Shown here one piece after another: positions 1 to 64,000 of a stretch of 64,000 bases of DNA; position 1 is the first letter of the stretch, and each line of letters opens with the position of its first letter. The notes under the pieces were generated by a model, which made no database searches, was not told the origin of the DNA, and saw nothing but the letters and a program-made list of their open reading frames with translations. The translations under genes were made by a program, and so were the position numbers. The stretch is from the NCBI GenBank assembly GCA_963795855.1, contig CAWCIZ010000002.1, forward strand, positions 64,001-128,000. The letters run 5' to 3'. Source of the stretch: Vulcanimicrobiota bacterium. Lineage in GTDB: Bacteria; Vulcanimicrobiota; Vulcanimicrobiia; Vulcanimicrobiales; Vulcanimicrobiaceae.

Positions 1-235
1 GGCAGTTAGTTAGAAGCCCAAGATTTTCAGGGTGGTATCCCAAGGTTGGCTCCCTGCGAGCTAGCGCCCGCAGATCGTCGCCTCCCACCTATCCTGTACA
101 GAAAATCTCAGACCCCAACATCAGGGTACAGTAAAGCTTCATGGGGTCTTTCCGTCCTGCCGCGGGTAACCAGCATCTTCACTGGTACTGCAATTTCGCC
201 GGGCCCCCCATTGAGACAGTGTCCAAGTCGTTACT

Positions 236-277
<42 letters not shown>

Positions 278-625
278 CACTTTTTTCAGCGTGCTTTCGC
301 ACGAGAGTGGACTATATCTTCATCCAGGAACCTAATCAAGATGGCCGCAGCGTGTAACGTCTGCAGCAATTTCGACACCTGGAGCATCACGTGTAGTCTC
401 TGAGGATCCCCTACGACCGTAGGGTTTCCTGCGGATTGTCCAATCCACAACCATTTTTACTGCGACGCGTCAGGATGACGCTAGTGTCGACGAGCACAGA
501 AAGTGCTGGAGCCGACCCGGCGATCAAAATCGCGCCACGAGTAGGTTGGGCTCTAAGGATGTTCCCGCATATAGTGATGTTTTCGTCCGCACATTACTGT
601 GCGGTGAGGCAACGATAAAGTTGTT
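278..625 (-). ncRNA. Group I self-splicing intron in 23S rRNA at E. coli position 1931, 348 nt, no homing endonuclease ORF
   Basis: Splits conserved CCUAAGGU^AGCGAAA. Last intron base is G (278). P1 AGGU/AAC pairs with GUUGCCU (607-613) with U.G at the splice site. Core elements P AUGCGGGAA (562-570), Q AAUCCGCAG (429-437), R UCAGAGACUA (394-403), S AAGAUAUAGUCC (309-320). Confidence 0.93.
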
Positions 626-1140
626 ACCTTAGGACGGTTATAGTTACCGCCGCCGTTTACTGGGGCTTCAGATCAAAGCTTCGCTTGCGCTAACCTCTCC
701 CTTTAACCTTCCAGCACCGGGCAGGAGTCAGCCCCTATACGTCCGCTTTCGCGTTCGCAGAGACCTGTGTTTTTGTTAAACAGTCGCTTGGACCTATTTT
801 CTGCGACCTCCCTCGGCTTTCGCTGTAAAAGCTAGACCAAAGAAGGCACCCCTTCTCCCTAAGTTACGGGGTCAATTTGCCGAGTTCCTTAACAGGGGTT
901 CTCCCGTCGCCTTAGCATGCTCTGCCAGTCTACCTGTGTCGGTGTACGGTACGGGCACCTATGATCCTATCTAGAGACTTTTCTTGGAAGCGTAGAGTCT
1001 GTCACTTCGGATCGTAAAGATCCTCGTCATTCGCTTCTCGGGGTTAGCCACACGGATTTGCCTATGTGACCCCCTACCGGCTTAAACGCACACATCCATC
1101 GGTGCGCTGACATATCTTACTCCGTCATCCCTTCGATTCA

Positions 1141-1306
1141 TAGATCCTACGAACGGTAGTAGTCCCGCTTTGCTTTTCTTTGATCGCGTCGTTGCTGCTC
1201 GGTTACGATCCAAAGATCGCGCCTTCGGCAGCGTCTAGCGACAAGGAAAAATCAATAGCCGCTTCGTCAAGCGATTTGGATCTAGACACTGTTCGGAAGA
1301 GATCTA
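1141..1306 (-). other. ~165-nt hairpin insertion (expansion segment or IVS) in 23S domain III near helices 54/55
   Basis: Extra sequence between conserved 23S blocks. Ends are complementary: TAGATC 1141-1146 / GATCTA 1301-1306, and CGAACGGT 1150-1157 / ACTGTTCG 1288-1295. Confidence 0.75.
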
Positions 1307-2234
1307 AACGGTCATCGGTGGTAGCAGAATATGAACTGCTTGTGCATCGCCTACGCATCTCTGCCTCGGCTTCACTCCCGACTCACCCTGAGACGATTGA
1401 CGTTGCTCAGGAAACCTTAGACTTCCGGCGAGAGAGGTTCTCACTCTCTTTTCTCGCTACTTATACCTGCATTCGCACTTGTAGTTCGTCCAGCCGTCCT
1501 CACGGTCGACCTTCTGCCTACGCTACAACGCTCCCCTACCGATTAGTTTTTGCTAATCCCAAAGCTTCGGTTATATGCTTGAGCCCCGTTACATTTTCGG
1601 CGCCCCATCACTCGACTAGTGAGCTATTACGCACTCTTTCAAGGGTGGCTGCTTCTAAGCCAACCTCCTAGTTGTCTATGCGACAAGACTTCCTTTACCA
1701 CTGAGCATATATTAGGGACCTTAGCTGTTGATCTGGGCTGTTTCCCTTTTGACAATGGAGCTTATCCCCCACTGTCTGACTGCTGAGATGTTCGCCTCGG
1801 TATTCGGAGTTTGATGGGGTTCGGTAAGCCGGTAAGCCCCCTAGCCCTGTCAGTGCTCTACCCCCAAGGGTTAAATCTCAACGCTAGTCCTCAAACTATT
1901 TCGGGGAGAACCAGCTATCTCCAAGCTCGATTGGCTTTTCACCCCTATCCACAAGTCATCCAATGTTTTTTCAACAACAACAGGTTCGGGCCTCCACATG
2001 AGGTTAATCATGCTTCACCCTGCTCATGGATAGATCGCTTGGTTTCGGGTCTACTGATACGGACAAGCGCCCTATTCAGACTCGCTTTCGCTACGGCTCC
2101 GGCTCAACACCTTAACCAAGCCCGTACCAAGTAACTCGCAGGTTCATTCTTCAATAGGCACGCGATCACACATATAAAAATAGTGCTTTCACGGTTTGTA
2201 AGCACGCGGTTTCATGTTCTATTTCACTCCCCTT

Positions 2235-2268
<34 letters not shown>

Positions 2269-2903
2269 TTTCGCTATCGGTCTCCACAGAATATTTAGCC
2301 TTGGAAGATGGTCCTCCCAGTTTCAGACAGGGTTTCTCGTGCCCCGCCTTACTCACGAACAACTCCGCAAGATCGATTGATTTCACCTACAGGACTATCA
2401 CCTTCTATGGTGCGGCTTTCCAGCCGGCTTCTGCTATCGATCGATTTTGTAACTTGCGTCCAACTGATCAGAGTTGAAATGGTTGCCGTACAACCCCGCA
2501 CATGCAACGCCTGATCGCTTGCACATATACGGTTTAGGCTGTTCCCAGTTCGCTCGCCACTACTACGGGAATCTCGGTTGATGTCTATTCCTCCGGCTAC
2601 TTAGATGTTTCAGTTCACCGGGTGCGCTCTACTCACGACTATTGAATTCATCGTGGAGTCTGAGCCCATGACGGCCCAGGGGTTGCCCCATTCGGAGATC
2701 CAGGGATCATCGCTTCTTAGCAGCTTCTCCTGGCTTATCGCAGCTTGGTACGTCCTTCATCGCCTGTGGAGCCAAGGTATCCACCTCGTGCTCTTATTAA
2801 TTTTTGACTGATTCTCAATATAAGAAATTGCACCCACGACGTTTACGGAAATAAGACGTCGCGGGCCGCTTCATGTTTTGACACATGAAAGTTCTTCTCT
2901 ATG

Positions 2904-2916
2904 CAGTTTTCAAGGA
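2904..2916 (-). promoter_or_regulatory. boxA-like antitermination element in ITS
   Basis: TCCTTGAAAACTG on minus strand; the same sequence occurs in the 16S leader at 5100-5112. Confidence 0.6.
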
Positions 2917-3305
2917 TCATGAGGGCTTGCAACTTCACTCATACTGACGAGTCTGCACGTTGCACAGGACGAGAACTCGCGTGAGGTTCGTTCCCTCAAA
3001 GCTGAACAGTGCAGTACCTTGATCCTTCGCATTGCCCGAAAGCAACCCGTGCGAAGGACGGAAATGGTAAACCCCTATTTTGTAGGAGCCGCGCATCAAC
3101 TAACGTGTTGTATACGGCGTAAAAGGCCATGAACCTCAGCCATACACTCGAGATGAGTGGTAGACCCCTGGTCCGCATCGTTCCCTCTTCGCACTGACAG
3201 TCATCACATGAGGTCTACTGCTACGCGTTTTCAATGGCATCGTCTGTGGTCGACTTAGAATGTACACTGCGCATTCACGCTAGGCGTGAACCAACAGTAT
3301 GTACT

Positions 3306-4815
<1,510 letters not shown>

Positions 4816-5087
4816 AAATTTTATGGAGCCGTTTCTAATGATTGGCTCTCAAATAATCGCTGACTATATTAAGGATAGATTGCGAATCTATCCACACCCG
4901 CTTCGGCAGCCCGCAGTAACGCTGACGTCGAACGCACGCGTTAGTCATAAAGTTTGTACGCTCGGATTTCCAAAGGACCGGTGGAACGGAACCTTCGTTC
5001 CTCCGAGTAAAATTCTCAGAAACTGCAAACAAAAAAACGCCTTTCGGCGCCTTGTCTAGAAGTTTAGAGACCCACAGACTTATGCGC

Positions 5088-5118
5088 TACTGCACTGTTC
5101 AGTTTTCAAGGAACGAAC
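5088..5118 (-). promoter_or_regulatory. 16S leader arm of the processing stem, including boxA
   Basis: Near-perfect inverted repeat of 2986-3016 in the ITS. Confidence 0.75.
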
Positions 5119-5191
5119 ACCGACACCGAACCTTATCAGTTCGGACCTCGCGGCCTCACTTTTCGTGGTAGGCATCGGAGTCACGACGAGC

Positions 5192-5220
5192 ATCATACCT
5201 CGCCGGGTATCGCCTGTCAA
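5192..5220 (-). promoter_or_regulatory. sigma70-type rRNA operon promoter
   Basis: TTGACA-17 nt-TATGAT upstream of the 16S leader. Confidence 0.8.
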
Positions 5221-5261
5221 GCCGTATTCGCAGAATTATTCTCGTTTCAGGCCGACTTAAG

Positions 5262-5809
5262 TCATGACCGTCGATTTTTTGGCGTGCGCGCCGGCGCTGC
5301 GCCTTCGACGCGATTTCCACAGACCCGCATGCTGCACCAAGCACCCGACCCGTTCTTCGACTTGTCGTAGAACGCCCAGCGGCAGCTGTGTTTGCGGCAG
5401 GCCTTGAGCCGGGGCCACGTGCCCTCGCCAATCGCGTCATAGACGATGGCGAGCATCTCGAGCGACCACGGCGTCGACCCCCGAGCCGCGCGGACGCAGC
5501 GCCGGCAAGCCGGCCGGCGTGATGTACATTCCATAACCGGCGGATGCCACAAAAGGTTCCAAAGCGCGCAGCCGCTCGCTCGCACTTCCCGCTCCGGCAT
5601 GCGCTTCCAAGACGGCGCGCAGCGCCTCGCGGAATTCTCGAAGCCGCCGCAAAGCCGCGTCGTCGAGGCCGGGTACGAAACCCACTCTCGCTGCACCAGC
5701 GAGCAAGCGAGTCATCCGGCCCGAGCGGGTCCGTTACTCGATCGATCTCGACGCTGTTGACGAAGTCCCGCACCATTTCCAACCGTCCGGGAGCGGCGGA
5801 GCATGCCAT
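5262..5809 (-). CDS. CGNR zinc-finger (ABATE) putative regulator; frameshifted in this assembly
   Basis: N-term LEMVRDFVNS, middle LRRLREFREALRAVL and C-term WPRLKACRKHSCRWAFYDKSKNGSGAWCSMRVCGNR lie in different frames. Confidence 0.85.
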
Positions 5810-5840
5810 TTCGCTTCGATCATATCACCAGCAAAACGGC

Positions 5841-5869
5841 TTGACAAGTTACCGCCACCGGCGTACGAT
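5841..5869 (+). promoter_or_regulatory. sigma70-type promoter divergent from the CGNR gene
   Basis: TTGACA-17 nt-TACGAT. Confidence 0.6.
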
Positions 5870-6057
5870 GTTTATGGGTTACCAAACCGCACCTGAAAGT
5901 CAAGATCAATGTTAGAGCCAAGCCGCGCGTTCCCGTCATGTTCGACTACGTCGAACTGCGACTTGCGTATGCCGGTCCGCCGGCCGGACGATCCGTTCAT
6001 GCGGGACGCCGGTATCACGCTGCCCATCTCGCGAGTGCTGTAGGAGGCGAGTGGGAT

Positions 6058-6441
6058 ATGCTTTTCGATCACATCGACATGCGGGTCCGATGTTTGCGCG
6101 ATGCGCTGCCGCTCTACGACGCGCTTCTGCCGGCAATGGGTTTCACGAAACGAAATGCCGACGAGGAATCGGTCGGGTATCATCGCCCCGATGAGACCGG
6201 CGCCGAGCCGTTCTTCTGGGTCCTCGAGGACGCAGAGCACGTCCCCGGCGCAACCCGGTTCGCATTTTCCGCCGGCGACCGCGCGGAGGTCGATCGTCTG
6301 GCGAAGCTCGTGCACGAGGCGGGCGCACGCGCATTCGAAGCCCCGGAACTCATTACCGAGTACGGCCCGAACTATTACGCCGCATTTTTCGAGGACGCGA
6401 CGGGCAACAAGATCGAGATCTGCTGCCGCAAGCGGCAGTGA
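6058..6441 (+). CDS. VOC/glyoxalase family protein
   Basis: MLFDHIDMRV...YYAAFFEDATGNKIEIC; AGGAGG upstream. Confidence 0.85.
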   Translation: MLFDHIDMRVRCLRDALPLYDALLPAMGFTKRNADEESVGYHRPDETGAEPFFWVLEDAEHVPGATRFAFSAGDRAEVDRLAKLVHEAGARAFEAPELITEYGPNYYAAFFEDATGNKIEICCRKRQ

Positions 6442-6451
6442 GCCGCTCGAT

Positions 6452-7629
6452 TTACGAACCGCGCACGAAGAACGCTTTGAGGTATTCCGTTTCGGGCATC
6501 GCCGGGTGAATCGGATGGTCGGGCGCGTGCGCGTGCTTTTCCAGAATCTGCGCTCGCCGCGTCGAGTCTTTTGCCGCGGCCGAGAATGGCGCGCTGCAGC
6601 ATCGCCGGCTCGAGATGATGCGAACAGGAACACGATACGAGAATGCCCTCGCCCGAGAGGACCGCGAACGCCACGCGATTCAGCCGCTCGTACAGTGACT
6701 GCCCCGCAGCGAGTCTTTGCGCCGCTTGATGAGCGCGGGCGGGTCGACGATCACGACGTCGAACTTTCGACCTTCCGCAGCAAACGATCCGAGGACCTCG
6801 AGCGCGTCGCCAAGGTGCGTTTCCACTGTGACGCCATTGCGTCGCGCGTTCTCGATCGCATAGTCGAGCGCGAGCTGCGAACTGTCCGAGCACGTGACTT
6901 CGCTCGCGCCGAAAAGCGCCGCCCGCACGCCCCACGATCCGATGTACGAGTACATGTCCAGCACGCGTTTTCCGCGAACGTAGCGCGCGAGCCGCGCGCG
7001 GTTGTCGCGTTGATCGAAAAAATATCCCGTCTTCTGTCCCGTTCGCAGCGGCGCAGAAAACATCGCGCGTTCTTCTTCCACCGTGGCCGCGTCGGGAACA
7101 TGGCCGACCGTTTCGTCGAATTCGTCGATCCCTTCGATTTGCCGCACCGATCCCGCGCTTCGAAGGAGCATGCCGCGCGGTTTTGCTACGGCTTGCAGCG
7201 CCGCATTAGCACCGGGTCGCGCATTTTTACGATCCCGGCGGTGTTCAACTGCGCGACCAGAATGTCGCCATACCGATCGACCACGAGCCCCGGGCAGCCG
7301 TCCGATTCTCCATATACCGCGCGATAATGCGGCGTGGGATAGATGCTCTCGCGTAAAGCGAATGCGCGCCGGATGCGAGCCGACCACCATGCCTGGTCGA
7401 TTCGAGCCTTTGCGTCGCTGGTGAGAATGCGCGCGCATATGAGCGAACCGGGATTCACGTACGCCGTCCCGACCGGTTTACCGAACGAATCGCGCACGAC
7501 CGCAAAATCGCCGGGTGAAAATGCGGTCAACGGCGATCGACCGATATCGATCTCGTTACTGAACACCCACGCGTGGCCGAGCCGAACGCGCCGGTCCGCG
7601 CGCGGCAGCAAGACGAGGTCGCCCGGCAT
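6452..7629 (-). CDS. rlmI: RlmI-like class I SAM-dependent rRNA methyltransferase; frameshifted
   Basis: GHAWVFSNEI, GESDGCPGLVVDRY, GQKTGYFFDQRDNR, FDVVIVDPPA, PIHPAMPETEYLK motifs across frames. Confidence 0.8.
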
Positions 7630-7631
7630 GG

Positions 7632-8736
7632 TTATGCCGGCGGTTTCCGACGGCGCCATGCGGCGCAGCAAGTCCTCTTCCTGACGCTCCAAAGATCGTG
7701 CGACCGCGAATTGCGCTCGCGCGCGATCCAAGTTTTGCGTCTCGTGATGAACGCGGAAGTACACGTCGCCGCGTAGATAATCGGTCAGGAAACGTATGCC
7801 GTTTTCATAAGCAAGCACTTTTCCCGCGGTGACGAACGCGCTGCGCTCCGCGCCGCAAATCATGCCGACCAGCTCCCTCCAAAAATCCGTTTGCAACGGC
7901 TTGGAAGAGATCGGGATCCACCTCCACTTTCGAGGGGTCCGGTTCATCCTCGGCCGCGCTGGTGCTTGCGGTCCGCACCAGTTCGCCGACGTCGTACAAG
8001 TACGAGGCCCGGCATTAGGGTGTCCAGATCGAGGACGCAAATCGCTTCGCCGCTCTGCGCGTCGAAGAGCACGTTCGTGATCTTGGTGTCGTTGTGCGCG
8101 GCTCGGACCGGAAGCGCTGCGCGAGAAGCCAGATCGCCGAGCGCCGTGCAAAGCGGCTCCAGCGCGAACGCGGCCGCGATCTCCGTTTTCGCGGACGTGG
8201 CCCGGTTGCGCGCGTCACCATCGACCGCCTCGAGAAACGCGGCGAACCGCGCCGGCGTGTCGTGAAAAGTGCGGCAGCGTCTCGTACAAGGATTCTGCCG
8301 GGAAATCCGCCAGCAGCGCTGCAAACTCGCCGAAGGCGCGCGCTGCCGCAAAAGCGTCTTGCGCGCTTCGCACGCTTCCGTAGCACACGCTGTTCTCGAC
8401 ATAGGGGTACGTGCGCCAGTAATCGCCCGCGGCCGTCACGAGGACGTCTCGGCCGTCGAGTGTTGGGAGCAGTCGCAGTACGCGGCGATCGACGTCCGTC
8501 AAGCCGCGCTGCAGCAACTTCGCGCGGATATGCCCGGTTACGGCGGAGATGTTGCTCGTAAGCGCGTCCGGATCGCGAAAGACCGTAACGTTAATGCGCT
8601 GATGCACGTATCGAACGCAGCGGCCGTCCACGCCGTATGTTGCAAAGTACGTGTCGTTGATGTGGCCGCCGTGATAGCGTTCGCAGCCGAGGTAGCGGCC
8701 TTGAAGTTGAAACTGGGCGCCGATCTCCGCGAGCAT
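7632..8736 (-). CDS. APH-family phosphotransferase (N-acetylhexosamine kinase-like); frameshifted
   Basis: GGHINDTY, QRINVTVF, HNDTKITNVLFD, CVLDLDT, GIRFLTDYLRGDVYF motifs. 3' end approximate. Confidence 0.8.
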
Positions 8737-8839
8737 CGCCGGGTACTTTTTACACCGGCGCGGGAATCGCCTCGATGTTCCGGCCCGCGCGCGGGGGCGA
8801 TATGCAAAGTTGCGGTTTACCGCCCCGGACGCCGACCCC

Positions 8840-10407
8840 TTACTCACTTTACGCGATATGGACTTGGCCTGAAGGAACAGCAGCAGGTAGTCCCGCCCGC
8901 CGGCTTTGCTGTCCGTCCCCGACATGTTGAATCCGCCGAACGGATTGCCGCCGACGAGCGCTCCGGTGCATTTGCGGTTGAGGTAGAGATTTCCGACGTA
9001 GAACTCATTTTTTGCGCGTTCGATCTTCGCCTCGTCCGTCGTATACACCGCACCGGTCAAGCCGAACTCCGTGTTGTTCGCGATCTCCAGCGCATGGTCG
9101 TAATCGCGCGCCTTGATCACGGCAAGAACCGGCCCGAAGATCTCCTCCTGCGCGATGACGCCGTCGGGAGCAACGTCGGCGATGACGGTCGGCTCCAGAA
9201 AATAGCCGTTCTCGCCCACGCGGTTGCCGCCGGCAAGCAGACGTCCTTCTTTCTTGCCGGTTTCGATGTATTTCTGAATCGACGTCAGCGCGCGTTCGTT
9301 GACGACGGGTCCCATGTAGGTCGTTTTGTCGCTCGGATCGCCGACCGTAATTTTTGCGACGCGCTGTTTCAGCTTCTCGAGGAACTCGTCGTAAATCTTC
9401 GCGTCGACGATCGCTCGCGAGCACGCCGAACATTTCTGACCCTGAAAGCCGAAAGCAGAAACCGCGACGCCTTCGACCGCGGAATCCACGTCGGCGTCGG
9501 CTGCAACGATGATGGAATCTTTGCCGCCCATTTCCGCGACGACGCGCTTGATCCACTTCTGTCCTGCGTGCGTCTTCGCGGCGCGCTCGTTGACGCGCAA
9601 CCCGACTTCCTTGGAGCCGGTGAACGAGATGAAACGCGTGAGCGGGTGATCGACGATCGCATCGCCGATGACGCTGCCGCTGCCCGGGATGAAATTCACG
9701 ACGCCGCTCGGCACGCCGACTTCGTGCAGCAAATCGATGAACCACGCGGCTATCACCGCCGAATCGCTCGACGGCTTGAGCACGACGGTGTTGCCCGTAA
9801 CGAGCGCCGCGGACGTCATTCCCGCCATGATTGCGAACGCGAAGTTCCACGGCGGAATGACGACGCCCACGCCGAGCGGAATGTAGCGCAGTTCGTTTTC
9901 TTCTCCCGGAATCGGCGTTACCGGATGTTGCCCGGCGTACCGCAGCGCCTCCCGTGCGTAGAACTCCAGAAAATCGATCGCTTCGGCGGTGTCGGCATCT
10001 GCTTCGACCCAGCTCTTTCCGACTTCGTACACCATTACGGCATTGTAGTGATAGCGCCGCTGCCGCACGAGTTCGGCGGCTTTGAACAGTACGTTCGCGC
10101 GCTCGTCGGCGGTCGTATTCTTCCACGTCTGAAAGCGTTCGTGCGCGATTTCTATGGCTCGATTCGCCTGTTCGAGGGATGCGGACGAAACGTCGCCGAC
10201 GACGTCGCTCGGGTTGGAGGGATTCAATGACGGAATCGTCTTGTCGGTCAAGATCCGCTCGCCGTCGATCAGGAGCGGATATTTCTTGCCGAATCCCGCC
10301 TTGACCGATGCCAGGGCTGCCTGCATGGCGGCCACGTCGGCTGGATCCGTGTAGAGTTTTATGGGCTCGTTCGAAAACGGCGCGATGCGTTCGGCGGTCG
10401 TGCTCAA
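8840..10407 (-). CDS. pruA: 1-pyrroline-5-carboxylate (L-glutamate gamma-semialdehyde) dehydrogenase
   Basis: ALDH motifs IPPWNF, FTGS, AEMGGKD, GQKCSACSR, EEIFGP, PFGGFNMSGTDSKAGG. True stop is inferred near QAKSISRKV. Confidence 0.9.
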
Positions 10408-10508
10408 GTCGGATTCTCTCCTCGCGTAGTGGTCATCTCATTCAACCACAAGAGGGTTCCCCGCAGTTACGACCTTCTTCCTAGGCCGGTGCGGTTTCGT
10501 GCAGGTCC

Positions 10509-11310
10509 CTACGCCGAAGCCGCTTTTTTCAGGGCCTTGCAGAATTGCCGGGCGCGCCGCGCGGCTTCTTCACCCTGCGACCCGGCATACGCCTCGATGA
10601 GCGCGCTTCCCACGATGACGCCGTCGACGATGGCGCGGATTTCGCGGACGTGCTCCGGCTTGCTTATGCCGAAGCCGACGGCGAGCGGTTTTTCGGTTAC
10701 GGCGCGCAGCGTTTCCAGCTCGAGCGCGCAGTGGCGAAAAGTCGGGCGCGGATCCGGCGCCGGTTACGCCAAGGCGCGATACGACATAGACGAATCCCGT
10801 CGCGGCGCCGGCAATGCGCGCGGCTCGCTCGCGGCCGGTCGAGGGTGCGACGAGAAGCGGCATGCACAAGCCGTGCCGGAGCAGTGCTTCGCGCAACGCC
10901 TCGCCTTCCTCCAACGCCACGTCAGGAACGATCGCGCCTGCGGCGCCCGCCTTTGCGGCGTCGTCTGCGAATTGCTCGATCCCGTACTGGTACACCGGAT
11001 TGAAATACGTGAACAGCAAGATAGGAGGCGCGCCGCGCGCGGTCGCGTTTCGAACGAGCTCGAGCACCTGCGCGATACTCACGCCGCTTTGCAGCGCGCG
11101 AGTACCGGCCGCCGCGATCGTCGGACCGTCCGCAAGCGGATCGCCGTAAGGAATGCCGAGTTCGATCGCGTCGGCGCCGGCCTCGCTTATCGCTTCGAGC
11201 ATCAGCGCGCTGGTTTGCAGATCGGGATCGCCGGCCATTACGTATGGAATGAGCGCACATGTACCGGCGCGGAAGATTCGTTCCAGGTCGTGTCGGCCTT
11301 GCGCGTTCAG
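10509..11310 (-). CDS. trpA: Tryptophan synthase alpha subunit; frameshift near 10720
   Basis: [42 protein letters not shown]. Start probably CTG overlapping the trpB TGA. Confidence 0.92.
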
Positions 11311-12485
11311 GGCGAGAGCTCGCGGACTTGCGCGATGTCTTTGTCGCCGCGGCCGCTGAGATTGACCAGAATGAGATCGTTCGAGTCACGCCGTTCCGCA
11401 AGTTTGCGTGCGAACGCGATGGCATGCGCGCTTTCAAGCGCGGGAATGATGCCTTCGGTGCGTGAGAATTCGAAGAACGCGTCGAGCGCTTCGCGATCGG
11501 TGATCGGAACGTAACTGGCGCGTCCCGAAGCTTTGAGGTACGCGTGCTCCGGCCCGACTCCCGGATAATCCAAACCGGCGCTGATCGAGTGCGTTTCCGC
11601 AACTTGGCCGGAATGCGTTTGCAGCAGGTAGGAACGCGAGCCGTGAAGCACGCCGACACTTCCCGCGGTGATTGCGGCGGCGGTACGACCGCTTTCCAAA
11701 CCTTCTCCCGCCGCTTCGACGCCCCAAAGGCGAACGTCGGGGTCGTCGACGAAGCCGGAAAAAATTCCCATGGCATTACTGCCGCCGCCGACGCACGCAA
11801 CGACGTCGGAGGGCAGGCGCCCGAATTGCTCCAGACATTGGCGCCGGGCTTCTATGCCGATGACCTTTTGAAACTCCCGAACCATATATGGGTACGGATG
11901 CGCGCCGACCACGCTTCCAATCACGTAAAACGTATCGTCGACACGCGCCGACCACTGCCGGAATGCTTCGTTCGTCGCGTCTTTCAACGTCTGCGTACCG
12001 CCCGTCACGGAGTGCACCGTCGCGCCGAGCAAGTTCATGATGTACACGTTCAGCGCTTGGCGTTCGACGTCGCGCGCGCCCATGTACACCTCGACGGGAA
12101 AGCCGAAGCGCGCGCCGACCGTTGCCGTTGCAACGCCGTGCTGACCCGCGCCAGTTTCCGCGATGAGGCGTTTCTTCCCCATGCGCCGTGCGAGCAGCGC
12201 TTGGCCGACTGTGTTGTTGATTTTATGCGCGCCGGTATGATTCAGATCTTCGCGTTTGAGCGCAAGCGTCGCTTTGGAAATGCCTGCTGCGTACCGGTGT
12301 GCATGATAAACGGGCGAAGGCCGTCCGACGAATTCGCGCAGCACTGAGTCGTACTCGTTCCAAAACGCCTGGAGCTTGAAGGCGCTTTCGATCTCACGCT
12401 CGAGTTCCGAAAGCGCCGAAACGAGCACCTCGGGAACGAAGCGGCCGCCGAATTCTCCGAAATAACCGCGCGAATCAGGCTGCAT
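11307..12485 (-). CDS. trpB: Tryptophan synthase beta subunit
   Basis: [37 protein letters not shown]. Confidence 0.97.
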
Positions 12486-13107
12486 CGCTGTCCTTGACGG
12501 CCTGAACGAACGCGCGCATTTTCGCGAGATCCTTTCGGCCCTCGGTCTCCACGCCGGTGCGAACGTCCACGCCGAACGGGCGCACCGCGCGCACGCAGTT
12601 CGCTACGTTTTCCGGTGTGAGGCCGCCGCCGACGATGACCTGCCGCTCGCGCGCAAGCGGCGCGATGGTGCGCCAGGGGAAGGTTACGCCGGTACCTCCG
12701 CGCTGGCCGTTCACGGTCGTGTCGAACAAAAGGATAGCCCGCGGATGCCGGTTGCCGGCGCGTTCTACAGCGCCTGCGTCGGCCTCGTCGTGAGGGACGT
12801 GAATCGTTTTGATGATTTTGCCGTCGAGCGATGAGACGAACGTCGGAGATTCCTCTCCGTGAAGTTGAACCACGAGATCGGGAAAGATGTCCCGCGCGCG
12901 CGCGACGTCGTCACGGCTCGGGTCGACGAACACGCCCACGGGCGTTATGAACGGCGGCAGATGCTCGGCGATGTGCTTCGCGGCACTCGCCGTGATTCGG
13001 CGCGGAGACGGTGCGAAGATCATGCCGATCGCATCCGCTCCCGTGTCGACCGCCATCATCACTTCGTGGAGATCGGTGCAGCCGCAAAACTTGATGCGCG
13101 TTCTCAA
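12475..13107 (-). CDS. trpF: Phosphoribosylanthranilate isomerase
   Basis: [37 protein letters not shown]. Confidence 0.93.
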
Positions 13108-13910
13108 TGGAAGGCCGGTGCGTGTACTGCCGCTTTCAGCGCGTGGATGAGCGTTCCGGGCTGCTCCGCGCGCATCAGTGCTTCGCCTACCAAAAATCCG
13201 CGTGCGCCGGCTGCGTGAAGCCGGAGGATGTCTTCCGGGCCTTGCATCCCGCTCTCACTAATCGCGGTGACTTCCGGCGGAACTCGCGGCAGCAGATATT
13301 CGCTCACGGAAAGATCCGTTTCGAAGGTCCGCAGATTGCGATTATTGATTCCGACGAGCGTGGCGCCAAGCGCCAGCGCCCGCGTGAGTTCCGCGGCATC
13401 GTGGACTTCCACCAGCACATCGAGATCGTATTTCGCAGCCTCGCCGATGCAATCGCGAAGTTCGGCGTCGGAAAGGCCCGCAACGATCAGCAAAACCGCG
13501 TCGGCCCCATAGGCAGCCGACTGCGCCATCTGATACGGCGTGTTCAGGAAATCTTTGCGCAAAACCGGACGCGACGCGTTCTTTCGAGCGACGTCGAGAA
13601 ACTCGAGTTCGCCAAGGAAATGGTCCGCCTCGGTCAGGACGCTTATGCAGTCCACGCCGGCTGAATCGTACGTGCGCGCCACGAGCGCGGGATCGAAGTT
13701 TCGAGCTATGAGCCCGGCGGAAGGCGATGCGCGTTTGATCTCGCCGACGATCGCCGGACCCTCGGCGCGCCGGATAGCCTCAAGGAACCGACGCCGCTCG
13801 CGCCTGCGCGCGAGCGCGTGAGCGCGGACTACGTCATACGGCTCACGCAACTCTTCCTGAGCGCGCGCCGCGAGCTTTGCATCGTAAATGCGATGAAGAA
13901 TGTCAACCAT
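13104..13910 (-). CDS. trpC: Indole-3-glycerol phosphate synthase
   Basis: EIKRASPSAG, ISVLTE, PVLRKDF, GINNRNL, ISESG. Confidence 0.95.
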   Translation of the reverse strand: MVDILHRIYDAKLAARAQEELREPYDVVRAHALARRRERRRFLEAIRRAEGPAIVGEIKRASPSAGLIARNFDPALVARTYDSAGVDCISVLTEADHFLGELEFLDVARKNASRPVLRKDFLNTPYQMAQSAAYGADAVLLIVAGLSDAELRDCIGEAAKYDLDVLVEVHDAAELTRALALGATLVGINNRNLRTFETDLSVSEYLLPRVPPEVTAISESGMQGPEDILRLHAAGARGFLVGEALMRAEQPGTLIHALKAAVHAPAFH

Positions 13911-14913
13911 GCGAGAACTGCTTTGCGCGCTCGAAGACCGCCGCCGCGCGGCCCTCTTTCAAGAGCGTGCGAGCCAGTTCGATACCCTCCTTCAGACCGC
14001 GTGTGCGTTTGCACACCGTGAACACCAACCCGGCATTGAGCGCGACGACGTCGGCGCTCGGCGATTCTTCACCGGACAGAATACGTTCGAAAGCGGTTCG
14101 GCAAGCTTCGACGGAACCGCCGCGGATTTGCTCGAGCGGCACTCGGATGCCGTAGGCCTCCGGTTCCAGGGTCCAGCGTCTACTCTCGCCCTCGTCGAAC
14201 GTGTACACGGTGGTCGGCCCTTCGCCGCCGACCTCGTCGATACCGCTGGACGCGTGGACCACTGCTGCGGCTCGCACGCCGAGTCCCATCAGCACATCGC
14301 CCATCATTTCAAGCAGCTCCGGCCGGGCAACGCCCACCACTTGATGCGTCGCACGCGCGGGATTGGTTAGTGGGCCGAGCACGTTGAAGATCGTACGCAC
14401 GCCGAGCTCCCGGCGCACGGGACCGACAGTTTTCATGGCGGGGTGATAGCGCGGCGCGAACATGAACGTGAATCCCGTATCCGCGAGCATACGGGCGGCG
14501 CGATCCGGATCGACGTCGATCGCCATGCCTTCGGCTTCGAGCACGTCGGCGCTGCCGCAAGCACTGGACGCTGCGCGATTCCCGTGTTTGGCAACCGGCG
14601 TACCGGAAGCAGCGACGACCAGAGCGGCAATCGTGGAGATGTTTATGGTGTTTGCGCCGTCGCCGCCCGTTCCGACGACGTCCACGACCATCGGCAAGGC
14701 GTGTTCCACATGCAGGCTGCGCTCGCGCATCGCGCGAGCCGCACCGATCACTTCCTCGGTCTTTTCGCCGCTCACCGCGAGCGCAGTGAGCAGTCCTGCG
14801 GACTGCACCGCCGTAAAAGAACCGTCCATGATCGCACCGATCATGGACGCAGCTTCCTGTTGCGTGAGATGTTCGCCGGCGATCAACCGGCGAAGCAAAG
14901 GGGCGTACTCCAT
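13903..14913 (-). CDS. trpD: Anthranilate phosphoribosyltransferase
   Basis: DVVGTGGDG, NISTI, KHGNRAASSACGSADVLE. Confidence 0.96.
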   Translation of the reverse strand: MEYAPLLRRLIAGEHLTQQEAASMIGAIMDGSFTAVQSAGLLTALAVSGEKTEEVIGAARAMRERSLHVEHALPMVVDVVGTGGDGANTINISTIAALVVAASGTPVAKHGNRAASSACGSADVLEAEGMAIDVDPDRAARMLADTGFTFMFAPRYHPAMKTVGPVRRELGVRTIFNVLGPLTNPARATHQVVGVARPELLEMMGDVLMGLGVRAAAVVHASSGIDEVGGEGPTTVYTFDEGESRRWTLEPEAYGIRVPLEQIRGGSVEACRTAFERILSGEESPSADVVALNAGLVFTVCKRTRGLKEGIELARTLLKEGRAAAVFERAKQFSHG

Positions 14914-14929
14914 TACGAAGTACGCCCCT
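14899..14929 (-). promoter_or_regulatory. 11-bp perfect hairpin covering the trpD ribosome binding site and first codons
   Basis: AGGGGCGTACT-9 nt loop containing the ATG-AGTACGCCCCT. Confidence 0.6.
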
Positions 14930-14941
14930 AAGCTGCGCTCA

Positions 14942-15295
14942 TTATCGAACGAGCTCGAGCAGCGAGAGTTCGGCGGCGTCGCCCGAACGAACGCGCGTCT
15001 TCGTGATGCGCGTATAACCGCCGGTGCGCTCCTTGAGCGCGGGAGCGATTTGCTCGACGAGTTTCTTCACCACGGCGGGCTCGGTGATGTACTCGGCAAT
15101 CAGGCGGCGGGAATGCAGATCGCCGCGAGACGCCTGCGTGATGAGGCGCTCCACGACGCGGCTAACTTCCTTGGCTTTCGTCGACGTCGTTTCGATTTTC
15201 TCGTGTTTGAAAAACGAGGTCGCCAAATTGCGCAGCAGCGCTTTCCGGTGTCCGTCGGTTCGCGAGAGTCTCTTATAGGCGATTTGATGCGGCAT
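14942..15295 (-). CDS. rplQ: 50S ribosomal protein L17
   Basis: HRKALLRNLATS, RTGGYTRI, GDAAELS. Confidence 0.97.
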   Translation of the reverse strand: MPHQIAYKRLSRTDGHRKALLRNLATSFFKHEKIETTSTKAKEVSRVVERLITQASRGDLHSRRLIAEYITEPAVVKKLVEQIAPALKERTGGYTRITKTRVRSGDAAELSLLELVR

Positions 15296-15310
15296 TTGTT
15301 TTCCTTTTTA

Positions 15311-15783
15311 AAGGCGCTCCGGCCTAGCCTGCGCGCCCCCCGCTCAGCGGGGCCCCCAAAATACGGCGCGCATAAACTTGCTACTAACGTGCACCCTCCC
15401 CGAGGGCGCGCCCGATTTTTATTTCTTTATTTCAAGGCGCTCCGGCCTAGCCTGCGCGCCCCCCGCTCAGCGGGGCCCCCAAAATACGGCGCGCATAAAC
15501 TTGCTACTAACGTGCACCCTCCCCGAGGGCGCGCCCGATTTTTATTTCTTTATTTCAAGGCGCTCCGGCCTAGCCTGCGCGCCCCCCGCTCAGCGGGGCC
15601 CCCAAAATACGGCGCGCATAAACTTGCTACTAACGTGCACCCTCCCCGAGGGCGCGCCCGATTTTATGTCTTTATTTCAAGGCGCTCCGGCCTAGCCTGC
15701 GCGCCCCCCGCTCAGCGGGGCCCCCAAAATACGGCGCGCATAAACTTGCTACTAACGTGCACCCTCCCCGAGGGCGCGCCCGA
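15311..15783. repeat. Tandem array of four ~123-bp GC-rich palindromic units between rpoA and rplQ
   Basis: Units start at 15311, 15434, 15557 and 15679. The ~105-bp cores are identical and the linkers are short and AT-rich. Confidence 0.95.
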
Positions 15784-16710
15784 TCAGGATTGGCGCAACG
15801 AGAGCCCGCGCTCTTCCAGCACTTGCTTGATCTCGTCCAGCGACTTCTTGCCGAAGTTGCGCATCTTGATGATTTCGTCTTCGCTCATGTCGAGCAGTTC
15901 CGAAACCTTCGAAATTCCCGCGCGTTTGAGGCAGTTGAACGAACGCACCGAGAGGTTGAGCGTTTCGACCGGGATGTCCCATTCGCTGGTCGGAGCGGCC
16001 GGGAGCGGCTTCTCCTCATTCGTGAAATTGACGAACAGATCGAGCTGGTCTTGCATGATCGTCGCCGCGGTCGAGAGCGCTTCGTCCGGCGTCACCGAAC
16101 CATTCGTCTCGATCTCGATCGTCAGACGATCGAAGTCGACGTTCTGCCCGACGCGCGTATCGTCGACCGTGAAATTGACCTTGCGGATGGGCGAAAAGAT
16201 CGAATCCAGCGGAATGAGCCCGATCATGTGCTCGACGTTGCGCTGACGGTCGGCCGTAACGTAACCGCGGCCTTTTTCGATGCCCACTTCCATCGACAGT
16301 TTGGCCGTCTTGGCGGAAAGCGTCGCGATGTGATAGTTCGGATCGAGAATTTCCACGTCGGCATCCGGCGCGAAATCGGCGGCCGTGACGTCTTTCGTGC
16401 CGCCGACGCTCAGCATTAGGACTTTCGGTTCGTCGGTGTTCAGTTTCACCGGCAAGCCCTTGAGGTTGAGCATCAGGGCGATCGTGTCTTCAACGATGCC
16501 CGGAATGGTCGAGAACTCGTGCAGCACGCCGTCGATCTTCATATACGTGACGGCTGCGCCCGGAATCGAACTCAGCAGTATGCGGCGCAGCGCGTTGCCG
16601 AGCGTGATGCCGAAGCCGCGCTCGAGCGGCTCGACGACGAATTTCGCGGAGTTATCCCGGCGCTCGCGTACTTCGATGTTCGCGCCTTGAGGGGTGTCAA
16701 GAACGGTCAT
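15784..16710 (-). CDS. rpoA: RNA polymerase alpha subunit
   Basis: EPLERGFGITLGNALRRILLSS, LSVRSFNCLKRAGI, NFGKKSLDEI. Confidence 0.97.
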   Translation of the reverse strand: MTVLDTPQGANIEVRERRDNSAKFVVEPLERGFGITLGNALRRILLSSIPGAAVTYMKIDGVLHEFSTIPGIVEDTIALMLNLKGLPVKLNTDEPKVLMLSVGGTKDVTAADFAPDADVEILDPNYHIATLSAKTAKLSMEVGIEKGRGYVTADRQRNVEHMIGLIPLDSIFSPIRKVNFTVDDTRVGQNVDFDRLTIEIETNGSVTPDEALSTAATIMQDQLDLFVNFTNEEKPLPAAPTSEWDIPVETLNLSVRSFNCLKRAGISKVSELLDMSEDEIIKMRNFGKKSLDEIKQVLEERGLSLRQS

Positions 16711-16815
16711 GGCTTGTCTTTGGTCCTTTGTGCTCCTTACGTTATCCGCAACGGCCACCGGCCGGTCACGATCGTACGCCTAGGAGCGGCGTGTGGTTTT
16801 GTTTCGCTTTCTCGC

Positions 16816-17473
16816 TTAACGAGAGTAGTATTCGACGATCAGCTGTTCGTCTACAGGCGTGTCGATCTGCTCCCGGCTGGGAAGCTGCACGATCTTCGCG
16901 GATTGATCGCCCTCGTTCCACTCCAGCCATTCGGGTGCGCGGCGGTTTTTCGCGACCTCGAAGTTTGCTTCGAAAACCGGTGACTTCTTACTGCGCTCGC
17001 CGATGCTGACGACGTCCCCGGCTTTGACGATGAACGACGGGATGTTCACCAGTTTGCCGTTGACGCGGAAGTGACGGTGCGTGACCAGCTGACGCGCCTG
17101 CGCGCGGCTGCTCGCCAGATTCAGGCGATAGACGACGTTGTCGAGACGGCGCTCGAGCAGACTGCAGAAACGTCTTGCCGGTTTGGCCCGGAACGCGGGC
17201 CGCTTCACGGAAATAGTTCTCGAACTGCGTTTCGTGCACGCCGTAATAGCGGCGCATCTTCTGCTTTTCGCGCAGCTGGCGGCCGTACTCGGAGATCTTC
17301 TGACGCTGTTTGCCTTGCGTCTTCTGGCCCGGCGCGGTGCCCCGGCGTTCGACGGCGCACTTTTTGCTCAGGCAGCGATCGCCTTTGAGAAACAGTTTGA
17401 TTTTTTCGCCGGTCTTGCTTGCGGCGGTTTCGCGACGGCAGAGACGGCAAACTGGTCCAATATAACGTGACAT
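16816..17473 (-). CDS. rpsD: 30S ribosomal protein S4; single frameshift near 17160
   Basis: [48 protein letters not shown]. Confidence 0.95.
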
Positions 17474-17493
17474 GTACTCTCTCTAAACTCCCA

Positions 17494-17889
17494 TCAGACG
17501 CGGCGCCGTTTTGGCGGACGGCAGCCGTTGTGCGGGATGGGCGTTACGTCTTTTATGAGTGTGATTTCCAAACCGGCGGCCTGCAGCGAACGAATAGCGG
17601 CTTCGCGGCCGGCACCCGGCCCTTTGACCAGAACTTCCGTCGACTTCATGCCGTGCTCCATCGCTTTGCGCGCAACCGCTTCCGCGGCCATCTGAGCGGC
17701 GAACGGCGTGGACTTTTTCGAACCTTTGAATCCGAGATTGCCCGCCGATGCCCACGCGATGACGTTGCCGAGGTTGTCCGACATCGTCACGATGGTGTTG
17801 TTGAACGACGCATGAATGTGCGCGACGCCCGATTGAACGTTCTTGAACTCACGCTTTTTGCGCGACTTCACTTGCTTCTTCGCTGCCAA
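17494..17889 (-). CDS. rpsK: 30S ribosomal protein S11
   Basis: [43 protein letters not shown] start after GGAG. Confidence 0.96.
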
Positions 17890-18076
17890 GATTGCTCCGG
17901 AACCGTCCCGTCGGGGACGGCGCTGCATGGTTTATCCTGTCCGCTCAACGAGAGCGGTGTCGTCGCCTCGACCCTTGACGGATCTCGTACGGGCCCGCGG
18001 CGAAGGGGCTCCGGCCCCGTGGTGCGGCTAAAGCACCTCGAAGCGCGCCAGGAGAGAGGTCCGGCGCCAAGGGGTT

Positions 18077-18105
18077 ATTTTACAGGGAACCGCGCGCGAG
18101 TGCAA
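18077..18105 (-). promoter_or_regulatory. sigma70-type promoter for rpsK-rpsD-rpoA-rplQ
   Basis: TTGCAC-17 nt-TAAAAT, just downstream of a terminator. Confidence 0.65.
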
Positions 18106-18145
18106 GCGCCATAGGCGGGCGCGCCGCCGCAGCAGGCAAGCAACC

Positions 18146-18180
18146 AAAAAGAGACGGCCGCGTCGCCGCAGCCGTCTCTT
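18146..18180 (-). terminator. Intrinsic terminator
   Basis: AAGAGACGGC...GCCGTCTCTTTTT hairpin with U-tract after the 18199 stop. Confidence 0.8.
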
Positions 18181-18198
18181 CCCTCAAGCGGGTGACCG

Positions 18199-19668
18199 CT
18201 AGAAGTGGATGCCCAGCCCGATGTACGGACCGCTGTGCGTGAAGTCAACGGGGGCGTTGGTCTTGTTGCGGCCGTCGTCGCCCAAATACCCGAAGTCGAG
18301 GAACACGGGTACCGAGCTGCCGCCGAGATTGACCGTTGCGCCGACCTGATATTTCAGGAGGCGATATGCCAGATCGAACGGCCCGGTCGGGCAAACGTCC
18401 GTGCCGCACGTACCGCGCACGCTCGGGTAGTAATACGCGCTGCCGTACAGCGAGAACGTTTGATTGAGATCCGGAAGTTTTTCGAGTCCGAATCCAACGC
18501 CGTTCTGACGCGGATATCCGTAGTTCGTCGTGCGCCAGAGATAACCGACGCCGATGAAAATGTGCGGATCGGCGACCTTCAGGCCGAGACGCGCATCGAC
18601 GTCCGTGTCCTTGGCGGTGAATGCGGGCACGTAGACCTGCCCTTGACCGCCGATTATGGTGACGAGGCACTGCGGATCGATAGGAACGCTGCCGACTGCC
18701 GTTCCGCAATTATGCGGATACTGATACTGCCGGAAATCGCCGGCAATCATCCAAGGCAGGTTGAACAAGTTGAACTCGAACGCACCGCGCGCCGCGAATG
18801 AACCGCTGTTGCCGGTGTTGCCCGGGCTGAACTCATTGTAGACCTTGGGTTTGATGATGTAGTCGCCCGCGATGAATCGATCTTGATACGGCGTTGCGGC
18901 CGGTACGGGCGTCGGTGCCGTTGTCGGCGCAGGTGCAGGTGCCGGCGGCGGAGTGCTCGGCGGCGGAGGCGGCGTCGGCGCAACGTAACGCACGACGACG
19001 ACGCGCTTGTCGGGCACCCATTGCACGTATGCGCCCATGCCTTCGGAGATCACGCGAACCGGAACGAGAATCTGACCTTGATACATCATCGGCGGCACGT
19101 CGAGCGGACGCGTTTCGCCGTTGATCGTAACTTCCGGCCGGCCGACCGTGACTTTTACGTCGGAGCCGGGTTTGGTTACGTCGACCGATTTGCTCGCCGG
19201 ATCGTATGAAACCGTTGCGCCCATTTGTTCGAACATCGAACGCAAAGGCACGAGGATCGTACCGCCGCGCACGAGCGCAGCCAGAACGCGTCCTTGTTTG
19301 AGAACGTCGGGTTTCGAATAGACGTGGTGATCGTTGAAAAGAATTGGAATTTCGCCCGACGGCGGTGAGCCGAATTGCATTGGCGGCACATTTGCCGCGG
19401 GCGGGGTCGTAGTCGTCGGTGCCGGCGAAGCCGCGGGCGCCATTGATGCGCCGGGTGAGGCCGCGGGCGTCGTCGTCGCGCCGGGCGAGGCCATCGGCGT
19501 TGCAGCGGGAGACGCTGCAGCCGACGGCGAGGGTGCCGGCGTGGCTTGCGCAATCACGTTGTGTCCGATGTTTCCACGCGTTGCATGGCTCGACGGAGCT
19601 GCGACCGCGGTGAGTCCCATGCTCGCTACGATCAGCGCGCTTAGAACTCCGGTGCTCAGTCGTTTCAA
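18199..19668 (-). CDS. Secreted protein: copper amine oxidase N-terminal-like (stalk) domain, Pro/Ala/Thr linkers, putative C-terminal beta-barrel
   Basis: Signal peptide; LVPLRSMFEQMGATVSYD and LVPVRVISEGMGAYVQW repeats; alternating aromatic strands ending YIGLGIHF. Confidence 0.75.
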   Translation of the reverse strand: MKRLSTGVLSALIVASMGLTAVAAPSSHATRGNIGHNVIAQATPAPSPSAAASPAATPMASPGATTTPAASPGASMAPAASPAPTTTTPPAANVPPMQFGSPPSGEIPILFNDHHVYSKPDVLKQGRVLAALVRGGTILVPLRSMFEQMGATVSYDPASKSVDVTKPGSDVKVTVGRPEVTINGETRPLDVPPMMYQGQILVPVRVISEGMGAYVQWVPDKRVVVVRYVAPTPPPPPSTPPPAPAPAPTTAPTPVPAATPYQDRFIAGDYIIKPKVYNEFSPGNTGNSGSFAARGAFEFNLFNLPWMIAGDFRQYQYPHNCGTAVGSVPIDPQCLVTIIGGQGQVYVPAFTAKDTDVDARLGLKVADPHIFIGVGYLWRTTNYGYPRQNGVGFGLEKLPDLNQTFSLYGSAYYYPSVRGTCGTDVCPTGPFDLAYRLLKYQVGATVNLGGSSVPVFLDFGYLGDDGRNKTNAPVDFTHSGPYIGLGIHF

Positions 19669-19802
19669 TGTAGCCTCCCTAATCGTTTGTTTTATGCGGA
19701 GGCCGGCTCAGTCAGCTCTGGCGGCGTGGGCAATCACACCTTCGGCCTCCAAGCTGTTTAAACGAACGAGGGCGAGTTCGAGGTTCCCCCTGCCCGACAG
19801 CC

Positions 19803-21011
19803 CTAGGGAATATTCCCAGATGAGTTGTTTTCAACCGAAGCCGGCGCTGCAGGCAAGCGCCAAATCCATGCGATGCCGCAAAGCACTTCCAGACCCGCGA
19901 TGACGAATGCTATTCGCGCCGCGTGGGCGCTCTCCAGTGCGTGCATTCGTGCCAGCACCGCATTGGCAATCAGCGGCGCCGCGATCTGCGGCAGCAGCAA
20001 CGCGAGGTTCCAGACCCCCATGGCCGTGGCCAGCGCGAAACGCGGCAGCAGGTGACATCCGAGCGCCCAATCGCCGCTCAAGAACACGCCCCACGCGACG
20101 CCGGCGAGCAACGCACTGCAGATTACGGCGAAGAGCGTGTGCGAGAACAGAAATGCCGCGAGCGCCGCGACGAACGCCAATGCGCCCGCTGCGGCGACCG
20201 CGCGGCGATCGAAGTGGTCCGCGGGGCGTGCCGCCAGTGCGGCTCCGAGCGCGCCGCTGGCAGTGACGGCGAGAATGATTTCGCCGGTAACCAACTTCGT
20301 ATCTCCGGCGAACGTGCCGCGTACGTAAAAGAACACGTACCCCAGCAGCGTGTAAAATCCGAGAAAGACGAGCGAGCGCGACACGAAGAGATCGATGAAC
20401 GCGCGGCTGATGCGCAGCGATTGCGCGTGAATCGGCTCGAGCGGAAGATTACGCACGTGCAGCACCGTAATCGCGCACGACGCCAGCAATGCGCCGGCGA
20501 TTGCAGCTGCGACGACACGCGCTTGAGAGGTGAGCGCCGCCACAACGGCGCCGCATGCGTTGCCCACGCTTTGCAGTGCGGCCATCCATGACGACGCCGT
20601 GCCCACTTCGCGTCTCGGAACGAAATCCGGAATGATCGCTTGATACGGCCCGATAGCGAAGTTCATGCTCGCCTGCAGCGCGAGAAGCGCGCAGACGAGC
20701 TGGGTGAAATTCGGCGCGAGATAAAACCACGCGAGCGCAGGACATGCGAGTATCGCGCCTGCGACGTAGAATTCGGTGCGACGGCTGCCGCGTGCGCGCC
20801 GCCGGTCCGCGATGATGCCGACGAGTATTTGCGTGAGGGCGGCGACGGCCGCGCCCGACGATGCAAGCACGCCGTATGCGGCGACCGCATTCACACTTGC
20901 GATCTCGGACGCGCGAGCCTGAAGCGAAACGCCCAGCAACGCGCCCCAGACGACTTGGATGCCGAACCAAAAAGCGCCGAGAAGCGACGGTTTAATCGTG
21001 CCCGGCTGCAT
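19803..21011 (-). CDS. MFS transporter
   Basis: About 12 hydrophobic segments; GIIADRRR and RPADHFDRR loop motifs. Confidence 0.8.
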   Translation of the reverse strand: MQPGTIKPSLLGAFWFGIQVVWGALLGVSLQARASEIASVNAVAAYGVLASSGAAVAALTQILVGIIADRRRARGSRRTEFYVAGAILACPALAWFYLAPNFTQLVCALLALQASMNFAIGPYQAIIPDFVPRREVGTASSWMAALQSVGNACGAVVAALTSQARVVAAAIAGALLASCAITVLHVRNLPLEPIHAQSLRISRAFIDLFVSRSLVFLGFYTLLGYVFFYVRGTFAGDTKLVTGEIILAVTASGALGAALAARPADHFDRRAVAAAGALAFVAALAAFLFSHTLFAVICSALLAGVAWGVFLSGDWALGCHLLPRFALATAMGVWNLALLLPQIAAPLIANAVLARMHALESAHAARIAFVIAGLEVLCGIAWIWRLPAAPASVENNSSGNIP

Positions 21012-21729
21012 ACCGATATTCGGCGAGCGTATCGACGTCGTAAGCGAGTTCCGGCGGCGCGCCGCGTACCGCCGCGGCCGAGATGCCGAGCAACCGGTGC
21101 GCGTGCGCTTCGAGCTGCGAAACGCGCAAGCGGCGTAGGGCAAAACGGATCAGCAATGCGGGACCGGTCAAGCGAGCCATGCGCCAAACATTTTTTCGCG
21201 CGTCGAAAAAACGCGTCGCGAACCGCTCGATTCGCTCGTGCGCTCCCGGCGGTATTGCGAAAGCGCCGCCGTTTACCACACGCTCTCCGCCGAGCGTTAC
21301 GCCGAACGGCGGCGCGCCCGGAAATCGCGCAATGAAATCGGCGTACTCGGTGAGCGGCAGAGCGAGCGTTTCCGCCGGCACCGCATCGAGAAAAAGCCGA
21401 ATGGCGCGCGCCGTAACGAACGGCATATCGCTGGTGAGGTACAGCAGCGGTGCGTTGGAATCCCAAGCACGAAGCGCCCGGCGCAGATTTTCGGCGCCGC
21501 CGGCACTTTCTTCCACGACTTTTTCGACACAGTCTTCGCAGGCCGCGCGCACCTGCGCACCACCGACGACGGCGATGCGATCGATCCCGGCGCCGCGCAG
21601 CGCTTCAATCGTGATGTGCAGAAACGTCGTGCCGCCGAACGGCGCGAGCGCTTTTACCGGGGTCCCAAGCGCGCTCGCGAACTCGGCGTCGACCCGTCCG
21701 CCGGCCGTGATGACCGCATGGTAGCTCAC
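20992..21729 (-). CDS. MobA-like nucleotidyltransferase (NTP transferase domain)
   Basis: AVITAGG, KALAPFGG, LYLTSDMPF, YDVDT motifs. Confidence 0.8.
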   Translation of the reverse strand: MSYHAVITAGGRVDAEFASALGTPVKALAPFGGTTFLHITIEALRGAGIDRIAVVGGAQVRAACEDCVEKVVEESAGGAENLRRALRAWDSNAPLLYLTSDMPFVTARAIRLFLDAVPAETLALPLTEYADFIARFPGAPPFGVTLGGERVVNGGAFAIPPGAHERIERFATRFFDARKNVWRMARLTGPALLIRFALRRLRVSQLEAHAHRLLGISAAAVRGAPPELAYDVDTLAEYRYAAGHD

Positions 21730-22562
21730 GCACGCTGCTTTGCACCGACTTTTGCGACAACCTTTTCGGCGTTCTTGCCGAAGCGGGTCCGCAGCATGGC
21801 GCCGAGCATCTCGGCGTTATCCGCCGCCTGGCCTCGCCGGTGGTTGTTGAAGAATGCCAGCGTTTCTTTTACCTCGGCGTCGACGTCGATGAGGCGGTCC
21901 ACCCAAGGCTCGAGTTCTTCTTTCGAATACAGATACTCGTATCGCGTCGTGTTGTCGCCGCTCCACCACTTCTTGTAGTTGCGGCCGTGAAAGCGGACGT
22001 ATCCGCGTCCGTCGGTGACGTCGGAACTCGGGTGCAGCAGCGCTTTGAACTGCGGCTGATCGACGTTGCACCAGCTGATCCCGAGCTCGTCGAGCAGCTC
22101 GAGCGTTTCGTTCGACTGCCACGCCCGATTTCGAAACTCTGCGACGAGGCACAGGCCTTTCCACGCTTCGCGCAGCCGCCGAAGATAGTCAGCCGTTTTG
22201 TCTGCCGGTTTGAACGAATTCGGAAACTGCATCAGGACCGCCGAGAGTTTGTGCTGCTCGACCAGCGGCTCGACGTTTTCGCTAAAATACTTTACGTCGG
22301 CATGGAGACGCATGCGCGCGTCCGTGGGAAGATGCGTTACGGTTCCCGGCGCCTTCACGCTGAAACGAAAACCTTTAGGCGTGCGTTCCGCCATACCGGC
22401 GAATGTCTTGTCCGAGAAAACGCTGTAATAGGTCGCGTTGATTTCAACACAGGGAAAGCGGCGCGCGTAGTACGCGAGCATGTCGCGCTGCTTGGTACCC
22501 TCCGGGTAGAACGGACCTATCCAGTCATTATACGAGTAGCCGCTGGTGCCGACGTAGATCAT
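21726..22562 (-). CDS. DUF72 family protein
   Basis: [48 protein letters not shown]. Confidence 0.9.
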   Translation of the reverse strand: MIYVGTSGYSYNDWIGPFYPEGTKQRDMLAYYARRFPCVEINATYYSVFSDKTFAGMAERTPKGFRFSVKAPGTVTHLPTDARMRLHADVKYFSENVEPLVEQHKLSAVLMQFPNSFKPADKTADYLRRLREAWKGLCLVAEFRNRAWQSNETLELLDELGISWCNVDQPQFKALLHPSSDVTDGRGYVRFHGRNYKKWWSGDNTTRYEYLYSKEELEPWVDRLIDVDAEVKETLAFFNNHRRGQAADNAEMLGAMLRTRFGKNAEKVVAKVGAKQRA

Positions 22563-23383
22563 CCATCGAACAGCGTACCCTGGGAAGGGCGGGCGCTACG
22601 CTTGGCGCCGAGGAGTTCGCAAAACAATTCGGCGTTCCGCGCCGCATTGCCGCGCGCGTGATTATTGAAGAACGCGTACGTCTGACCGGCTCGTTCCTCC
22701 ATATCGGCCACGCGATTCGTCCACGGCTGCAATTCACGCGCCGTATAGTCGTAGTCATAGCGGGCCGTGTTATCGCCGGTCCACCACTTTTCGGCATTTC
22801 GACCGTGAAATCGCACGTAGCCTATGCCGCAGGAAACGTCCGCGCTCGGCCGCATCAGCGTGTCGTAGCCGGGCATGTCGACGTTGCACCAGCCGACCCC
22901 GAGCTCGCACACCAACTCGAAATATTCCGGCGTCTGCCATTCGCGGTTTCGGAACTCGGCGACCAGAGGCAGCGGTTGCAAAGCCTCGACCGCTGCGCGG
23001 AGATATCGTTCCGTGCGATCGTTGGGTTTAAATGCATTCGGAAATTGCAGCAGCGCGCAGCCGAGTTTACCCGCGGCGCATATCGGAGCCAGGCTTTGAA
23101 CGAACGCCTGCGCGTCGCCGTGAACGCGGCCGAGGCCGGCGTCGGGCGGATGCGAAACGGTTTGAGGAACCTTGAAACAAAAACGAAAGCGCGCGGGGGT
23201 GCGCGCGCTCATTCGAGCCGTCGTGTCCGAGCCGAGGACGCCGTAGTACGACGCATCGACTTCGACCGCGTCGAAACAATTTGCGTAGTACGGCAGCAGT
23301 TCGGTCTGACGGATCGTGCCCGGATAAAAGGGCCCGATCCACTCTTTATACGCGTAGCCGCACGTGCCGACGTAGATTGCTAT
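22559..23383 (-). CDS. DUF72 family protein (paralog)
   Basis: [19 protein letters not shown] is in frame with ORF 22559-23212. The probable start is ATA overlapping the rpsM TAG. Confidence 0.85.
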
Positions 23384-23766
23384 TTCTTCGCGGCGGCTTT
23401 CTTCTTGTTTCCGACGGTTTTCTTGGGGCCTTTACGCGTGCGCGCATTCGTTTTCGTGCGCTGCCCGCGGACGGGCAAACCACGGCGATGACGGATCCCG
23501 CGATAGCAGCCGATGTCCATCAAGCGTTTGATGTGCGAACTGACTTCACGCCGCAGGTCGCCCTCGACTTTGATGCCCTCAGCGTCGATCGCCTCGCGCA
23601 ACTTCCGCTCGTGGTCCTCGCTCAATTCCTTGACGCGTGTGTCGGGATTCACGCCCGAACGCGCGAGCAATTTTTGCGCCGTCTTCGGCCCAATGCCGTA
23701 GATGTACGTCAAAGCGACTTCGATGCGCTTGTCACGCGGCAGATCGATACCGGCAATACGTGCCAT
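23380..23766 (-). CDS. rpsM: 30S ribosomal protein S13
   Basis: [38 protein letters not shown]. Confidence 0.97.
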
Positions 23767-23780
23767 TACCAGAGTTCTCC

Positions 23781-23897
23781 TTAACCCTGCACTTGCTTGT
23801 GCTTGGGATTGACGTCGCAGATCACGCGCACTTTGCCTTCGCGCCGAATGATCTTGCACTTTTCACAGATTCGTTTTACTGACGGTCGAACTTTCAT
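23781..23897 (-). CDS. rpmJ: 50S ribosomal protein L36 (Zn-binding type), not in ORF track
   Basis: Hand translation: [38 protein letters not shown]. Confidence 0.95.
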
Positions 23898-23904
23898 ATC
23901 TAAT

Positions 23905-24044
23905 GGCGCTCCGGCCTAGCCTGCGCGCCCCCCACTCGTGGGGCCCCCAGACCGAACATGGCGCCTCATCCTTTCTGCCGCTGTGCACCCTCCCCGAGGG
24001 CGCCGTGTAGTTTTTCTGCCGCTGTGCACCCTCCCCGAGGGCGC
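23905..24044. repeat. Copy of the intergenic palindromic element with a duplicated terminal hairpin
   Basis: GGCGCTCCGGCCTAGCCTGCGCGCCCCCC...GTGCACCCTCCCCGAGGGCGC; a 32-bp segment is repeated at 23972 and 24013. Confidence 0.9.
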
Positions 24045-24055
24045 GGTTGTTTCTT

Positions 24056-24347
24056 CTATTTATATCTGTACGTGATTCTGCCGTGCGTCAAATCGTACGC
24101 AGAGAGTTCCACCAGAACTCGGTCGCCGGGGAGGATACGGATGAAGTGCATCCGGATCTTGCCCGACACGTGGGCTAACACTCGATGGCCGCTGGTGAGT
24201 TCCACGTGGAACATGGCGTTGGGGAGCGGTTCGACGATGGTGCCCTCGACTTCGATCGCTTCTTCCTTAGGCGTCGCGCTTTGCGCCGCTTTCTCGGCTC
24301 TTCGGCGACCTGGATCGGGGCGGCTGGCCGCGTCTCCCTCTGGCCAC
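24056..24347 (-). CDS. infA: Translation initiation factor IF-1; frameshift in N-terminal extension
   Basis: Hand translation: [24 protein letters not shown]...[38 protein letters not shown]. Confidence 0.92.
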
Positions 24348-24361
24348 TATGTGCACCCCAT

Positions 24362-25163
24362 TCATGCTGCCATCTCTTCCTTCGGACGGTACTTCGCGAC
24401 GTCGGGGTGCTCGCCGATGTCGCGCAGCGTCAAGATTTTGGACCGTCGTCCGTAATGGCGATGGTATGCTCGAAGTGCGCTGCGAGTTTACCATCTGCCG
24501 TGACGACTGTCCAGCCATCCTGAAGGGTTTCTACCGAGTAATGCCCCTCGGTAATCATAGGCTCGATTGCCAGAACCAGGCCCGGGCGCAGCTCGAGCCC
24601 GCGCCCGCACGGCCGTAGTTGGGCACCTGCGGCTCCTCGTGCATCTTGGTGCCGATACCGTGACCGACCAACTCTCGCACGACGCCGTAGCCATTCGACT
24701 CCGCGTACTCCTGGACGGCGTTGCCGATGTCGCCCAGGTGCTTGCCTTTGTACATCTGCGCGATGCCGGTCATCAAGCATTCCTGAGTAATGCGCATCAG
24801 CCGCTCGGCGTTCTCGCCGACGCTGCCGACGGCAACCGTAATGGCCGAATCGCTCACATACCCGTCGAGCGTCGTGCCGATGTCGATTGAAAGCAAGTCG
24901 CCGTCCTGCAGCACTTGATCGCCGGGTATTCCGTGAACGACTTCCTCGTTGACCGACGTGCAAATGCTGCACGGATAGCCGTGATAGCCTTTGAAGGTCG
25001 GCAGCCCGCCCATGGAGCGAATCCCGCGCTCGGCAAGATCGTCCAAGTCGCGCGTCGTCATCCCGGGGCGCACCGCACGGATCAGATCGCCGAGCACCTT
25101 CGCGGTCACTTTACCGCTGCGGCGCATCTTTTCGATTTCGCGGGGCGACTTGATCGTGATCAC
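24362..25163 (-). CDS. map: Methionine aminopeptidase type I; frameshifted
   Basis: [41 protein letters not shown]. Confidence 0.93.
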
Positions 25164-25816
25164 GACGCGGCCTGCTTCGGTCCATCGAGCTTCGAAATCA
25201 GTTCGCGCGTCACGTCGTCGACGGAAGCGAGCGCGTCGATGCCGATCAATTTTCCCCTATGGCGATAGTAGTCGACGAGCGGGGCCGTTTGACGATCGTA
25301 CACGTCGAGCCGCTTCGTAACCGTCTCGGGTTTGTCGTCCTCGCGCTGAACGAGCGGGCCGCCGTCCTCGTCGTCCACGCCGGTGATCCGCGGCGGGTTC
25401 GTCACGGCGTTGTACGTGCGGCCGGTGCGCGGGTTCGTCCACCGCGCGGTCAGCCGCGTGAACAGCGACTCGCGATCGGCGTTGAAGAGCACGACGGCGT
25501 CCAGCGGCGTCTTGCGCGCTTGGAGCAGCGCGTCGAGCGCCTCCGCCTGCGCGACCGTGCGCGGAAAGCCGTCCATGATGAAGCCGCCGCGATCCTTTTC
25601 CAGTTCGGCTTCGATCATCTTGATGATCACTTCGTCCGGCACGAGCGCACCGCCGACCATGTAGCTCTGCGCGAGCTTCCCGAGCTCGGTGCCTTTCGCG
25701 CGGTTCTCGCGCAGGATGTCGCCCGTCGAAATTTGCTTCGCGGCGAAACGCTCCGAGAGAATCTTCGCCTGCGTGCCTTTCCCTGCGCCGGGCGGGCCTA
25801 AAAAAACGAGGCGCAT
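25160..25816 (-). CDS. adk: Adenylate kinase
   Basis: LGPPGAGKGTQ, ISTGDILR, DGFPRT. Confidence 0.96.
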   Translation of the reverse strand: MRLVFLGPPGAGKGTQAKILSERFAAKQISTGDILRENRAKGTELGKLAQSYMVGGALVPDEVIIKMIEAELEKDRGGFIMDGFPRTVAQAEALDALLQARKTPLDAVVLFNADRESLFTRLTARWTNPRTGRTYNAVTNPPRITGVDDEDGGPLVQREDDKPETVTKRLDVYDRQTAPLVDYYRHRGKLIGIDALASVDDVTRELISKLDGPKQAAS

Positions 25817-27108
25817 CAGCGCTTTATGAAGCCCCGATAATCGCGCATTGCCAAGCGCGCTTCGATCTGTGTGATCGTGTCGAGCGCGACGCCGACGACG
25901 ATGAGCAGCGAGGTGGAGCCCAGATAGAACGTCGTCACGGAAAGTCCGCGCTGCAGCGCGCCCGGCAGCACCGCAAGCAGACCGAGGTATATCGCGGCCG
26001 CGGTGGTGATGCGCAGCAGGATGCGGTTGATGTAATCGACCGTCGGCTGCCCCGGACGAATACCCGGAATGAACGAGCCGCTCTTCTTAAGGTTGTCCGC
26101 GATGTCTTTGGTGTTGATGACGACCGCGCTGTAGAAGAACGTGAAGATCACGACCAGCACGAAATATACGAGATTATACAGCCACGAGTTCGGGCTGAAA
26201 TTCACGCTGATCCATCCCGATATGCCGGCCCAGAAGCCGGTCGATCCGCCCTTGTTGAACCACGAAAGCGCCTGCTGCGGCAGCAGCAGAATCGAAATCG
26301 CGAAGATGATGGAAATGACGCCGGCGTTGTTCAGGCGCAGGGGAATGTACGTCGATCGCCCCGCGAACATCTTGCGTCCGACGACCCGGCGCGCTTGCTG
26401 CACCGGGACGCGGCGCTGTCCTTGATACAGGAACACAATGGAGATGATGACCGCAACTGCGATGACGATATAGAGGATCAGGTTGACCACGGACTCGCCG
26501 CCCTTCGACGTCGACGAGTACGTTTGCGAAACGTACTGCGGATAGCGCAGCACGATGCCGATGAAGATGATCAGTGAAACGCCGTTGCCGATGCCTTTGT
26601 CGGTGATTTGCTCGCCCAGCCACATCAGGAACAGCGTGCCGGCAACCATGGCGATGACCGCGTAGACGCCGAACCACCAGCTGGTGTCGTAAAAAACGCC
26701 GGAACCGCGCATGACGTTGACCATGAAAAAGCCCTGCAGCGTGGCCAGAACGATCGTGAGCCAGCGCGTATACTGACCGATCTTCTTGCGGCCTTCCTCG
26801 CCGCCTTTCTTGGCCATCTCTTCGAGCTGCGGCATCACCACGGTCATAAGCTGCATGATGATCGACGCGTTGATGTAGGGCGTGATGCCCATCGCGATGA
26901 TCGACAGCTTCTGCAGCGCGCCGCCGGACAAGAAGCCGAGCAGGTTATAGAACGTTCCACCCTGCAGCACCGATTGCCATCGCGCTTCGTTCACGTTCGG
27001 CAGTTGCACGTGAATCATGAACACGAACACGGCGAACGCGAAAAAGACGAACAGCACTCGCTGCCGGATATCCGGAACCAGAAGCGCCGCGCGAAGGTTG
27101 TTCAGCAC
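25816..27108 (-). CDS. secY: Preprotein translocase SecY
   Basis: MGITPYINASII, WLGEQITDKGIGNGVSLIIF, FIPGIRPG. Confidence 0.97.
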   Translation of the reverse strand: MLNNLRAALLVPDIRQRVLFVFFAFAVFVFMIHVQLPNVNEARWQSVLQGGTFYNLLGFLSGGALQKLSIIAMGITPYINASIIMQLMTVVMPQLEEMAKKGGEEGRKKIGQYTRWLTIVLATLQGFFMVNVMRGSGVFYDTSWWFGVYAVIAMVAGTLFLMWLGEQITDKGIGNGVSLIIFIGIVLRYPQYVSQTYSSTSKGGESVVNLILYIVIAVAVIISIVFLYQGQRRVPVQQARRVVGRKMFAGRSTYIPLRLNNAGVISIIFAISILLLPQQALSWFNKGGSTGFWAGISGWISVNFSPNSWLYNLVYFVLVVIFTFFYSAVVINTKDIADNLKKSGSFIPGIRPGQPTVDYINRILLRITTAAAIYLGLLAVLPGALQRGLSVTTFYLGSTSLLIVVGVALDTITQIEARLAMRDYRGFIKR

Positions 27109-27728
27109 TAGCCTTCGTCACCATGAGCGTCGTCGAACGAAGCGCCCGCGGCGTTCAACGCCTCGCGCGCACTATTCGAGAAGACGACGTCCCGGAAACG
27201 CAGCCCGGACGGGACCGTCTTGCCCGATTTGCTGCCGCCGAGAATCTTCACGCCGTCGCGTACGGCTTTGATCTTCTTGGCGACCTTAAGCGTTTGCGGC
27301 GTGACTTCGACGGAAGTGTCCCAGTCGGCAAGATCGTGCAAATTGACCACGGCGTATTCCGTACGGAAATGCCCGATGTCGCGCGCCTTCTGCGAGTAGC
27401 CGCGCCGATGCGGCAAGCGACGCGCCCACGGCGTTTGACCGCCCTCGAACGCCGGCCCTTTGCCGCCGCCGGAACGAACCGTTTGTCCTTTTCCGCCTTC
27501 GCCGCCGGTCTTGACCATGCCGGAACCATGTCCGCGCCCGACCCGCGTGCGCTTGGGCCAGCTGCCCTCGGCGGGTTTCACGACACCGAGCGAAAGAAGC
27601 GAACTCTTCGCCGTAGCGAGGTTTGCTTTCGCAGCGGTTTTTGTAGCGGTTTTTGCGGCGGTTTTTGAAGCGGCCTTCGTGCTGGACTTTGCGCTAGCCG
27701 TCTTCGTTGATTTTTTTCTCTCTGCCAT
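27108..27728 (-). CDS. rplO: 50S ribosomal protein L15 with K/A/T-rich N-terminal extension
   Basis: RVGRGHGSG, GKGQTVRSG, FEGGQTP. Confidence 0.93.
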   Translation of the reverse strand: MAERKKSTKTASAKSSTKAASKTAAKTATKTAAKANLATAKSSLLSLGVVKPAEGSWPKRTRVGRGHGSGMVKTGGEGGKGQTVRSGGGKGPAFEGGQTPWARRLPHRRGYSQKARDIGHFRTEYAVVNLHDLADWDTSVEVTPQTLKVAKKIKAVRDGVKILGGSKSGKTVPSGLRFRDVVFSNSAREALNAAGASFDDAHGDEG

Positions 27729-27778
27729 ACTATCTCCGTTTAAAAGCGCTGCGGCCGAGCCTCCGCGCCCTGAGGTCT

Positions 27779-28294
27779 TCAAGCGGCGAATATGTCGCCG
27801 ACGTTCTTGCCGCGCAGTCGGGCGACTTGCTCGGCGGTTTTCAGCGTGCGAAGCGCTTCGACCGTCGCGTACACGACGTTCACCGGGTTGCTGGTGCCGA
27901 GCGATTTCGTCAGGATGTCGTGAATGCCGGCCAGTTCCAGCACCGCGCGCATCGGGCCGCCGGCGATAACGCCGGTACCCGGAGCCGCCGGTTTGAGCAG
28001 TACCCGTGCCGCGCCGATCGTGTGATTTACTTGGTGCGGAATCGTCTTCTCCACCATCGGCACGGTAACGAGATTTTTCTTCGCGCCTTCGACCGCTTTG
28101 CGGATCGCTTCGGGCACTTCACCGGCTTTCCCGATGGCGAAACCGACGCGCCCCTTGCGATCGCCGACGACGACGAGCGCGCTGAAGCTGAAGCGTTTAC
28201 CGCCTTTGACGACCTTCGCGACGCGATTGACGCGCACGACGGTTTCTTCAAATCCGGAATTGTCGCGTTCGCGACCACCACCACGGTATTGCAT
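27779..28294 (-). CDS. rpsE: 30S ribosomal protein S5
   Basis: [28 protein letters not shown]. Confidence 0.97.
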
Positions 28295-28343
28295 TAAAGG
28301 CGCTCCGCTCTAAAAGAGATGCTGCTGCTATCAGGCCACTGCA

Positions 28344-28709
28344 TTAAAATTCGAGTCCCGCTTGACGAGCTGCGTCGGCAAGCGCTTTGACGCGGCCGTG
28401 GTATTTCAAACCGCCGCGATCGAAGACGACCTGCGTAATGCCGGCCTGTTTCGCTTTGGCGGCGATCGCCGTGCCGATTTTCTCGGCTGCGGCAAGGTTC
28501 GTCGTCGAATCGAGTCCGTCGGCCAAATCCTTCTCGCGAGTCGACGCGGACGCAATGGTGTGGCCCTTCGCGTCGTCAACGACGGTTGCGTAGATATGAT
28601 GCAGCGTGCGGCGCATCAGCAGGCGCGGACGCTCCGCAGAGCCTCCGAGCTTGCGCCGCAGCCGGCGATGCCGCTTCTGACGGCTCTGATCTTTTGAGGT
28701 GCCGGCCAT
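28344..28709 (-). CDS. rplR: 50S ribosomal protein L18
   Basis: [22 protein letters not shown]. Confidence 0.96.
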
Positions 28710-29257
28710 TACTTTTTACCTGCCTTACCGGCCTTGCCGAGTTTCTTGCGCACGACTTCCGCGGCGTAACGCACGCCTTTGCCTTTGTACGGCTCGGGCG
28801 GACGAAGGTTGCGGATCTCCGCCGCCACCTGGCCGACTTGCTGCTTGTCGATGCCCTCGACGTGAATCTTGTTCGTGCCTTCGACGGAGAGCGTGATGCC
28901 TTGGGGCGCTTTGTACGCGACGGGATGCGAATAGCCCAGCGTCAGGTTCAGGCCGTCGCCGGATTTCGCGGCGCGATAACCCACGCCCTGAATCTCCAAG
29001 CTCTTACGGAACCCTTTGCTCACGCCCTCGATCATATTGTTCACGAGCGTGCGCGTGAGGCCGTGCGCGGAGCGGTGCTCTTTAGCGTCGCCCTTGCGTT
29101 CGACCAGCACTTTGCCGTCCTCCAGTTTCACCGCGACGTGCGCGAGCACGCGCTGGCGAAGTTCGCCTTTCGGCCCCTTCACCTGCACTTCGCTGCCGTC
29201 GATTGTGACGTTTACGCCGCTCGGAACGGCTACGGGTAACTTTCCAATACGTGACAT
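28709..29257 (-). CDS. rplF: 50S ribosomal protein L6
   Basis: [22 protein letters not shown]. Confidence 0.97.
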
Positions 29258-29295
29258 TCTAAAGGCGCTCCGCTCGAATGTAGACTGCGTTCATC

Positions 29296-29697
29296 TCACC
29301 AGACATAAGCCAGCACTTCGCCTCCGCAGCCTTCCTTTTTGGCCCGCTTGCCGGACATGATCCCCTTCGACGTCGACATGATGACGAGCCCGAGACCACC
29401 GAGCACGCGCGGAATCTCAGTCTTAGTCGTGTAGACGCGCAAGCCGGGACGCGAGATGCGGCGCAGTCCGGTAATAATTTTCTCTTTGTTCGGGCCGTAC
29501 TTGAGTTTGATCCGAATCACGCCCTGAGGGCCTTCGTTCAGCCGCTCGAAGTCGTTGATGAACCCTTCGTCTTTGAGAATTTGCGTAACCGCGTGCTTCG
29601 TACGCGATGCCGGAACGTCCACCACGTCATGATTGGCGGTGTTCGCGTTGCGGATGCGCGTGAGCAGATCGGCGATGGGATCCGTGATGACAGCCAT
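29296..29697 (-). CDS. rpsH: 30S ribosomal protein S8
   Basis: [33 protein letters not shown]. Confidence 0.97.
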
Positions 29698-29711
29698 TAC
29701 TCGTTACGCTC

Positions 29712-29897
29712 CTACCACGACGCCTTGGTCACGCCGGGAATGTTGCCTTTGTGCGCGTTCTCACGAAAACAAATACGGCACAGCGCGAATTTGCGATACA
29801 CGCCGCGCGGCCGGCCGCAAAGCTCGCAGCGCAGGTGCGCGCGCACTTTGAACTTCGGCGTGCGTTTCGATTTTTCAATAAGAGCCGTCTTGGCCAT
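29712..29897 (-). CDS. rpsZ: 30S ribosomal protein S14, Zn-binding type Z
   Basis: 61 aa; [17 protein letters not shown]. Confidence 0.95.
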
Positions 29898-30451
29898 TAA
29901 CGTGCACCTGTTTTCTGCAGCGGCAAGCCCATTGCGGTCAGGAACTCGGTCGCCTCTTCGTCGTTCTTCGCCGTCGTCACGATGACGATGTCCATGCCGC
30001 GCATCTTGTCGACCTTGTCATAGTTGATCTCGGGAAACACGATCTGCTCGCGCAATCCCATGTTGTAGTTGCCGCGCCCGTCGAACGACTTGCGCGCCAG
30101 TCCGCGAAAGTCGCGGATACGCGGCAGGACGATGTTGAACAGCTTGTCCAAAAACACGTACATCCGCTCGCCGCGAAGCGTAACCTTCGCGCCGATGTTC
30201 ATACCTTCGCGCAGCTTGAACGCGGCGATCGACTTCTTAGCCTTGGTCACGACCGGCTTCTGACCCGAGATCGCCTGCAACTCGCCGACGGCTGTGTCCA
30301 GTACTTTCGAGTTGCTGATCGCGTCGCCGACGCTCATGTTGATGACGACCTTCTTCAGCTTCGGAATCTGGCTGACGTTCTTGTAGCCGAAACGCTCCTG
30401 CAGCTGCTTGCGAACTTCTTTGTCGTATTTTTCTTTCAATCGCGTGGGCAT
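29897..30451 (-). CDS. rplE: 50S ribosomal protein L5
   Basis: [28 protein letters not shown]. Confidence 0.97.
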
Positions 30452-30455
30452 CGCA

Positions 30456-30809
30456 CTAGGCTCCCTTTGCCGATAGACGCGCAGGCTCGCCGCACTTGGC
30501 GCAGACGCGATGCGTACCTTCGGCCGTTTCGCGATGACGGATGCGCGCCGGCGCTTTGCATTTTTCGCAGACGTACTGCAGAGCCGCGAGCGGAAGCGGA
30601 GCTTCCTTCTCGAGAATGCCGCCGGTTTGCGCAGCGCCGCCCATGTTCTGCTGCTGCGTACCCTGCTTGGTGTGTCGCTTGACGACGTTGAGGCCTTCCA
30701 CGGTCGCCATGCCCGCTTTCGGGAACACGGCCTTCACCACGCCGCGTTTGCCTTTTTCTTTGCCGCGGCGAATCATGACGGTATCGCCTTTTATGATGTT
30801 CATAGCCAT
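30456..30809 (-). CDS. rplX: 50S ribosomal protein L24
   Basis: [38 protein letters not shown]. Confidence 0.93.
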
Positions 30810-31186
30810 TAGAGAACCTCGGGAGCCAGCGATGCGATCTTCAGGAAGCCGCGGTCGCGCAGTTCGCGCATGACCGGGCCGAAGACGCGCGTGCCGCGCG
30901 GATCCAAGTTGTCCTTGTCGCCTTTGATGATGACGCACGCGTTGTCGTCCGACTTCACGACCGAACCGTCCGCACGGCGAATCGGCGCGGACGTGCGCAC
31001 GATCACCGCTTTGACGACTTGACCTTTCTTGACCGCCGCACCCGGAATCGCACTTTTCACCGTGCCGACGACGATGTCGCCGACGTGCGCGTAGGGATGA
31101 CGGCTGCCGCCGCTCACGTGAATCACGAGCAGTTCGCGCGCGCCGGAGTTGTCCGCCACTTTGAGCCGTGTCTCTTGCTGGATCAT
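30809..31186 (-). CDS. rplN: 50S ribosomal protein L14
   Basis: [31 protein letters not shown]. Confidence 0.97.
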
Positions 31187-31455
31187 TTTGCGCGCTCCAC
31201 GACCTCGACCAGGCGCCAGCGCTTGTCCTTGGACAGCGGACGGCATTCCATGATGCGAACGGTATCGCCGGCTTTGGCATCGTTTTGCTCGTCGTGCGCT
31301 TTGAACTTCACCGACTTGCGAACGATCTTGCCGTACACCGGGTGCGGCACGCGCGTCTCCGACACGACGACGATCGTCTTGTCCATCTTGTCGGAAACGA
31401 CGCGGCCTTGTTTGATGCGGCGATTGTGCCGCTTGCTCGTGTTAAGCTGCTCCAT
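31183..31455 (-). CDS. rpsQ: 30S ribosomal protein S17
   Basis: [25 protein letters not shown]. Confidence 0.96.
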
Positions 31456-31663
31456 TCTTAGCCTCGGCGATCCGTTTCTCTGAAATGACGGTATGAATTT
31501 GCGCATAGGTGCGGCGCATCGCGCGCACTTTGCTGAAATCGGACAGATGGCCGGTGCGCAGCGCGAAGCGAAGGTTGAACAGTTCTTCCTTCGTCTCTTT
31601 CGCCTTCTGCTGCAACTCGGCGATCGTCAAATTGCGGAGCTCTTTGAAATCATGCGTTCTCAT
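31442..31663 (-). CDS. rpmC: 50S ribosomal protein L29
   Basis: [19 protein letters not shown]; position between rplP and rpsQ. Confidence 0.93.
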
Positions 31664-31711
31664 TCTAACGGCACTCCGTTCTGGGAGCCGACGCCGCAAA
31701 AAGCACCGCAA

Positions 31712-32131
31712 TCATGAAGCGGCCTCCTCGCGGGAAACGATCTTCGTTCCGATGGGCAGTTTCGAAGCCGCAAGTGCGAGCGCGCGCTTTGCGACGTCCC
31801 GCTCGACGCCGGAGAGTTCGAACAGCACGCGGCCCGGACGCACGACGGCGACCCAGAACTCCGGATTGCCTTTACCGGCGCCCATGCGGACTTCGGCGGG
31901 CTTCTTCGTCACCGACTTGTCGGGGAATACTTTGATCCAGACCTTGCCGCCGCGCTTGATGTGACGCGTCATCGCGATACGCGCAGCTTCGATCTGACGG
32001 TTCGTCATCCAGCACGGTTCGAGCGCCTGCAGTCCGTACTCGCCGAACGTCAGCGTGTTGCCGCGCAGCGACTTTCCGCGCATGCGGCCGCGGTGCACTT
32101 TCCGCCACTTGACTCGCTTGGGTGTTAGCAT
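31712..32131 (-). CDS. rplP: 50S ribosomal protein L16
   Basis: [30 protein letters not shown]. Confidence 0.97.
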
Positions 32132-32979
32132 TACTCGGCCACCTCGGGGGCTGCTGGTTCGGGAACGCTCGTTTGCGCTTCCGATTGAACGGGCGCATCC
32201 GAACCGCTCGCATCAGGTACGTGTACTTGCGCTTCCGCACTGTCGGGAGTAGGACGCGGGGCGCCTCCGCGGCGTCCCCGGCCGCCGCGATCGCGCCGAT
32301 CGCGGAACTGCGGACGATCGCCGCGTCCGGCCTCACGCTCGCCGCGCGCATGCTCGGGCAGCACTTCTCCGCGGTAAATCCAAACTTTCACGCCGATTCG
32401 GCCAAACGTTGTAAACGCTTCAACGTGCGCATAGTCGATGTCCGCGCGCAGCGTATGCAACGGCACCTTCCCGTCGTGGTTGCGCTCGGTGCGCGCGATT
32501 TCCGCGCCGCCCAGGCGCCCGGAAACCTGCACCTTGACGCCGCGAGCGCCGGCTTTCATGGTACGCATGATCGCCTGTTTCATCGCGCGGCGGAACGCAA
32601 TGCGCTTCTCCAACTGATCGACGATGTTTTGACCGACCAGACGCGCATCCAGTTCCGGATGCTTGATTTCCATGACGTTGACTTGGACGCTCTTGCCGGT
32701 CAACTTTTCGAGGTTCTTGCGAATCTCTTCGATGCCCACGCCGCGCTTGCCGATGATGATACCCGGCTTGCCCGTGTTGACGATTACGCGGGCCTGATTG
32801 GCGCGCCGCTCGATTTCGATCTTGCTGATCGCCGCGGGGCGCATCCAGCGCGTGAAATACTTGCGGATCTTGACGTCTTCGTGCAGCCAGTCCTTATAAT
32901 GCTTTTTCTCGAACCAGCGGCTGTCCCACGTGCGCGTGATGCCCAGACGCAGGCCGACCGGATGAATTTTTTGTCCCAT
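32131..32979 (-). CDS. rpsC: 30S ribosomal protein S3
   Basis: [35 protein letters not shown]. Confidence 0.97.
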
Positions 32980-32981
32980 GG

Positions 32982-33497
32982 TTACTCCGTAGCTCCTGCG
33001 GCTGCAGCTTTCTTCGTGGTCCGTTTACGGGGCGCCGGCTTTTTCGCGGGTGCTGCCGCAGCAGTCGTCTTGCGCGTGGTCGCGCGTTTGACGCCAACGG
33101 CCGCGCCGCCGCGCGCCTTGCGCTTCTTCACGGGCGGTTTCTCTGCGACGGCGACGGTCACGTGCGACATACGCTTGCGTTTGAAATTGGCGCGGCCTTG
33201 TGCACGCGGATCCAGGCGTTTGGTGAAACGGCCCCCGGGACCGCCGTCGACCGTCACGCGCGTGACGTACAGAGCGTCAGTGTTCATGTCGTGATTGTTT
33301 TCGGCGTTGGCGACCGCGCTGCGAAGCAGCTTCTCGATCGGCTCCGCCGCGAAGACACCGGCGAACTGCAGCATCACGAGCGCTTCCTTCACGCTCTTGC
33401 CGCGAATCGCGTCGGCCACTCGGCGCAGTTTGCGCGGGCCCATGCGCGCGAACTTCAAGTGTGCTACGGCTTCCGTACGTTGCGTTTCCTGCGCCAT
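32982..33497 (-). CDS. rplV: 50S ribosomal protein L22 with K/A-rich C-terminal tail
   Basis: [29 protein letters not shown]. Confidence 0.95.
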
Positions 33498-33498
33498 G

Positions 33499-33774
33499 CT
33501 ACTTCACCGCCGCCTTGTCGCCGCCGTGACCGCGGAAAGTGCGCGTCGGCGCGAACTCGCCCAATTTGTGCCCGACCATGTTTTCGGTAACGAACACCGG
33601 AACGTGCGCTTTGCCGTTGTGCACGCCGATCGTGTGGCCCACCATAGACGGAACGATCGTCGAAGCGCGGCTCCACGTCTTGACGACGCGCTTTTCGCGC
33701 CGCTCGTTCATTCCTTCGATCTTCTTCATCAGATGGTCCGCAATGTACGGACCCTTCTTTAAACTACGTCCCAT
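33499..33774 (-). CDS. rpsS: 30S ribosomal protein S19
   Basis: [30 protein letters not shown]. Confidence 0.97.
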
Positions 33775-33780
33775 TCTACT

Positions 33781-33887
33781 CGCGCTCCGCTCTGAGCTGC
33801 GCGCCCCCCATTGCAAACAACGGGGCCTCCGGGCCATGGGGCGCATAAACTGCACTGCTAACTTGGGCGTTCCCCGAGGGCGCCCCA
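33781..33887. repeat. Diverged copy of the intergenic palindromic element
   Basis: GCGCTCCG...CTGCGCGCCCCCC...GCGCATAAACT...CTAAC...CCCCGAGGGCGC, shared with the 15311 unit. Confidence 0.85.
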
Positions 33888-33900
33888 ACGAAAATTTTCA

Positions 33901-34728
33901 TCACTTGCTACCACGCTTGCGAACGATCATGTTTTGCGTGCGCTTGTTGCGGCGCGTCTTTTTGCCCATCGTCATCTGTCCCCAAGGCGTGGTGGGCGGA
34001 CGACCGGAAGTCGAACGCGCTTCGCCGCCGCCGTGCGGGTGATCCACCGGATTCATTGCGATGCCGCGAACGCTCGGGCGCTTGCCGCGATGACGTTGAC
34101 GCCCCGCTTTGCCGATGATTTCATTTTCGTGCTCGACGTTGCCGAGCTGCCCGACCGTGGCGCGGCAGACAATCAGAATCTTGCGCACTTCGCCGGAAGG
34201 CATGCGCACCTGCGCGTACTCGCCTTCCTTGGCCATCAATTGCGCGGCGCCGCCGGCGCTGCGAACGAGCTTCGCGCCCTGCCCGGGCCGAAGTTCGATG
34301 CTGTGAATGACCGTGCCGACCGGAATGTTCTTGATCGGCAGACAGTTGCCGATCTTGATGTCCGCGTTCGGCCCTGATTCGACGACGTCGCCGACCTTGA
34401 GCCCGAGCGGCGCGAGGATGTAGCGCTTTTCGCCGTCGCGATAATTCAGCAGCGCGATGCGCGCGGAGCGGTTCGGATCGTACTCGAGCGTCGCAACCTT
34501 CGCCGGAATGGCGTCTTTAGCGCGCTTGAAGTCGATGATGCGGTACATCTTGCGCGTACCGCCGCCCTTGTGGCGCACCGTGATGTGCCCGTTGGAATTA
34601 CGGCCCGAGTGTTTTTTGCGTACCTCGATAAGAGACTTCTCGGGGTCGACTTTGCTGAGTTCCGAGAAATCGATCGTCGTCATGAACCGCTTGCCGGCGC
34701 TGGTCGGCTTATATTTTTTTACTGGCAT
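33901..34728 (-). CDS. rplB: 50S ribosomal protein L2
   Basis: [28 protein letters not shown]. Confidence 0.98.
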
Positions 34729-34744
34729 GAGGTTGTGTCCCGCC

Positions 34745-35053
34745 CTACTGCTCGAAGTAATTCACGCCGCCCAGTTCGATCTTCTGGCCGGGCTTGAGCG
34801 TGACGACGGCTTTTTTGTAGTCTTTGGTGCGGCCTTGCGTGCGAACGCCGCGGCGCGCGAAGTTCTTGCTTTTACCGCCGACGTTCACCGTATTGACGTT
34901 GACCACGTTCACTTTGAAGATCTCTTCGATCGCGTGACGGATCTGAGTTTTGGTCGCTTCCGGATGAACGACGAAGCTGTATTGCTGACCGAGCGCGTTC
35001 GCCATCGACTTTTCGGTGATCCGCGGAGACACGATAACGTCGCGTGCGTCCAT
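34745..35053 (-). CDS. rplW: 50S ribosomal protein L23
   Basis: [31 protein letters not shown]. Confidence 0.95.
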
Positions 35054-35054
35054 T

Positions 35055-35712
35055 CTACTTGTCTCCGTTCTTCGCGAGCGTGCCGACGAGTCTGCGCGTA
35101 CGCGTCCGCCGTGAAAAGGATGCGATTGTAGCGCAGGACGTCTTTCACGTCGAGCGCGCCGGTGTGCGTGATGCCCACTTTGCGCAAGTTGCGTCCGACG
35201 CGGTGCAGCCGGTCACCGACCTGTTCGTCACGGCCGAAAACGACGAGTGTCGACGGGCCGTTCTTGGCCTCTTTCGCGCTGCCGAAAAGCAGACTCGCGA
35301 ACTGCGAGGTCTTCTCGATTGTGAAGTTGCTCGCGTCGAGCACCGTGACGGCGTCGTTGCGGAAGCGATCGGCGAGCGCGGCGAGAAACGCGGCGCGCCG
35401 TTCTTTTTTGTTCAGGTCCGTGACGTAACTGCGGGGCTGCGGGCCGAAGACCACGCCGCCGTGCATCCACTGCGGCGAACGAATCGAACCTTGGCGCGCG
35501 CGGCCGGTGCCCTTTTGGCGCCACGGCTTGCGTCCGCCGCCGCTGACTTCATCGCGCTTCTTCGTCGAAGCGGTGCCGGCGCGCGGGTTGGCGAGTTCGC
35601 GATAAACCGCGCGAAAGATCGCGTGCTGCTTGTCGCTGTATTCCTGATTGAAAACTTCCGGCGTCTGCTCTTCGCGAACGATCTTTCCGGTTGCGTCGAT
35701 AACGTTAGGCAT
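35055..35712 (-). CDS. rplD: 50S ribosomal protein L4; probable indel near the 3' end
   Basis: [38 protein letters not shown]. Confidence 0.95.
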
Positions 35713-36337
35713 TCGCCACCGCCTTCACGCTCTTACGCACGACCACGAGTGCGTTCTTCGGACCGGGGATCGGGCCGCGCACGAGCAGCAAGTTGCGCTC
35801 CGTGTCGGCTTTCACGATTTCCAAATTTTGATGGGTGGTGCGATCGACGCCGAAATGACCCGGACGGCGGCTGCCTTTGACGGTGCGTCCCGCGTTCGTG
35901 TCGCCGTTCGAAGCGGGTTGGCGGTGAATCATCGAGCCGTGGCTCGCGCCGCCGCCGCTGAAGTTGTGGCGCTTGATACCGCCGGCGAAACCGTGACCCT
36001 TCGATATGCCCACCACGTCGACGCGATCGCCGGGGACGAACTCCGACACGGTGATCGTTTGGCCTGCCTGCACGCCGTCGATGTCGTCGCGAAATTCGCG
36101 AACCCACCGTTTGGGCTCCGCGTCGTTCTTCTTATAATGTCCGGCAAGGGCACGCGAGACGCGCGACTTTTTGATGTCGCCGAAAGCGAGGGCGACGGCT
36201 TCGTAGCCGTGCTTCTCCTTCGTTCTGCGCTCGACCACCGTGCAGGGACCGGCTGCAATCACCGTGACCGGCACGTAACGGCCGTCATCGGTGAACACGC
36301 TCGTCATCCCAACCTTGCGGCCAAGGATGTTCTTCAT
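35705..36337 (-). CDS. rplC: 50S ribosomal protein L3
   Basis: ILGRKVGMT, VDVVGISKGHGFAG, LLLVRGPIPG. Confidence 0.96.
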   Translation of the reverse strand: MKNILGRKVGMTSVFTDDGRYVPVTVIAAGPCTVVERRTKEKHGYEAVALAFGDIKKSRVSRALAGHYKKNDAEPKRWVREFRDDIDGVQAGQTITVSEFVPGDRVDVVGISKGHGFAGGIKRHNFSGGGASHGSMIHRQPASNGDTNAGRTVKGSRRPGHFGVDRTTHQNLEIVKADTERNLLLVRGPIPGPKNALVVVRKSVKAVANA

Positions 36338-36499
36338 GTAAATCCTCGTCCTCGGCTTCTGCTTTCCGTGCGGTCGTCGTTGCCGCGAGACGCGAAACCA
36401 GGAGCCTTCGATGTGAAGTACACTGACCCAAGCGTACTGCATTATTTCTTCCACCGGCACACGGAAAAGACCGCGGCCGGCGTGGGCCACAACCTGGGC

Positions 36500-36528
36500 A
36501 GTTTACCAGGAACGCCCGTAGGCGTCAA
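36500..36528 (-). promoter_or_regulatory. sigma70-type promoter of the rplC-led operon
   Basis: TTGACG-17 nt-TAAACT with extended -10 TG. Confidence 0.7.
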
Positions 36529-36682
36529 GCAGAACGGGTCAGTTGTGTATCGGTCGCCCGCTGGGCGGCGCCGGCGCCCGCACTTCAAACAGCCGAGCGC
36601 GCCGTCGGGCATGCCGTGGATGCCCACACGGGGAGACTGCACGCCAGCACGCCCGCAACGCAGCTCAAGAACGTCTTTGCGA

Positions 36683-37108
36683 TCATCGCGTGGACCTTGC
36701 AGCGGGTCGGGGCGACGGCGGCGCTTTCGGCGGCGCCGTACCTTTACAGGTTGAACTTACGAAATGGATCGCGGCGTACCCCTGAGCGGGTCGAGGCGGA
36801 TCCACCGCATACTGTGCCTCGTGTATGCCGGGACCGCAAGAAGTTGCCATGAGCATCGAGCGCGGGTCCGGGCTCATCGGTTCGTACGAACAGGTCGTCG
36901 TGCAGATTTGCACCCGCTTGAGCCACTCAGACGGCGAAAGGTCGCCGACGCTCAGCGGTTCGGCCGACGCCGCACAATAATACACTCCCGAAGCGACGGA
37001 CAAATACGGTATGCGCGACGTCGCATCGGATGCCGGCGGAGCAGGACAAGCATCGGCCAAGCCGCTCGTCAAGAAGAACAGGGCGAAGACGCCGAAAATT
37101 TTCTTCAT
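36683..37108 (-). CDS. Secreted Cys-containing hypothetical protein
   Basis: Signal peptide MKKIFGVFALFFLTSGLADA. 3' end uncertain. Confidence 0.5.
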   Translation of the reverse strand: MKKIFGVFALFFLTSGLADACPAPPASDATSRIPYLSVASGVYYCAASAEPLSVGDLSPSEWLKRVQICTTTCSYEPMSPDPRSMLMATSCGPGIHEAQYAVDPPRPAQGYAAIHFVSSTCKGTAPPKAPPSPRPAARSTR

Positions 37109-37175
37109 TCGACAAACTCCAGCGGCCGAAGCCGAGTGCGCCTGCTTCCATTGTACTGCGCGGCGGCGCGTTCTG

Positions 37176-37649
37176 CTACATGTTCGTGGCCTTCATCGCC
37201 GGATCCGGAATGCCGTTCGGGCAGATCTTCGCTTGGTCTGCCGCCGAGACGTAATACGCATGCACATCATAGTGCGGAACGGGAAAACCTTCGTGCCCGT
37301 TCGGTTCGAATGCGACGTCGACGTGATCGATGTGGTAGCCGGGCAGCGCGCGCAAATTTGCGTAGCTGAAACCCTTCTTCAATTGCGCGACCGATACCAT
37401 GATTTCGGTGAATACCGGTTTGCCGTTCCACGTGCCGTAAATCGGCCCGAGCGGCAGGTTTTTCAAAACCGCCCAGTGCTCGCCCATCGTTTGAATACAC
37501 GGCGACACCATGACGGCGCCGCTTGGAATACCGGCCGGATGAACTTGGGGCTGCGGCGGAAGTTGCGGCATGCCTTTCGAAGGCGCTGCAACCGCGAGGC
37601 ACGTACTGGCCGCGAAAGCGAAGGCGAAGAGCGTAAAGCGTGTGAACAT
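37176..37649 (-). CDS. Secreted His-rich protein, DUF5602/TTHB210-like
   Basis: Signal peptide; MGEHW and IDHVDV..NGHEGFPVPHYDVH motifs. Confidence 0.65.
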   Translation of the reverse strand: MFTRFTLFAFAFAASTCLAVAAPSKGMPQLPPQPQVHPAGIPSGAVMVSPCIQTMGEHWAVLKNLPLGPIYGTWNGKPVFTEIMVSVAQLKKGFSYANLRALPGYHIDHVDVAFEPNGHEGFPVPHYDVHAYYVSAADQAKICPNGIPDPAMKATNM

Positions 37650-37676
37650 GCTTCCTCCTTACAGGGAGAAATCCGT

Positions 37677-39487
37677 TCATTTACCGCGCGCCGCTTCCTT
37701 TCGCTGCGTTGCAAAAGGGGACAAACGGCTCAGCGAACGGATTCGCACGCGGCGCGTTTCGGCCGAAAGTCCGCGCTTCCACGCATCGAGCAGATCGTCG
37801 ACGGTCAGAATTCCGACCCATACACCTGCGTCGTCGACGACTGCGACGCTGCGTCGTCCGCGCGACGCCATCACGCTCGCGGCCGCGCGTACCCGATCTT
37901 CGGGATGCACGGTGACGGGTTTTAGTGCGAGCGATGCAATGGTCGTCCGTTCGGCGTCCGCTGCGTGCGCGCGCTGGAGAATCGTCCCGTGCGCAACGAA
38001 TCCGGAAATATCGCCCGCGGCATCGACGACGGGATATTCCAAGTAGTGAAGCTGCCGATCCAATTCCGTCAAACGCCGTGCGATCTGCGCGATCGTTGCG
38101 CGATCGTCGAGAACGACTAGCCGTTCGCGCGCAACCATGACGGTGTGCACGGCGATCAATTCTAGCGGATGCACGGAATACTCGCGCGCGACGTGCATAC
38201 CGCGGCGCGCAAGCTTCTCCGTCAAGATCGATCGGGGTACGAAGATGACCGTGAACGCCGTTGCCGCCACGCAGCCGATAAAGATCGGCGGCAGCAATCC
38301 CCATGCGTGCGTGGTTTCCAACGCGAACATCGTCGCCATGAAGGGCGCGCGCATGGTGCCGCCCATAATCGCCGCCATGCCCACCGCCGCCCAAACGCTC
38401 GCATCGTGTCCCGGGATCGCGACCGCGAACAGCGTGCCCATTGCTCCGCCAATCATCAGCAGCGGAGCGAGTACGCCGCCGGACGTGCCGGAACTCAGTG
38501 CCGCAATCCAGATTACGATCTTCACCACGATGATCGCGGCTACGACGCCTACCGCGAGCTGAGCATTGAGCATGCCGTTGATCGTGCCGTATCCTACGCC
38601 GAGCGCCTGCGGAACGAACCAGCCGCCTATACCGACGACTGCGCCCCCGATCGCGGGCCACCACATCCAATGCACGGGAAGCCGCTCGTACGCGTCTTCC
38701 GTCCAATACACCAACTTCGTCATGATCGCCGAGACGAGACCGCCGCCTATTCCGACGATCGCCGCCCATCCGAACGCTTCCGGCGCAATCGTGTGCGGAT
38801 GCGCGACGAGAAACGGCGGGTTCGGTCCGATGATCAGTGCGCGTATCACGTCCGCGATGAAGGCGGCAACGGCGACGGGAATGAAGTGCGCGGTTTCCAT
38901 TCGAATAGCAGCAGCTCGACCGCGATGAGCACCGAAGCGATGGGCGCGCCGAACGTCGCCGCCATTCCGCCGGAGGCGCCGCAGACCAGCAGCGTGCGCC
39001 GCTCGACGGACGAGAGGCGTAAAAACTGGGCGAAAAGCGAACCGAACGCGCCGCCCGTCATGATGATCGGACCTTCGGCACCGAAAGGTCCGCCGGTTCC
39101 GATCGTGATTGCGGAAGCAATCGGTTTCAAATACGCCACGCGCGCTTGAATGATGCTGTCGCGATCGAGAATCGCTTGAATTGCCTCGGGTATACCGTGG
39201 CCCCGAATCTTGTCGGTTCCGAAACGCGCGATGAGTCCGACGACCAGACCGCCGACGATCGGAATGAGGATCGCAACGGGACCGAGCGCGCGAGGATTCG
39301 GCTGAACCAGCGAAGCGCCGACTTCGTGTAAATACAGCGCGTGCGTGATGAACCCGATGAGGACCAGCAGAACTTTCGCGACGACCGCTGACGCGACGCC
39401 GATTACGACGGCAAGCGCGCTCATGAAAAGCAACCGGCGCGGATCGGTCGTGAAATCGGCCAGCTTGCCGCGTTCGGTTTGCGCCAT
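37677..39487 (-). CDS. ClC chloride channel/antiporter with C-terminal CBS pair; frameshift near 38900
   Basis: GHGIPE, GGPFGAEGP, SGTSGGVLAP, SILTEKLARRG, then CBS motifs. Confidence 0.9.
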
Positions 39488-39568
39488 TGCTGCACATCAT
39501 AACCAAAGACGGCAGCCCGCGCTACGTATTCTGGCGGGTGCCGTCCTCGGAATAACTACGGTTATCTT

Positions 39569-41126
39569 CTAAACGAGCGTCGTCGCTACGAACGTTCCGC
39601 CGTTGTAGAATCCGTACGCGTCGATCACTTGGCCCACGGCGACCGGGCCGTTCACGGTGTAGCCGTTCTGCATTGCGGAAGAGGCATCGACGACGATCGG
39701 CTTCGTGCCGTTGGCGCCGAGCACCATCAGCAGGTTGCCGGTCCGGGCAACTACCAAGCCCTGCACTTGCTGCGGCGCGTACAACCCGTAAGGACCGGAG
39801 GATGCCGGCGTCATGTTCGTATAGCCATATGAAGCGGCGGGCGAAGAGCACGAGCCGTCGCCGTCGGTATCCGCATCGCTCCACACGCAGTTGTCATACG
39901 GTGATGCATATGCGCCGTACTGCGGATACGATCCGTATTGCGGATACGAGTTGTATACCGGATACGTCGCGTTTTGCGGCGCAGCGTATACCGGCGTTTC
40001 GTACACGGGCGTTCCATACGCGGGTGTTCCGTAAGTCGGCGCACCGTACGTGGGCGTGCCGTAGGCGGGGTAGGCGGTCGTGTACGCGTACTGATTGGTG
40101 CATGAATCACCGGCGCCGCCCGAAGCCAACGCGGTGAGCGCAATCGCGGTCAGATTGCTGCCGTTCAGGCTGCCGTTCCCGGTCAACGCACCGATCACGG
40201 CAGGCAGCAGCGCTGCGTACGTCGTTGACGAGGGCCCGTAGCAATACTGAGGCGTCGCGTACGCGTTCCCCATGTACGTCGGCGACGTGTAGAGCTGATA
40301 ACCGCCGTTCTGGTAGGTTACCGGCACCGTAACGTACGAGCCGACGGGAAGAATTTCAGCCGGGTTCGCGACCGCGTAATCGCGCACGACGAGCGGCGTC
40401 GTCGCGATCGGCGGCTGCAGCACGATCTCTCGCCGCGACACGCGGATGACGCGGCCCGCGAGGTATGCGGGATGATACACCATCGGAATCGTGCGGCTGT
40501 GCGCCGCATACGCGGCGCGAATCAATGGCGACGTCACGATGGATCGCGTAACGATCTCACGCCGAACCCGCGGAGCGGAACGAACGTACTGCACGAACGG
40601 CGCGGCGTTCAGCCGGCGAACCTGCCGTACTCGCGGCGTAACCCGCTGCACAAAGTGTGCGCGGCGAACCGGAGCAGCGTAGCGCACGCGGCGAACCGGA
40701 GCGGCGTACCGCACGCGGCGAACCGGAGCGGCGTACCGCACGCGGCGAACCGGAGCGGCGTACCGCACGCGGCGAACCGGAGCGGCGTACCGCACGCGAA
40801 CCGGAGCGGCGTACCGCACGCGAACCGGAGCAGCGTACCGCACGCGAACCGGAGCGGCGTACCGCACGCGGCGAACCGGAGCGGCGTACCGCACGCGAAC
40901 CGGAGCAGCGTACCGCACGCGGCGAACCGGAGCAGCGTACCGCACGCGGCGAACCGGAGCGGCGTAACGCGCGCGAACCGGAGCGGCGTAACGCGCAGGC
41001 GCGGCCGTATGCGTCAGCTCTTTCACGCGTTTGCGCGGATGCAGGCTGAAGCGCGCACAGCACTATCGCTGCGCACGCGGCCGTGGTGGTGATTCCCCTC
41101 AGAAGACTGCTCGTAGAGTTTCGCAT
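39569..41126 (-). CDS. Secreted low-complexity repeat protein (RYAAPVR repeats, YGxP repeats); frameshift after signal peptide
   Basis: Signal peptide MRNSTSS...LQPASA in one frame; the body is ORF 39569-41026. Confidence 0.65.
40661..40993 (-). repeat. Coding tandem repeat, 13 units of 24/27 bp
   Basis: GCGGCGAACCGGAGCGGCGTACCGCAC and a 3-bp shorter variant, encoding RYAAPVR(R)V. Confidence 0.95.
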
Positions 41127-41213
41127 CGTAGCCTCGCTTGTTCCCAAGTCTGTACGCAAGGGTAACGAGGTTTCGAGGCGTGTCGGTTCGCAGGCGAGCG
41201 CTGCCCGATGGTC

Positions 41214-41795
41214 TTAAGGATCGAAAATCTTTACCAGCATCTCCGAGCGGCTGCGCGCATTTGTTTTCTTGAGCAGCGCTTTGAAATAATCTTTGACCGT
41301 CGAGCGGCTGATGCCCATGTTCGCAGCAATCGCGGGTGCATCCAGTCCATTCATGATGCAGTGCAGGACTTCGGTTTCGCGCTTCGTCAGAGCGTAGCGA
41401 TTGACTGCTCGAGGCAAATGCTCGCGGCGAGTGCGCCTTTCGATCAGCACGGTCGCATACGTCCCGCTTTCGCCGTGAAGCGGAACCACGCGCACGACGA
41501 GCGTGCCCGCCTCGAACAAGAGCGCGCTTTCGCGCTCTTCGGGCGCTTGCTGTTTGCGAAGGGCGGCTTCGATGATAACATGAAGGGCAGCCGGGAGGCG
41601 GCCGGGCTCCCGCTCTGCAGGGTAAGCTTCGCTCAAGCACTCGAGCGCGCGGTTTTCCGCGCACACAATGCGAAGGCCGGGATCGAGCACGATGATATAC
41701 GGCCGGGATCGCCGGTTCAGGATTTCCTGACTTAAGCCGGGCAATGGTGCACCCGCCTGCTGCATCCGAGCTGCCACATCCAGTTGAAGAATCAC
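41214..41795 (-). CDS. LuxR-type HTH transcriptional regulator
   Basis: LTKRETEVL..IAANMGISRSTVKDY..LLKKTNARSR. Confidence 0.85.
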   Translation of the reverse strand: MILQLDVAARMQQAGAPLPGLSQEILNRRSRPYIIVLDPGLRIVCAENRALECLSEAYPAEREPGRLPAALHVIIEAALRKQQAPEERESALLFEAGTLVVRVVPLHGESGTYATVLIERRTRREHLPRAVNRYALTKRETEVLHCIMNGLDAPAIAANMGISRSTVKDYFKALLKKTNARSRSEMLVKIFDP

Positions 41796-41845
41796 GGTAG
41801 GTAGATAGCCTATCGCTTTCTTACCCGGTCTCGCAATACCCCGGA

Positions 41846-42133
41846 CTAGTCCAAAGTATCCATTCCGCGAACTCTAAACTCTTCGAAGAGCAGCGCGAGC
41901 AAGCGTGGGGCTGCCCGAAGGGGCGTTACACGAAGCGCAACGCTCCCGAGAACCAGCGAGCCGCCTTGGGGACCGAGCTTCTTTGCGGCCTCTTCCACGG
42001 CCGGCGAAAGACGTTCGCGGCTCCAGAGGGCATCGAGCGAAGACGGCGGCGCACTCGCCGCGACTACATTGAAGAATTCGTCCACCAACACTACCGCGGT
42101 CGCGCCGGGCGACCGCTTCACCGACGGGTTCAC
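41846..42133 (-). CDS. Hypothetical protein resembling the N-terminal domain of the adjacent LuxR regulator
   Basis: VVLVDEFFNVVAA / RLSPAV / LRVTPL / LALLFE parallel IIVLDPGLRIVCA / RLPAAL / VRVVPL / ATVLIE. Confidence 0.55.
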   Translation of the reverse strand: MNPSVKRSPGATAVVLVDEFFNVVAASAPPSSLDALWSRERLSPAVEEAAKKLGPQGGSLVLGSVALRVTPLRAAPRLLALLFEEFRVRGMDTLD

Positions 42134-42134
42134 G

Positions 42135-43665
42135 CTAATTTCGAGCAACGGCACGGGCAGTGTTGCGCTGCGCGGCAGTGCGACGCATTTCGTCGATGAT
42201 GTGCGGGGCCAAGCCCCCCGAGTACACGTCGAAATGATCCCGCCCCGGCAAAACGCGGATCGATTCCGCGCCCGGCGGAAGCCGCTCCCCAAGCAGCGAC
42301 ACTGCTTTGTTCAGCGAAAAATTGTCGCGGTCTCCGACGATGATGTGCAGTTTGCCGCGCAATGCAGGTGCCAAACGCGTCCAGTTCGCGGACAAAATTC
42401 TGGAGAGATCGTACGCGCGCCACGCCTTCGCGACGGAAGGATCTATCGCGCCGGTACGCGGATCGAAAAGATTGCGCGGCGTCCCGTCGGCGCCGCGAGG
42501 ACTGAACACGGCGTCAAACGATGCGAGCTGGCCACCCCATGGCCCTTCCACCGATTCCAGCTTCACCGCTTGACGATTGGTGAGCACCGTGCGCGCGCCG
42601 TCCACTTGATACGCCGTTTGTCGTCCGCCGCGCGCGTAAAAGTTCGCGCCGGGCGCATAAATGTCGGTACCGAGAAAACTGCGGAAATCGACGGGGTCCG
42701 GCGAAACCGCCCATGCTCCCGCGAACAGCGCCGGATACTGCGTCTGCAGCCAAAGTGCGGACCACGCGCCCGAAGAGTGTCCCGTCAGAAACTGAGCATG
42801 GGGCTGCGTGCGAAACGTTCGCTGCACGTACGGCACCAAGTCATGAACGAATGCGGAAGCCCACGGACCATTGTTGGCGGAGTCTGCGAATTCGGTGTCG
42901 CCGAGCGAAGAGCTCGCATCGGGGTACACGAAAATCATTTTCGGCAGCGCGCTCGATCGCATCGCGTCGACGACTCGCCGCGCGTCGAACGGAGAGTTGT
43001 CGAACGCAGCCGAAGCGCCGGTTTTTCCGAACGCATGCAGCACGTACACGACCGGATAGCGGTCGCGTGTCTGTCCGTAGTCGGGTGGAACCGCGACGAC
43101 GGCGTGCATCTGGACCGGCGCGCGCGCAAATTGAGAGAGTTCCGGGCTCGGAATGCCGGCCGCGACGATTGAAGACCCGTACGGATAGGCTGCGCTGCCG
43201 AACGGGACGCCACACGTGAAGCGTTATGCGCGTTCCGCGCTGTACGCGCACTTGCGACACGCCGCTCACGTCCATTCCTTTGGTCAATCCGGAATACGCG
43301 TACGTGCCGTTCCAATCGATCAGCGCCATAACGGAGTACGTTCCGGCCGGCAAATCGTCGAGCGTCCCCGGATAGCCTGCAGAGCTACCGTCCAGCACGA
43401 CGGTGCTCCCCGGTCCCGCATCGTGCAGCGGCTGCGCGTAGATTGCGTCGTGCGATCCCAGTGTATAGCGCAGCACGTGCGAGGGCTGGCGCGAAAAAAT
43501 GACGATCGCACGGCCCGTTGCATGCCGTGCCAGTAACCAAGGCGCGATGTGAACGACGGCGCTGGTATGCCCGTCCGGCGAGGGAGCGGTAGACGCATTG
43601 ACGCATCCGCATAGTAGGCAGCCGGCCAAGCTGAGCGGCGCAAAGAATCGGAGCAATGCGCTCAT
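42135..43665 (-). CDS. Exported alpha/beta hydrolase (esterase); frameshift near 43150
   Basis: Lipoprotein-like signal; YPVVYVLH, nucleophile motif GHSSG, VGDRDNF, GRDH. Confidence 0.8.
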
Positions 43666-43720
43666 CGTCCTATCGTAGGCGCTCGCGCCGGTCGGCGTAA
43701 GGCGCACCTTTACCATGCCG

Positions 43721-44284
43721 CTAGAAGAGCGGCAAAGTATCTACGAGCACTTCATGTGCCAATTGGAACGTCTCGGCATAGTGCTGTGCGTTCTGCAAGT
43801 CGACCAGGAGCGTTGGTACCCCTGCCGTTATTCCCGCTTCCAAATCCGCGACGCTTGCGCCAAGATATAAACTGTGACTCAAGTCAATTTTGAGGTTCGC
43901 AGCGGCGGATTGCAGCAATCCCGGAAATGGATGACGGCAGAGGCATTCACGTTCCAGCCCGTGCGTGCAATACAAAAATGCGGCGGTATCGATCCGGTGC
44001 TCGTTGAGAATCTCGACCGTTTGCAAAATGATCGCCCGGGCGTCGGCATCGCGAAGCGGAAGCTCCGGGGGTTCGGAATGGGCAAGAATTACGAGCGGCA
44101 CTCCCGCATCGGATATGTTTTTCGCATGGGACAAAAACAAGCGGTCGACGTGGCCCGACGTCCGCAAGCCGCCTTCCCGCTCGACCAATAACGCGCTGCT
44201 GTTGGTCGGGCGCTTTTTCGCGCGCCAAAGGATCGGACAAGGCGAAACCGCCGGCGCTTCTTGCCGGAGTGCGTCCCAATTCAT
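43721..44284 (-). CDS. HAD-IIIA GmhB/HisB-like phosphatase homolog with degenerate active site
   Basis: YCTH..CLCRHPFPGLL, IDLSHSLYLG, DLEAG..AGV; motif I reads VEREG rather than LDRDG. Confidence 0.7.
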   Translation of the reverse strand: MNWDALRQEAPAVSPCPILWRAKKRPTNSSALLVEREGGLRTSGHVDRLFLSHAKNISDAGVPLVILAHSEPPELPLRDADARAIILQTVEILNEHRIDTAAFLYCTHGLERECLCRHPFPGLLQSAAANLKIDLSHSLYLGASVADLEAGITAGVPTLLVDLQNAQHYAETFQLAHEVLVDTLPLF

Positions 44285-44621
44285 CGACCAGCTCCTTTTT
44301 TACGAACCTACGCCATTAGGATTGGCGAACGAAAGGGCGTTCCAGCCTAAGTCTTGGTCCTATGCACGTCAACTTGCACCGCCGCCAAATGGGATGACGT
44401 AATCATAATGCGGTCCGATCGTCCCACTCGGACGTAGTCCAAAACGGCTATATAAAGCCGAGCGATGCTAGCAATAGTGATTCAGGTATTGGGTAAACGC
44501 CCCATCTGCAGATGATACGCCGGCCATGCGCGCGGGCGGCGCGCACCGCGTTATGCTCTTTGAAGCACAGCGCTGCTACGGAAGCAACTGTGTATATCAC
44601 CACCTCTAAGGACGTGAGGCG

Positions 44622-44774
44622 ATGGAGTACACCAAACCGGAAATCATGACCTCGTATGCAGTGATCGATCTGTATACATCAGCGTCGGGCTTTGCCTCGA
44701 CTCCGACTTGCACCGGCTCGTTCGACGACAACGGCATCGGCGCAAACTGCGACGACGGCGGATCGTACGGCTAA
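44622..44774 (+). CDS. Putative RiPP precursor peptide P1, 50 aa (not in ORF track)
   Basis: MEYTKPEIMTSYAVIDLYTSASGFASTPTCTGSFDDNGIGANCDDGGSYG; AAGGA/GAGG RBS; terminator directly after; leader shared with P2 and P3. Confidence 0.8.
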   Translation: MEYTKPEIMTSYAVIDLYTSASGFASTPTCTGSFDDNGIGANCDDGGSYG

Positions 44775-44794
44775 CCGGCCGATACAAACGCCTT

Positions 44795-44831
44795 GAAGCC
44801 CTCCGCGCGCCCGCGGAGGGCTTCCTTTTTT
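44795..44831 (+). terminator. Intrinsic terminator after P1
   Basis: 13-bp stem GAAGCCCTCCGCG/CGCGGAGGGCTTC followed by T6. Confidence 0.85.
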
Positions 44832-44952
44832 ATAGTCCATATAACGGCCGACGGATGAGCCGTAGGAAGCTCGGAATCTGAGTACGACGCGCGTAGGCCC
44901 AGGGGCGGCGCGCGATTTACACTAAAAGCGGACACCGCTGCAGGAGGAAACC

Positions 44953-46190
44953 GTGTGGAGCACGTCTAGCGCGGCACGGGCTACGGTCGCTCGTCTTTTG
45001 GCGCCGCATACGATCGAAGAGTTCGCGCAGCGCTACTACGAGCGCGCGCCGCTGTACGTCGATCGCAGCGGCCGCGATGGCGTCTATTCACCTTACTTCA
45101 GCCTAAACGAGCTGGAGCGCGTTCTCTACGGCAGCGAGCTGCGTACGAAGGACGTCCGTCTGGTTCGCGACGGTTTGATGCAGCGCGTCGAGAGTTATAC
45201 CTTCTCGCGTTCCACCCGGAAAGCGGATGAAAAAAAGCCGCCCAGCGACGTCATCGACCACGATAAACTCAGCGTCCTTTTTGCGGCCGGCTGTACCGCG
45301 GTCTTCGATGCGTTGGACACGCATTCGATTACGTTGTCGAACCTGTGCCGCGAACTCGAAGCGTTTTTCGGCCACCGCGTCAATCCGAACGTTTACCTGA
45401 CGCCGGCGGGGAATCAGGGATTTGCGCCGCATTACGACACGCACGACACGCTGATACTGCAGATCCACGGCACCAAGCACTGGCGAATCTATGGTTCGGC
45501 ATTCGAGTCTCCCGCTCGACGACCAGCAGTACGACAAAAAAACGCACGCGCTGCCGGAGATTCTCTTCGAAGCCGACATGAAGCCCGGCGACCTGCTGTA
45601 CATTCCGCGCGGCTTCATGCACGAAGGCAAAGCAAACGCGGAACTCTCCCTTCACGTCACGCTCGGCGTGCACGCGGGTCGATGGGCGAATGTGGTGGCC
45701 GACGCAGTCGAGGCGATCGCCGAACGGGATCTCCTCTGGCGCAAATCCGCGATTCATGAAGCAACGGACGCCGAATTGGCGGAGATTCTTTCCCGGCTGA
45801 CGCCGGACGACTTGCGTCAAGCGCAACAGCGCATCGATCGGCGTTTCCGGACCCAGCGCAAAAATCGAGCTCGAGGGGCAGTTGCAGCAGATTGCGGCGA
45901 TCGGCGAATTATCGGCCGACTCGTTCGTCCGGCAGCGCGCGAACATCGTCTATGAGTTGCAGTCCGATGAGAAAAGCACGCACCTTTCCTTCTCGAGAAA
46001 AACGCTCACGTTCGGGCCGCAAGCGGCTGCGGTAATCCGCGAAATCGGCGCGCGCTCCGGCGTGCAGGTCGCCGAGCTGCTGCAGCACGACGAAAAGGCG
46101 CTCGGCGTCGTTCGCAAACTGATCCTCGAAGGATTCGCAGTGCAAGTTGCGCCCTCGGAAGTGCAGGGCCGCCCGGGAGCCGTTGCCTAG
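44953..46190 (+). CDS. JmjC/Cupin_4 Fe(II)/2-oxoglutarate oxygenase (YcfD/ROX-like); frameshifted
   Basis: NVYLTP, GFAPHYDTHD, LQIHGTKHW, LLYIPRGFMHE, LHVTLG; AGGAGG RBS. Confidence 0.85.
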
Positions 46191-46301
46191 TCCCGGCGTG
46201 CGTCACTCCCGGTATGCCCACGTCGCGATGGGTGAAAGTACCCACGCCTCCGTCGCCCGCGAGCGGGTGCGGATTCGCCCGTTTGGCGCTAGGATGAACG
46301 G

Positions 46302-47420
46302 GTGCGCATAGCATTCATCTGCCCGCTCCTGCCGCCGCATTACAATGGGTGCGGCGACGCCACCGATCGCCTCGCCCGTGAATTTCAGCAGCGGGGGTGT
46401 TCGACGCTCGTTCTGACGGATGACGTCGAAACGATTACGCACGCCTATCCGGCCCAGTCGATCGGGTCGTGGGATATTCGTTCCGTCGTCGAAACGAAGC
46501 GGCGGCTCGATGCTTTCCGGCCGGACGTCGTTTTGATGCAATACACCCCGTTTTTGTATCACCCGCGTTCTTCGTATCCGTTTCTCGCGATGAAAGCCTT
46601 GAGCGCGTACCGGCGCATTACGTACGTCCACGAATGCTTTTACTCAGCGGACAGCGCGGCGGTCCGGAGCCGTGCAAAAGCCGCCTATCTCACGCTGCGC
46701 GACAAAGCGGTGGTCGCGGCATCCGACACGATCTACGTGGCGAGCCCGCAACGCGCGTCTGCCTTACTCGAGCGAGCTCCGTACGCGCGCCACAAAATTC
46801 GGGTCGTGCCGTTCGGCGCAAACATCGAACCGCTTGCGCCGTTGCCGGCGCGCCGAACGGCACAAGCGCCGTTTCGGCTCGTCGCATTCGGCATCGTCAT
46901 GCCGCGCCGGCGCATCGAACTGCTGATTCAAACCGTGGCGGCGCTACGCGACGCCGGCATCGAGGCCTCGCTCGACGTGATAGGACGGGTTCAAGAAGCG
47001 GCATACCAAGAGCAGTGCGAAGCCATCGCGCTCGACCTCGCGGTAGCAGAGCGTATCCGTTTTCGCGGAGCCGTTCCGCCGCCGGAACTCGAAGCGGCAT
47101 TTGCACGGGCCGACGTTTTTCTCCACGCGGCGGAGGAGGGCGCGATCGCATCCGCCGGCAGCCTGCTCGCCGCACTCGCGCATGGTGTGCCGGTCCTGTG
47201 CGCGCGTACGCCGCACGACGACGCGCGCTTCGCAGACGCGGCCATTTTTGCCGACGCCGATGCTTCCTCAATGGCCGGCGCCTTCGAAAGCGCGCTATGC
47301 GATCCGGAGCAGTTGCGGCGCCGCGGCGCGCTCAGCCGGGCGCTCTACGACCAGGAATTCGGATGGGCGAGAATGGCCGACCGCATAGCCTCGGAAGCGC
47401 AGCTTCGCGCAGCCTCTTAA
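46302..47420 (+). CDS. GT4 (GT-B) glycosyltransferase
   Basis: VVPFGANI, FGIVMPRRRIELLI, ADVFL, LAALAHGVPV. Confidence 0.85.
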   Translation: MRIAFICPLLPPHYNGCGDATDRLAREFQQRGCSTLVLTDDVETITHAYPAQSIGSWDIRSVVETKRRLDAFRPDVVLMQYTPFLYHPRSSYPFLAMKALSAYRRITYVHECFYSADSAAVRSRAKAAYLTLRDKAVVAASDTIYVASPQRASALLERAPYARHKIRVVPFGANIEPLAPLPARRTAQAPFRLVAFGIVMPRRRIELLIQTVAALRDAGIEASLDVIGRVQEAAYQEQCEAIALDLAVAERIRFRGAVPPPELEAAFARADVFLHAAEEGAIASAGSLLAALAHGVPVLCARTPHDDARFADAAIFADADASSMAGAFESALCDPEQLRRRGALSRALYDQEFGWARMADRIASEAQLRAAS

Positions 47421-48394
47421 GCGGCGCTGTAAATGCGAGCGGCGTCGGTGAACCAGGCGACGGTTCTTGCAATACCTTCGTCGACGCTGATCGACGGGGC
47501 CCATCCGTACGAACGCGCACGCGTCAAATCCGGACGTCTGCGCATCGGGTCTTCCGGGCGCGCCGGTAGGTGCTCGGCGGTGAGTTGAACGCCGCAAGCC
47601 TTCGCAACGCGCTCGGCAATATCGAGGACCCGCAACTCTTCGTCGTTACCGAGATTCACGGGCGAGAGCCGATGCATACTTGATTGCGCGATGTGCAAAA
47701 TACCGCGAACGACGTCGTCGATGTAAGTGATCGAACGGGTTTGCTGGCCGTCACCGTGAATCGGGAACGCCTTGTCGTTGAGCGCGGCAGAAATGAGCGC
47801 GGGAATCAATCTCCCGTCATCGGCCTGCATGCGCGGTCCGTAGCAGTTGAAGAGCCGCACGATGCGCGCGTTCAAGCCGCGTTTGGCGACGGCGACGGAA
47901 ATCGCCGCCTCGGCAAAACGCTTGCCTTCGTCGTAGCATGCGCGGGGTCCGATCGGGTTCACATTACCGAAATACGTTTCGGGCTGCGGATTGACAAGCG
48001 GATCCCCGTACACTTCCGAAGTCGACGTAAAGAGCAGCAGGGCGTTTTGCTGCAGCGCAACGTCGATGAGCGCCATCGTGCCCAGTCCATTGACGCTAAG
48101 GGTCTCCCACGGGTGCGCTCCGTATGCTTCGGGGCTCGCCGGCGAGGCGAGATGGTAGATCGCCTCGAGCGGCTGGCGTATGGCCTTTTGCAATTCCGCG
48201 ATCGTCTGCGATGCGGGAGCCGCCACGTTCCAATACACGAATGTTGCGCCGCCTTCGCGAATTGCCCACTCGAGATTTGCGATGCGCCCGCTCGAAAGAT
48301 CGTCCATTACGATGACGTCTTTGCCGGATCGGCAAAGACGGTCGACCAAATGACTGCCGACGAATCCTGCGCCGCCGGTAACCAGAACCGCCAT
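47417..48394 (-). CDS. UDP-glucuronate decarboxylase-like NAD-dependent epimerase/dehydratase
   Basis: VTGGAGFVGSHL, YHLASPASP, TSTSEVYGDP, GPRACYDEGKR. Confidence 0.9.
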   Translation of the reverse strand: MAVLVTGGAGFVGSHLVDRLCRSGKDVIVMDDLSSGRIANLEWAIREGGATFVYWNVAAPASQTIAELQKAIRQPLEAIYHLASPASPEAYGAHPWETLSVNGLGTMALIDVALQQNALLLFTSTSEVYGDPLVNPQPETYFGNVNPIGPRACYDEGKRFAEAAISVAVAKRGLNARIVRLFNCYGPRMQADDGRLIPALISAALNDKAFPIHGDGQQTRSITYIDDVVRGILHIAQSSMHRLSPVNLGNDEELRVLDIAERVAKACGVQLTAEHLPARPEDPMRRRPDLTRARSYGWAPSISVDEGIARTVAWFTDAARIYSAA

Positions 48395-48395
48395 A

Positions 48396-49715
48396 TTACA
48401 CCGTCTCCCCTTCGACTCGCTTGGGCAGCGCGATTATGCCGGAGAGCAGCCAAAATATCTGCGTAACCGGCGCATAGACGAATGGACCTTGCGTCCATAT
48501 TCCGCTCGTCAACAACGCGACTTGAACCGAAGCGAAGGTGATGTACGCGGCACGCGCCTCGGTTGAGACGGCCCGTTTTGAAGCTCGAATCGCGAGCGTC
48601 AAAAACGTGCCCTGGAAGACGAGCAAGATGATCAGCCCGGGAATGCCCGTCTGATAGAGCGTGGCATAATAAAGATTGTCGACGAGCAGCGGAGCTCGGC
48701 CGCCGCCCTTGTTGAGCCGGCCGCCGGCTCCGGTCGCACCAAGCCCGTTGCCGAACGGATGCCGTATGCTGCTCAATAAAGCGAGGTGCTCGCTGCGGGC
48801 TCGCGTCACGGCGCCGATATCGAGGCTGTCGCTCTGGTACCTGGCGCTCGACATGCCGCCGGTGGCCTTGAGCGCCAGCGGAATGGCGAGCAAGAGAATG
48901 CAGAACGCGACAACCGCTGGTACGCGCATCGACCGATGGCGCCACGACAGAATCAAGAACGCCAGCAAACCGGCGGCAAGCGCGGCGGCCGAGGCGCGAG
49001 CGGCGGAGAATTGCAGCGCGAGCGCCATGCTGACGAGACAGACGGTGAGCACGAGACGACCGAAACCGCGCGCGCGCGCCATCGCCCCTGCCGCGAGAAT
49101 GAATCCTACGCACGTCGCAAGACCCAGCGACGCCGGATCGACAAGCGTGCCGTACGCGCGCATGAAAGCACTGGTCAAGCCGCCCATACCCGCACTCTGG
49201 TATGAGGTAAAGCGGGACGACAAGACCGCGAGCGCCGGCGAGAGCGAGTTCCATGTATCGGGTGCGAGAGCCTGAAAGATGCCCGCAATCGTCGGGATCA
49301 TAATGCAGGCTATCGCAACGTTTATCGTTTTCGAAACGCGCCGCGGGTTGGTGAAAAACACGGCGCCGACGAAAAACAGTACGGAGAACAGGACCAACGC
49401 GCGAAATCCGGCGATACCCGTCGCGATGTCGCCGCTTCCGGGGTTGAGCACCTGCGCCGTCATGTATCCGATGTAGAGCCACCACGCCCAAAGGCCTTGC
49501 CACTTGCCTTTCGGCCGATCCCAGGGCCGAACCGCAAGCGTCACCAGCATCGCGACGACGAGCGCGAGAAGCGCAAAGTCCTTCATCACATAGAAGATCG
49601 TGTTTCCATGCGTGTTTTTCACGAATCCGTCTACGCACGAAACGAAGAGCAACGTCGAGGCGACGGCCGCCGTGGTAAGTCCTTTGCGGTTAATGGCCGG
49701 CTGGGCGTACAACAT
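48396..49715 (-). CDS. Wzy polymerase / O-antigen ligase family membrane protein
   Basis: Polytopic; RAYGTLVDP, HPFGNGLG, VDNLYYATLYQTGIPG. Confidence 0.8.
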   Translation of the reverse strand: MLYAQPAINRKGLTTAAVASTLLFVSCVDGFVKNTHGNTIFYVMKDFALLALVVAMLVTLAVRPWDRPKGKWQGLWAWWLYIGYMTAQVLNPGSGDIATGIAGFRALVLFSVLFFVGAVFFTNPRRVSKTINVAIACIMIPTIAGIFQALAPDTWNSLSPALAVLSSRFTSYQSAGMGGLTSAFMRAYGTLVDPASLGLATCVGFILAAGAMARARGFGRLVLTVCLVSMALALQFSAARASAAALAAGLLAFLILSWRHRSMRVPAVVAFCILLLAIPLALKATGGMSSARYQSDSLDIGAVTRARSEHLALLSSIRHPFGNGLGATGAGGRLNKGGGRAPLLVDNLYYATLYQTGIPGLIILLVFQGTFLTLAIRASKRAVSTEARAAYITFASVQVALLTSGIWTQGPFVYAPVTQIFWLLSGIIALPKRVEGETV

Positions 49716-49742
49716 CTACGAGTATCCTTAACGAGTAATCAA

Positions 49743-50433
49743 TCAGCGAGTGATGACGACTTCACCGGAACGCGTCGGAATCGGCAACGTCGGGACCTTG
49801 ATCTCGGGCTGCGCAGGCACCGTGACGGGCTCTTCCGCCGCGCGCACAACCGGTTCAGGACGGCGTTCTTTGCCCTCACCGACTGCAACGACGCCAAGGA
49901 TTTGTGCGCCGACGCGCCGCAGCGCGGCCGTAATCTCCTGATCCGCGGGCACGGGCCGGCGGCCGAATCGGAATGAGAGAATCACGCCGTCGCCGGCAAC
50001 TGCAAACTGCAGCGCAACCGGATTCGTCACGAGAACGCCCGCGTTGACGATCGTGACGTCGTACTTCGTACGCAGATTGTCGAGGACGGTGCGCATCTTC
50101 AGATACGACGTCGTGGTATGGGGAGCGCTCTCGGCGACTGCGACTGCCGACAGATTCTTGATGGTGCCGTTGACGGCGCTCCCGGGAATCGCAGCGAAAT
50201 CGCCGACCGCCGCGACCTTGAGTCCCAGTTCGTCCTTCAAGAGCTCGACCGCCGTACGGATCCACCACAACCGTGCTGTATCCGGAGTCCGCGAAAGCGC
50301 GGCTCAGTTCACAGGCAACGATCCCGGCGCCGTCCTCCGGTGCCGCGGCACCAATCACGATGACGGCCGGCGTGCGAACCATCGACTCGAGTGTGACGCG
50401 CAATGATGCGAATTCTTCGCTAACTGCTTTCAT
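49743..50433 (-). CDS. CpsD/CapB-like (Wzc kinase domain) protein with degenerate Walker A; frameshifted
   Basis: EEFASLR, TVVVD, LRTKYDVTIVN, DGVIL, ILGVV; the P-loop reads AAPEDGAG. Confidence 0.7.
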
Positions 50434-50449
50434 AGTAGACTCCCTTGCC

Positions 50450-51780
50450 TTAGTCGGTGGAAATGGTACCAAGTACCGGACGGCCATACAGGCTTTCGAC
50501 TCCGGCAACGGTGCGGATACGTGGATCCGTTACTTCGAGGAGGAACGCAAGCCCGAACGCGATGATAATGAAACCCGCGAGCGAACCGAAGATTGCGAGC
50601 ATCGAACGCTTATCGAGCGTTTGCGTCGCCATCTGCGCATGGTCGACCACGGTGACCGACCCGATGTCCGCTTCCTGCGCGGTCGTCGCGAGCGTGTCCG
50701 TATACCGCGAGGCCAGCGCCTGATATTCCGTTACGAGGAGATCGCGCTGACGACGCAGATCGCCGAGCTTCACACCCATGCCCGGAACCGCTTGCAAGTG
50801 ATCTTCCGTCTGCGATATCTGCGAATCGATCGCGTCCAGACGCGCCCGATCCGCCGCGAGTTTGGCGTCTATCGTGCCTTTCGACGACAACGCAGACGCG
50901 TACGTGGGGCTGAACGTCGTCGAAGAGGCTACGGCGGCTTTCTCTGCTGCAGCCAGTTCGCTCTTCTCCTGCGCAATCTGCGCCTTCAGACCCGCTAGGC
51001 CCGGATACGTTCCTTTGAACTGGGAACGAACGAGCGCGAGTTGCGCTTCATCGTTCGATTCCTGCGTGCGCAGGCTTCTGATAGTACGGATCGCTGGTGG
51101 TCTTCTCTTCATGCACGATTGGCGCGATTTCCGCTAGGTGGCGGGATTCGGCGCCGGCTTGTGCTTCGTCGCCGACCATTTCCGCTTGGAGGTTGTCGCG
51201 CTGTGCCTGCAATCCGAGGATCTGCTGCGCCAAAAACTTGAGCGGCGTCGGAATCCGCATTGTAGGGATCTTGAATCGTCGCCTTTTGCAGGTTTTGATC
51301 GACTTGCTCGATTTCGCCGCGCTTCTTCTTCAGTTCGTTTTGCAGATAGCCGGAAACCACGGTGAATCGCGTTGATGCGATCTGGCGATAGTAGTTGGAA
51401 AGTTCGACCGCTGCGGCGTTCGCCGCCCTGACGGCGATTTTCGGCGAACGATCCGAGTATGTAATCGGCATCACGTTGGAGCCGAAGTTCACGTGCGCCG
51501 TCAACTTCGTCTGGATTACCGCCAGCGGCTCGTCCAAGCGAAGATCGCGGCGAATGCCCTCGAGCACGTTCGTGCTCGTTGCAAGCGTCTGCAGATCGAT
51601 GCCGGTGGCAACGGGTGCAGCGCCCGCGCGCGAACTTATCGCGAGTACTTCCGAGGTAGCCGAATACTGCCGCGGCGCCGTCTTGAAAAGCAGGGCAGCC
51701 ACGACCACGCCGAAGACGACGACGTATGCGATGAGCCACCGCCGGCGCTTTAGAATATCAAGAACAGTCGAAAAGTCCAT
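50450..51780 (-). CDS. Wzz/GumC polysaccharide co-polymerase; frameshifted
   Basis: ILKRRRWLI plus TM, YSATSEVL, coiled coil, second TM then DPRIRT..LYGRPVLG. Confidence 0.8.
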
Positions 51781-51792
51781 AGCGTTCTACTT

Positions 51793-53104
51793 TCAGCCAG
51801 CACTGGCAAGGGAAATGGAGTCGGCAATGGCGGCGCGGCCGATGCCGCGATACACGAGGCCCGCCGCGGCCACGCGTTCCGGATCCAAAAGGTTACGCCC
51901 GTCGACGACGAGCCTGCGGCGCAGGCGCGGCGCATATTGCGCTGGTTCGATCGATGCGAAGATCGGCCAGTCGGTGAGCACGACGAGCGCATCGGCATCG
52001 GCGGCCGCGAGCGGAGATCCAAGCACTTTGCAGGGCACGTGAAGCGGCAGCGCGTGAACGCCCGGGTCGTACGCCTGCAGCACGGCACCGCGCGCCGAGA
52101 GATCGTCGATGATGCGAAGGGCGAGAGAGTCGCGCACGTCACTGGTCCCGGCCTTGAAAGCAAGACCCCAGATTCCGATGGTGCGCCCTGCGAGCGATCC
52201 GAGCTCGGTCTCCAACTCTTTGACGACGACTTTGGGCTGCCGGTCGTTCACCTCGAGTATCGCGGACAAGAGGGTGCGTCCCGCTTGAAACTCGCCGGCG
52301 ACGTGCCGCAAACTCTTGACGTCCTTTTCGAAGCACGGGCCGCCGAAACCGATACCGGGATTGAGAAAGAGCGATCCGATTCGACGATCGTAGCCGACGC
52401 CGCGAAGCACTTCGTCCGCGTTCGCGTCTGCGCTCTGACAGAAGTTGGCGACTTCGTTTGCAAAACTGATCTTCAGCGCCAGAAACGCGTTGGACCAGCC
52501 CTTGATCAGTTCGGCCTCGCGCAGTCCCGTGACGACGATCGGCCATTGAAGCGGCTCGAACAAGCGCGCGTACGCAATCGCTGCGGCGTGGTCATTGCAC
52601 GCCGATGACGATCCGATCGGGATGCAGGAAGTCGTGAACCGCCGTGCCTTCTCGCAGAAACTCGGGATGATAAAGCACCGTGTGCTTGCCCTGCAGCCGC
52701 TTGACGACCATGTCGCTGGTCCCAGCCGGCACCGTGGAGCGCAGAACGACGATCGCCGACGGCGGCAGTTTGGCTGCGATAATCGCATCGATTGCGGCGT
52801 TCAGTCCGCGCAGATCCGCGGAGCCGTCGTCGGCCGAAGGCGTTCCGACGGTAAGCACCAGGAAGCGCGCGTCGGCGGCGGCGCGGGCAAAATCGTCGAG
52901 GAACGATATGCGGTTCTCCGCCAGATGTTTATGCAGCGCTTCGCTCAGCCCGGCTTCTTGATACGGCGTCACGCCGGCGCGCAAACCGGCGATGCGGTCG
53001 CGCAAAACGTCGTAGCCTCGGATTTCGCAGCCGAGTTCCGCTAGCCCGATGGCCGATGCCATGCCGACGTATCCGGTTCCGACGATGCAAATTTTACTGT
53101 TCAT
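51793..53104 (-). CDS. ugd: UDP-glucose 6-dehydrogenase; frameshift near 52600
   Basis: IVGTGYVG, PEFLREG, NAFLALKISFANE, GFGGPCFEKD, GLAFKAGTSDVRDS. Confidence 0.92.
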
Positions 53105-53111
53105 GCGGTTA

Positions 53112-53720
53112 CTAGAATGCTCCATTAGCCGATATGACGGCCGTGAACGTGCGAGCGAGAAGGATGCCGTCGGTAATCGGCGAGGCGCTTCTGATGTAGT
53201 CGAGATCGAGCAATGTCGCTTCGGGCCTGGCAAGGGGGACGTTGGACCGATCGCTGATCTGCCACAGACCCGTGATGCCGGGTTCGACTAGGTGGCGAAG
53301 ATGCTGCCAGTTGTCGTATTGCTGAACGATGAACGGCATTTCAGGACGCGGCCCGACGAGCGACATGTCGCCGCGGATGACGTTGACGAGCTGCGGCAGT
53401 TCGTCGAGAGACGTCTTGCGCAGCCACTTGCCGACTCGCGTTATGCGCGGGTCGCCGGCATAGCTCGGGGAGACGCCGTAACCGCAGTTTTGCTTCTTCA
53501 TCGTTCTGAATTTGTAGATCGTGAAGGGGCGCTCGAAACGACCGACTCGCCGCTGTTTGAAGATGACGGGGTACCCATCTTCCAGTGCGATTGCGATTGC
53601 GCACATCAGCAATATCGGAAGTGCGATACACAGCGCGACCGCCGCAATGCCTGCGTTGAGGATACGGCGGACGCGCATGTATACGCGCTTCTCCCGGTAC
53701 ACGAGCGGAGCGATCGTCAC
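53112..53720 (-). CDS. Priming undecaprenyl-phosphate sugar phosphotransferase (Bac_transf)
   Basis: [49 protein letters not shown]. Confidence 0.92.
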
Positions 53721-53721
53721 T

Positions 53722-54801
53722 TTAGAGACGTCCTCCGGGGAGTATGAAGCGAAGCCAGATGACGTCTTGGAAGAACTGACGCCAATCGATCTTGTGGCCT
53801 TCCGGTACGAACACGACGTCGCCATCCTCCAGTGCGGGGTTGGAAGACAGATCGCCGTGCTGCATGCGCGTGATATCGTACGAGGTCGTCACGCCGCGAT
53901 GCCGGATCATGATGTCTCGCAGGTTGGCCCATTTGTTCGGGCCGCCGGCAAGGTAGATTGCGCTGACCAGCGTGAAGTCGTCTTTGAGCGCAATCTCGCC
54001 CGACGAGTTCACGGCCCCCATGACTTGAATGTGTTCTTCGGACGGGATCGTCAAGCTGTCGCCGGAGTGTGCGGCGGCTGAGAACTCAGGGCTTCCTTCA
54101 GCAATTTGCTCGAGTTGCCCGTCGCGGCGCAGCAGTACTTGATGCGATGCCGAGGCGGTGATGCCGCCGAGTTGATCGATTGCGGTGGACAAGGGCTGAT
54201 CCGGGCTCAAGTATGCCGTTCCGGGGTGCAGCACCGCGCCTTTGACGTTTACGGCTAACGGCCGGTTCGCAAACGCGATGCTGTCGCCGGGCAGCAGCGT
54301 GGGGCCGGCGTCGCCGGCGCTTTGCAACGACTGCGCGTCGAACGGTCCTAACGCCATTCCGTTGCGAATGATCCGGATTTTGCTCGTGTCGCCCGCACTC
54401 TGATCGAGTAAACATTTGCAGGCTGCTTGAACGTCCGTCAAAGCGCTGACGAGTGTGTCGCCCGGCCGATACGTAATCGTACCGCCGGGGCCGCCCACCA
54501 CGAACATGTCGCTCGATTGCGATACCAGTGTGACGTCGACGGCCGGAAAGCGCATGTAATTCGCCAAACGGCCTTGAATGCGCGTTGCAAGCTCGGATTC
54601 GCTGGCGCCTTGCGCGGGTACCGCGCCGACGAGCGGCATCGAAACTCTGCCCTCGGCATCCACGGTCGCTTGCGTCGCGAGCTCGGGGTGATTGTAGACG
54701 GATATCTGGACTTTGTCTCCCGGATGAAGCGCCGCTTGTGCGGCGGCCGTAGCCAGGAGCAAAAGCGCGAGCGTGCCGGATGCGATACGCCGGATGTTCA
54801 T
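53722..54801 (-). CDS. Wza-like polysaccharide export protein (Poly_export plus SLBB)
   Basis: Signal peptide; PGDKVQISV, VDAEGRVSMPLVG, LEDGDVVFVP. Confidence 0.88.
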   Translation of the reverse strand: MNIRRIASGTLALLLLATAAAQAALHPGDKVQISVYNHPELATQATVDAEGRVSMPLVGAVPAQGASESELATRIQGRLANYMRFPAVDVTLVSQSSDMFVVGGPGGTITYRPGDTLVSALTDVQAACKCLLDQSAGDTSKIRIIRNGMALGPFDAQSLQSAGDAGPTLLPGDSIAFANRPLAVNVKGAVLHPGTAYLSPDQPLSTAIDQLGGITASASHQVLLRRDGQLEQIAEGSPEFSAAAHSGDSLTIPSEEHIQVMGAVNSSGEIALKDDFTLVSAIYLAGGPNKWANLRDIMIRHRGVTTSYDITRMQHGDLSSNPALEDGDVVFVPEGHKIDWRQFFQDVIWLRFILPGGRL

Positions 54802-54819
54802 AGTCTTCTTCCTACGTCG

Positions 54820-55809
54820 TTACGGGGTATTGAAAACGGTAAGCGGTGAAACGCTGAAGTCGATTTGAGCCGGAAGCTTCGGCGCCTGCGATTGCCCTTG
54901 CGACTGATAAACGCTGATGTAGTTTTGGTCCGCGTCGATCAAGAGCGCTTGATATTGCGCCTTTCCGTAGAAATTGCCGGGCGCGACGCACGTGTAATCT
55001 TTGCTGGTTACGACGAAGCCCACGACGTTGAAGCCCGGATATTTGGTCGGATTGTTATCCAAATGCGTCAAGAACGCGACGAAGTATTCGGTGGTGCCCG
55101 CAGCGGGCGTCCACGTCACGTACGCGGACCCGACGGGGCAGCCGTTCGTTGCGTTTCCGGCAAACGAAACCGTCACCGGCGATTGCCTCGGAAGCGACAC
55201 GGCCGGATTCAAAATCGTGAAGTTCACGCTGCCGCCCGGCGGGTTGTTCACCTTGGCGTTGTACGTGCCGCCATGGTTCGAGGAATCGGCGTTCGAGCGA
55301 TAGCCGATGCCGAGCGTCGTCGTCGACGCAGACGTGTTGAACGCCTTGCCGCCGAGCCAAAGCGGATTCGTTACGTTTGTTTTATACGGTGCCGGCAATG
55401 ACGGGTTGTCGTTGGAGCACTCGCATAAGCCCGCAGCATCGCGGAAGGTCATCAGGAATCCGATCGCCGGATTCGAACCTTTACCGGATCGTGCGACCGT
55501 CGCGGTGCCGCCCGTTATCTGGAAAACGAACGGTCCGGATATTTTCGGCGTTACCGATGACGCTGCGGCTTGCGGAGCGCGAGTAACGACGCTCGACGTC
55601 GCGGTGAAACCGGCGTCGAGTTCGAGATCGGAAAGTAAATCGGATCCCGTCAAACTGAAGAGATCGTCAGGCGACATATTTTGCGGCGTCTGTCCGGAAC
55701 TATTTCCACCCGGCACAGGGCCGTTCGGTGTTCCGCCACCACCGCCGCCGCAGCCTGCGAGTGCAAGACCTGCGGCGAGTACAATGACGAGAAGAGCGCG
55801 CTTCTGCAT
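54820..55809 (-). CDS. Lipoprotein of unknown function
   Basis: Lipobox LAGC followed by a Gly tract; Ser/Thr/Asn-rich, beta-type sequence. Confidence 0.75.
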   Translation of the reverse strand: MQKRALLVIVLAAGLALAGCGGGGGGTPNGPVPGGNSSGQTPQNMSPDDLFSLTGSDLLSDLELDAGFTATSSVVTRAPQAAASSVTPKISGPFVFQITGGTATVARSGKGSNPAIGFLMTFRDAAGLCECSNDNPSLPAPYKTNVTNPLWLGGKAFNTSASTTTLGIGYRSNADSSNHGGTYNAKVNNPPGGSVNFTILNPAVSLPRQSPVTVSFAGNATNGCPVGSAYVTWTPAAGTTEYFVAFLTHLDNNPTKYPGFNVVGFVVTSKDYTCVAPGNFYGKAQYQALLIDADQNYISVYQSQGQSQAPKLPAQIDFSVSPLTVFNTP

Positions 55810-55931
55810 AGCAATTTCCCTCGGTTTCTCCGGCGGCGAAATGATGCACAAATGATAAACTAATGGCACCGTGCGCAATAAGAGCGCCCTGCACCAGGGT
55901 TATCCACGCAGTTGCCGGGTGTGCTATGAGC

Positions 55932-56321
55932 CTATCGGCGCACGTGCAGGTGATACTGCAGTGCTAACCGCAGGCGAAGAACGAGCGCTTTTGCGCTCGA
56001 ACGGACGTCCGAATGGATTACGCGTCCGTGCCGACGTACTTCGGTGACCGTACCTATGACGTCACAAGGTTCGACATGCTCCACCTGCCCGCGACTTGCA
56101 TCGCCGGCGGTCAGCACTTCGCCGCTGCCGATTCCGATGACACGGTGCGCGACCAGAACGTCGTTGTGCGGAAATACGACGACGTCGCCGAAACGCGGCG
56201 ACCGATGCGGTGATACGAGGAGATCGTCGCCTTCGAGGATCCCGGGCGACATGCTGCCGCCGCGCAAACGCAGGCACCACGGCCGCGTTGGGCGCGTCAT
56301 GGCGAGGACGTCTTTGAGCAT
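55932..56321 (-). CDS. S24/S26 family peptidase (Ser/His type)
   Basis: GGSMSP, GDVVVF, VAHRVI, TAGD motifs; no N-terminal TM. Confidence 0.85.
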   Translation of the reverse strand: MLKDVLAMTRPTRPWCLRLRGGSMSPGILEGDDLLVSPHRSPRFGDVVVFPHNDVLVAHRVIGIGSGEVLTAGDASRGQVEHVEPCDVIGTVTEVRRHGRVIHSDVRSSAKALVLRLRLALQYHLHVRR

Positions 56322-56323
56322 CG

Positions 56324-57190
56324 CTACGCTACGGCGGTTTGCGCGTCCATCGTGAGGCGCTGCACGGCGTCGGCGGTATCGTCGGGAGCCCCAAGCGTCA
56401 GCGCATAGATGCGCGACTTCGATAACGCGGCGATGACCCGATCGACGATACGTAGGTGATTCTTGTCGATCGTCGTCTGCACTTCGCTGCCCACGGCCAG
56501 GAAGATCGCCTCGGAGAGCGGCAACGGGCGAGCGTGTGCGTGTCGCCCGCGCCCGATGATGAAGAAATATGAAGCTCGATGCGCCGAAATACCCCAAGCA
56601 CGGTCGAACGTGCGCGCGGGATCGACGGCCTCCCAATCGGTTTCCAAACCGTTCAAGGCCAGCAGGCGGCGCGTGCCGCTGCGAATCGAGAACAGACGCG
56701 GAAAGGATTCCACTTGTTCCGTCGCCGTGTTCACAAGCGCGAACTCGTCCGACAGGGGCATGTTGTCGTCGCTGCGCAGCATGAGCGAAAGCGATGTGGT
56801 GCTTTTCCCGCTGGTCGTCGGTCCGACGATTACGGCCGCTCTATCGCCAATAGCGACGGCGCCGGCATGAAAGACGACCAGCTCTTGCCGCAGGCGAAAG
56901 ACTCGAGCATTGATGGCGAGCATCGCACGGCCTTCGATTGCGGCCGGGGAAAGGCGAAGCGCGTTCGACGTTCCGAGATCGTCGAACGCCCGCACGAATT
57001 CGTCGCCGATGAGCACGCCAGCGGTGCGTCCGCGGGAGATGATGTACGCCGTAAGAAGCGGCTCGCACACACTGCTGTAGTCGAGCATCCGCGCATAGCG
57101 GCGTTCGATAAGATCCATGACGCGCTCGTCATCGCACCCGATCTGCACCGGGACGCGGGCGATGTTCAGGCGTGCGATGGTCGTAGTCCT
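56324..57190 (-). CDS. HprK-related P-loop kinase 1; start uncertain
   Basis: FHAGAV, Walker A GPTTSGKST, LSDEFALV, FPR. Confidence 0.8.
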   Translation of the reverse strand, partial: RTTTIARLNIARVPVQIGCDDERVMDLIERRYARMLDYSSVCEPLLTAYIISRGRTAGVLIGDEFVRAFDDLGTSNALRLSPAAIEGRAMLAINARVFRLRQELVVFHAGAVAIGDRAAVIVGPTTSGKSTTSLSLMLRSDDNMPLSDEFALVNTATEQVESFPRLFSIRSGTRRLLALNGLETDWEAVDPARTFDRAWGISAHRASYFFIIGRGRHAHARPLPLSEAIFLAVGSEVQTTIDKNHLRIVDRVIAALSKSRIYALTLGAPDDTADAVQRLTMDAQTAVA

Positions 57191-57191
57191 A

Positions 57192-57449
57192 CTAAGCGAC
57201 TTCGCGGACCAAGCCCTGTTCGAGGAACACCGTCATGATTTCGGAAACGTCCTGTCCGAGATCATGACCATCCGCGTCATACCGAACGCGCAGATACTCT
57301 TCCAACTCGGTGTGCGTTTTGCCCGAGCAGTTGCGCAGCAAATCGGCCGCCGTCTGATTGACGACATGAACCTTTTCCCGCGCAGGATCGTACACCAAGG
57401 TCTCCACGCCGACCTCACGCATTTCGATGCCGTCAATCGCTTGATACAT
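57192..57449 (-). CDS. Stand-alone PqqD family protein / RiPP recognition element (RRE)
   Basis: 85 aa; REVGVETLVYD, VHVVNQTAADL, LRVRYD, DVSEIMTVFLEQGLV fit the PqqD pattern. Confidence 0.88.
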   Translation of the reverse strand: MYQAIDGIEMREVGVETLVYDPAREKVHVVNQTAADLLRNCSGKTHTELEEYLRVRYDADGHDLGQDVSEIMTVFLEQGLVREVA

Positions 57450-57452
57450 GTT

Positions 57453-57596
57453 TTACTCCGATATGATGTTGCATTGGGGATTAGACGGGCCGGTTTCGAA
57501 ACACATTACCGATGCGAAGCCCGACACGTCGCTGAACAATACGCCAACGTCATAGGACCGGATAATCTCCGGCCGGTTGTACATCGTCTTAGTCAT
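57453..57596 (-). CDS. Putative RiPP precursor peptide P3, 47 aa (not in ORF track)
   Basis: MTKTMYNRPEIIRSYDVGVLFSDVSGFASVMCFETGPSNPQCNIISE; ATGA overlap with the P2 stop; ends 3 nt before the RRE start. Confidence 0.8.
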   Translation of the reverse strand: MTKTMYNRPEIIRSYDVGVLFSDVSGFASVMCFETGPSNPQCNIISE

Positions 57597-57691
57597 CCGA
57601 TTCCGCCCAAACTGCCGAAATCGCCGGCGGCGCTGGCAAACAAGGCGGCCAAATCGAATGTGGCTACGAGGACCGGGCGTGCATACTGCAT
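57593..57691 (-). CDS. Putative RiPP precursor peptide P2, 32 aa (not in ORF track)
   Basis: MQYARPVLVATFDLAALFASAAGDFGSLGGIG; GGAAAGGA RBS; YxxPxL leader motif. Confidence 0.78.
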   Translation of the reverse strand: MQYARPVLVATFDLAALFASAAGDFGSLGGIG

Positions 57692-57791
57692 GTAGGCTGA
57701 TCCTTTCCAGAGGTGTTTTTTGATTGTAGCCGCTGCAGCCGCTGCTCCAAAGTGCAGGAAGACACGCGGGCTCTTATGCCTTGAGTGCTAC

Positions 57792-58595
57792 CTACACATA
57801 AGCCAAGGTGCCCACGCGCCGCGCGTGCTGAATCGACATCATGAACAGCGCAAGGGCCAAAGGTATTCCTACCACCGCGAAGGCGGCCAGAACGAGCACG
57901 TCGCCGCGTATCACGCCGAAACCGGCGCCGTGCAAGATCGCTGCCCGCAGCGCGCTCAGGCCGTGCGTGATTGGGAAGACCATGGAGACGACTTTGAGCG
58001 GCAGCGGCAGAACCGCCACGGGGAAGTACACGCCGCCGAGCAGATTCGTCGCGCTGCTGACTATGCCCAAGGCCCCGGTGCCTTTTTTGAACGCGATAAC
58101 GGAGGCGGCCGCGGAGATTCCTATGGGCGAGATGGCGAGCATCGACAGCCCCAGGGCGAGCAGAGCCGTCGGCACATTGGCATGGTGGAGGTTCACGCCG
58201 AACACCGCAGCGCCAATCACCAGGATGAGCACCGTCTGCACGGCGGTGAAAACGAACGCCGACGTTGCTGAGGCGAGGACGACCGCCGGAACGCTGGCCC
58301 GCGTAACCAGAATCGCCTCGATCGTTCCCGACACCTGGTCGCGCTGGATAGCGCTCGCGAATGACGTAAGCGCGACGGACTGGAACCGCGCGAAAACGAT
58401 GCCGATGAGCACGAATTCGAAATACTGGCCGTGCACTGCCTTGAGCGCGCCGGCGCTCGAGCCGAACGTGCGCCCCACGAAAAACATCATCGCGCACATG
58501 ACGAGCACGGACGAGAGCTGCCCGAAGATCGAAAACTTCGACACGGTTTGATACGCCCAGTCGCGGCCGATGAACGCCGACAAAATTTTGGTCAT
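57792..58595 (-). CDS. ABC-2 type exporter permease
   Basis: YFEFVLIG, GTIEAILVT, GGVYFPVAVLP, FPITHGL; six TM segments. Confidence 0.88.
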   Translation of the reverse strand: MTKILSAFIGRDWAYQTVSKFSIFGQLSSVLVMCAMMFFVGRTFGSSAGALKAVHGQYFEFVLIGIVFARFQSVALTSFASAIQRDQVSGTIEAILVTRASVPAVVLASATSAFVFTAVQTVLILVIGAAVFGVNLHHANVPTALLALGLSMLAISPIGISAAASVIAFKKGTGALGIVSSATNLLGGVYFPVAVLPLPLKVVSMVFPITHGLSALRAAILHGAGFGVIRGDVLVLAAFAVVGIPLALALFMMSIQHARRVGTLAYV

Positions 58596-59383
58596 CAGGT
58601 TCCTCTCGCGACGCTTCGGAAATAGCCGAACAGCGGCTGTTCCCGCGTGCCCGCGGGCGCCTTTGCTTCGATCTCCAGCGGGGTCCCGACGGCCGAAACG
58701 CGATGCTCGTGCAGGATGGCCATGCGGTCGCACATCGACCATGCTTCGTCGAGCTGGTTGGTGGCGAGCAGAACCGTTTTGCGCTCGGCTACGACAAGCC
58801 GGTCGCGGACGCTTTGACGAAATTCGACGGCCGCGATCGGATCGAGTGCTTTCGTCGGCTCGTCCAACAGCAACACCGGGGGATCTGCGAGCATCGCCCG
58901 GATCAGCGCCAGGCGCTGCTTCATACCGGTGCTGTAGGAACGGACGCTGGAATGCAGGCGGTCCGCCAGCCCCAACCACTCCGCAAGTTCGAAAATGCGC
59001 TTGCGCAGTGCCGTTCTTCCCAAGCCCTGCAGTTTGCCAAAGAACTGTAAGTTGTCCCACGCGGTCAGGCGCATGTAATACGCGCGTTCGTCGGAGCTGC
59101 AGATTCCGATGCGTACGCGCACTCGAGCCGACTGGCGCGCGACGTCGTAGCCGAGCACTCGCACCGTGCCGGAATCCGGAACCAAAAGGGTCGAGATGAT
59201 CTTTAGAAGCGTGGTTTTTCCGGCGCCGTTCAAACCCAGCACGCCATAACACTCGCCGGCACGCATCGTCAGCGTCACGTCTTCGAGTGCCGTGCGCTTT
59301 TCCGCGCGGCGGAACATCTGGCGCATCCCCTGATCGATGGGATACTGCTTACAGACGTTGCGGATTTCGATGGCGTCAGGCAT
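58595..59383 (-). CDS. ABC exporter ATP-binding protein
   Basis: GLNGAGKTT, YSTGMKQR, LLLDEPT. Confidence 0.93.
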   Translation of the reverse strand: MPDAIEIRNVCKQYPIDQGMRQMFRRAEKRTALEDVTLTMRAGECYGVLGLNGAGKTTLLKIISTLLVPDSGTVRVLGYDVARQSARVRVRIGICSSDERAYYMRLTAWDNLQFFGKLQGLGRTALRKRIFELAEWLGLADRLHSSVRSYSTGMKQRLALIRAMLADPPVLLLDEPTKALDPIAAVEFRQSVRDRLVVAERKTVLLATNQLDEAWSMCDRMAILHEHRVSAVGTPLEIEAKAPAGTREQPLFGYFRSVARGT

Positions 59384-60521
59384 GCGGCAAAAACGGTGAA
59401 ACGGCGCGGCGGAAACCGCCCACGAGCCGCTTCATCAGCTTGGGACGGGCATCGAACTGCGTGAATTCGACGCTCCCGAAATTCTGTTTGAGCAAGTGCA
59501 CGCGATCCGAAAACCGTTCCATCCAAAACAGGCGCATCAGCGTGCGATGGCCGCTTCCGCCGGTAAGGACGCGCGCAACTCCGATATCCGTTACGTAACG
59601 CGAGAGCGTTCCGCCGCGGCGCTCGAGCAGGCGGGAAAGCAGATTCTTGTCCACGGGAGCGTCCAACAGCCACTTCGCGAGTTGCAGCGCGGGCGCCACC
59701 ACCTGCGCCGCGTTCGCTTCCGTGACGCGCTGCTCGAAGACGTCCCAGTCGATTGGCCCGTGCAGCGACTCCGCGATGTCGACAATCCCTCGCAAATGTC
59801 CGTCGAAGCCGTTGCCCCATGCGAGGTGAATGCAGAGATGCAGCAGTTCGTCCTGGGGGTCGAGCCGTCTGCACGGCACTCCGGCGAGGACCACCGGCAC
59901 CGCGCGGTGCCGCATCGCGTCGATATTCAAACGAAACGGGTTGGGCCGCCGGCCGAAGTCCCAGTGGAGTTCGATGCAAAAGCGGCTCGGTTTTCGCGAA
60001 TGCCTGGGCAACTGGTAGTAGTTTTCGAAATACCAACTGCGCCCGTGGGGCGTCGCCTCAGCGTCGTATCCCAGACGCGCCAGCACGTCCTCGGCGAGCG
60101 CAATCTCTTCCCGGCCGAACAGGACGTCGAGATCGCAGAACGCGCGCAGACTGATGTCCCGGTAAAGCGTCTCCGCCAGCGCGACGCCCTTGAGCACGAT
60201 TGGGGAAAGCCCCGCATCCTCGAAGGCGAGAAGCGCCTCGTGCGCCTGCCGCAAGAAGACACTGTTGAGCGCCGAGCGCTTCTGCCGCTGTTCCTGCAGC
60301 TGCTGCACGACCGAATCCGGAACCTTTATCCCACGGCACGATTCTATCGTACGAAGCAGCAGCGGTCCGAAATGATGTTTGGATGCCGTATCGAGCACCG
60401 CTTCCCAGGACTTAACGCCCGCCGCCGCGGCAACCGCGGCATCGGCGTGCGGGCGCAATCGCGCGCACGCGAGGATAAAACGCCACTCCGGCGTCATACT
60501 CTGCGCCAAATTCCGGTTCAC
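59376..60521 (-). CDS. Nucleotidyltransferase family protein (NTP_transf_5-like)
   Basis: VLKGVALA..LY...LRAFCDLDVL, IELHW, LLHLCIH, IDW. Confidence 0.88.
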   Translation of the reverse strand: MNRNLAQSMTPEWRFILACARLRPHADAAVAAAAGVKSWEAVLDTASKHHFGPLLLRTIESCRGIKVPDSVVQQLQEQRQKRSALNSVFLRQAHEALLAFEDAGLSPIVLKGVALAETLYRDISLRAFCDLDVLFGREEIALAEDVLARLGYDAEATPHGRSWYFENYYQLPRHSRKPSRFCIELHWDFGRRPNPFRLNIDAMRHRAVPVVLAGVPCRRLDPQDELLHLCIHLAWGNGFDGHLRGIVDIAESLHGPIDWDVFEQRVTEANAAQVVAPALQLAKWLLDAPVDKNLLSRLLERRGGTLSRYVTDIGVARVLTGGSGHRTLMRLFWMERFSDRVHLLKQNFGSVEFTQFDARPKLMKRLVGGFRRAVSPFLPHA

Positions 60522-60538
60522 GGTTTGTCGGGTCCCTT

Positions 60539-61201
60539 CTAAATCAGGCCGGATCTAACTGCGTGAACTGCCGCTTGCGAGCGCGCGGTGATATTCAGCT
60601 TCGAGAAAATGTGACTGACGTGATTTTTCACGGTCTTGTCGGACAGGCTCAGCTGCTCGCTGATCTCCTTGTTCGAGAGGCCCTGCGCGATCAGACGAAT
60701 GACTTCATTCTCGCGCGGCGTCAAATCGTACATGTGACCGCGGCTGGTCGAGCTGCGGCGGCGCAGCAGTTCGCCGGCGATCCGCGGATCCACGTAGGAA
60801 CCGCCCGCGGCGATGATCTTGAGGGCGCGAATCAGTTCTTTCGGAGCCACGTCTTTGATGATGTAGCCGCTGGCGCCGATGGAAAGCCCCCGCTGCAGCA
60901 CTTCCGGCTGCAATTGCGTCGAGAGCAAACAGACTTTTACGGACGGGGCATCGCGGCGCACGGCCGCCATCGCGTCGTCCATCTTGAGGATTTGTCCGTC
61001 GACGTCGAACACGATCAGGTCCGGCGTGAGGGAGCCGAGCGGAATTTTGTCGATCGCTTCGGCGTCGCCGACGATCTCGAGTTCCGCGTCGGTCGCGAGC
61101 AACTGGCAAAGCGCCTTGGCAAAGATGCCCTGGCCGGCGACCACTACGATGCGCGTCGTCCGCGAAATCGCTTGCGGTGCTTCCAATAGTCCTGCAGTCA
61201 T
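60539..61201 (-). CDS. NarL/FixJ-family response regulator (REC plus LuxR HTH)
   Basis: PDLIVFD, GASGYIIKD, LTPRENEVI, GLSNKEI, TVKNHVSHIFSKL. Confidence 0.92.
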   Translation of the reverse strand: MTAGLLEAPQAISRTTRIVVVAGQGIFAKALCQLLATDAELEIVGDAEAIDKIPLGSLTPDLIVFDVDGQILKMDDAMAAVRRDAPSVKVCLLSTQLQPEVLQRGLSIGASGYIIKDVAPKELIRALKIIAAGGSYVDPRIAGELLRRRSSTSRGHMYDLTPRENEVIRLIAQGLSNKEISEQLSLSDKTVKNHVSHIFSKLNITARSQAAVHAVRSGLI

Positions 61202-61504
61202 GGAGAAATCGTGCCTCCTAATAATATGAAGAACGAACGGCTCGGGTAACTATCATCCTGCCACTCGTCGTACGGTCACGGCCGAGTTCCGCAATCATGC
61301 CATACTGAAATGCCTATATCTATCCCGCATTTGCGGTATTTTTTGTTGGGATAGGACTAAAGAACTGCACGCTGCCCGGGCTATTGGGCGTGCACAGTCC
61401 CGTACTCACGGCTACGCGGCCCATTATCGCATGGGCGTAACGCTTCTGCGCATGTCAGACTCTCAAAGTTATGCTGTTTGAAACCCCGTCCGAATGGAGC
61501 AGCA

Positions 61505-62384
61505 GTGCACGACTCAGTACAATACAGAATTGCCGACGTCGACGTCGCGATCGAAGCGCCGGCGTCCATCTTGCGAATCGTGACCGATACATACCGGCGA
61601 TTCCCGATCAGCGCGCCGCGAACAGTGCCGCACGTTAGGGTTCTGGCGGCAATCGACGACGATGGTCACGTGGACATACGCATCGGTGAAAAGCATTATC
61701 AAAACGTCTTCGCCTGGACAGGCCGGGCAACGGTCGGACTGGAGCTCGTCGAACGCCATCATCACCGCCGTGGCACAGCACTCGCGCTTTCTGATCGTGC
61801 ACGCAGCCGCATTGGAACGTGACGGTGAAGCGCTCTGCATCGCCGCTCCCGGACATACCGGCAAGACGCTGCTCACGGCGCATCTTCTCTCACGCGGCTG
61901 GCGCTGCCTGAGCGACGAATACGCGTTCATCGAACCGCTCAGCGGTCAGATCGTGCCGTTTCCGAAGTTGCTGTACGTGCGCTCTTCCTCGCTGCCGCTG
62001 GTGCCGCGCACGTTTCGCAAATGCCTGGAATGCTCGCCGTGGTATGGAATGGGTGAGCGTCCCGGGCTCGTGTTCTCCGGCGTCGACCCGAGCGCCGCGT
62101 ATTCGGAAGACATCTGGTCCACCGGCGCGCGCTTGTCCCGTCTTCTCATGCTCGTGAAACGCAACGCTTCGGGCCCATCCATCAAACCGTGCGCCGGGTG
62201 GTCGATTATCCCGGAACTCAATTCGGTAACGTGGCAGCCGCCGGATCTGCTGGACGGTTTGTCACGCATGGCGGCCGCGCTGCGCGGCGTCGAGGTCGGC
62301 AAACTGGTCGCGGCGGATCCGCTGATGACCGTAAACGCCATCGAACAGTGGGCTGCAACGGAGCCGGCGATCGCGTATGCCTAA
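61505..62384 (+). CDS. HprK-related P-loop kinase 2; frameshift near 61750
   Basis: IVHAAALE, Walker A APGHTGKT, GWRCLSDEYAFI, PFPK. Confidence 0.82.
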
Positions 62385-62937
62385 TGCGCCGCTTGCGCGC
62401 CCGCTCGCGAAGAAGGCCGAGATGCTCGGCTTCTTGTTTCGTTTGCTGCTTTTCGATCTGTTCGTCGGCTCGCGCGAGGGACTCGTGAAGATTGGCGCGG
62501 GCGTGAGCGCCACCGGCGATGTCAAAGTGCATCTGGGCAAGCGTGTGTTTTTGGGCCGCAGCGGCGTCTTTCAGGGCACCGGAACCGTCAACGTCGGCGC
62601 CGGTACCTACGTGGGGAATTTTTTCGATTTCAATTCACGGGCGAGCATCGAGATCGCGGAGCAGTGCATGTTCGGCAATTTCGTCACCCTGGTCGACAAC
62701 AACCACGGAACCGCCGTGGATCGCGACATGAAAGATCAGCCGTTTGAAGCGAAAGGCATCGCCGTCGGAAGAAATTGCTGGCTCGGCGAAAAAAGCACTG
62801 TGCTTGCGGGCGTTACCATCGGCGAAAATGCAATCGTCGCCGCAGGATCCGTCGTGACGCGCGACGTGCCGGCGAATGCAGTGGTAGCGGGCGTACCGGC
62901 GCGGGTTCTTCGCCTGCGCACGCCGGTTGCGGTGTGA
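62377..62937 (+). CDS. Hexapeptide-repeat (LbH) acyltransferase
   Basis: LVDNNHG, VGRNCWLG, GVTIGENAIVAAGSVVTRDVP, AGVPAR. Confidence 0.9.
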   Translation: MPNAPLARPLAKKAEMLGFLFRLLLFDLFVGSREGLVKIGAGVSATGDVKVHLGKRVFLGRSGVFQGTGTVNVGAGTYVGNFFDFNSRASIEIAEQCMFGNFVTLVDNNHGTAVDRDMKDQPFEAKGIAVGRNCWLGEKSTVLAGVTIGENAIVAAGSVVTRDVPANAVVAGVPARVLRLRTPVAV

Positions 62938-62939
62938 CC

Positions 62940-64000
62940 ATGCCCGAGGCGCAAGCCATACATCAGCAGCACACCGCCAAACAAATTTTCCTGAACACGT
63001 TCGCCGGCCTCGCCAGCAGCACGGGCTCGGCTCTGGCGGGCTTGATCGCGACGCCGCTGCTGATTTCGCGCCTCGGCGTCGAGACCTTCGGATTCTGGGC
63101 GGTGCTCACGGCGATGGTGAACTACGCGGGGCTGCTCGACGGCGGTCTGAACAGCACGTTCATGAAGTACATCGCCGAGTACGCTGCGCGCGGCGAACGC
63201 GACCGCATCCGTCAGGTCATCACATTCGGGGCATCGTTCTACGCAGTGTTGGGTTTCGTCGTTGCCCCGATTGCCGCGTATTTCGCGCCTTTCGCCATTG
63301 GGGTGATGCACGTCGATCCGGCTATAGCTCGACAAGGACCCGCCGTATTCGGATGGATAACGCTCTCGCTCTTTCTGACCGGCGGCGCGGCGGCGATTGC
63401 TTCGGTGCTCAGCGGCTTCGGCCAGTCCGCGAATCGTCTGGATGAGCAACTTCTTCAGCCGTACCGTCTTTTCGATCGTCGCCGTCGGTCTCTGTTATTT
63501 CGGTTTCGGATTGACCGGCATGGTATTGGCGACGTTCGCGCAGCTCGCCGTTTTCGCGCTGCTTACCGGAGTGGCGGCGCGGCGGCGCTTCGGATCGCTC
63601 TTCATAGCGCCGTGGCGGTGGGAGCGCAGCGTCATCAGAAATCTTTTCGCGCTCGGGGGTTGGATTCAACTCACGAACGCGTGCAGCACCATCGTCGTCG
63701 AGAGCAACCGGTTTATCATTTCTGCGTTCGTCTCGACGAGCGCCGTCACGTATTTCGAAGTCGCGAGCCGGCTCACGCGCGTTGCCCGATCGATACCATT
63801 CAACTTCATCGTCGCGCTGCTGCCCGCCGTCTCGGCCAGGAACGCCGCCCTTCCGGACGACGAGTTCAACGCGACGTACGTGCGAGCCAGCCGGTACGTC
63901 AACTACGCGACGATTTTTCTCGTCGGCTTCATCATTGCCGCCGGAAAGGTGCTCTCGTTCGCGTGGATCGGAACAATCTATCCGCACATCGGCCTCATCG
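62940..64000 (+). CDS. Wzx-like oligosaccharide flippase; frameshifted, truncated by window end
   Basis: Hand translation MPEAQAIH...IATPLLISRLGVETFGFWA...LLDGGL..FMKYIAE; polytopic. Confidence 0.8.
   Translation, partial: MPEAQAIHQQHTAKQIFLNTFAGLASSTGSALAGLIATPLLISRLGVETFGFWAVLTAMVNYAGLLDGGLNSTFMKYIAEYAARGERDRIRQVITFGASFYAVLGFVVAPIAAYFAPFAIGVMHVDPAIARQGPAVFGWITLSLFLTGGAAAIASVLSGFGQSANRLDEQLLQPYRLFDRRRRSLLFRFRIDRHGIGDVRAARRFRAAYRSGGAAALRIALHSAVAVGAQRHQKSFRARGLDSTHERVQHHRRREQPVYHFCVRLDERRHVFRSREPAHARCPIDTIQLHRRAAARRLGQERRPSGRRVQRDVRASQPVRQLRDDFSRRLHHCRRKGALVRVDRNNLSAHRPH

Follow-up and report, generated by a model that had tools for sequence, protein, structure and literature searches.

A probable LPP-like phosphopeptide cassette in Vulcanimicrobiota with same-leader precursors beside JmjC oxygenases

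The closest described system is that of the linear polyphosphorylated peptides (LPP), encoded by lppA-K-B-S-D-N in Paenibacillus alginolyticus (Popov et al. 2026, PMC13381572). The LPP enzyme set lies inside capsular polysaccharide loci and was shown to be active in Bacillota, to which work on LPP has so far been confined: LppS cleaves in an RRE-dependent manner, LppK phosphorylates Ser3 of the core, and deletion of lppN brings no change (PMC13381572). A kinase, an NTP transferase and a discrete RRE also characterise both our locus and lasso peptides of the paeninodin/pseudomycoidin type (PsmK, PsmN), but the latter have a macrolactam synthetase and B2 protease that are lacking here and a C-terminal Ser, where ours has a candidate Ser near the core N-terminus (PMC6993621). 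The NCBIfam HPr-rel-A system (TIGR04352, TIGR04353) likewise pairs an HprK-related kinase with a PqqD-family protein, but its models score far below their cut-offs here (36 and 67 against 200; 25 against 35).

The window, by which we mean the whole 64,000-nucleotide stretch analysed, comes from the 86% complete genome of a Vulcanimicrobiota bacterium (G000). Its relevant genes are given in Table 1; those named in a first-pass annotation were all confirmed in position, order and strand. Compared with intact orthologues, the JmjC, second kinase, wzz, Wzc-like, ugd and wzx genes are frameshifted, probably through assembly errors. Beyond the window the locus runs ~11.6 kb further, with a GT2, three glycoside-hydrolase-like proteins, GT4s, a GmhB-like phosphatase and a GHMP kinase. 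A 359-aa neighbour protein gave a single-sequence model of pLDDT 42, too low to be of use, and its Atlas matches were all unnamed clusters.

Table 1. Features of the cassette (55932-62384) and its flanks, in window positions
Position	Strand	Feature	Remarks
44622..44774	+	Precursor A3, 50 aa	YxxP leader, A-S-G|F-A-S junction, Asp-rich core, two Cys; P0001 of the predicted-protein library
44795..44834	+	Terminator-like hairpin, 13 bp + T-run, between A3 and JmjC	Top-ranked predicted site
44953..46190	+	NO66/ROXA-like JmjC Fe/2-oxoglutarate oxygenase, C-terminal winged helix	Split by two frameshifts in the assembly
46302..47420	+	GT4 glycosyltransferase	
47417..54801	-	Polysaccharide block	uxs-like epimerase, Wzy_C protein, Wzc-like (split), wzz (split), ugd (split), priming sugar transferase, wza
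54820..55878	-	Lipoprotein-like protein, no assigned family	Between peptidase and wza also in G203, G055 and G151
55932..56321	-	S26/SipW-type (S24/S26) peptidase, no membrane anchor	Ser (GGSM), His (AHRV) and GD Asp motifs intact
56324..57148	-	HprK-related kinase	Walker A GKS and SDE motif; start maybe nearer 57190
57192..57449	-	Stand-alone PqqD/RRE	PF05402, 35.9 bits (cut-off 23.4)
57453..57596	-	Precursor A2, 47 aa from 57596 (43 aa from 57584)	S-G|F-A-S junction, two Cys
57593..57691	-	Precursor A1, 32 aa	A-A-G|D-F-G-S junction
57792..59383	-	ABC-2 permease and ABC ATPase	Likely exporter
59376..60521	-	NTP_transf_5 nucleotidyltransferase-fold protein	KG and DxD motifs
60539..61201	-	LuxR-type response regulator	Orthologues in G203, G151 and G055 at 61-82% identity
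61478..62384	+	Second HprK-related kinase	One frameshift; ~20% identity to first kinase
62377..64000	+	Hexapeptide acetyltransferase and wzx flippase (split)	

Common to LPP and the present locus are a stand-alone RRE, a kinase resembling HprK, a SpI/S26 leader peptidase, an NTP transferase, an ABC exporter and the lack of a cyclase, along with a YxxP leader, variable cores, a frequent setting in polysaccharide loci and a Ser three residues past the cut, here a predicted one. The Ser-His-Asp of the peptidase is present in a motif layout that, by eye, resembles LPP cluster-1 peptidases. Since an RRE, HprK-like kinase, S26 peptidase and NTP_transf_5 protein without a cyclase make up the LPP set already described in Bacillota (PMC13381572), the locus is not a new class, unlike the candidate new system put forward in the first-pass annotation. 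The two also differ. The LPP leader consensus YxxPxVLxHQxIxFETxxS is found in 0/73 of the precursors collected here, only YxxPx[ILV] being common; our leader is about five residues longer up to the cut, with A/V-x-G in place of F-E-T; the exporter consists of a separate ATPase and ABC-2 permease rather than an MsbA-like protein; and the hosts are Vulcanimicrobiota (Eremiobacterota). Because leader consensus, exporter type and phylum all differ, we regard the locus as an LPP variant. Also unlike LPP are the frequent presence of two kinases and of a fusion between S26 peptidase and nucleotidyltransferase (NTase), the Cys-containing cores and the satellite precursors with JmjC, GNAT or sulfotransferase-like neighbours.

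The precursors themselves were assessed in several ways. A leader pattern taken from the window peptides matches six of the genome's 34,053 short ORFs, but none of 42,476 ORFs in the reversed genome and none of 42,476 in the complemented one. The six comprise the three in the window and three at further loci. The latter lay outside the view of the first-pass annotation, as did the recurrence of the JmjC link. A profile search with seed precursors extended the family to 73 peptides in 33 genomes, a set that omits weak hits within long frames in G008 and G168, unpublished G248 and G233, and a degenerate copy (L043:14437). Shine-Dalgarno-like words precede 65 of the 73 family ORFs, compared with 1,308 of the genome's 18,906 short ATG ORFs. 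Orthologous precursors differ mostly at third codon positions: codons of A2 are identical in 18 cases, synonymous in 13 and non-synonymous in 11, the corresponding figures for A1 being 15, 11 and 4. The three small ORFs that the first-pass annotation listed do exist and share a leader, but the peptide at 57453 probably starts at 57596, with an ATG overlapping the stop of A1 as in orthologues. No Pfam or NCBIfam model and no solved structure matched the precursors. An F-E-T within A2 was considered as an LPP-type cut and rejected, orthologues carrying F-E-Q or F-E-N.

Counted from the leader Tyr (Y), A/V-x-G/A stands at Y+18/Y+20 in 65 of 73 precursors and 47 of the 52 non-seed members, with other offsets reaching at most 24. 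Leader figures of this kind are to some extent circular, since a seed profile served to find the ORFs. Conservation stops at the motif. Its fixed place, 20 residues behind the Tyr, suggests that the motif is likely to be the cleavage site. Of 61 additional metagenome representatives, 50 carry Ala at +18, 58 carry Gly at +20 and 53 carry Ser at +23. The predicted cores are hypervariable, some being only 5-10 residues long, and have no anchor. All 73 contain a Ser somewhere; it occupies core position 3 in 33/73 (14/52 non-seed; 5/6 in the genome studied). The cores behind the predicted cut of the 73 precursors are short and should lend themselves readily to expression and to readout by mass spectrometry.

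Turning to the enzymes, the PqqD/RRE is the sole PF05402 match in the genome, and the S26 peptidase and NTP_transf_5 protein are the only copies found; a further kinase pair lies without a precursor at C1:37.3-39.1 kb. We took as a full cassette any fetched locus in which a precursor is accompanied by all four enzymes. There are 22 such loci, 17 of which contain the ABC-2 permease; L153-L155, which repeat genes counted elsewhere, were left out. The S26 protein is likely to be the leader peptidase, and its fusion to the NTase in many relatives ties the transferase to cleavage.

We consider it likely, on analysis of the genes and their relatives, that the cassette makes LPP-like linear phosphopeptides from the six same-leader precursors, three of them beside a JmjC predicted to hydroxylate Asp-rich cores. 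By analogy with LPP and lasso work, the RRE would bind YxxPx[ILV]. The kinase would add one or more phosphates to core Ser, most likely Ser3 in five precursors and Ser4 in one, while the peptidase, to judge from conservation, would cut after A/V-x-G, 20 residues behind the Tyr. A hexose might be placed on the phosphate, as the precedent of PsmN faintly hints, and the ABC-2 pair would export a peptide whose two Cys may form a disulfide. The pairing of genes suggests that the JmjC would β-hydroxylate Asp or Asn in precursors of the F-x-S subtype, with remote precursors served in trans. Most probably the peptide is acidic and secreted, serves in metal binding or signalling, and is co-expressed here with the exopolysaccharide rather than priming or anchoring it.

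Oxygenases acting on ribosomal precursors are not in themselves novel. CanE, a lasso hydroxylase, is reportedly active on Asp. BipG is a JmjC ornithine hydroxylase of a RiPP precursor (PMC12707348) and MppG an RRE-fused RiPP Fe/2-oxoglutarate hydroxylase (bioRxiv 10.64898/2026.10.04.756588). As is predicted for the JmjC here, these three act on ribosomal precursors, with RRE assistance in some cases, but none is known to be linked with dispersed precursors or with a kinase/S26 pathway of LPP type. Three of the six precursor genes directly precede a JmjC oxygenase, and an intact JmjC of the genome, with its own precursor, is located at C2:563708-564949. More broadly, an F-x-S precursor with Asp-rich core stands directly before 10 of 11 close NO66-like JmjC homologues (G203 has a close one with no precursor in front) but before none of 96 distant ones, and our literature search found no description of such a pairing. 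These pairs mostly lie away from the cassette. The JmjC-adjacent precursors, drawn solely from five related genomes and L156, all have F-x-S and at least three Asp (8/8); cassette precursors start with Phe in 3/40 cases and have three Asp in 2/40. The H-x-D...H ligands of the JmjC are invariant and, when the intact paralogue L004:8206-9450 was modelled, NO66/MINA53 hydroxylases were the closest solved structures. The NO66/MINA53/YcfD ribosomal oxygenases share the JmjC, dimerisation helices and C-terminal winged helix, but at ~23% identity, whereas here a genome has several paralogues, whose genes are coupled to those of short precursors. Together, this defines a JmjC subfamily with predicted peptide substrates.

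How might satellite precursors be matured? Sequence comparison suggests that one core machinery is likely to act in trans on satellites that are also hydroxylated. A more ambitious proposal, which we offer tentatively as possible rather than probable, makes the LPP-like cassette a genome-wide hub, its single RRE, peptidase and NTase maturing dispersed precursors with their own add-on enzymes (JmjC, GNAT, sulfotransferase-like) to give phospho(glyco)-, β-hydroxy-Asp- and disulfide-containing metal-binding peptides tied to the Eremiobacterota extracellular matrix. If true, one RRE pathway would diversify through dispersed precursor-enzyme modules that cluster-based mining misses. Rather unlikely, in our view, is that there are two pathways whose leader is common by descent, the cassette serving its two adjacent precursors and the satellites being read directly by their own GNAT or by the C-terminal winged helix of their JmjC. 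That domain is modelled with the strand-strand-strand-helix-helix-helix order of an RRE (pLDDT >90 there) and lines up with the RRE profile in register at P=0.006, four other segments giving nothing, but the match has a probability of just 6% and the Asp invariant in RREs is out of register; one homologue weakly matches ROXA-like_wH. Co-folding of residues 305-404 of the paralogue with its precursor's first 32 residues scored 0.00 in a run without controls and was given no weight for or against. Fusions of JmjC with an RRE have been noted in RiPP-like contexts (PMC12710340). In G142 (93% complete) there are three precursors and a JmjC, but RRE, kinase, S26 and NTase were not found, an absence that may be a gap because a contig ends inside the polysaccharide locus. 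Against separate pathways, satellites retain the A-x-G|F-x-S junction yet have no peptidase or exporter alongside, and L156 has RRE, precursor, JmjC and two kinases consecutively, with an S26-NTase fusion and ABC pair on a separate contig.

In this genome, G203, G055, G151, L229 and L230 the cassette shares a strand with wza and the priming transferase and lies immediately upstream of them. Such an arrangement, the similar setting of LPP clusters in capsule loci (PMC13381572) and the need for PsmN to place a hexose on phosphoserine (PMC6993621) would all suit a peptide acting as exopolysaccharide primer, carrier or anchor, linked via phosphoserine by the NTase. This idea, raised in the first-pass annotation, is weakened to the point of being very unlikely: polysaccharide genes are near 10 of the 22 full cassettes but missing from the ~8 kb flanks of the other 12 (two with short flanks), a polyprenyl priming transferase and a flippase are already encoded in the locus, and the cores are short, hypervariable and anchorless. 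By our judgement L108, whose SDR epimerase and weak match to Ugd lie in housekeeping surroundings, was not counted as linked. The polysaccharide association of the cassette is optional.

The machinery inferred in the first-pass annotation, RRE-dependent and non-lasso with genuine precursors, is otherwise borne out by sequence: neither a lasso cyclase nor a B2 gene turned up in the 18 kb inspected after position 64000 or in the genome searches although, at 86% completeness, a cyclase could have been missed. YcaO is absent from the genome, and none of its 16 radical SAM matches is in or near the window. The RRE profile is closest among solved structures to lasso TfuB1 (E 5e-7; the hit bearing on the LppB clade, 9x8z chain B, has E 0.17) and the B2 transglutaminase-like leader peptidase (PF13471) is matched in 12 of 32 precursor-bearing genomes, in four of them within the region of a precursor. 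Even so, and despite the YxxP leaders, a lasso-type pathway with cyclase and B2 protease in unassembled sequence is highly improbable, given that PF13471 is absent from G000, G203 (a single contig), G151, G055 and G142, that the only strong match to Asn_synthase belongs to another sugar locus and is an AsnB of full length that includes the N-terminal glutaminase Cys (AsnB has no match in precursor loci), that Thr is penultimate in the leader of only 2/73 precursors, and that an S26 peptidase is present instead.

Predicted promoters and terminators in the locus are no more numerous than in shuffled sequence. Hairpins are likewise present behind most of the other peptide-JmjC pairs.

The cassette of PqqD/RRE, HprK-like kinase(s), S26 peptidase, NTP_transf_5 nucleotidyltransferase (NTase) and ABC-2 exporter, which the first-pass annotation put forward as a candidate new system, belongs to a real and conserved pathway. 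By its enzymes this is a variant like that of the linear polyphosphorylated peptides (LPP) of Bacillota, with its own leader family and in a phylum new for LPP, taken from its relatives to be Vulcanimicrobiota/Eremiobacterota; its chemistry we infer. The window spans 64001-128000 of contig C2 in the source genome, G000; the genes listed in it and their order were all borne out by Pfam and NCBIfam matches. Frameshifts split six window genes relative to intact orthologues, splits in a related genome, G203, hit other genes, and we read the six as probable assembly errors.

The short same-leader peptide ORFs are likewise real genes, as judged by a pattern control, orthologue codons and Shine-Dalgarno-like words. 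The leader pattern, written from the same peptides, matches six times in the source genome but never in its reversed or complemented sequence. Orthologues of the two cassette peptides, encoded on two metagenome contigs, differ from them by synonymous and non-synonymous codon changes in ratios of 13:11 and 11:4, and a Shine-Dalgarno-like word precedes 65 of 73 precursor ORFs against 6.9% of background short ORFs. Three further precursors (see table) bring the genome's total to six; a profile of all 73 sequences scores these at no less than 30.9 bits and its next match at 9.5, so that a seventh was not found. Among 301 genomes of the phylum, a 21-sequence profile gives a match at E 0.01 in 37, including the source genome and the unpublished G248 and G233, and the 73 ORFs were extracted from 33 of the 37. 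The 21-sequence profile also finds 71 representatives among 1.84 billion proteins; one of 97 residues (P0045) has two tandem leader copies and is a read-through or else a precursor of cassette type.

Coordinates of features (C1–C3, contigs of the source genome, G000; L, examined loci; G, genomes)
Feature	Location	Remark
Further same-leader precursor	C1:250961-251122	genome-wide scan
Further same-leader precursor	C2:565104-565274	genome-wide scan
Further same-leader precursor	C3:683652-683810	genome-wide scan
485-aa ORF	window 39569-41026 (-)	around 12 Tyr-Ala-Ala-Pro-Val-Arg-rich units repeated in tandem
Three paralogous secreted glycoside-hydrolase-like proteins	L001:3504-8128	immediately beyond the window, in the polysaccharide locus; sole match a weak one to GH5
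Second kinase-NTase-PqqD set with B2-type transglutaminase match	L043:1-4619; G029, G209, G262	
Stand-alone tandem HprK-like kinase pair	C1:37330-39146 (L238)	same two subtypes as cassette kinases
359-412 aa family	L003:6951-8030, L004:9979-11148, L034:387-1625	
Sulfotransferase-like P-loop genes	L004:11886-13789, L032:14215-15177	adjoin precursor-JmjC pairs
Related GNAT-like genes	L005:8938-9582, L038:4435-5226	directly downstream of precursor, in G000 and G142

The pathway is very probably not a lasso pathway. Beyond the window, where the first-pass annotation suggested seeking a lasso cyclase or B2 protease, lie about 11.6 kb more of the locus, with sugar genes only, and then housekeeping genes. 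A search of the source genome (3.06 Mb in six contigs, 86% complete) found neither PF13471, the B2-type leader peptidase family, nor YcaO; PqqD, the cassette-type S26 peptidase and NTP_transf_5 each occur once. Its strong Asn_synthase match was rejected as a lasso cyclase, being a full-length AsnB elsewhere in the genome. PF13471 is matched in 12 of 32 other precursor-bearing genomes and absent from G203, G151, G055 and G142. Among 80 of the 129 unlabelled neighbours of 13 cassettes, scanned at E 1e-9, there was no cyclase or B2 protease, and one radical SAM gene (locus L083). Some relatives have a second kinase-NTase-PqqD set amid glycosyltransferases near the cassette.

The claim that the machinery is embedded in a polysaccharide locus holds in part. 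Precursor, kinase, RRE, S26 peptidase and NTase occur together in 22 loci, of which 10 have polysaccharide genes. The other 12 lie amid housekeeping genes as far as the fetched flanks reach (some 8 kb, less at L088 and L111), and the cassette is therefore a self-contained module, often but not always found in polysaccharide loci.

The enzyme set of LPP (PMC13381572) matches that of the cassette, but the LPP leader consensus fits none of our 73 precursors, the exporter here is of ABC-2 type, and the cassette's RRE profile is not especially close to the LPP RRE, LppB. On these grounds the cassette would work like LPP, yet is not assigned as a member. A text search of the accessible supplements of the LPP report returned none of Eremiobacter, Vulcanimicrob, Baltobacter or JmjC.

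Signal peptidases require small residues at -3 and -1. With positions numbered from the YxxP Tyr, 65 of 73 precursors combine A/V at +18 and G/A at +20 (other offsets reach at most 24), and conservation drops off sharply beyond +20. Because the small residues fit that rule, cleavage is predicted after +20. The predicted cut would make Ser the third core residue of five source-genome precursors and the fourth of the sixth, a likeness to the LPP precursor, LppA; across the 73, Ser3 occurs in 33, Ser3 or Ser4 in 49 and some core Ser in all. These +18/+20 and Ser counts are biased toward seed sequences.

What is added here is a dispersed precursor library and a JmjC-coupled, Asp-rich subtype. Cassettes account for 40 of the 73 precursors; eight precede a JmjC gene and two a related GNAT-like gene, and the remaining 23 are orphans, some of them close to contig ends. 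All eight JmjC-preceding precursors have F-x-S after the predicted cut and at least three Asp; their mean Asp fraction is 0.19 against 0.03 for cassette precursors, a contrast that has no valid significance test because it comes from only five related genomes. The JmjC homologues form two groups. At 43% identity or more, a precursor lies directly upstream in 10 of 11 (9 of 10 without the unpublished G248), the exception being one of those in G203; precursors of this family were found at none of 24 more distant JmjC loci of the phylum (1.5-kb flanks) and none of 72 from other taxa. Two paralogues at 34-35%, in G000 and G203, lie near precursor-JmjC pairs without a precursor of their own. Two such pairs adjoin the G203 polysaccharide locus, as do a further two JmjC genes and a sulfotransferase-like gene; in G151 and G055 pair and cassette are on separate contigs. 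The best sign that JmjC is part of the cassette pathway, and that its parts act in trans, is locus L156, where RRE, precursor (core with 2 Asp and 5 Asn), JmjC and two kinases stand in a row and the S26-NTase and ABC genes are on another contig.

The JmjC enzyme resembles NO66/MINA53 and keeps its metal ligands intact; its C-terminal domain has an RRE-like topology and a weak match to the RRE profile. In the literature, JmjC-RRE fusions are noted to have bacterial homologues in RiPP-like contexts (PMC12710340), BipG is a JmjC ornithine hydroxylase (PMC12707348), MppG is RRE-fused (2026 bioRxiv 10.64898/2026.10.04.756588) and a hexosylation depends on PsmN (PMC6993621). Our search, with subscription literature mostly outside it, found no publication joining JmjC with an LPP-like pathway or treating the cassette in Eremiobacterota.

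Several further neighbours were seen. The 359-412 aa family, with no Pfam or NCBIfam match and unnamed Atlas clusters, lies beside precursor-JmjC loci and inside the G203 polysaccharide locus. The sulfotransferase-like genes are possible further tailoring enzymes. The stand-alone kinase pair recurs in G203 and G151 (L240, L241), with no precursor detected nearby, and is divergent from an ECF-sigma-like gene in the source genome. Orphan precursors at L039, L041 and L076 sit beside large adenylate-cyclase/NTPase/TPR regulator genes.

Follow-up and report, generated by a model that had tools for sequence, protein, structure and literature searches.

Gene content of the locus

The window, by which we mean the whole 64,000-nucleotide stretch of Vulcanimicrobiota DNA analysed here, carries on its minus strand a cassette of genes around two very small open reading frames, P2 and P3. 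In minus-strand order, a NarL-type response regulator is followed by an NTP_transf_5 nucleotidyltransferase, an ABC ATPase and an ABC-2 permease, P2, P3, a discrete RRE, a kinase resembling HprK, a leader peptidase, a lipoprotein and a Wza-type export protein (Table 1). The exopolysaccharide locus that begins with the Wza gene separates the cassette from a further precursor, P1, and ends near P1 and its JmjC gene.

Table 1 Features of the peptide cassette and of the P1 satellite in the window
Feature	Position	Strand	Description
Satellite precursor P1	44622..44774	+	50 aa; F-A-S core, two Cys, five Asp
JmjC (NO66/MINA-like) oxygenase	44953..46190	+	Downstream of P1; three frames in assembly; PF08007
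Wza-type polysaccharide export protein	53722..54801	-	PF02563, E = 2e-20; first gene of exopolysaccharide locus
Uncharacterised lipoprotein	54820..55809	-	Always between peptidase and polysaccharide export gene in the window cassette type
SipW/Sec11-type S24/S26 leader peptidase	55932..56321	-	129 aa; PF00717, E = 9e-9; TIGR02228, E = 9e-8
HprK-like P-loop kinase	56324..57199	-	Start uncertain (57148-57199); TIGR04352, E = 3e-9, far below cut-off
Discrete RRE (PqqD family)	57192..57449	-	85 aa; PF05402, E = 1e-8, over cut-off
Precursor P3	57453..57596	-	47 aa; predicted leader to Gly26; predicted 21-aa core FASVMCFETGPSNPQCNIISE from 57518
Precursor P2	57593..57691	-	32 aa; predicted leader to Gly23; predicted 9-aa core DFGSLGGIG from 57622
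ABC-2 exporter permease	57792..58595	-	PF01061, E = 6e-14; start overlaps ATPase stop
ABC exporter ATPase (DrrA-like)	58595..59383	-	PF00005, E = 4e-31; TIGR01188 below cut-off
NTP_transf_5 nucleotidyltransferase	59376..60521	-	PF14907, E = 1e-47
NarL-type response regulator	60539..61201	-	PF00196, PF00072; heads cassette in same-type loci (synteny)
Second HprK-like kinase	61478..62384	+	Divergent; broken into two frames in this assembly and intact in G173; TIGR04352, E = 1e-18, below cut-off

Several residues of the cassette proteins do not vary. Asn31 and Asp67 of the RRE are invariant in 12 of 12 relatives, as are Ser23, His59, Asp74 and Glu81 of the leader peptidase (12 of 12), and the Walker A Gly-Lys and the Asp-Glu of the kinase in 10 of 10. 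The peptidase has an N terminus without a membrane anchor, and its best match in the PDB is SEC11A (E = 7e-7); the RRE gave just a non-significant PDB match, to TfuB1. Matches to HPr-rel-A (TIGR04352/TIGR04353) are weak for the kinase (36 and 67 bits) and the RRE (25 bits), all of them far below the cut-offs of 200 and 35 bits.

The same order, with two tandem precursors ahead of the RRE, recurs in G173, G037, G038, G375 and G210 (unpublished) and in the metagenome locus L105. All seven cassettes of this type adjoin a Wza gene and conserve the lipoprotein, and the NarL regulator lies upstream in the six that were retrieved on that side. A second cassette type, which is commoner in the class, consists of precursors, two kinases, a peptidase fused to the NTP transferase, an ABC-2 pair and an RRE; many of its members do not adjoin Wza. 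The two types separate on the peptidase (100/99) and RRE (91/90) trees, which have 20 and 23 rows. The present genome was found to hold one cassette peptidase and one NTP_transf_5 gene for six precursors.

Single-base frameshifts are frequent in conserved genes of this assembly (5 of 29 tested, two being the same gene), and in the window they affect the P1-linked JmjC gene, the second kinase and flippase genes. As conserved test genes change frame too, the frame changes of the JmjC gene are probably assembly errors, and we did not adopt a reading of that gene as a pseudogene.

P2 and P3 are coupled precursor genes

P2 and P3 are genuine precursor genes, and they are coupled. An earlier note on this DNA had described them as tandem, overlapping reading frames directly upstream of the RRE gene, and their coordinates and sequences were reproduced: the two overlap by ATGA at 57593-57596, and a gap of 3 nt separates P3 from the RRE start at 57449. 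Related genomes keep the stop/start overlap with different letters (TAATG in G173, GTGA in G375), and between the leaders of P2 and its G375 counterpart codon positions 1, 2 and 3 are identical in 19, 18 and 10 of 21 cases. With the overlap kept and third codon positions the most diverged, we conclude that selection acts on the peptides and on their coupling. Beside the orthologous RRE genes of G173, G375, G037, G038, G210 and L105, tandem pairs of homologous small reading frames stand open, so the loss or disruption of these frames in relatives, which the earlier note had named as evidence that would count against them, is not what is found.

To avoid circularity, we searched this genome with a hidden Markov model of 34 peptides that all came from other genomes. 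Its six family members took the top ranks among 65,851 six-frame stretches, with E values of 4e-10 for P3, 1.2e-7 for P2 and 1.3e-4 for the weakest member; the next match had an E value of 1.5. A model of the 22 most distant peptides still placed P3 and P2 first (E = 1e-3) and recovered only one satellite. No PDB sequence matched the peptide profile, the first matches in the ESM Atlas (0.90-0.92) were to unnamed clusters and are leads only, and a promoter and terminator scan gave signals at or under the shuffle level.

Leaders and cores

The family was compiled from 192 stored proteins and 78 locus peptides, which gave 212 unique sequences with a YxxP anchor, of which 147 fall below 75% leader identity; a few misanchored peptides were kept in. 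Conservation in this set is inflated, because the peptides were found by profiles trained on the same motif; with that bias, the leader reads Y-x-x-P-x-[IV]-[ILV]-A-[ST]-[FYL]-D-x-x-x-[LV]-L-x-x-A-x-G, and 140 of the 147 end in A-x-G, which puts small residues at -3 and at -1 relative to the predicted cut. Small residues at these two positions are the signal-peptidase rule. The leader consensus of P1-P3 agrees with its first description.

The predicted cores are short (median 14 aa) and 84 of 147 contain two or more Cys. Of the 147 cores, 64 have serine at position 3 and 93 at position 3 or 4, against 9% further down, and four have no Ser, Thr or Tyr at all. The preference is strongest in cores that start with F, the type of P3, P1 and three distant paralogues, where Ser3 is present in 36 of 38; other cores have it in only 28 of 109, or in 57 of 109 when position 4 is counted. 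In P3 the Ser3 codon lies at 57512, and in P2 the serine is at position 4. As had been noticed before, the tails of P1 and P3 each have two Cys and that of P2 has none.

The earlier description of a conserved leader followed by unrelated, variable tails holds for the leader, and for the tails when paralogues are compared, but not between orthologues, in which the tails are kept. Cores are conserved between orthologues, not hypervariable. P3 orthologues retain F[AT]S[VI]xCFExGPxNPxC[ND]I, with the core conserved in G173, G375 and protein P0114, and the P1 orthologue of G375 keeps 20 of 27 core residues. P2, which has orthologues in G173, G375, G037, G038 and L105, has the most variable core, with two Cys in G173 and G375.

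Distribution

Of 401 genomes sampled from the phylum, 48 matched the leader profile; all belong to the three families of the class of the window, which we take to be Vulcanimicrobiia; there were no matches in 69 genomes of 18 other families. The peptidase profile matched in 50 of the 401, and these tallies include the unpublished genomes G059, G210, G085, G014, G303 and G027. Precursor and peptidase occur together in 43 genomes where 6 would be expected, a comparison in which kin are not independent. This co-occurrence in 43 of the 48 precursor-bearing genomes, together with synteny, bears out the proposal that the peptides are RiPP precursors with a YxxP leader for the RRE. Protein searches gave 58 matches, and 146 representatives at E values up to 0.001. 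The closest RREs in named records belong to Ca. Eremiobacteraeota / Vulcanimicrobiota, in scans covering nine genome loci and five metagenome loci.

An ocean-microbiome study reportedly dealt with RiPPs of Eremiobacterota. Our literature search, which covered few of the subscription papers, found no account of this leader family or of clusters like those discussed below in the phylum.

A proposed pathway resembling that of linear polyphosphorylated peptides

The closest known plan is that of the linear polyphosphorylated peptides (LPP) encoded by lppA-K-B-S-D-N of Paenibacillus alginolyticus (Popov et al. 2026, PMC13381572). According to the parts of that paper accessible to us, LPP clusters are defined by an SpI-like peptidase, a discrete RRE, an HprK kinase, an NTP transferase and a pump resembling MsbA, lie in capsular loci and contain one to three precursors with a YxxPx[VI] leader and Ser at core position 3. 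LppK adds one to four phosphates to Ser3 of the core, LppS needs the RRE in order to cut the leader, and N33 and D70 of LppB hold the leader Pro and Tyr (PMC13381572). The same parts report no activity for LppN, describe the final product and function as unknown and call the family restricted to Bacillota; the names Eremiobacter and Vulcanimicro are absent from six of the supplements (PMC13381572).

The window cassette has in common with LPP a discrete RRE, a kinase resembling HprK, an SpI/SipW-like peptidase, NTP_transf_5, an exporter, the lack of a cyclase, a YxxPx[IV] leader, Ser at core position 3 and a setting in a polysaccharide locus. Four of the five LPP core genes are present, the MsbA-like exporter being replaced by an ABC-2 permease with a separate ATPase. 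Aligned by eye, RRE Asn31 and Asp67 correspond to LppB N33 and D70, the invariant peptidase Ser and His to LppS S29 and H68, and Asp74 to the GD motif of LppS, and the invariant Glu81 seems to stand where LppS has D93. The differences are as clear. The LPP motif YxxPxVLxHQxIxFETxxS (Px9Fx[TA]) occurs in none of the 147 peptides, which share with it only YxxPx[IV] and the final xxS; the leader ends in L-x-x-x-A-x-G here and in I-x-F-E-T in LPP, and the distance from Tyr to Ser is five residues longer. The host phylum is not the Bacillota of LPP, the peptidase of relatives is often fused to the NTP transferase, and paralogous precursors are dispersed in the genome with JmjC, GNAT, cupin or sulfotransferase-like neighbours. 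The window system thus would work like LPP but is not counted as a member, because leader motif, exporter type and host range all differ. We read it as an LPP-like pathway whose leader is of another kind and whose sister precursors are spread through the genome beside oxygenase genes.

We consider it likely that P2 and P3 are substrates of such a linear phosphopeptide pathway. The discrete RRE would bind the YxxPx[IV] leader, and the HprK-like kinase would phosphorylate Ser3 of the P3 core or the Ser at position 4 of the P2 core. The RRE would then present the leader to the Ser-His S24/S26 peptidase for a cut after the A/V-x-G motif, in keeping with the -3/-1 rule of signal peptidases. The phosphate may receive a nucleotide or nucleotide-sugar group through NTP_transf_5, and the ABC-2 pair would export the core, that of P3 probably closing one disulfide. 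For the product, a role within or together with the exopolysaccharide matrix is most likely.

This pathway is built on gene content, synteny, motif conservation and the absence of lasso enzymes, all of which are observed here. From LPP biochemistry we infer the binding, the kinase site, the cut site and the order of the steps. The F-x-S serine, which the earlier note had singled out as a candidate kinase site, gains by the same analogy: it would be core position 3 after the predicted A-x-G cut, the position phosphorylated in LPP, and the 36 of 38 F-starting cores with Ser there compare with a background of 9%. The LPP cut site itself is not directly transferable, given that Px9Fx[TA] is found in 0 of 147 peptides and the Tyr-to-Ser distance is longer by five residues.

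The same chemical plan as in LPP would accordingly recur in an almost uncultivated soil phylum with another cleavage code, A-x-G. With a different phylum, a different cleavage code and more than 140 distinct precursors, the generality of a rule of 'RRE + SpI peptidase + Ser3 kinase' becomes testable, and short cores with a single Ser should be easier substrates for solving the role of NTP_transf_5.

Satellite precursors and JmjC oxygenases

P1 is one of four paralogues outside the cassette; a pattern scan placed the other three at C1:250964, C2:565107 and C3:683655. We mapped 82 precursors in 36 genomes or contigs, two unpublished genomes included, at loci chosen from matches: 51 belong to a cassette, 11 have a JmjC gene within 600 nt, 2 are followed by a GNAT gene and 19 are solitary. 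The JmjC-linked precursors are all of F-x-S type (11 of 20 F-x-S precursors, 0 of 62 others), and their cores are longer (median 27 versus 12 aa) and richer in Asp (16% versus 5%). Each of the four JmjC genes in this genome has a family precursor no more than 4 kb away, and the one at C2:563708-564940 is intact. Of 331 genomes of the class, 7 have a JmjC gene of the satellite clade (>350 bits); five of these supplied the profile, and the other two (G375 and G210) likewise have an adjacent precursor. In G404, an RRE, a precursor, a JmjC gene and two kinases form one gene run.

The satellite oxygenases match NO66 by sequence (E = 2e-28) and by fold (E = 3e-26), and the metal ligands of this NO66/MINA53-like group, His162, Asp164 and His225, are invariant in 10 of 10. 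The JmjC hydroxylases BipG (biphenomycin, PMC12707348) and CzlI (curacozole, PMC11575548) act on RiPP precursors according to the available portions of those reports, and with these and with NO66/MINA53/YcfD the satellite proteins share a JmjC Fe/2OG fold acting on peptides; the precursor families and clusters of BipG and CzlI are different. The Asp-rich linked cores suggest hydroxylation of Asp or Asn.

In the predicted structure, the last 84 residues of the oxygenase form a beta-betabetabeta-alphaalphaalpha-beta arrangement (pLDDT 88). Foldseek matches of this domain include TigE, TruD, ThcOx, McbB, PbtF and TbiB1, and comparison with RREs gave Z scores of 7.7 (PbtF), 7.5 (TigE), 7.3 (MibB) and 6.9 (TbiB1); the top-scoring structure is human MINA53, through this same domain (Z = 10.2). 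The predicted fold is therefore compatible with an RRE but common also to MINA53 and NO66.

The four paralogues may use the cassette machinery in trans and may be tailored by their own neighbours, through JmjC hydroxylation of Asp/Asn-rich cores or GNAT acylation; both are weaker inferences than the pathway of P2 and P3. The partner of the satellites is moreover not unique, because the genome carries an additional, divergent RRE-like gene and another pair of kinase genes. We tentatively extend this to a dispersed combinatorial network, a picture that may well prove wrong, in which one hub of RRE, kinase, signal-peptidase-like protease and exporter in the exopolysaccharide locus would mature scattered precursors, each with its own tailoring enzyme. 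The JmjC protein would use its C-terminal winged-helix domain to read the YxxP leader and would hydroxylate cores that are rich in Asp and closed by disulfides; the resulting phospho- or hydroxy-peptides would bind metals or matrix. If so, the orphan C-terminal domain of ribosomal oxygenases would be a peptide-recognition element, and the satellites offer a direct test of whether a winged-helix domain of NO66/MINA type binds leader peptides.

The satellites could instead be independent mini-pathways, in which the JmjC protein reads the leader with its own winged-helix domain and the cassette serves P2 and P3 only. The RRE-like predicted fold fits this, as do JmjC-RRE fusions and bacterial homologues in RiPP-like contexts, noted in the accessible part of PMC12710340. 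It fits also with G123 (93% complete), which has three precursors and a JmjC gene and in which no RRE, peptidase or NTP transferase was found. However, the best fold match, MINA53, is no RiPP enzyme, Z scores below 8 may reflect a common arrangement, and hhalign gave a probability of 1% for the domain against the cassette RRE. The A-x-G|F-x-S end is kept in the satellites, suggesting that peptidase and kinase are shared, no cassette-type peptidase or exporter lies beside the three satellites outside the window, and six of the seven JmjC-clade genomes carry a window-type cassette, G123 being the one in which none was found. We regard full independence as unlikely.

Other neighbours recur beside satellites. 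An unannotated protein resembling cupins (359-389 aa, with an H-x-H motif) and two genes of sulfotransferase type are found at L002:8479-12289 and L001:5451-6530, and such neighbours also in G173, G123 and G375; the cupin-like protein has look-alikes in Acidobacteriota and Verrucomicrobiota and belongs to no Pfam family. At L003:6938-7811 a GNAT-like gene directly follows a precursor, and the same pair in G123 (L071) suggests that some family members are acylated.

Alternative readings of the cassette

Instead of precursors of an exported product, the peptides could be small phosphorylatable regulators, structural tags of exopolysaccharide synthesis or nucleotide-sugar carriers, handled by the same enzymes and never secreted. 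The constant company of Wza and NarL in window-type cassettes would suit such a role, as would orthologous cores that are conserved rather than diversifying; the function of LPP is unknown, and the available text of that study reports no product detected in the native host (PMC13381572). Against this, both cassette types keep a dedicated ABC-2 exporter, the Cys pairs of 84 of the 147 cores fit an extracellular product, and many second-type cassettes are not beside Wza. We find a purely intracellular role distinctly improbable and retain the exported phosphopeptide as the preferred reading.

Cyclisation to a lasso peptide by enzymes encoded elsewhere was hinted at by the G1/E9 spacing of P3, to which the YxxPx[IL] RRE motif and a weak lasso-PqqD match (E = 0.014) can be added. 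Paeninodin-type phosphorylated lasso peptides have an RRE, a kinase resembling HprK, an NTP transferase and a transporter in common with the window, as described in the accessible text of PMC13381572; unlike them, the window cassette has no B2 cysteine protease, macrolactam cyclase or Thr at -2, and its motif is YxxP rather than WxxP. The B2 protease (PF13471) was found in none of five genomes (G000, the present genome, 86% complete; G037, G038 and G016, 96-98%). G000 and G173 have a single full-length Asn_synthase gene apiece, distant from the cassette, and only weak partial matches were obtained in G037 (98% complete), G038 (96%) and G016, and no cyclase appears in any cassette gene map. The lasso leader pattern is found in 0 of 147 peptides and Thr at -2 in just 3, in line with the lack of this Thr that had been pointed out for P1-P3. 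The ring hint is thereby lost and the lasso reading, largely refuted, retains hardly any credibility. Radical-SAM RiPPs (ranthi- and sactipeptides, PQQ) were rejected as well, there being no PF04055 match near the cassette in five of five genomes.

That P2 and P3 are chance reading frames in an intergenic gap, as their shortness and the lack of any Pfam or NCBIfam match for P1-P3 might suggest, is refuted by conservation and synteny and deserves practically no credence.

Additional features of the genome and its relatives

A second, strongly divergent RRE-like gene lies in this genome at C3:252560-252808 (L107:8546-8827), with no precursor, kinase or peptidase in its vicinity; RRE-like genes of similar score were found in each of the six genomes sampled from the genus. 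The additional HprK-like gene pair, at C1:37633-39113 (L108:7397-9129), is beside an ECF sigma/anti-sigma pair and has no detected family precursor, and such kinase pairs are present also in members of the genus without the peptides. A more distant JmjC group (about 170-270 bits) is found in about 50 class genomes, mostly without the precursor family, for example in 18 of 18 genomes of one genus. The exopolysaccharide locus is flanked by several uncharacterised lipoproteins whose signal ends are rich in Cys and Gly, one being that of the cassette and the others lying at L004:3504-5198 and 6644-8128. A CAGCG(G)CTGCTAC-like stretch, possibly a shared promoter or regulator site, is present shortly 5' of P2 (57720-57750), of P1 (44560-44585) and of the C1 precursor (upstream of C1:251122).
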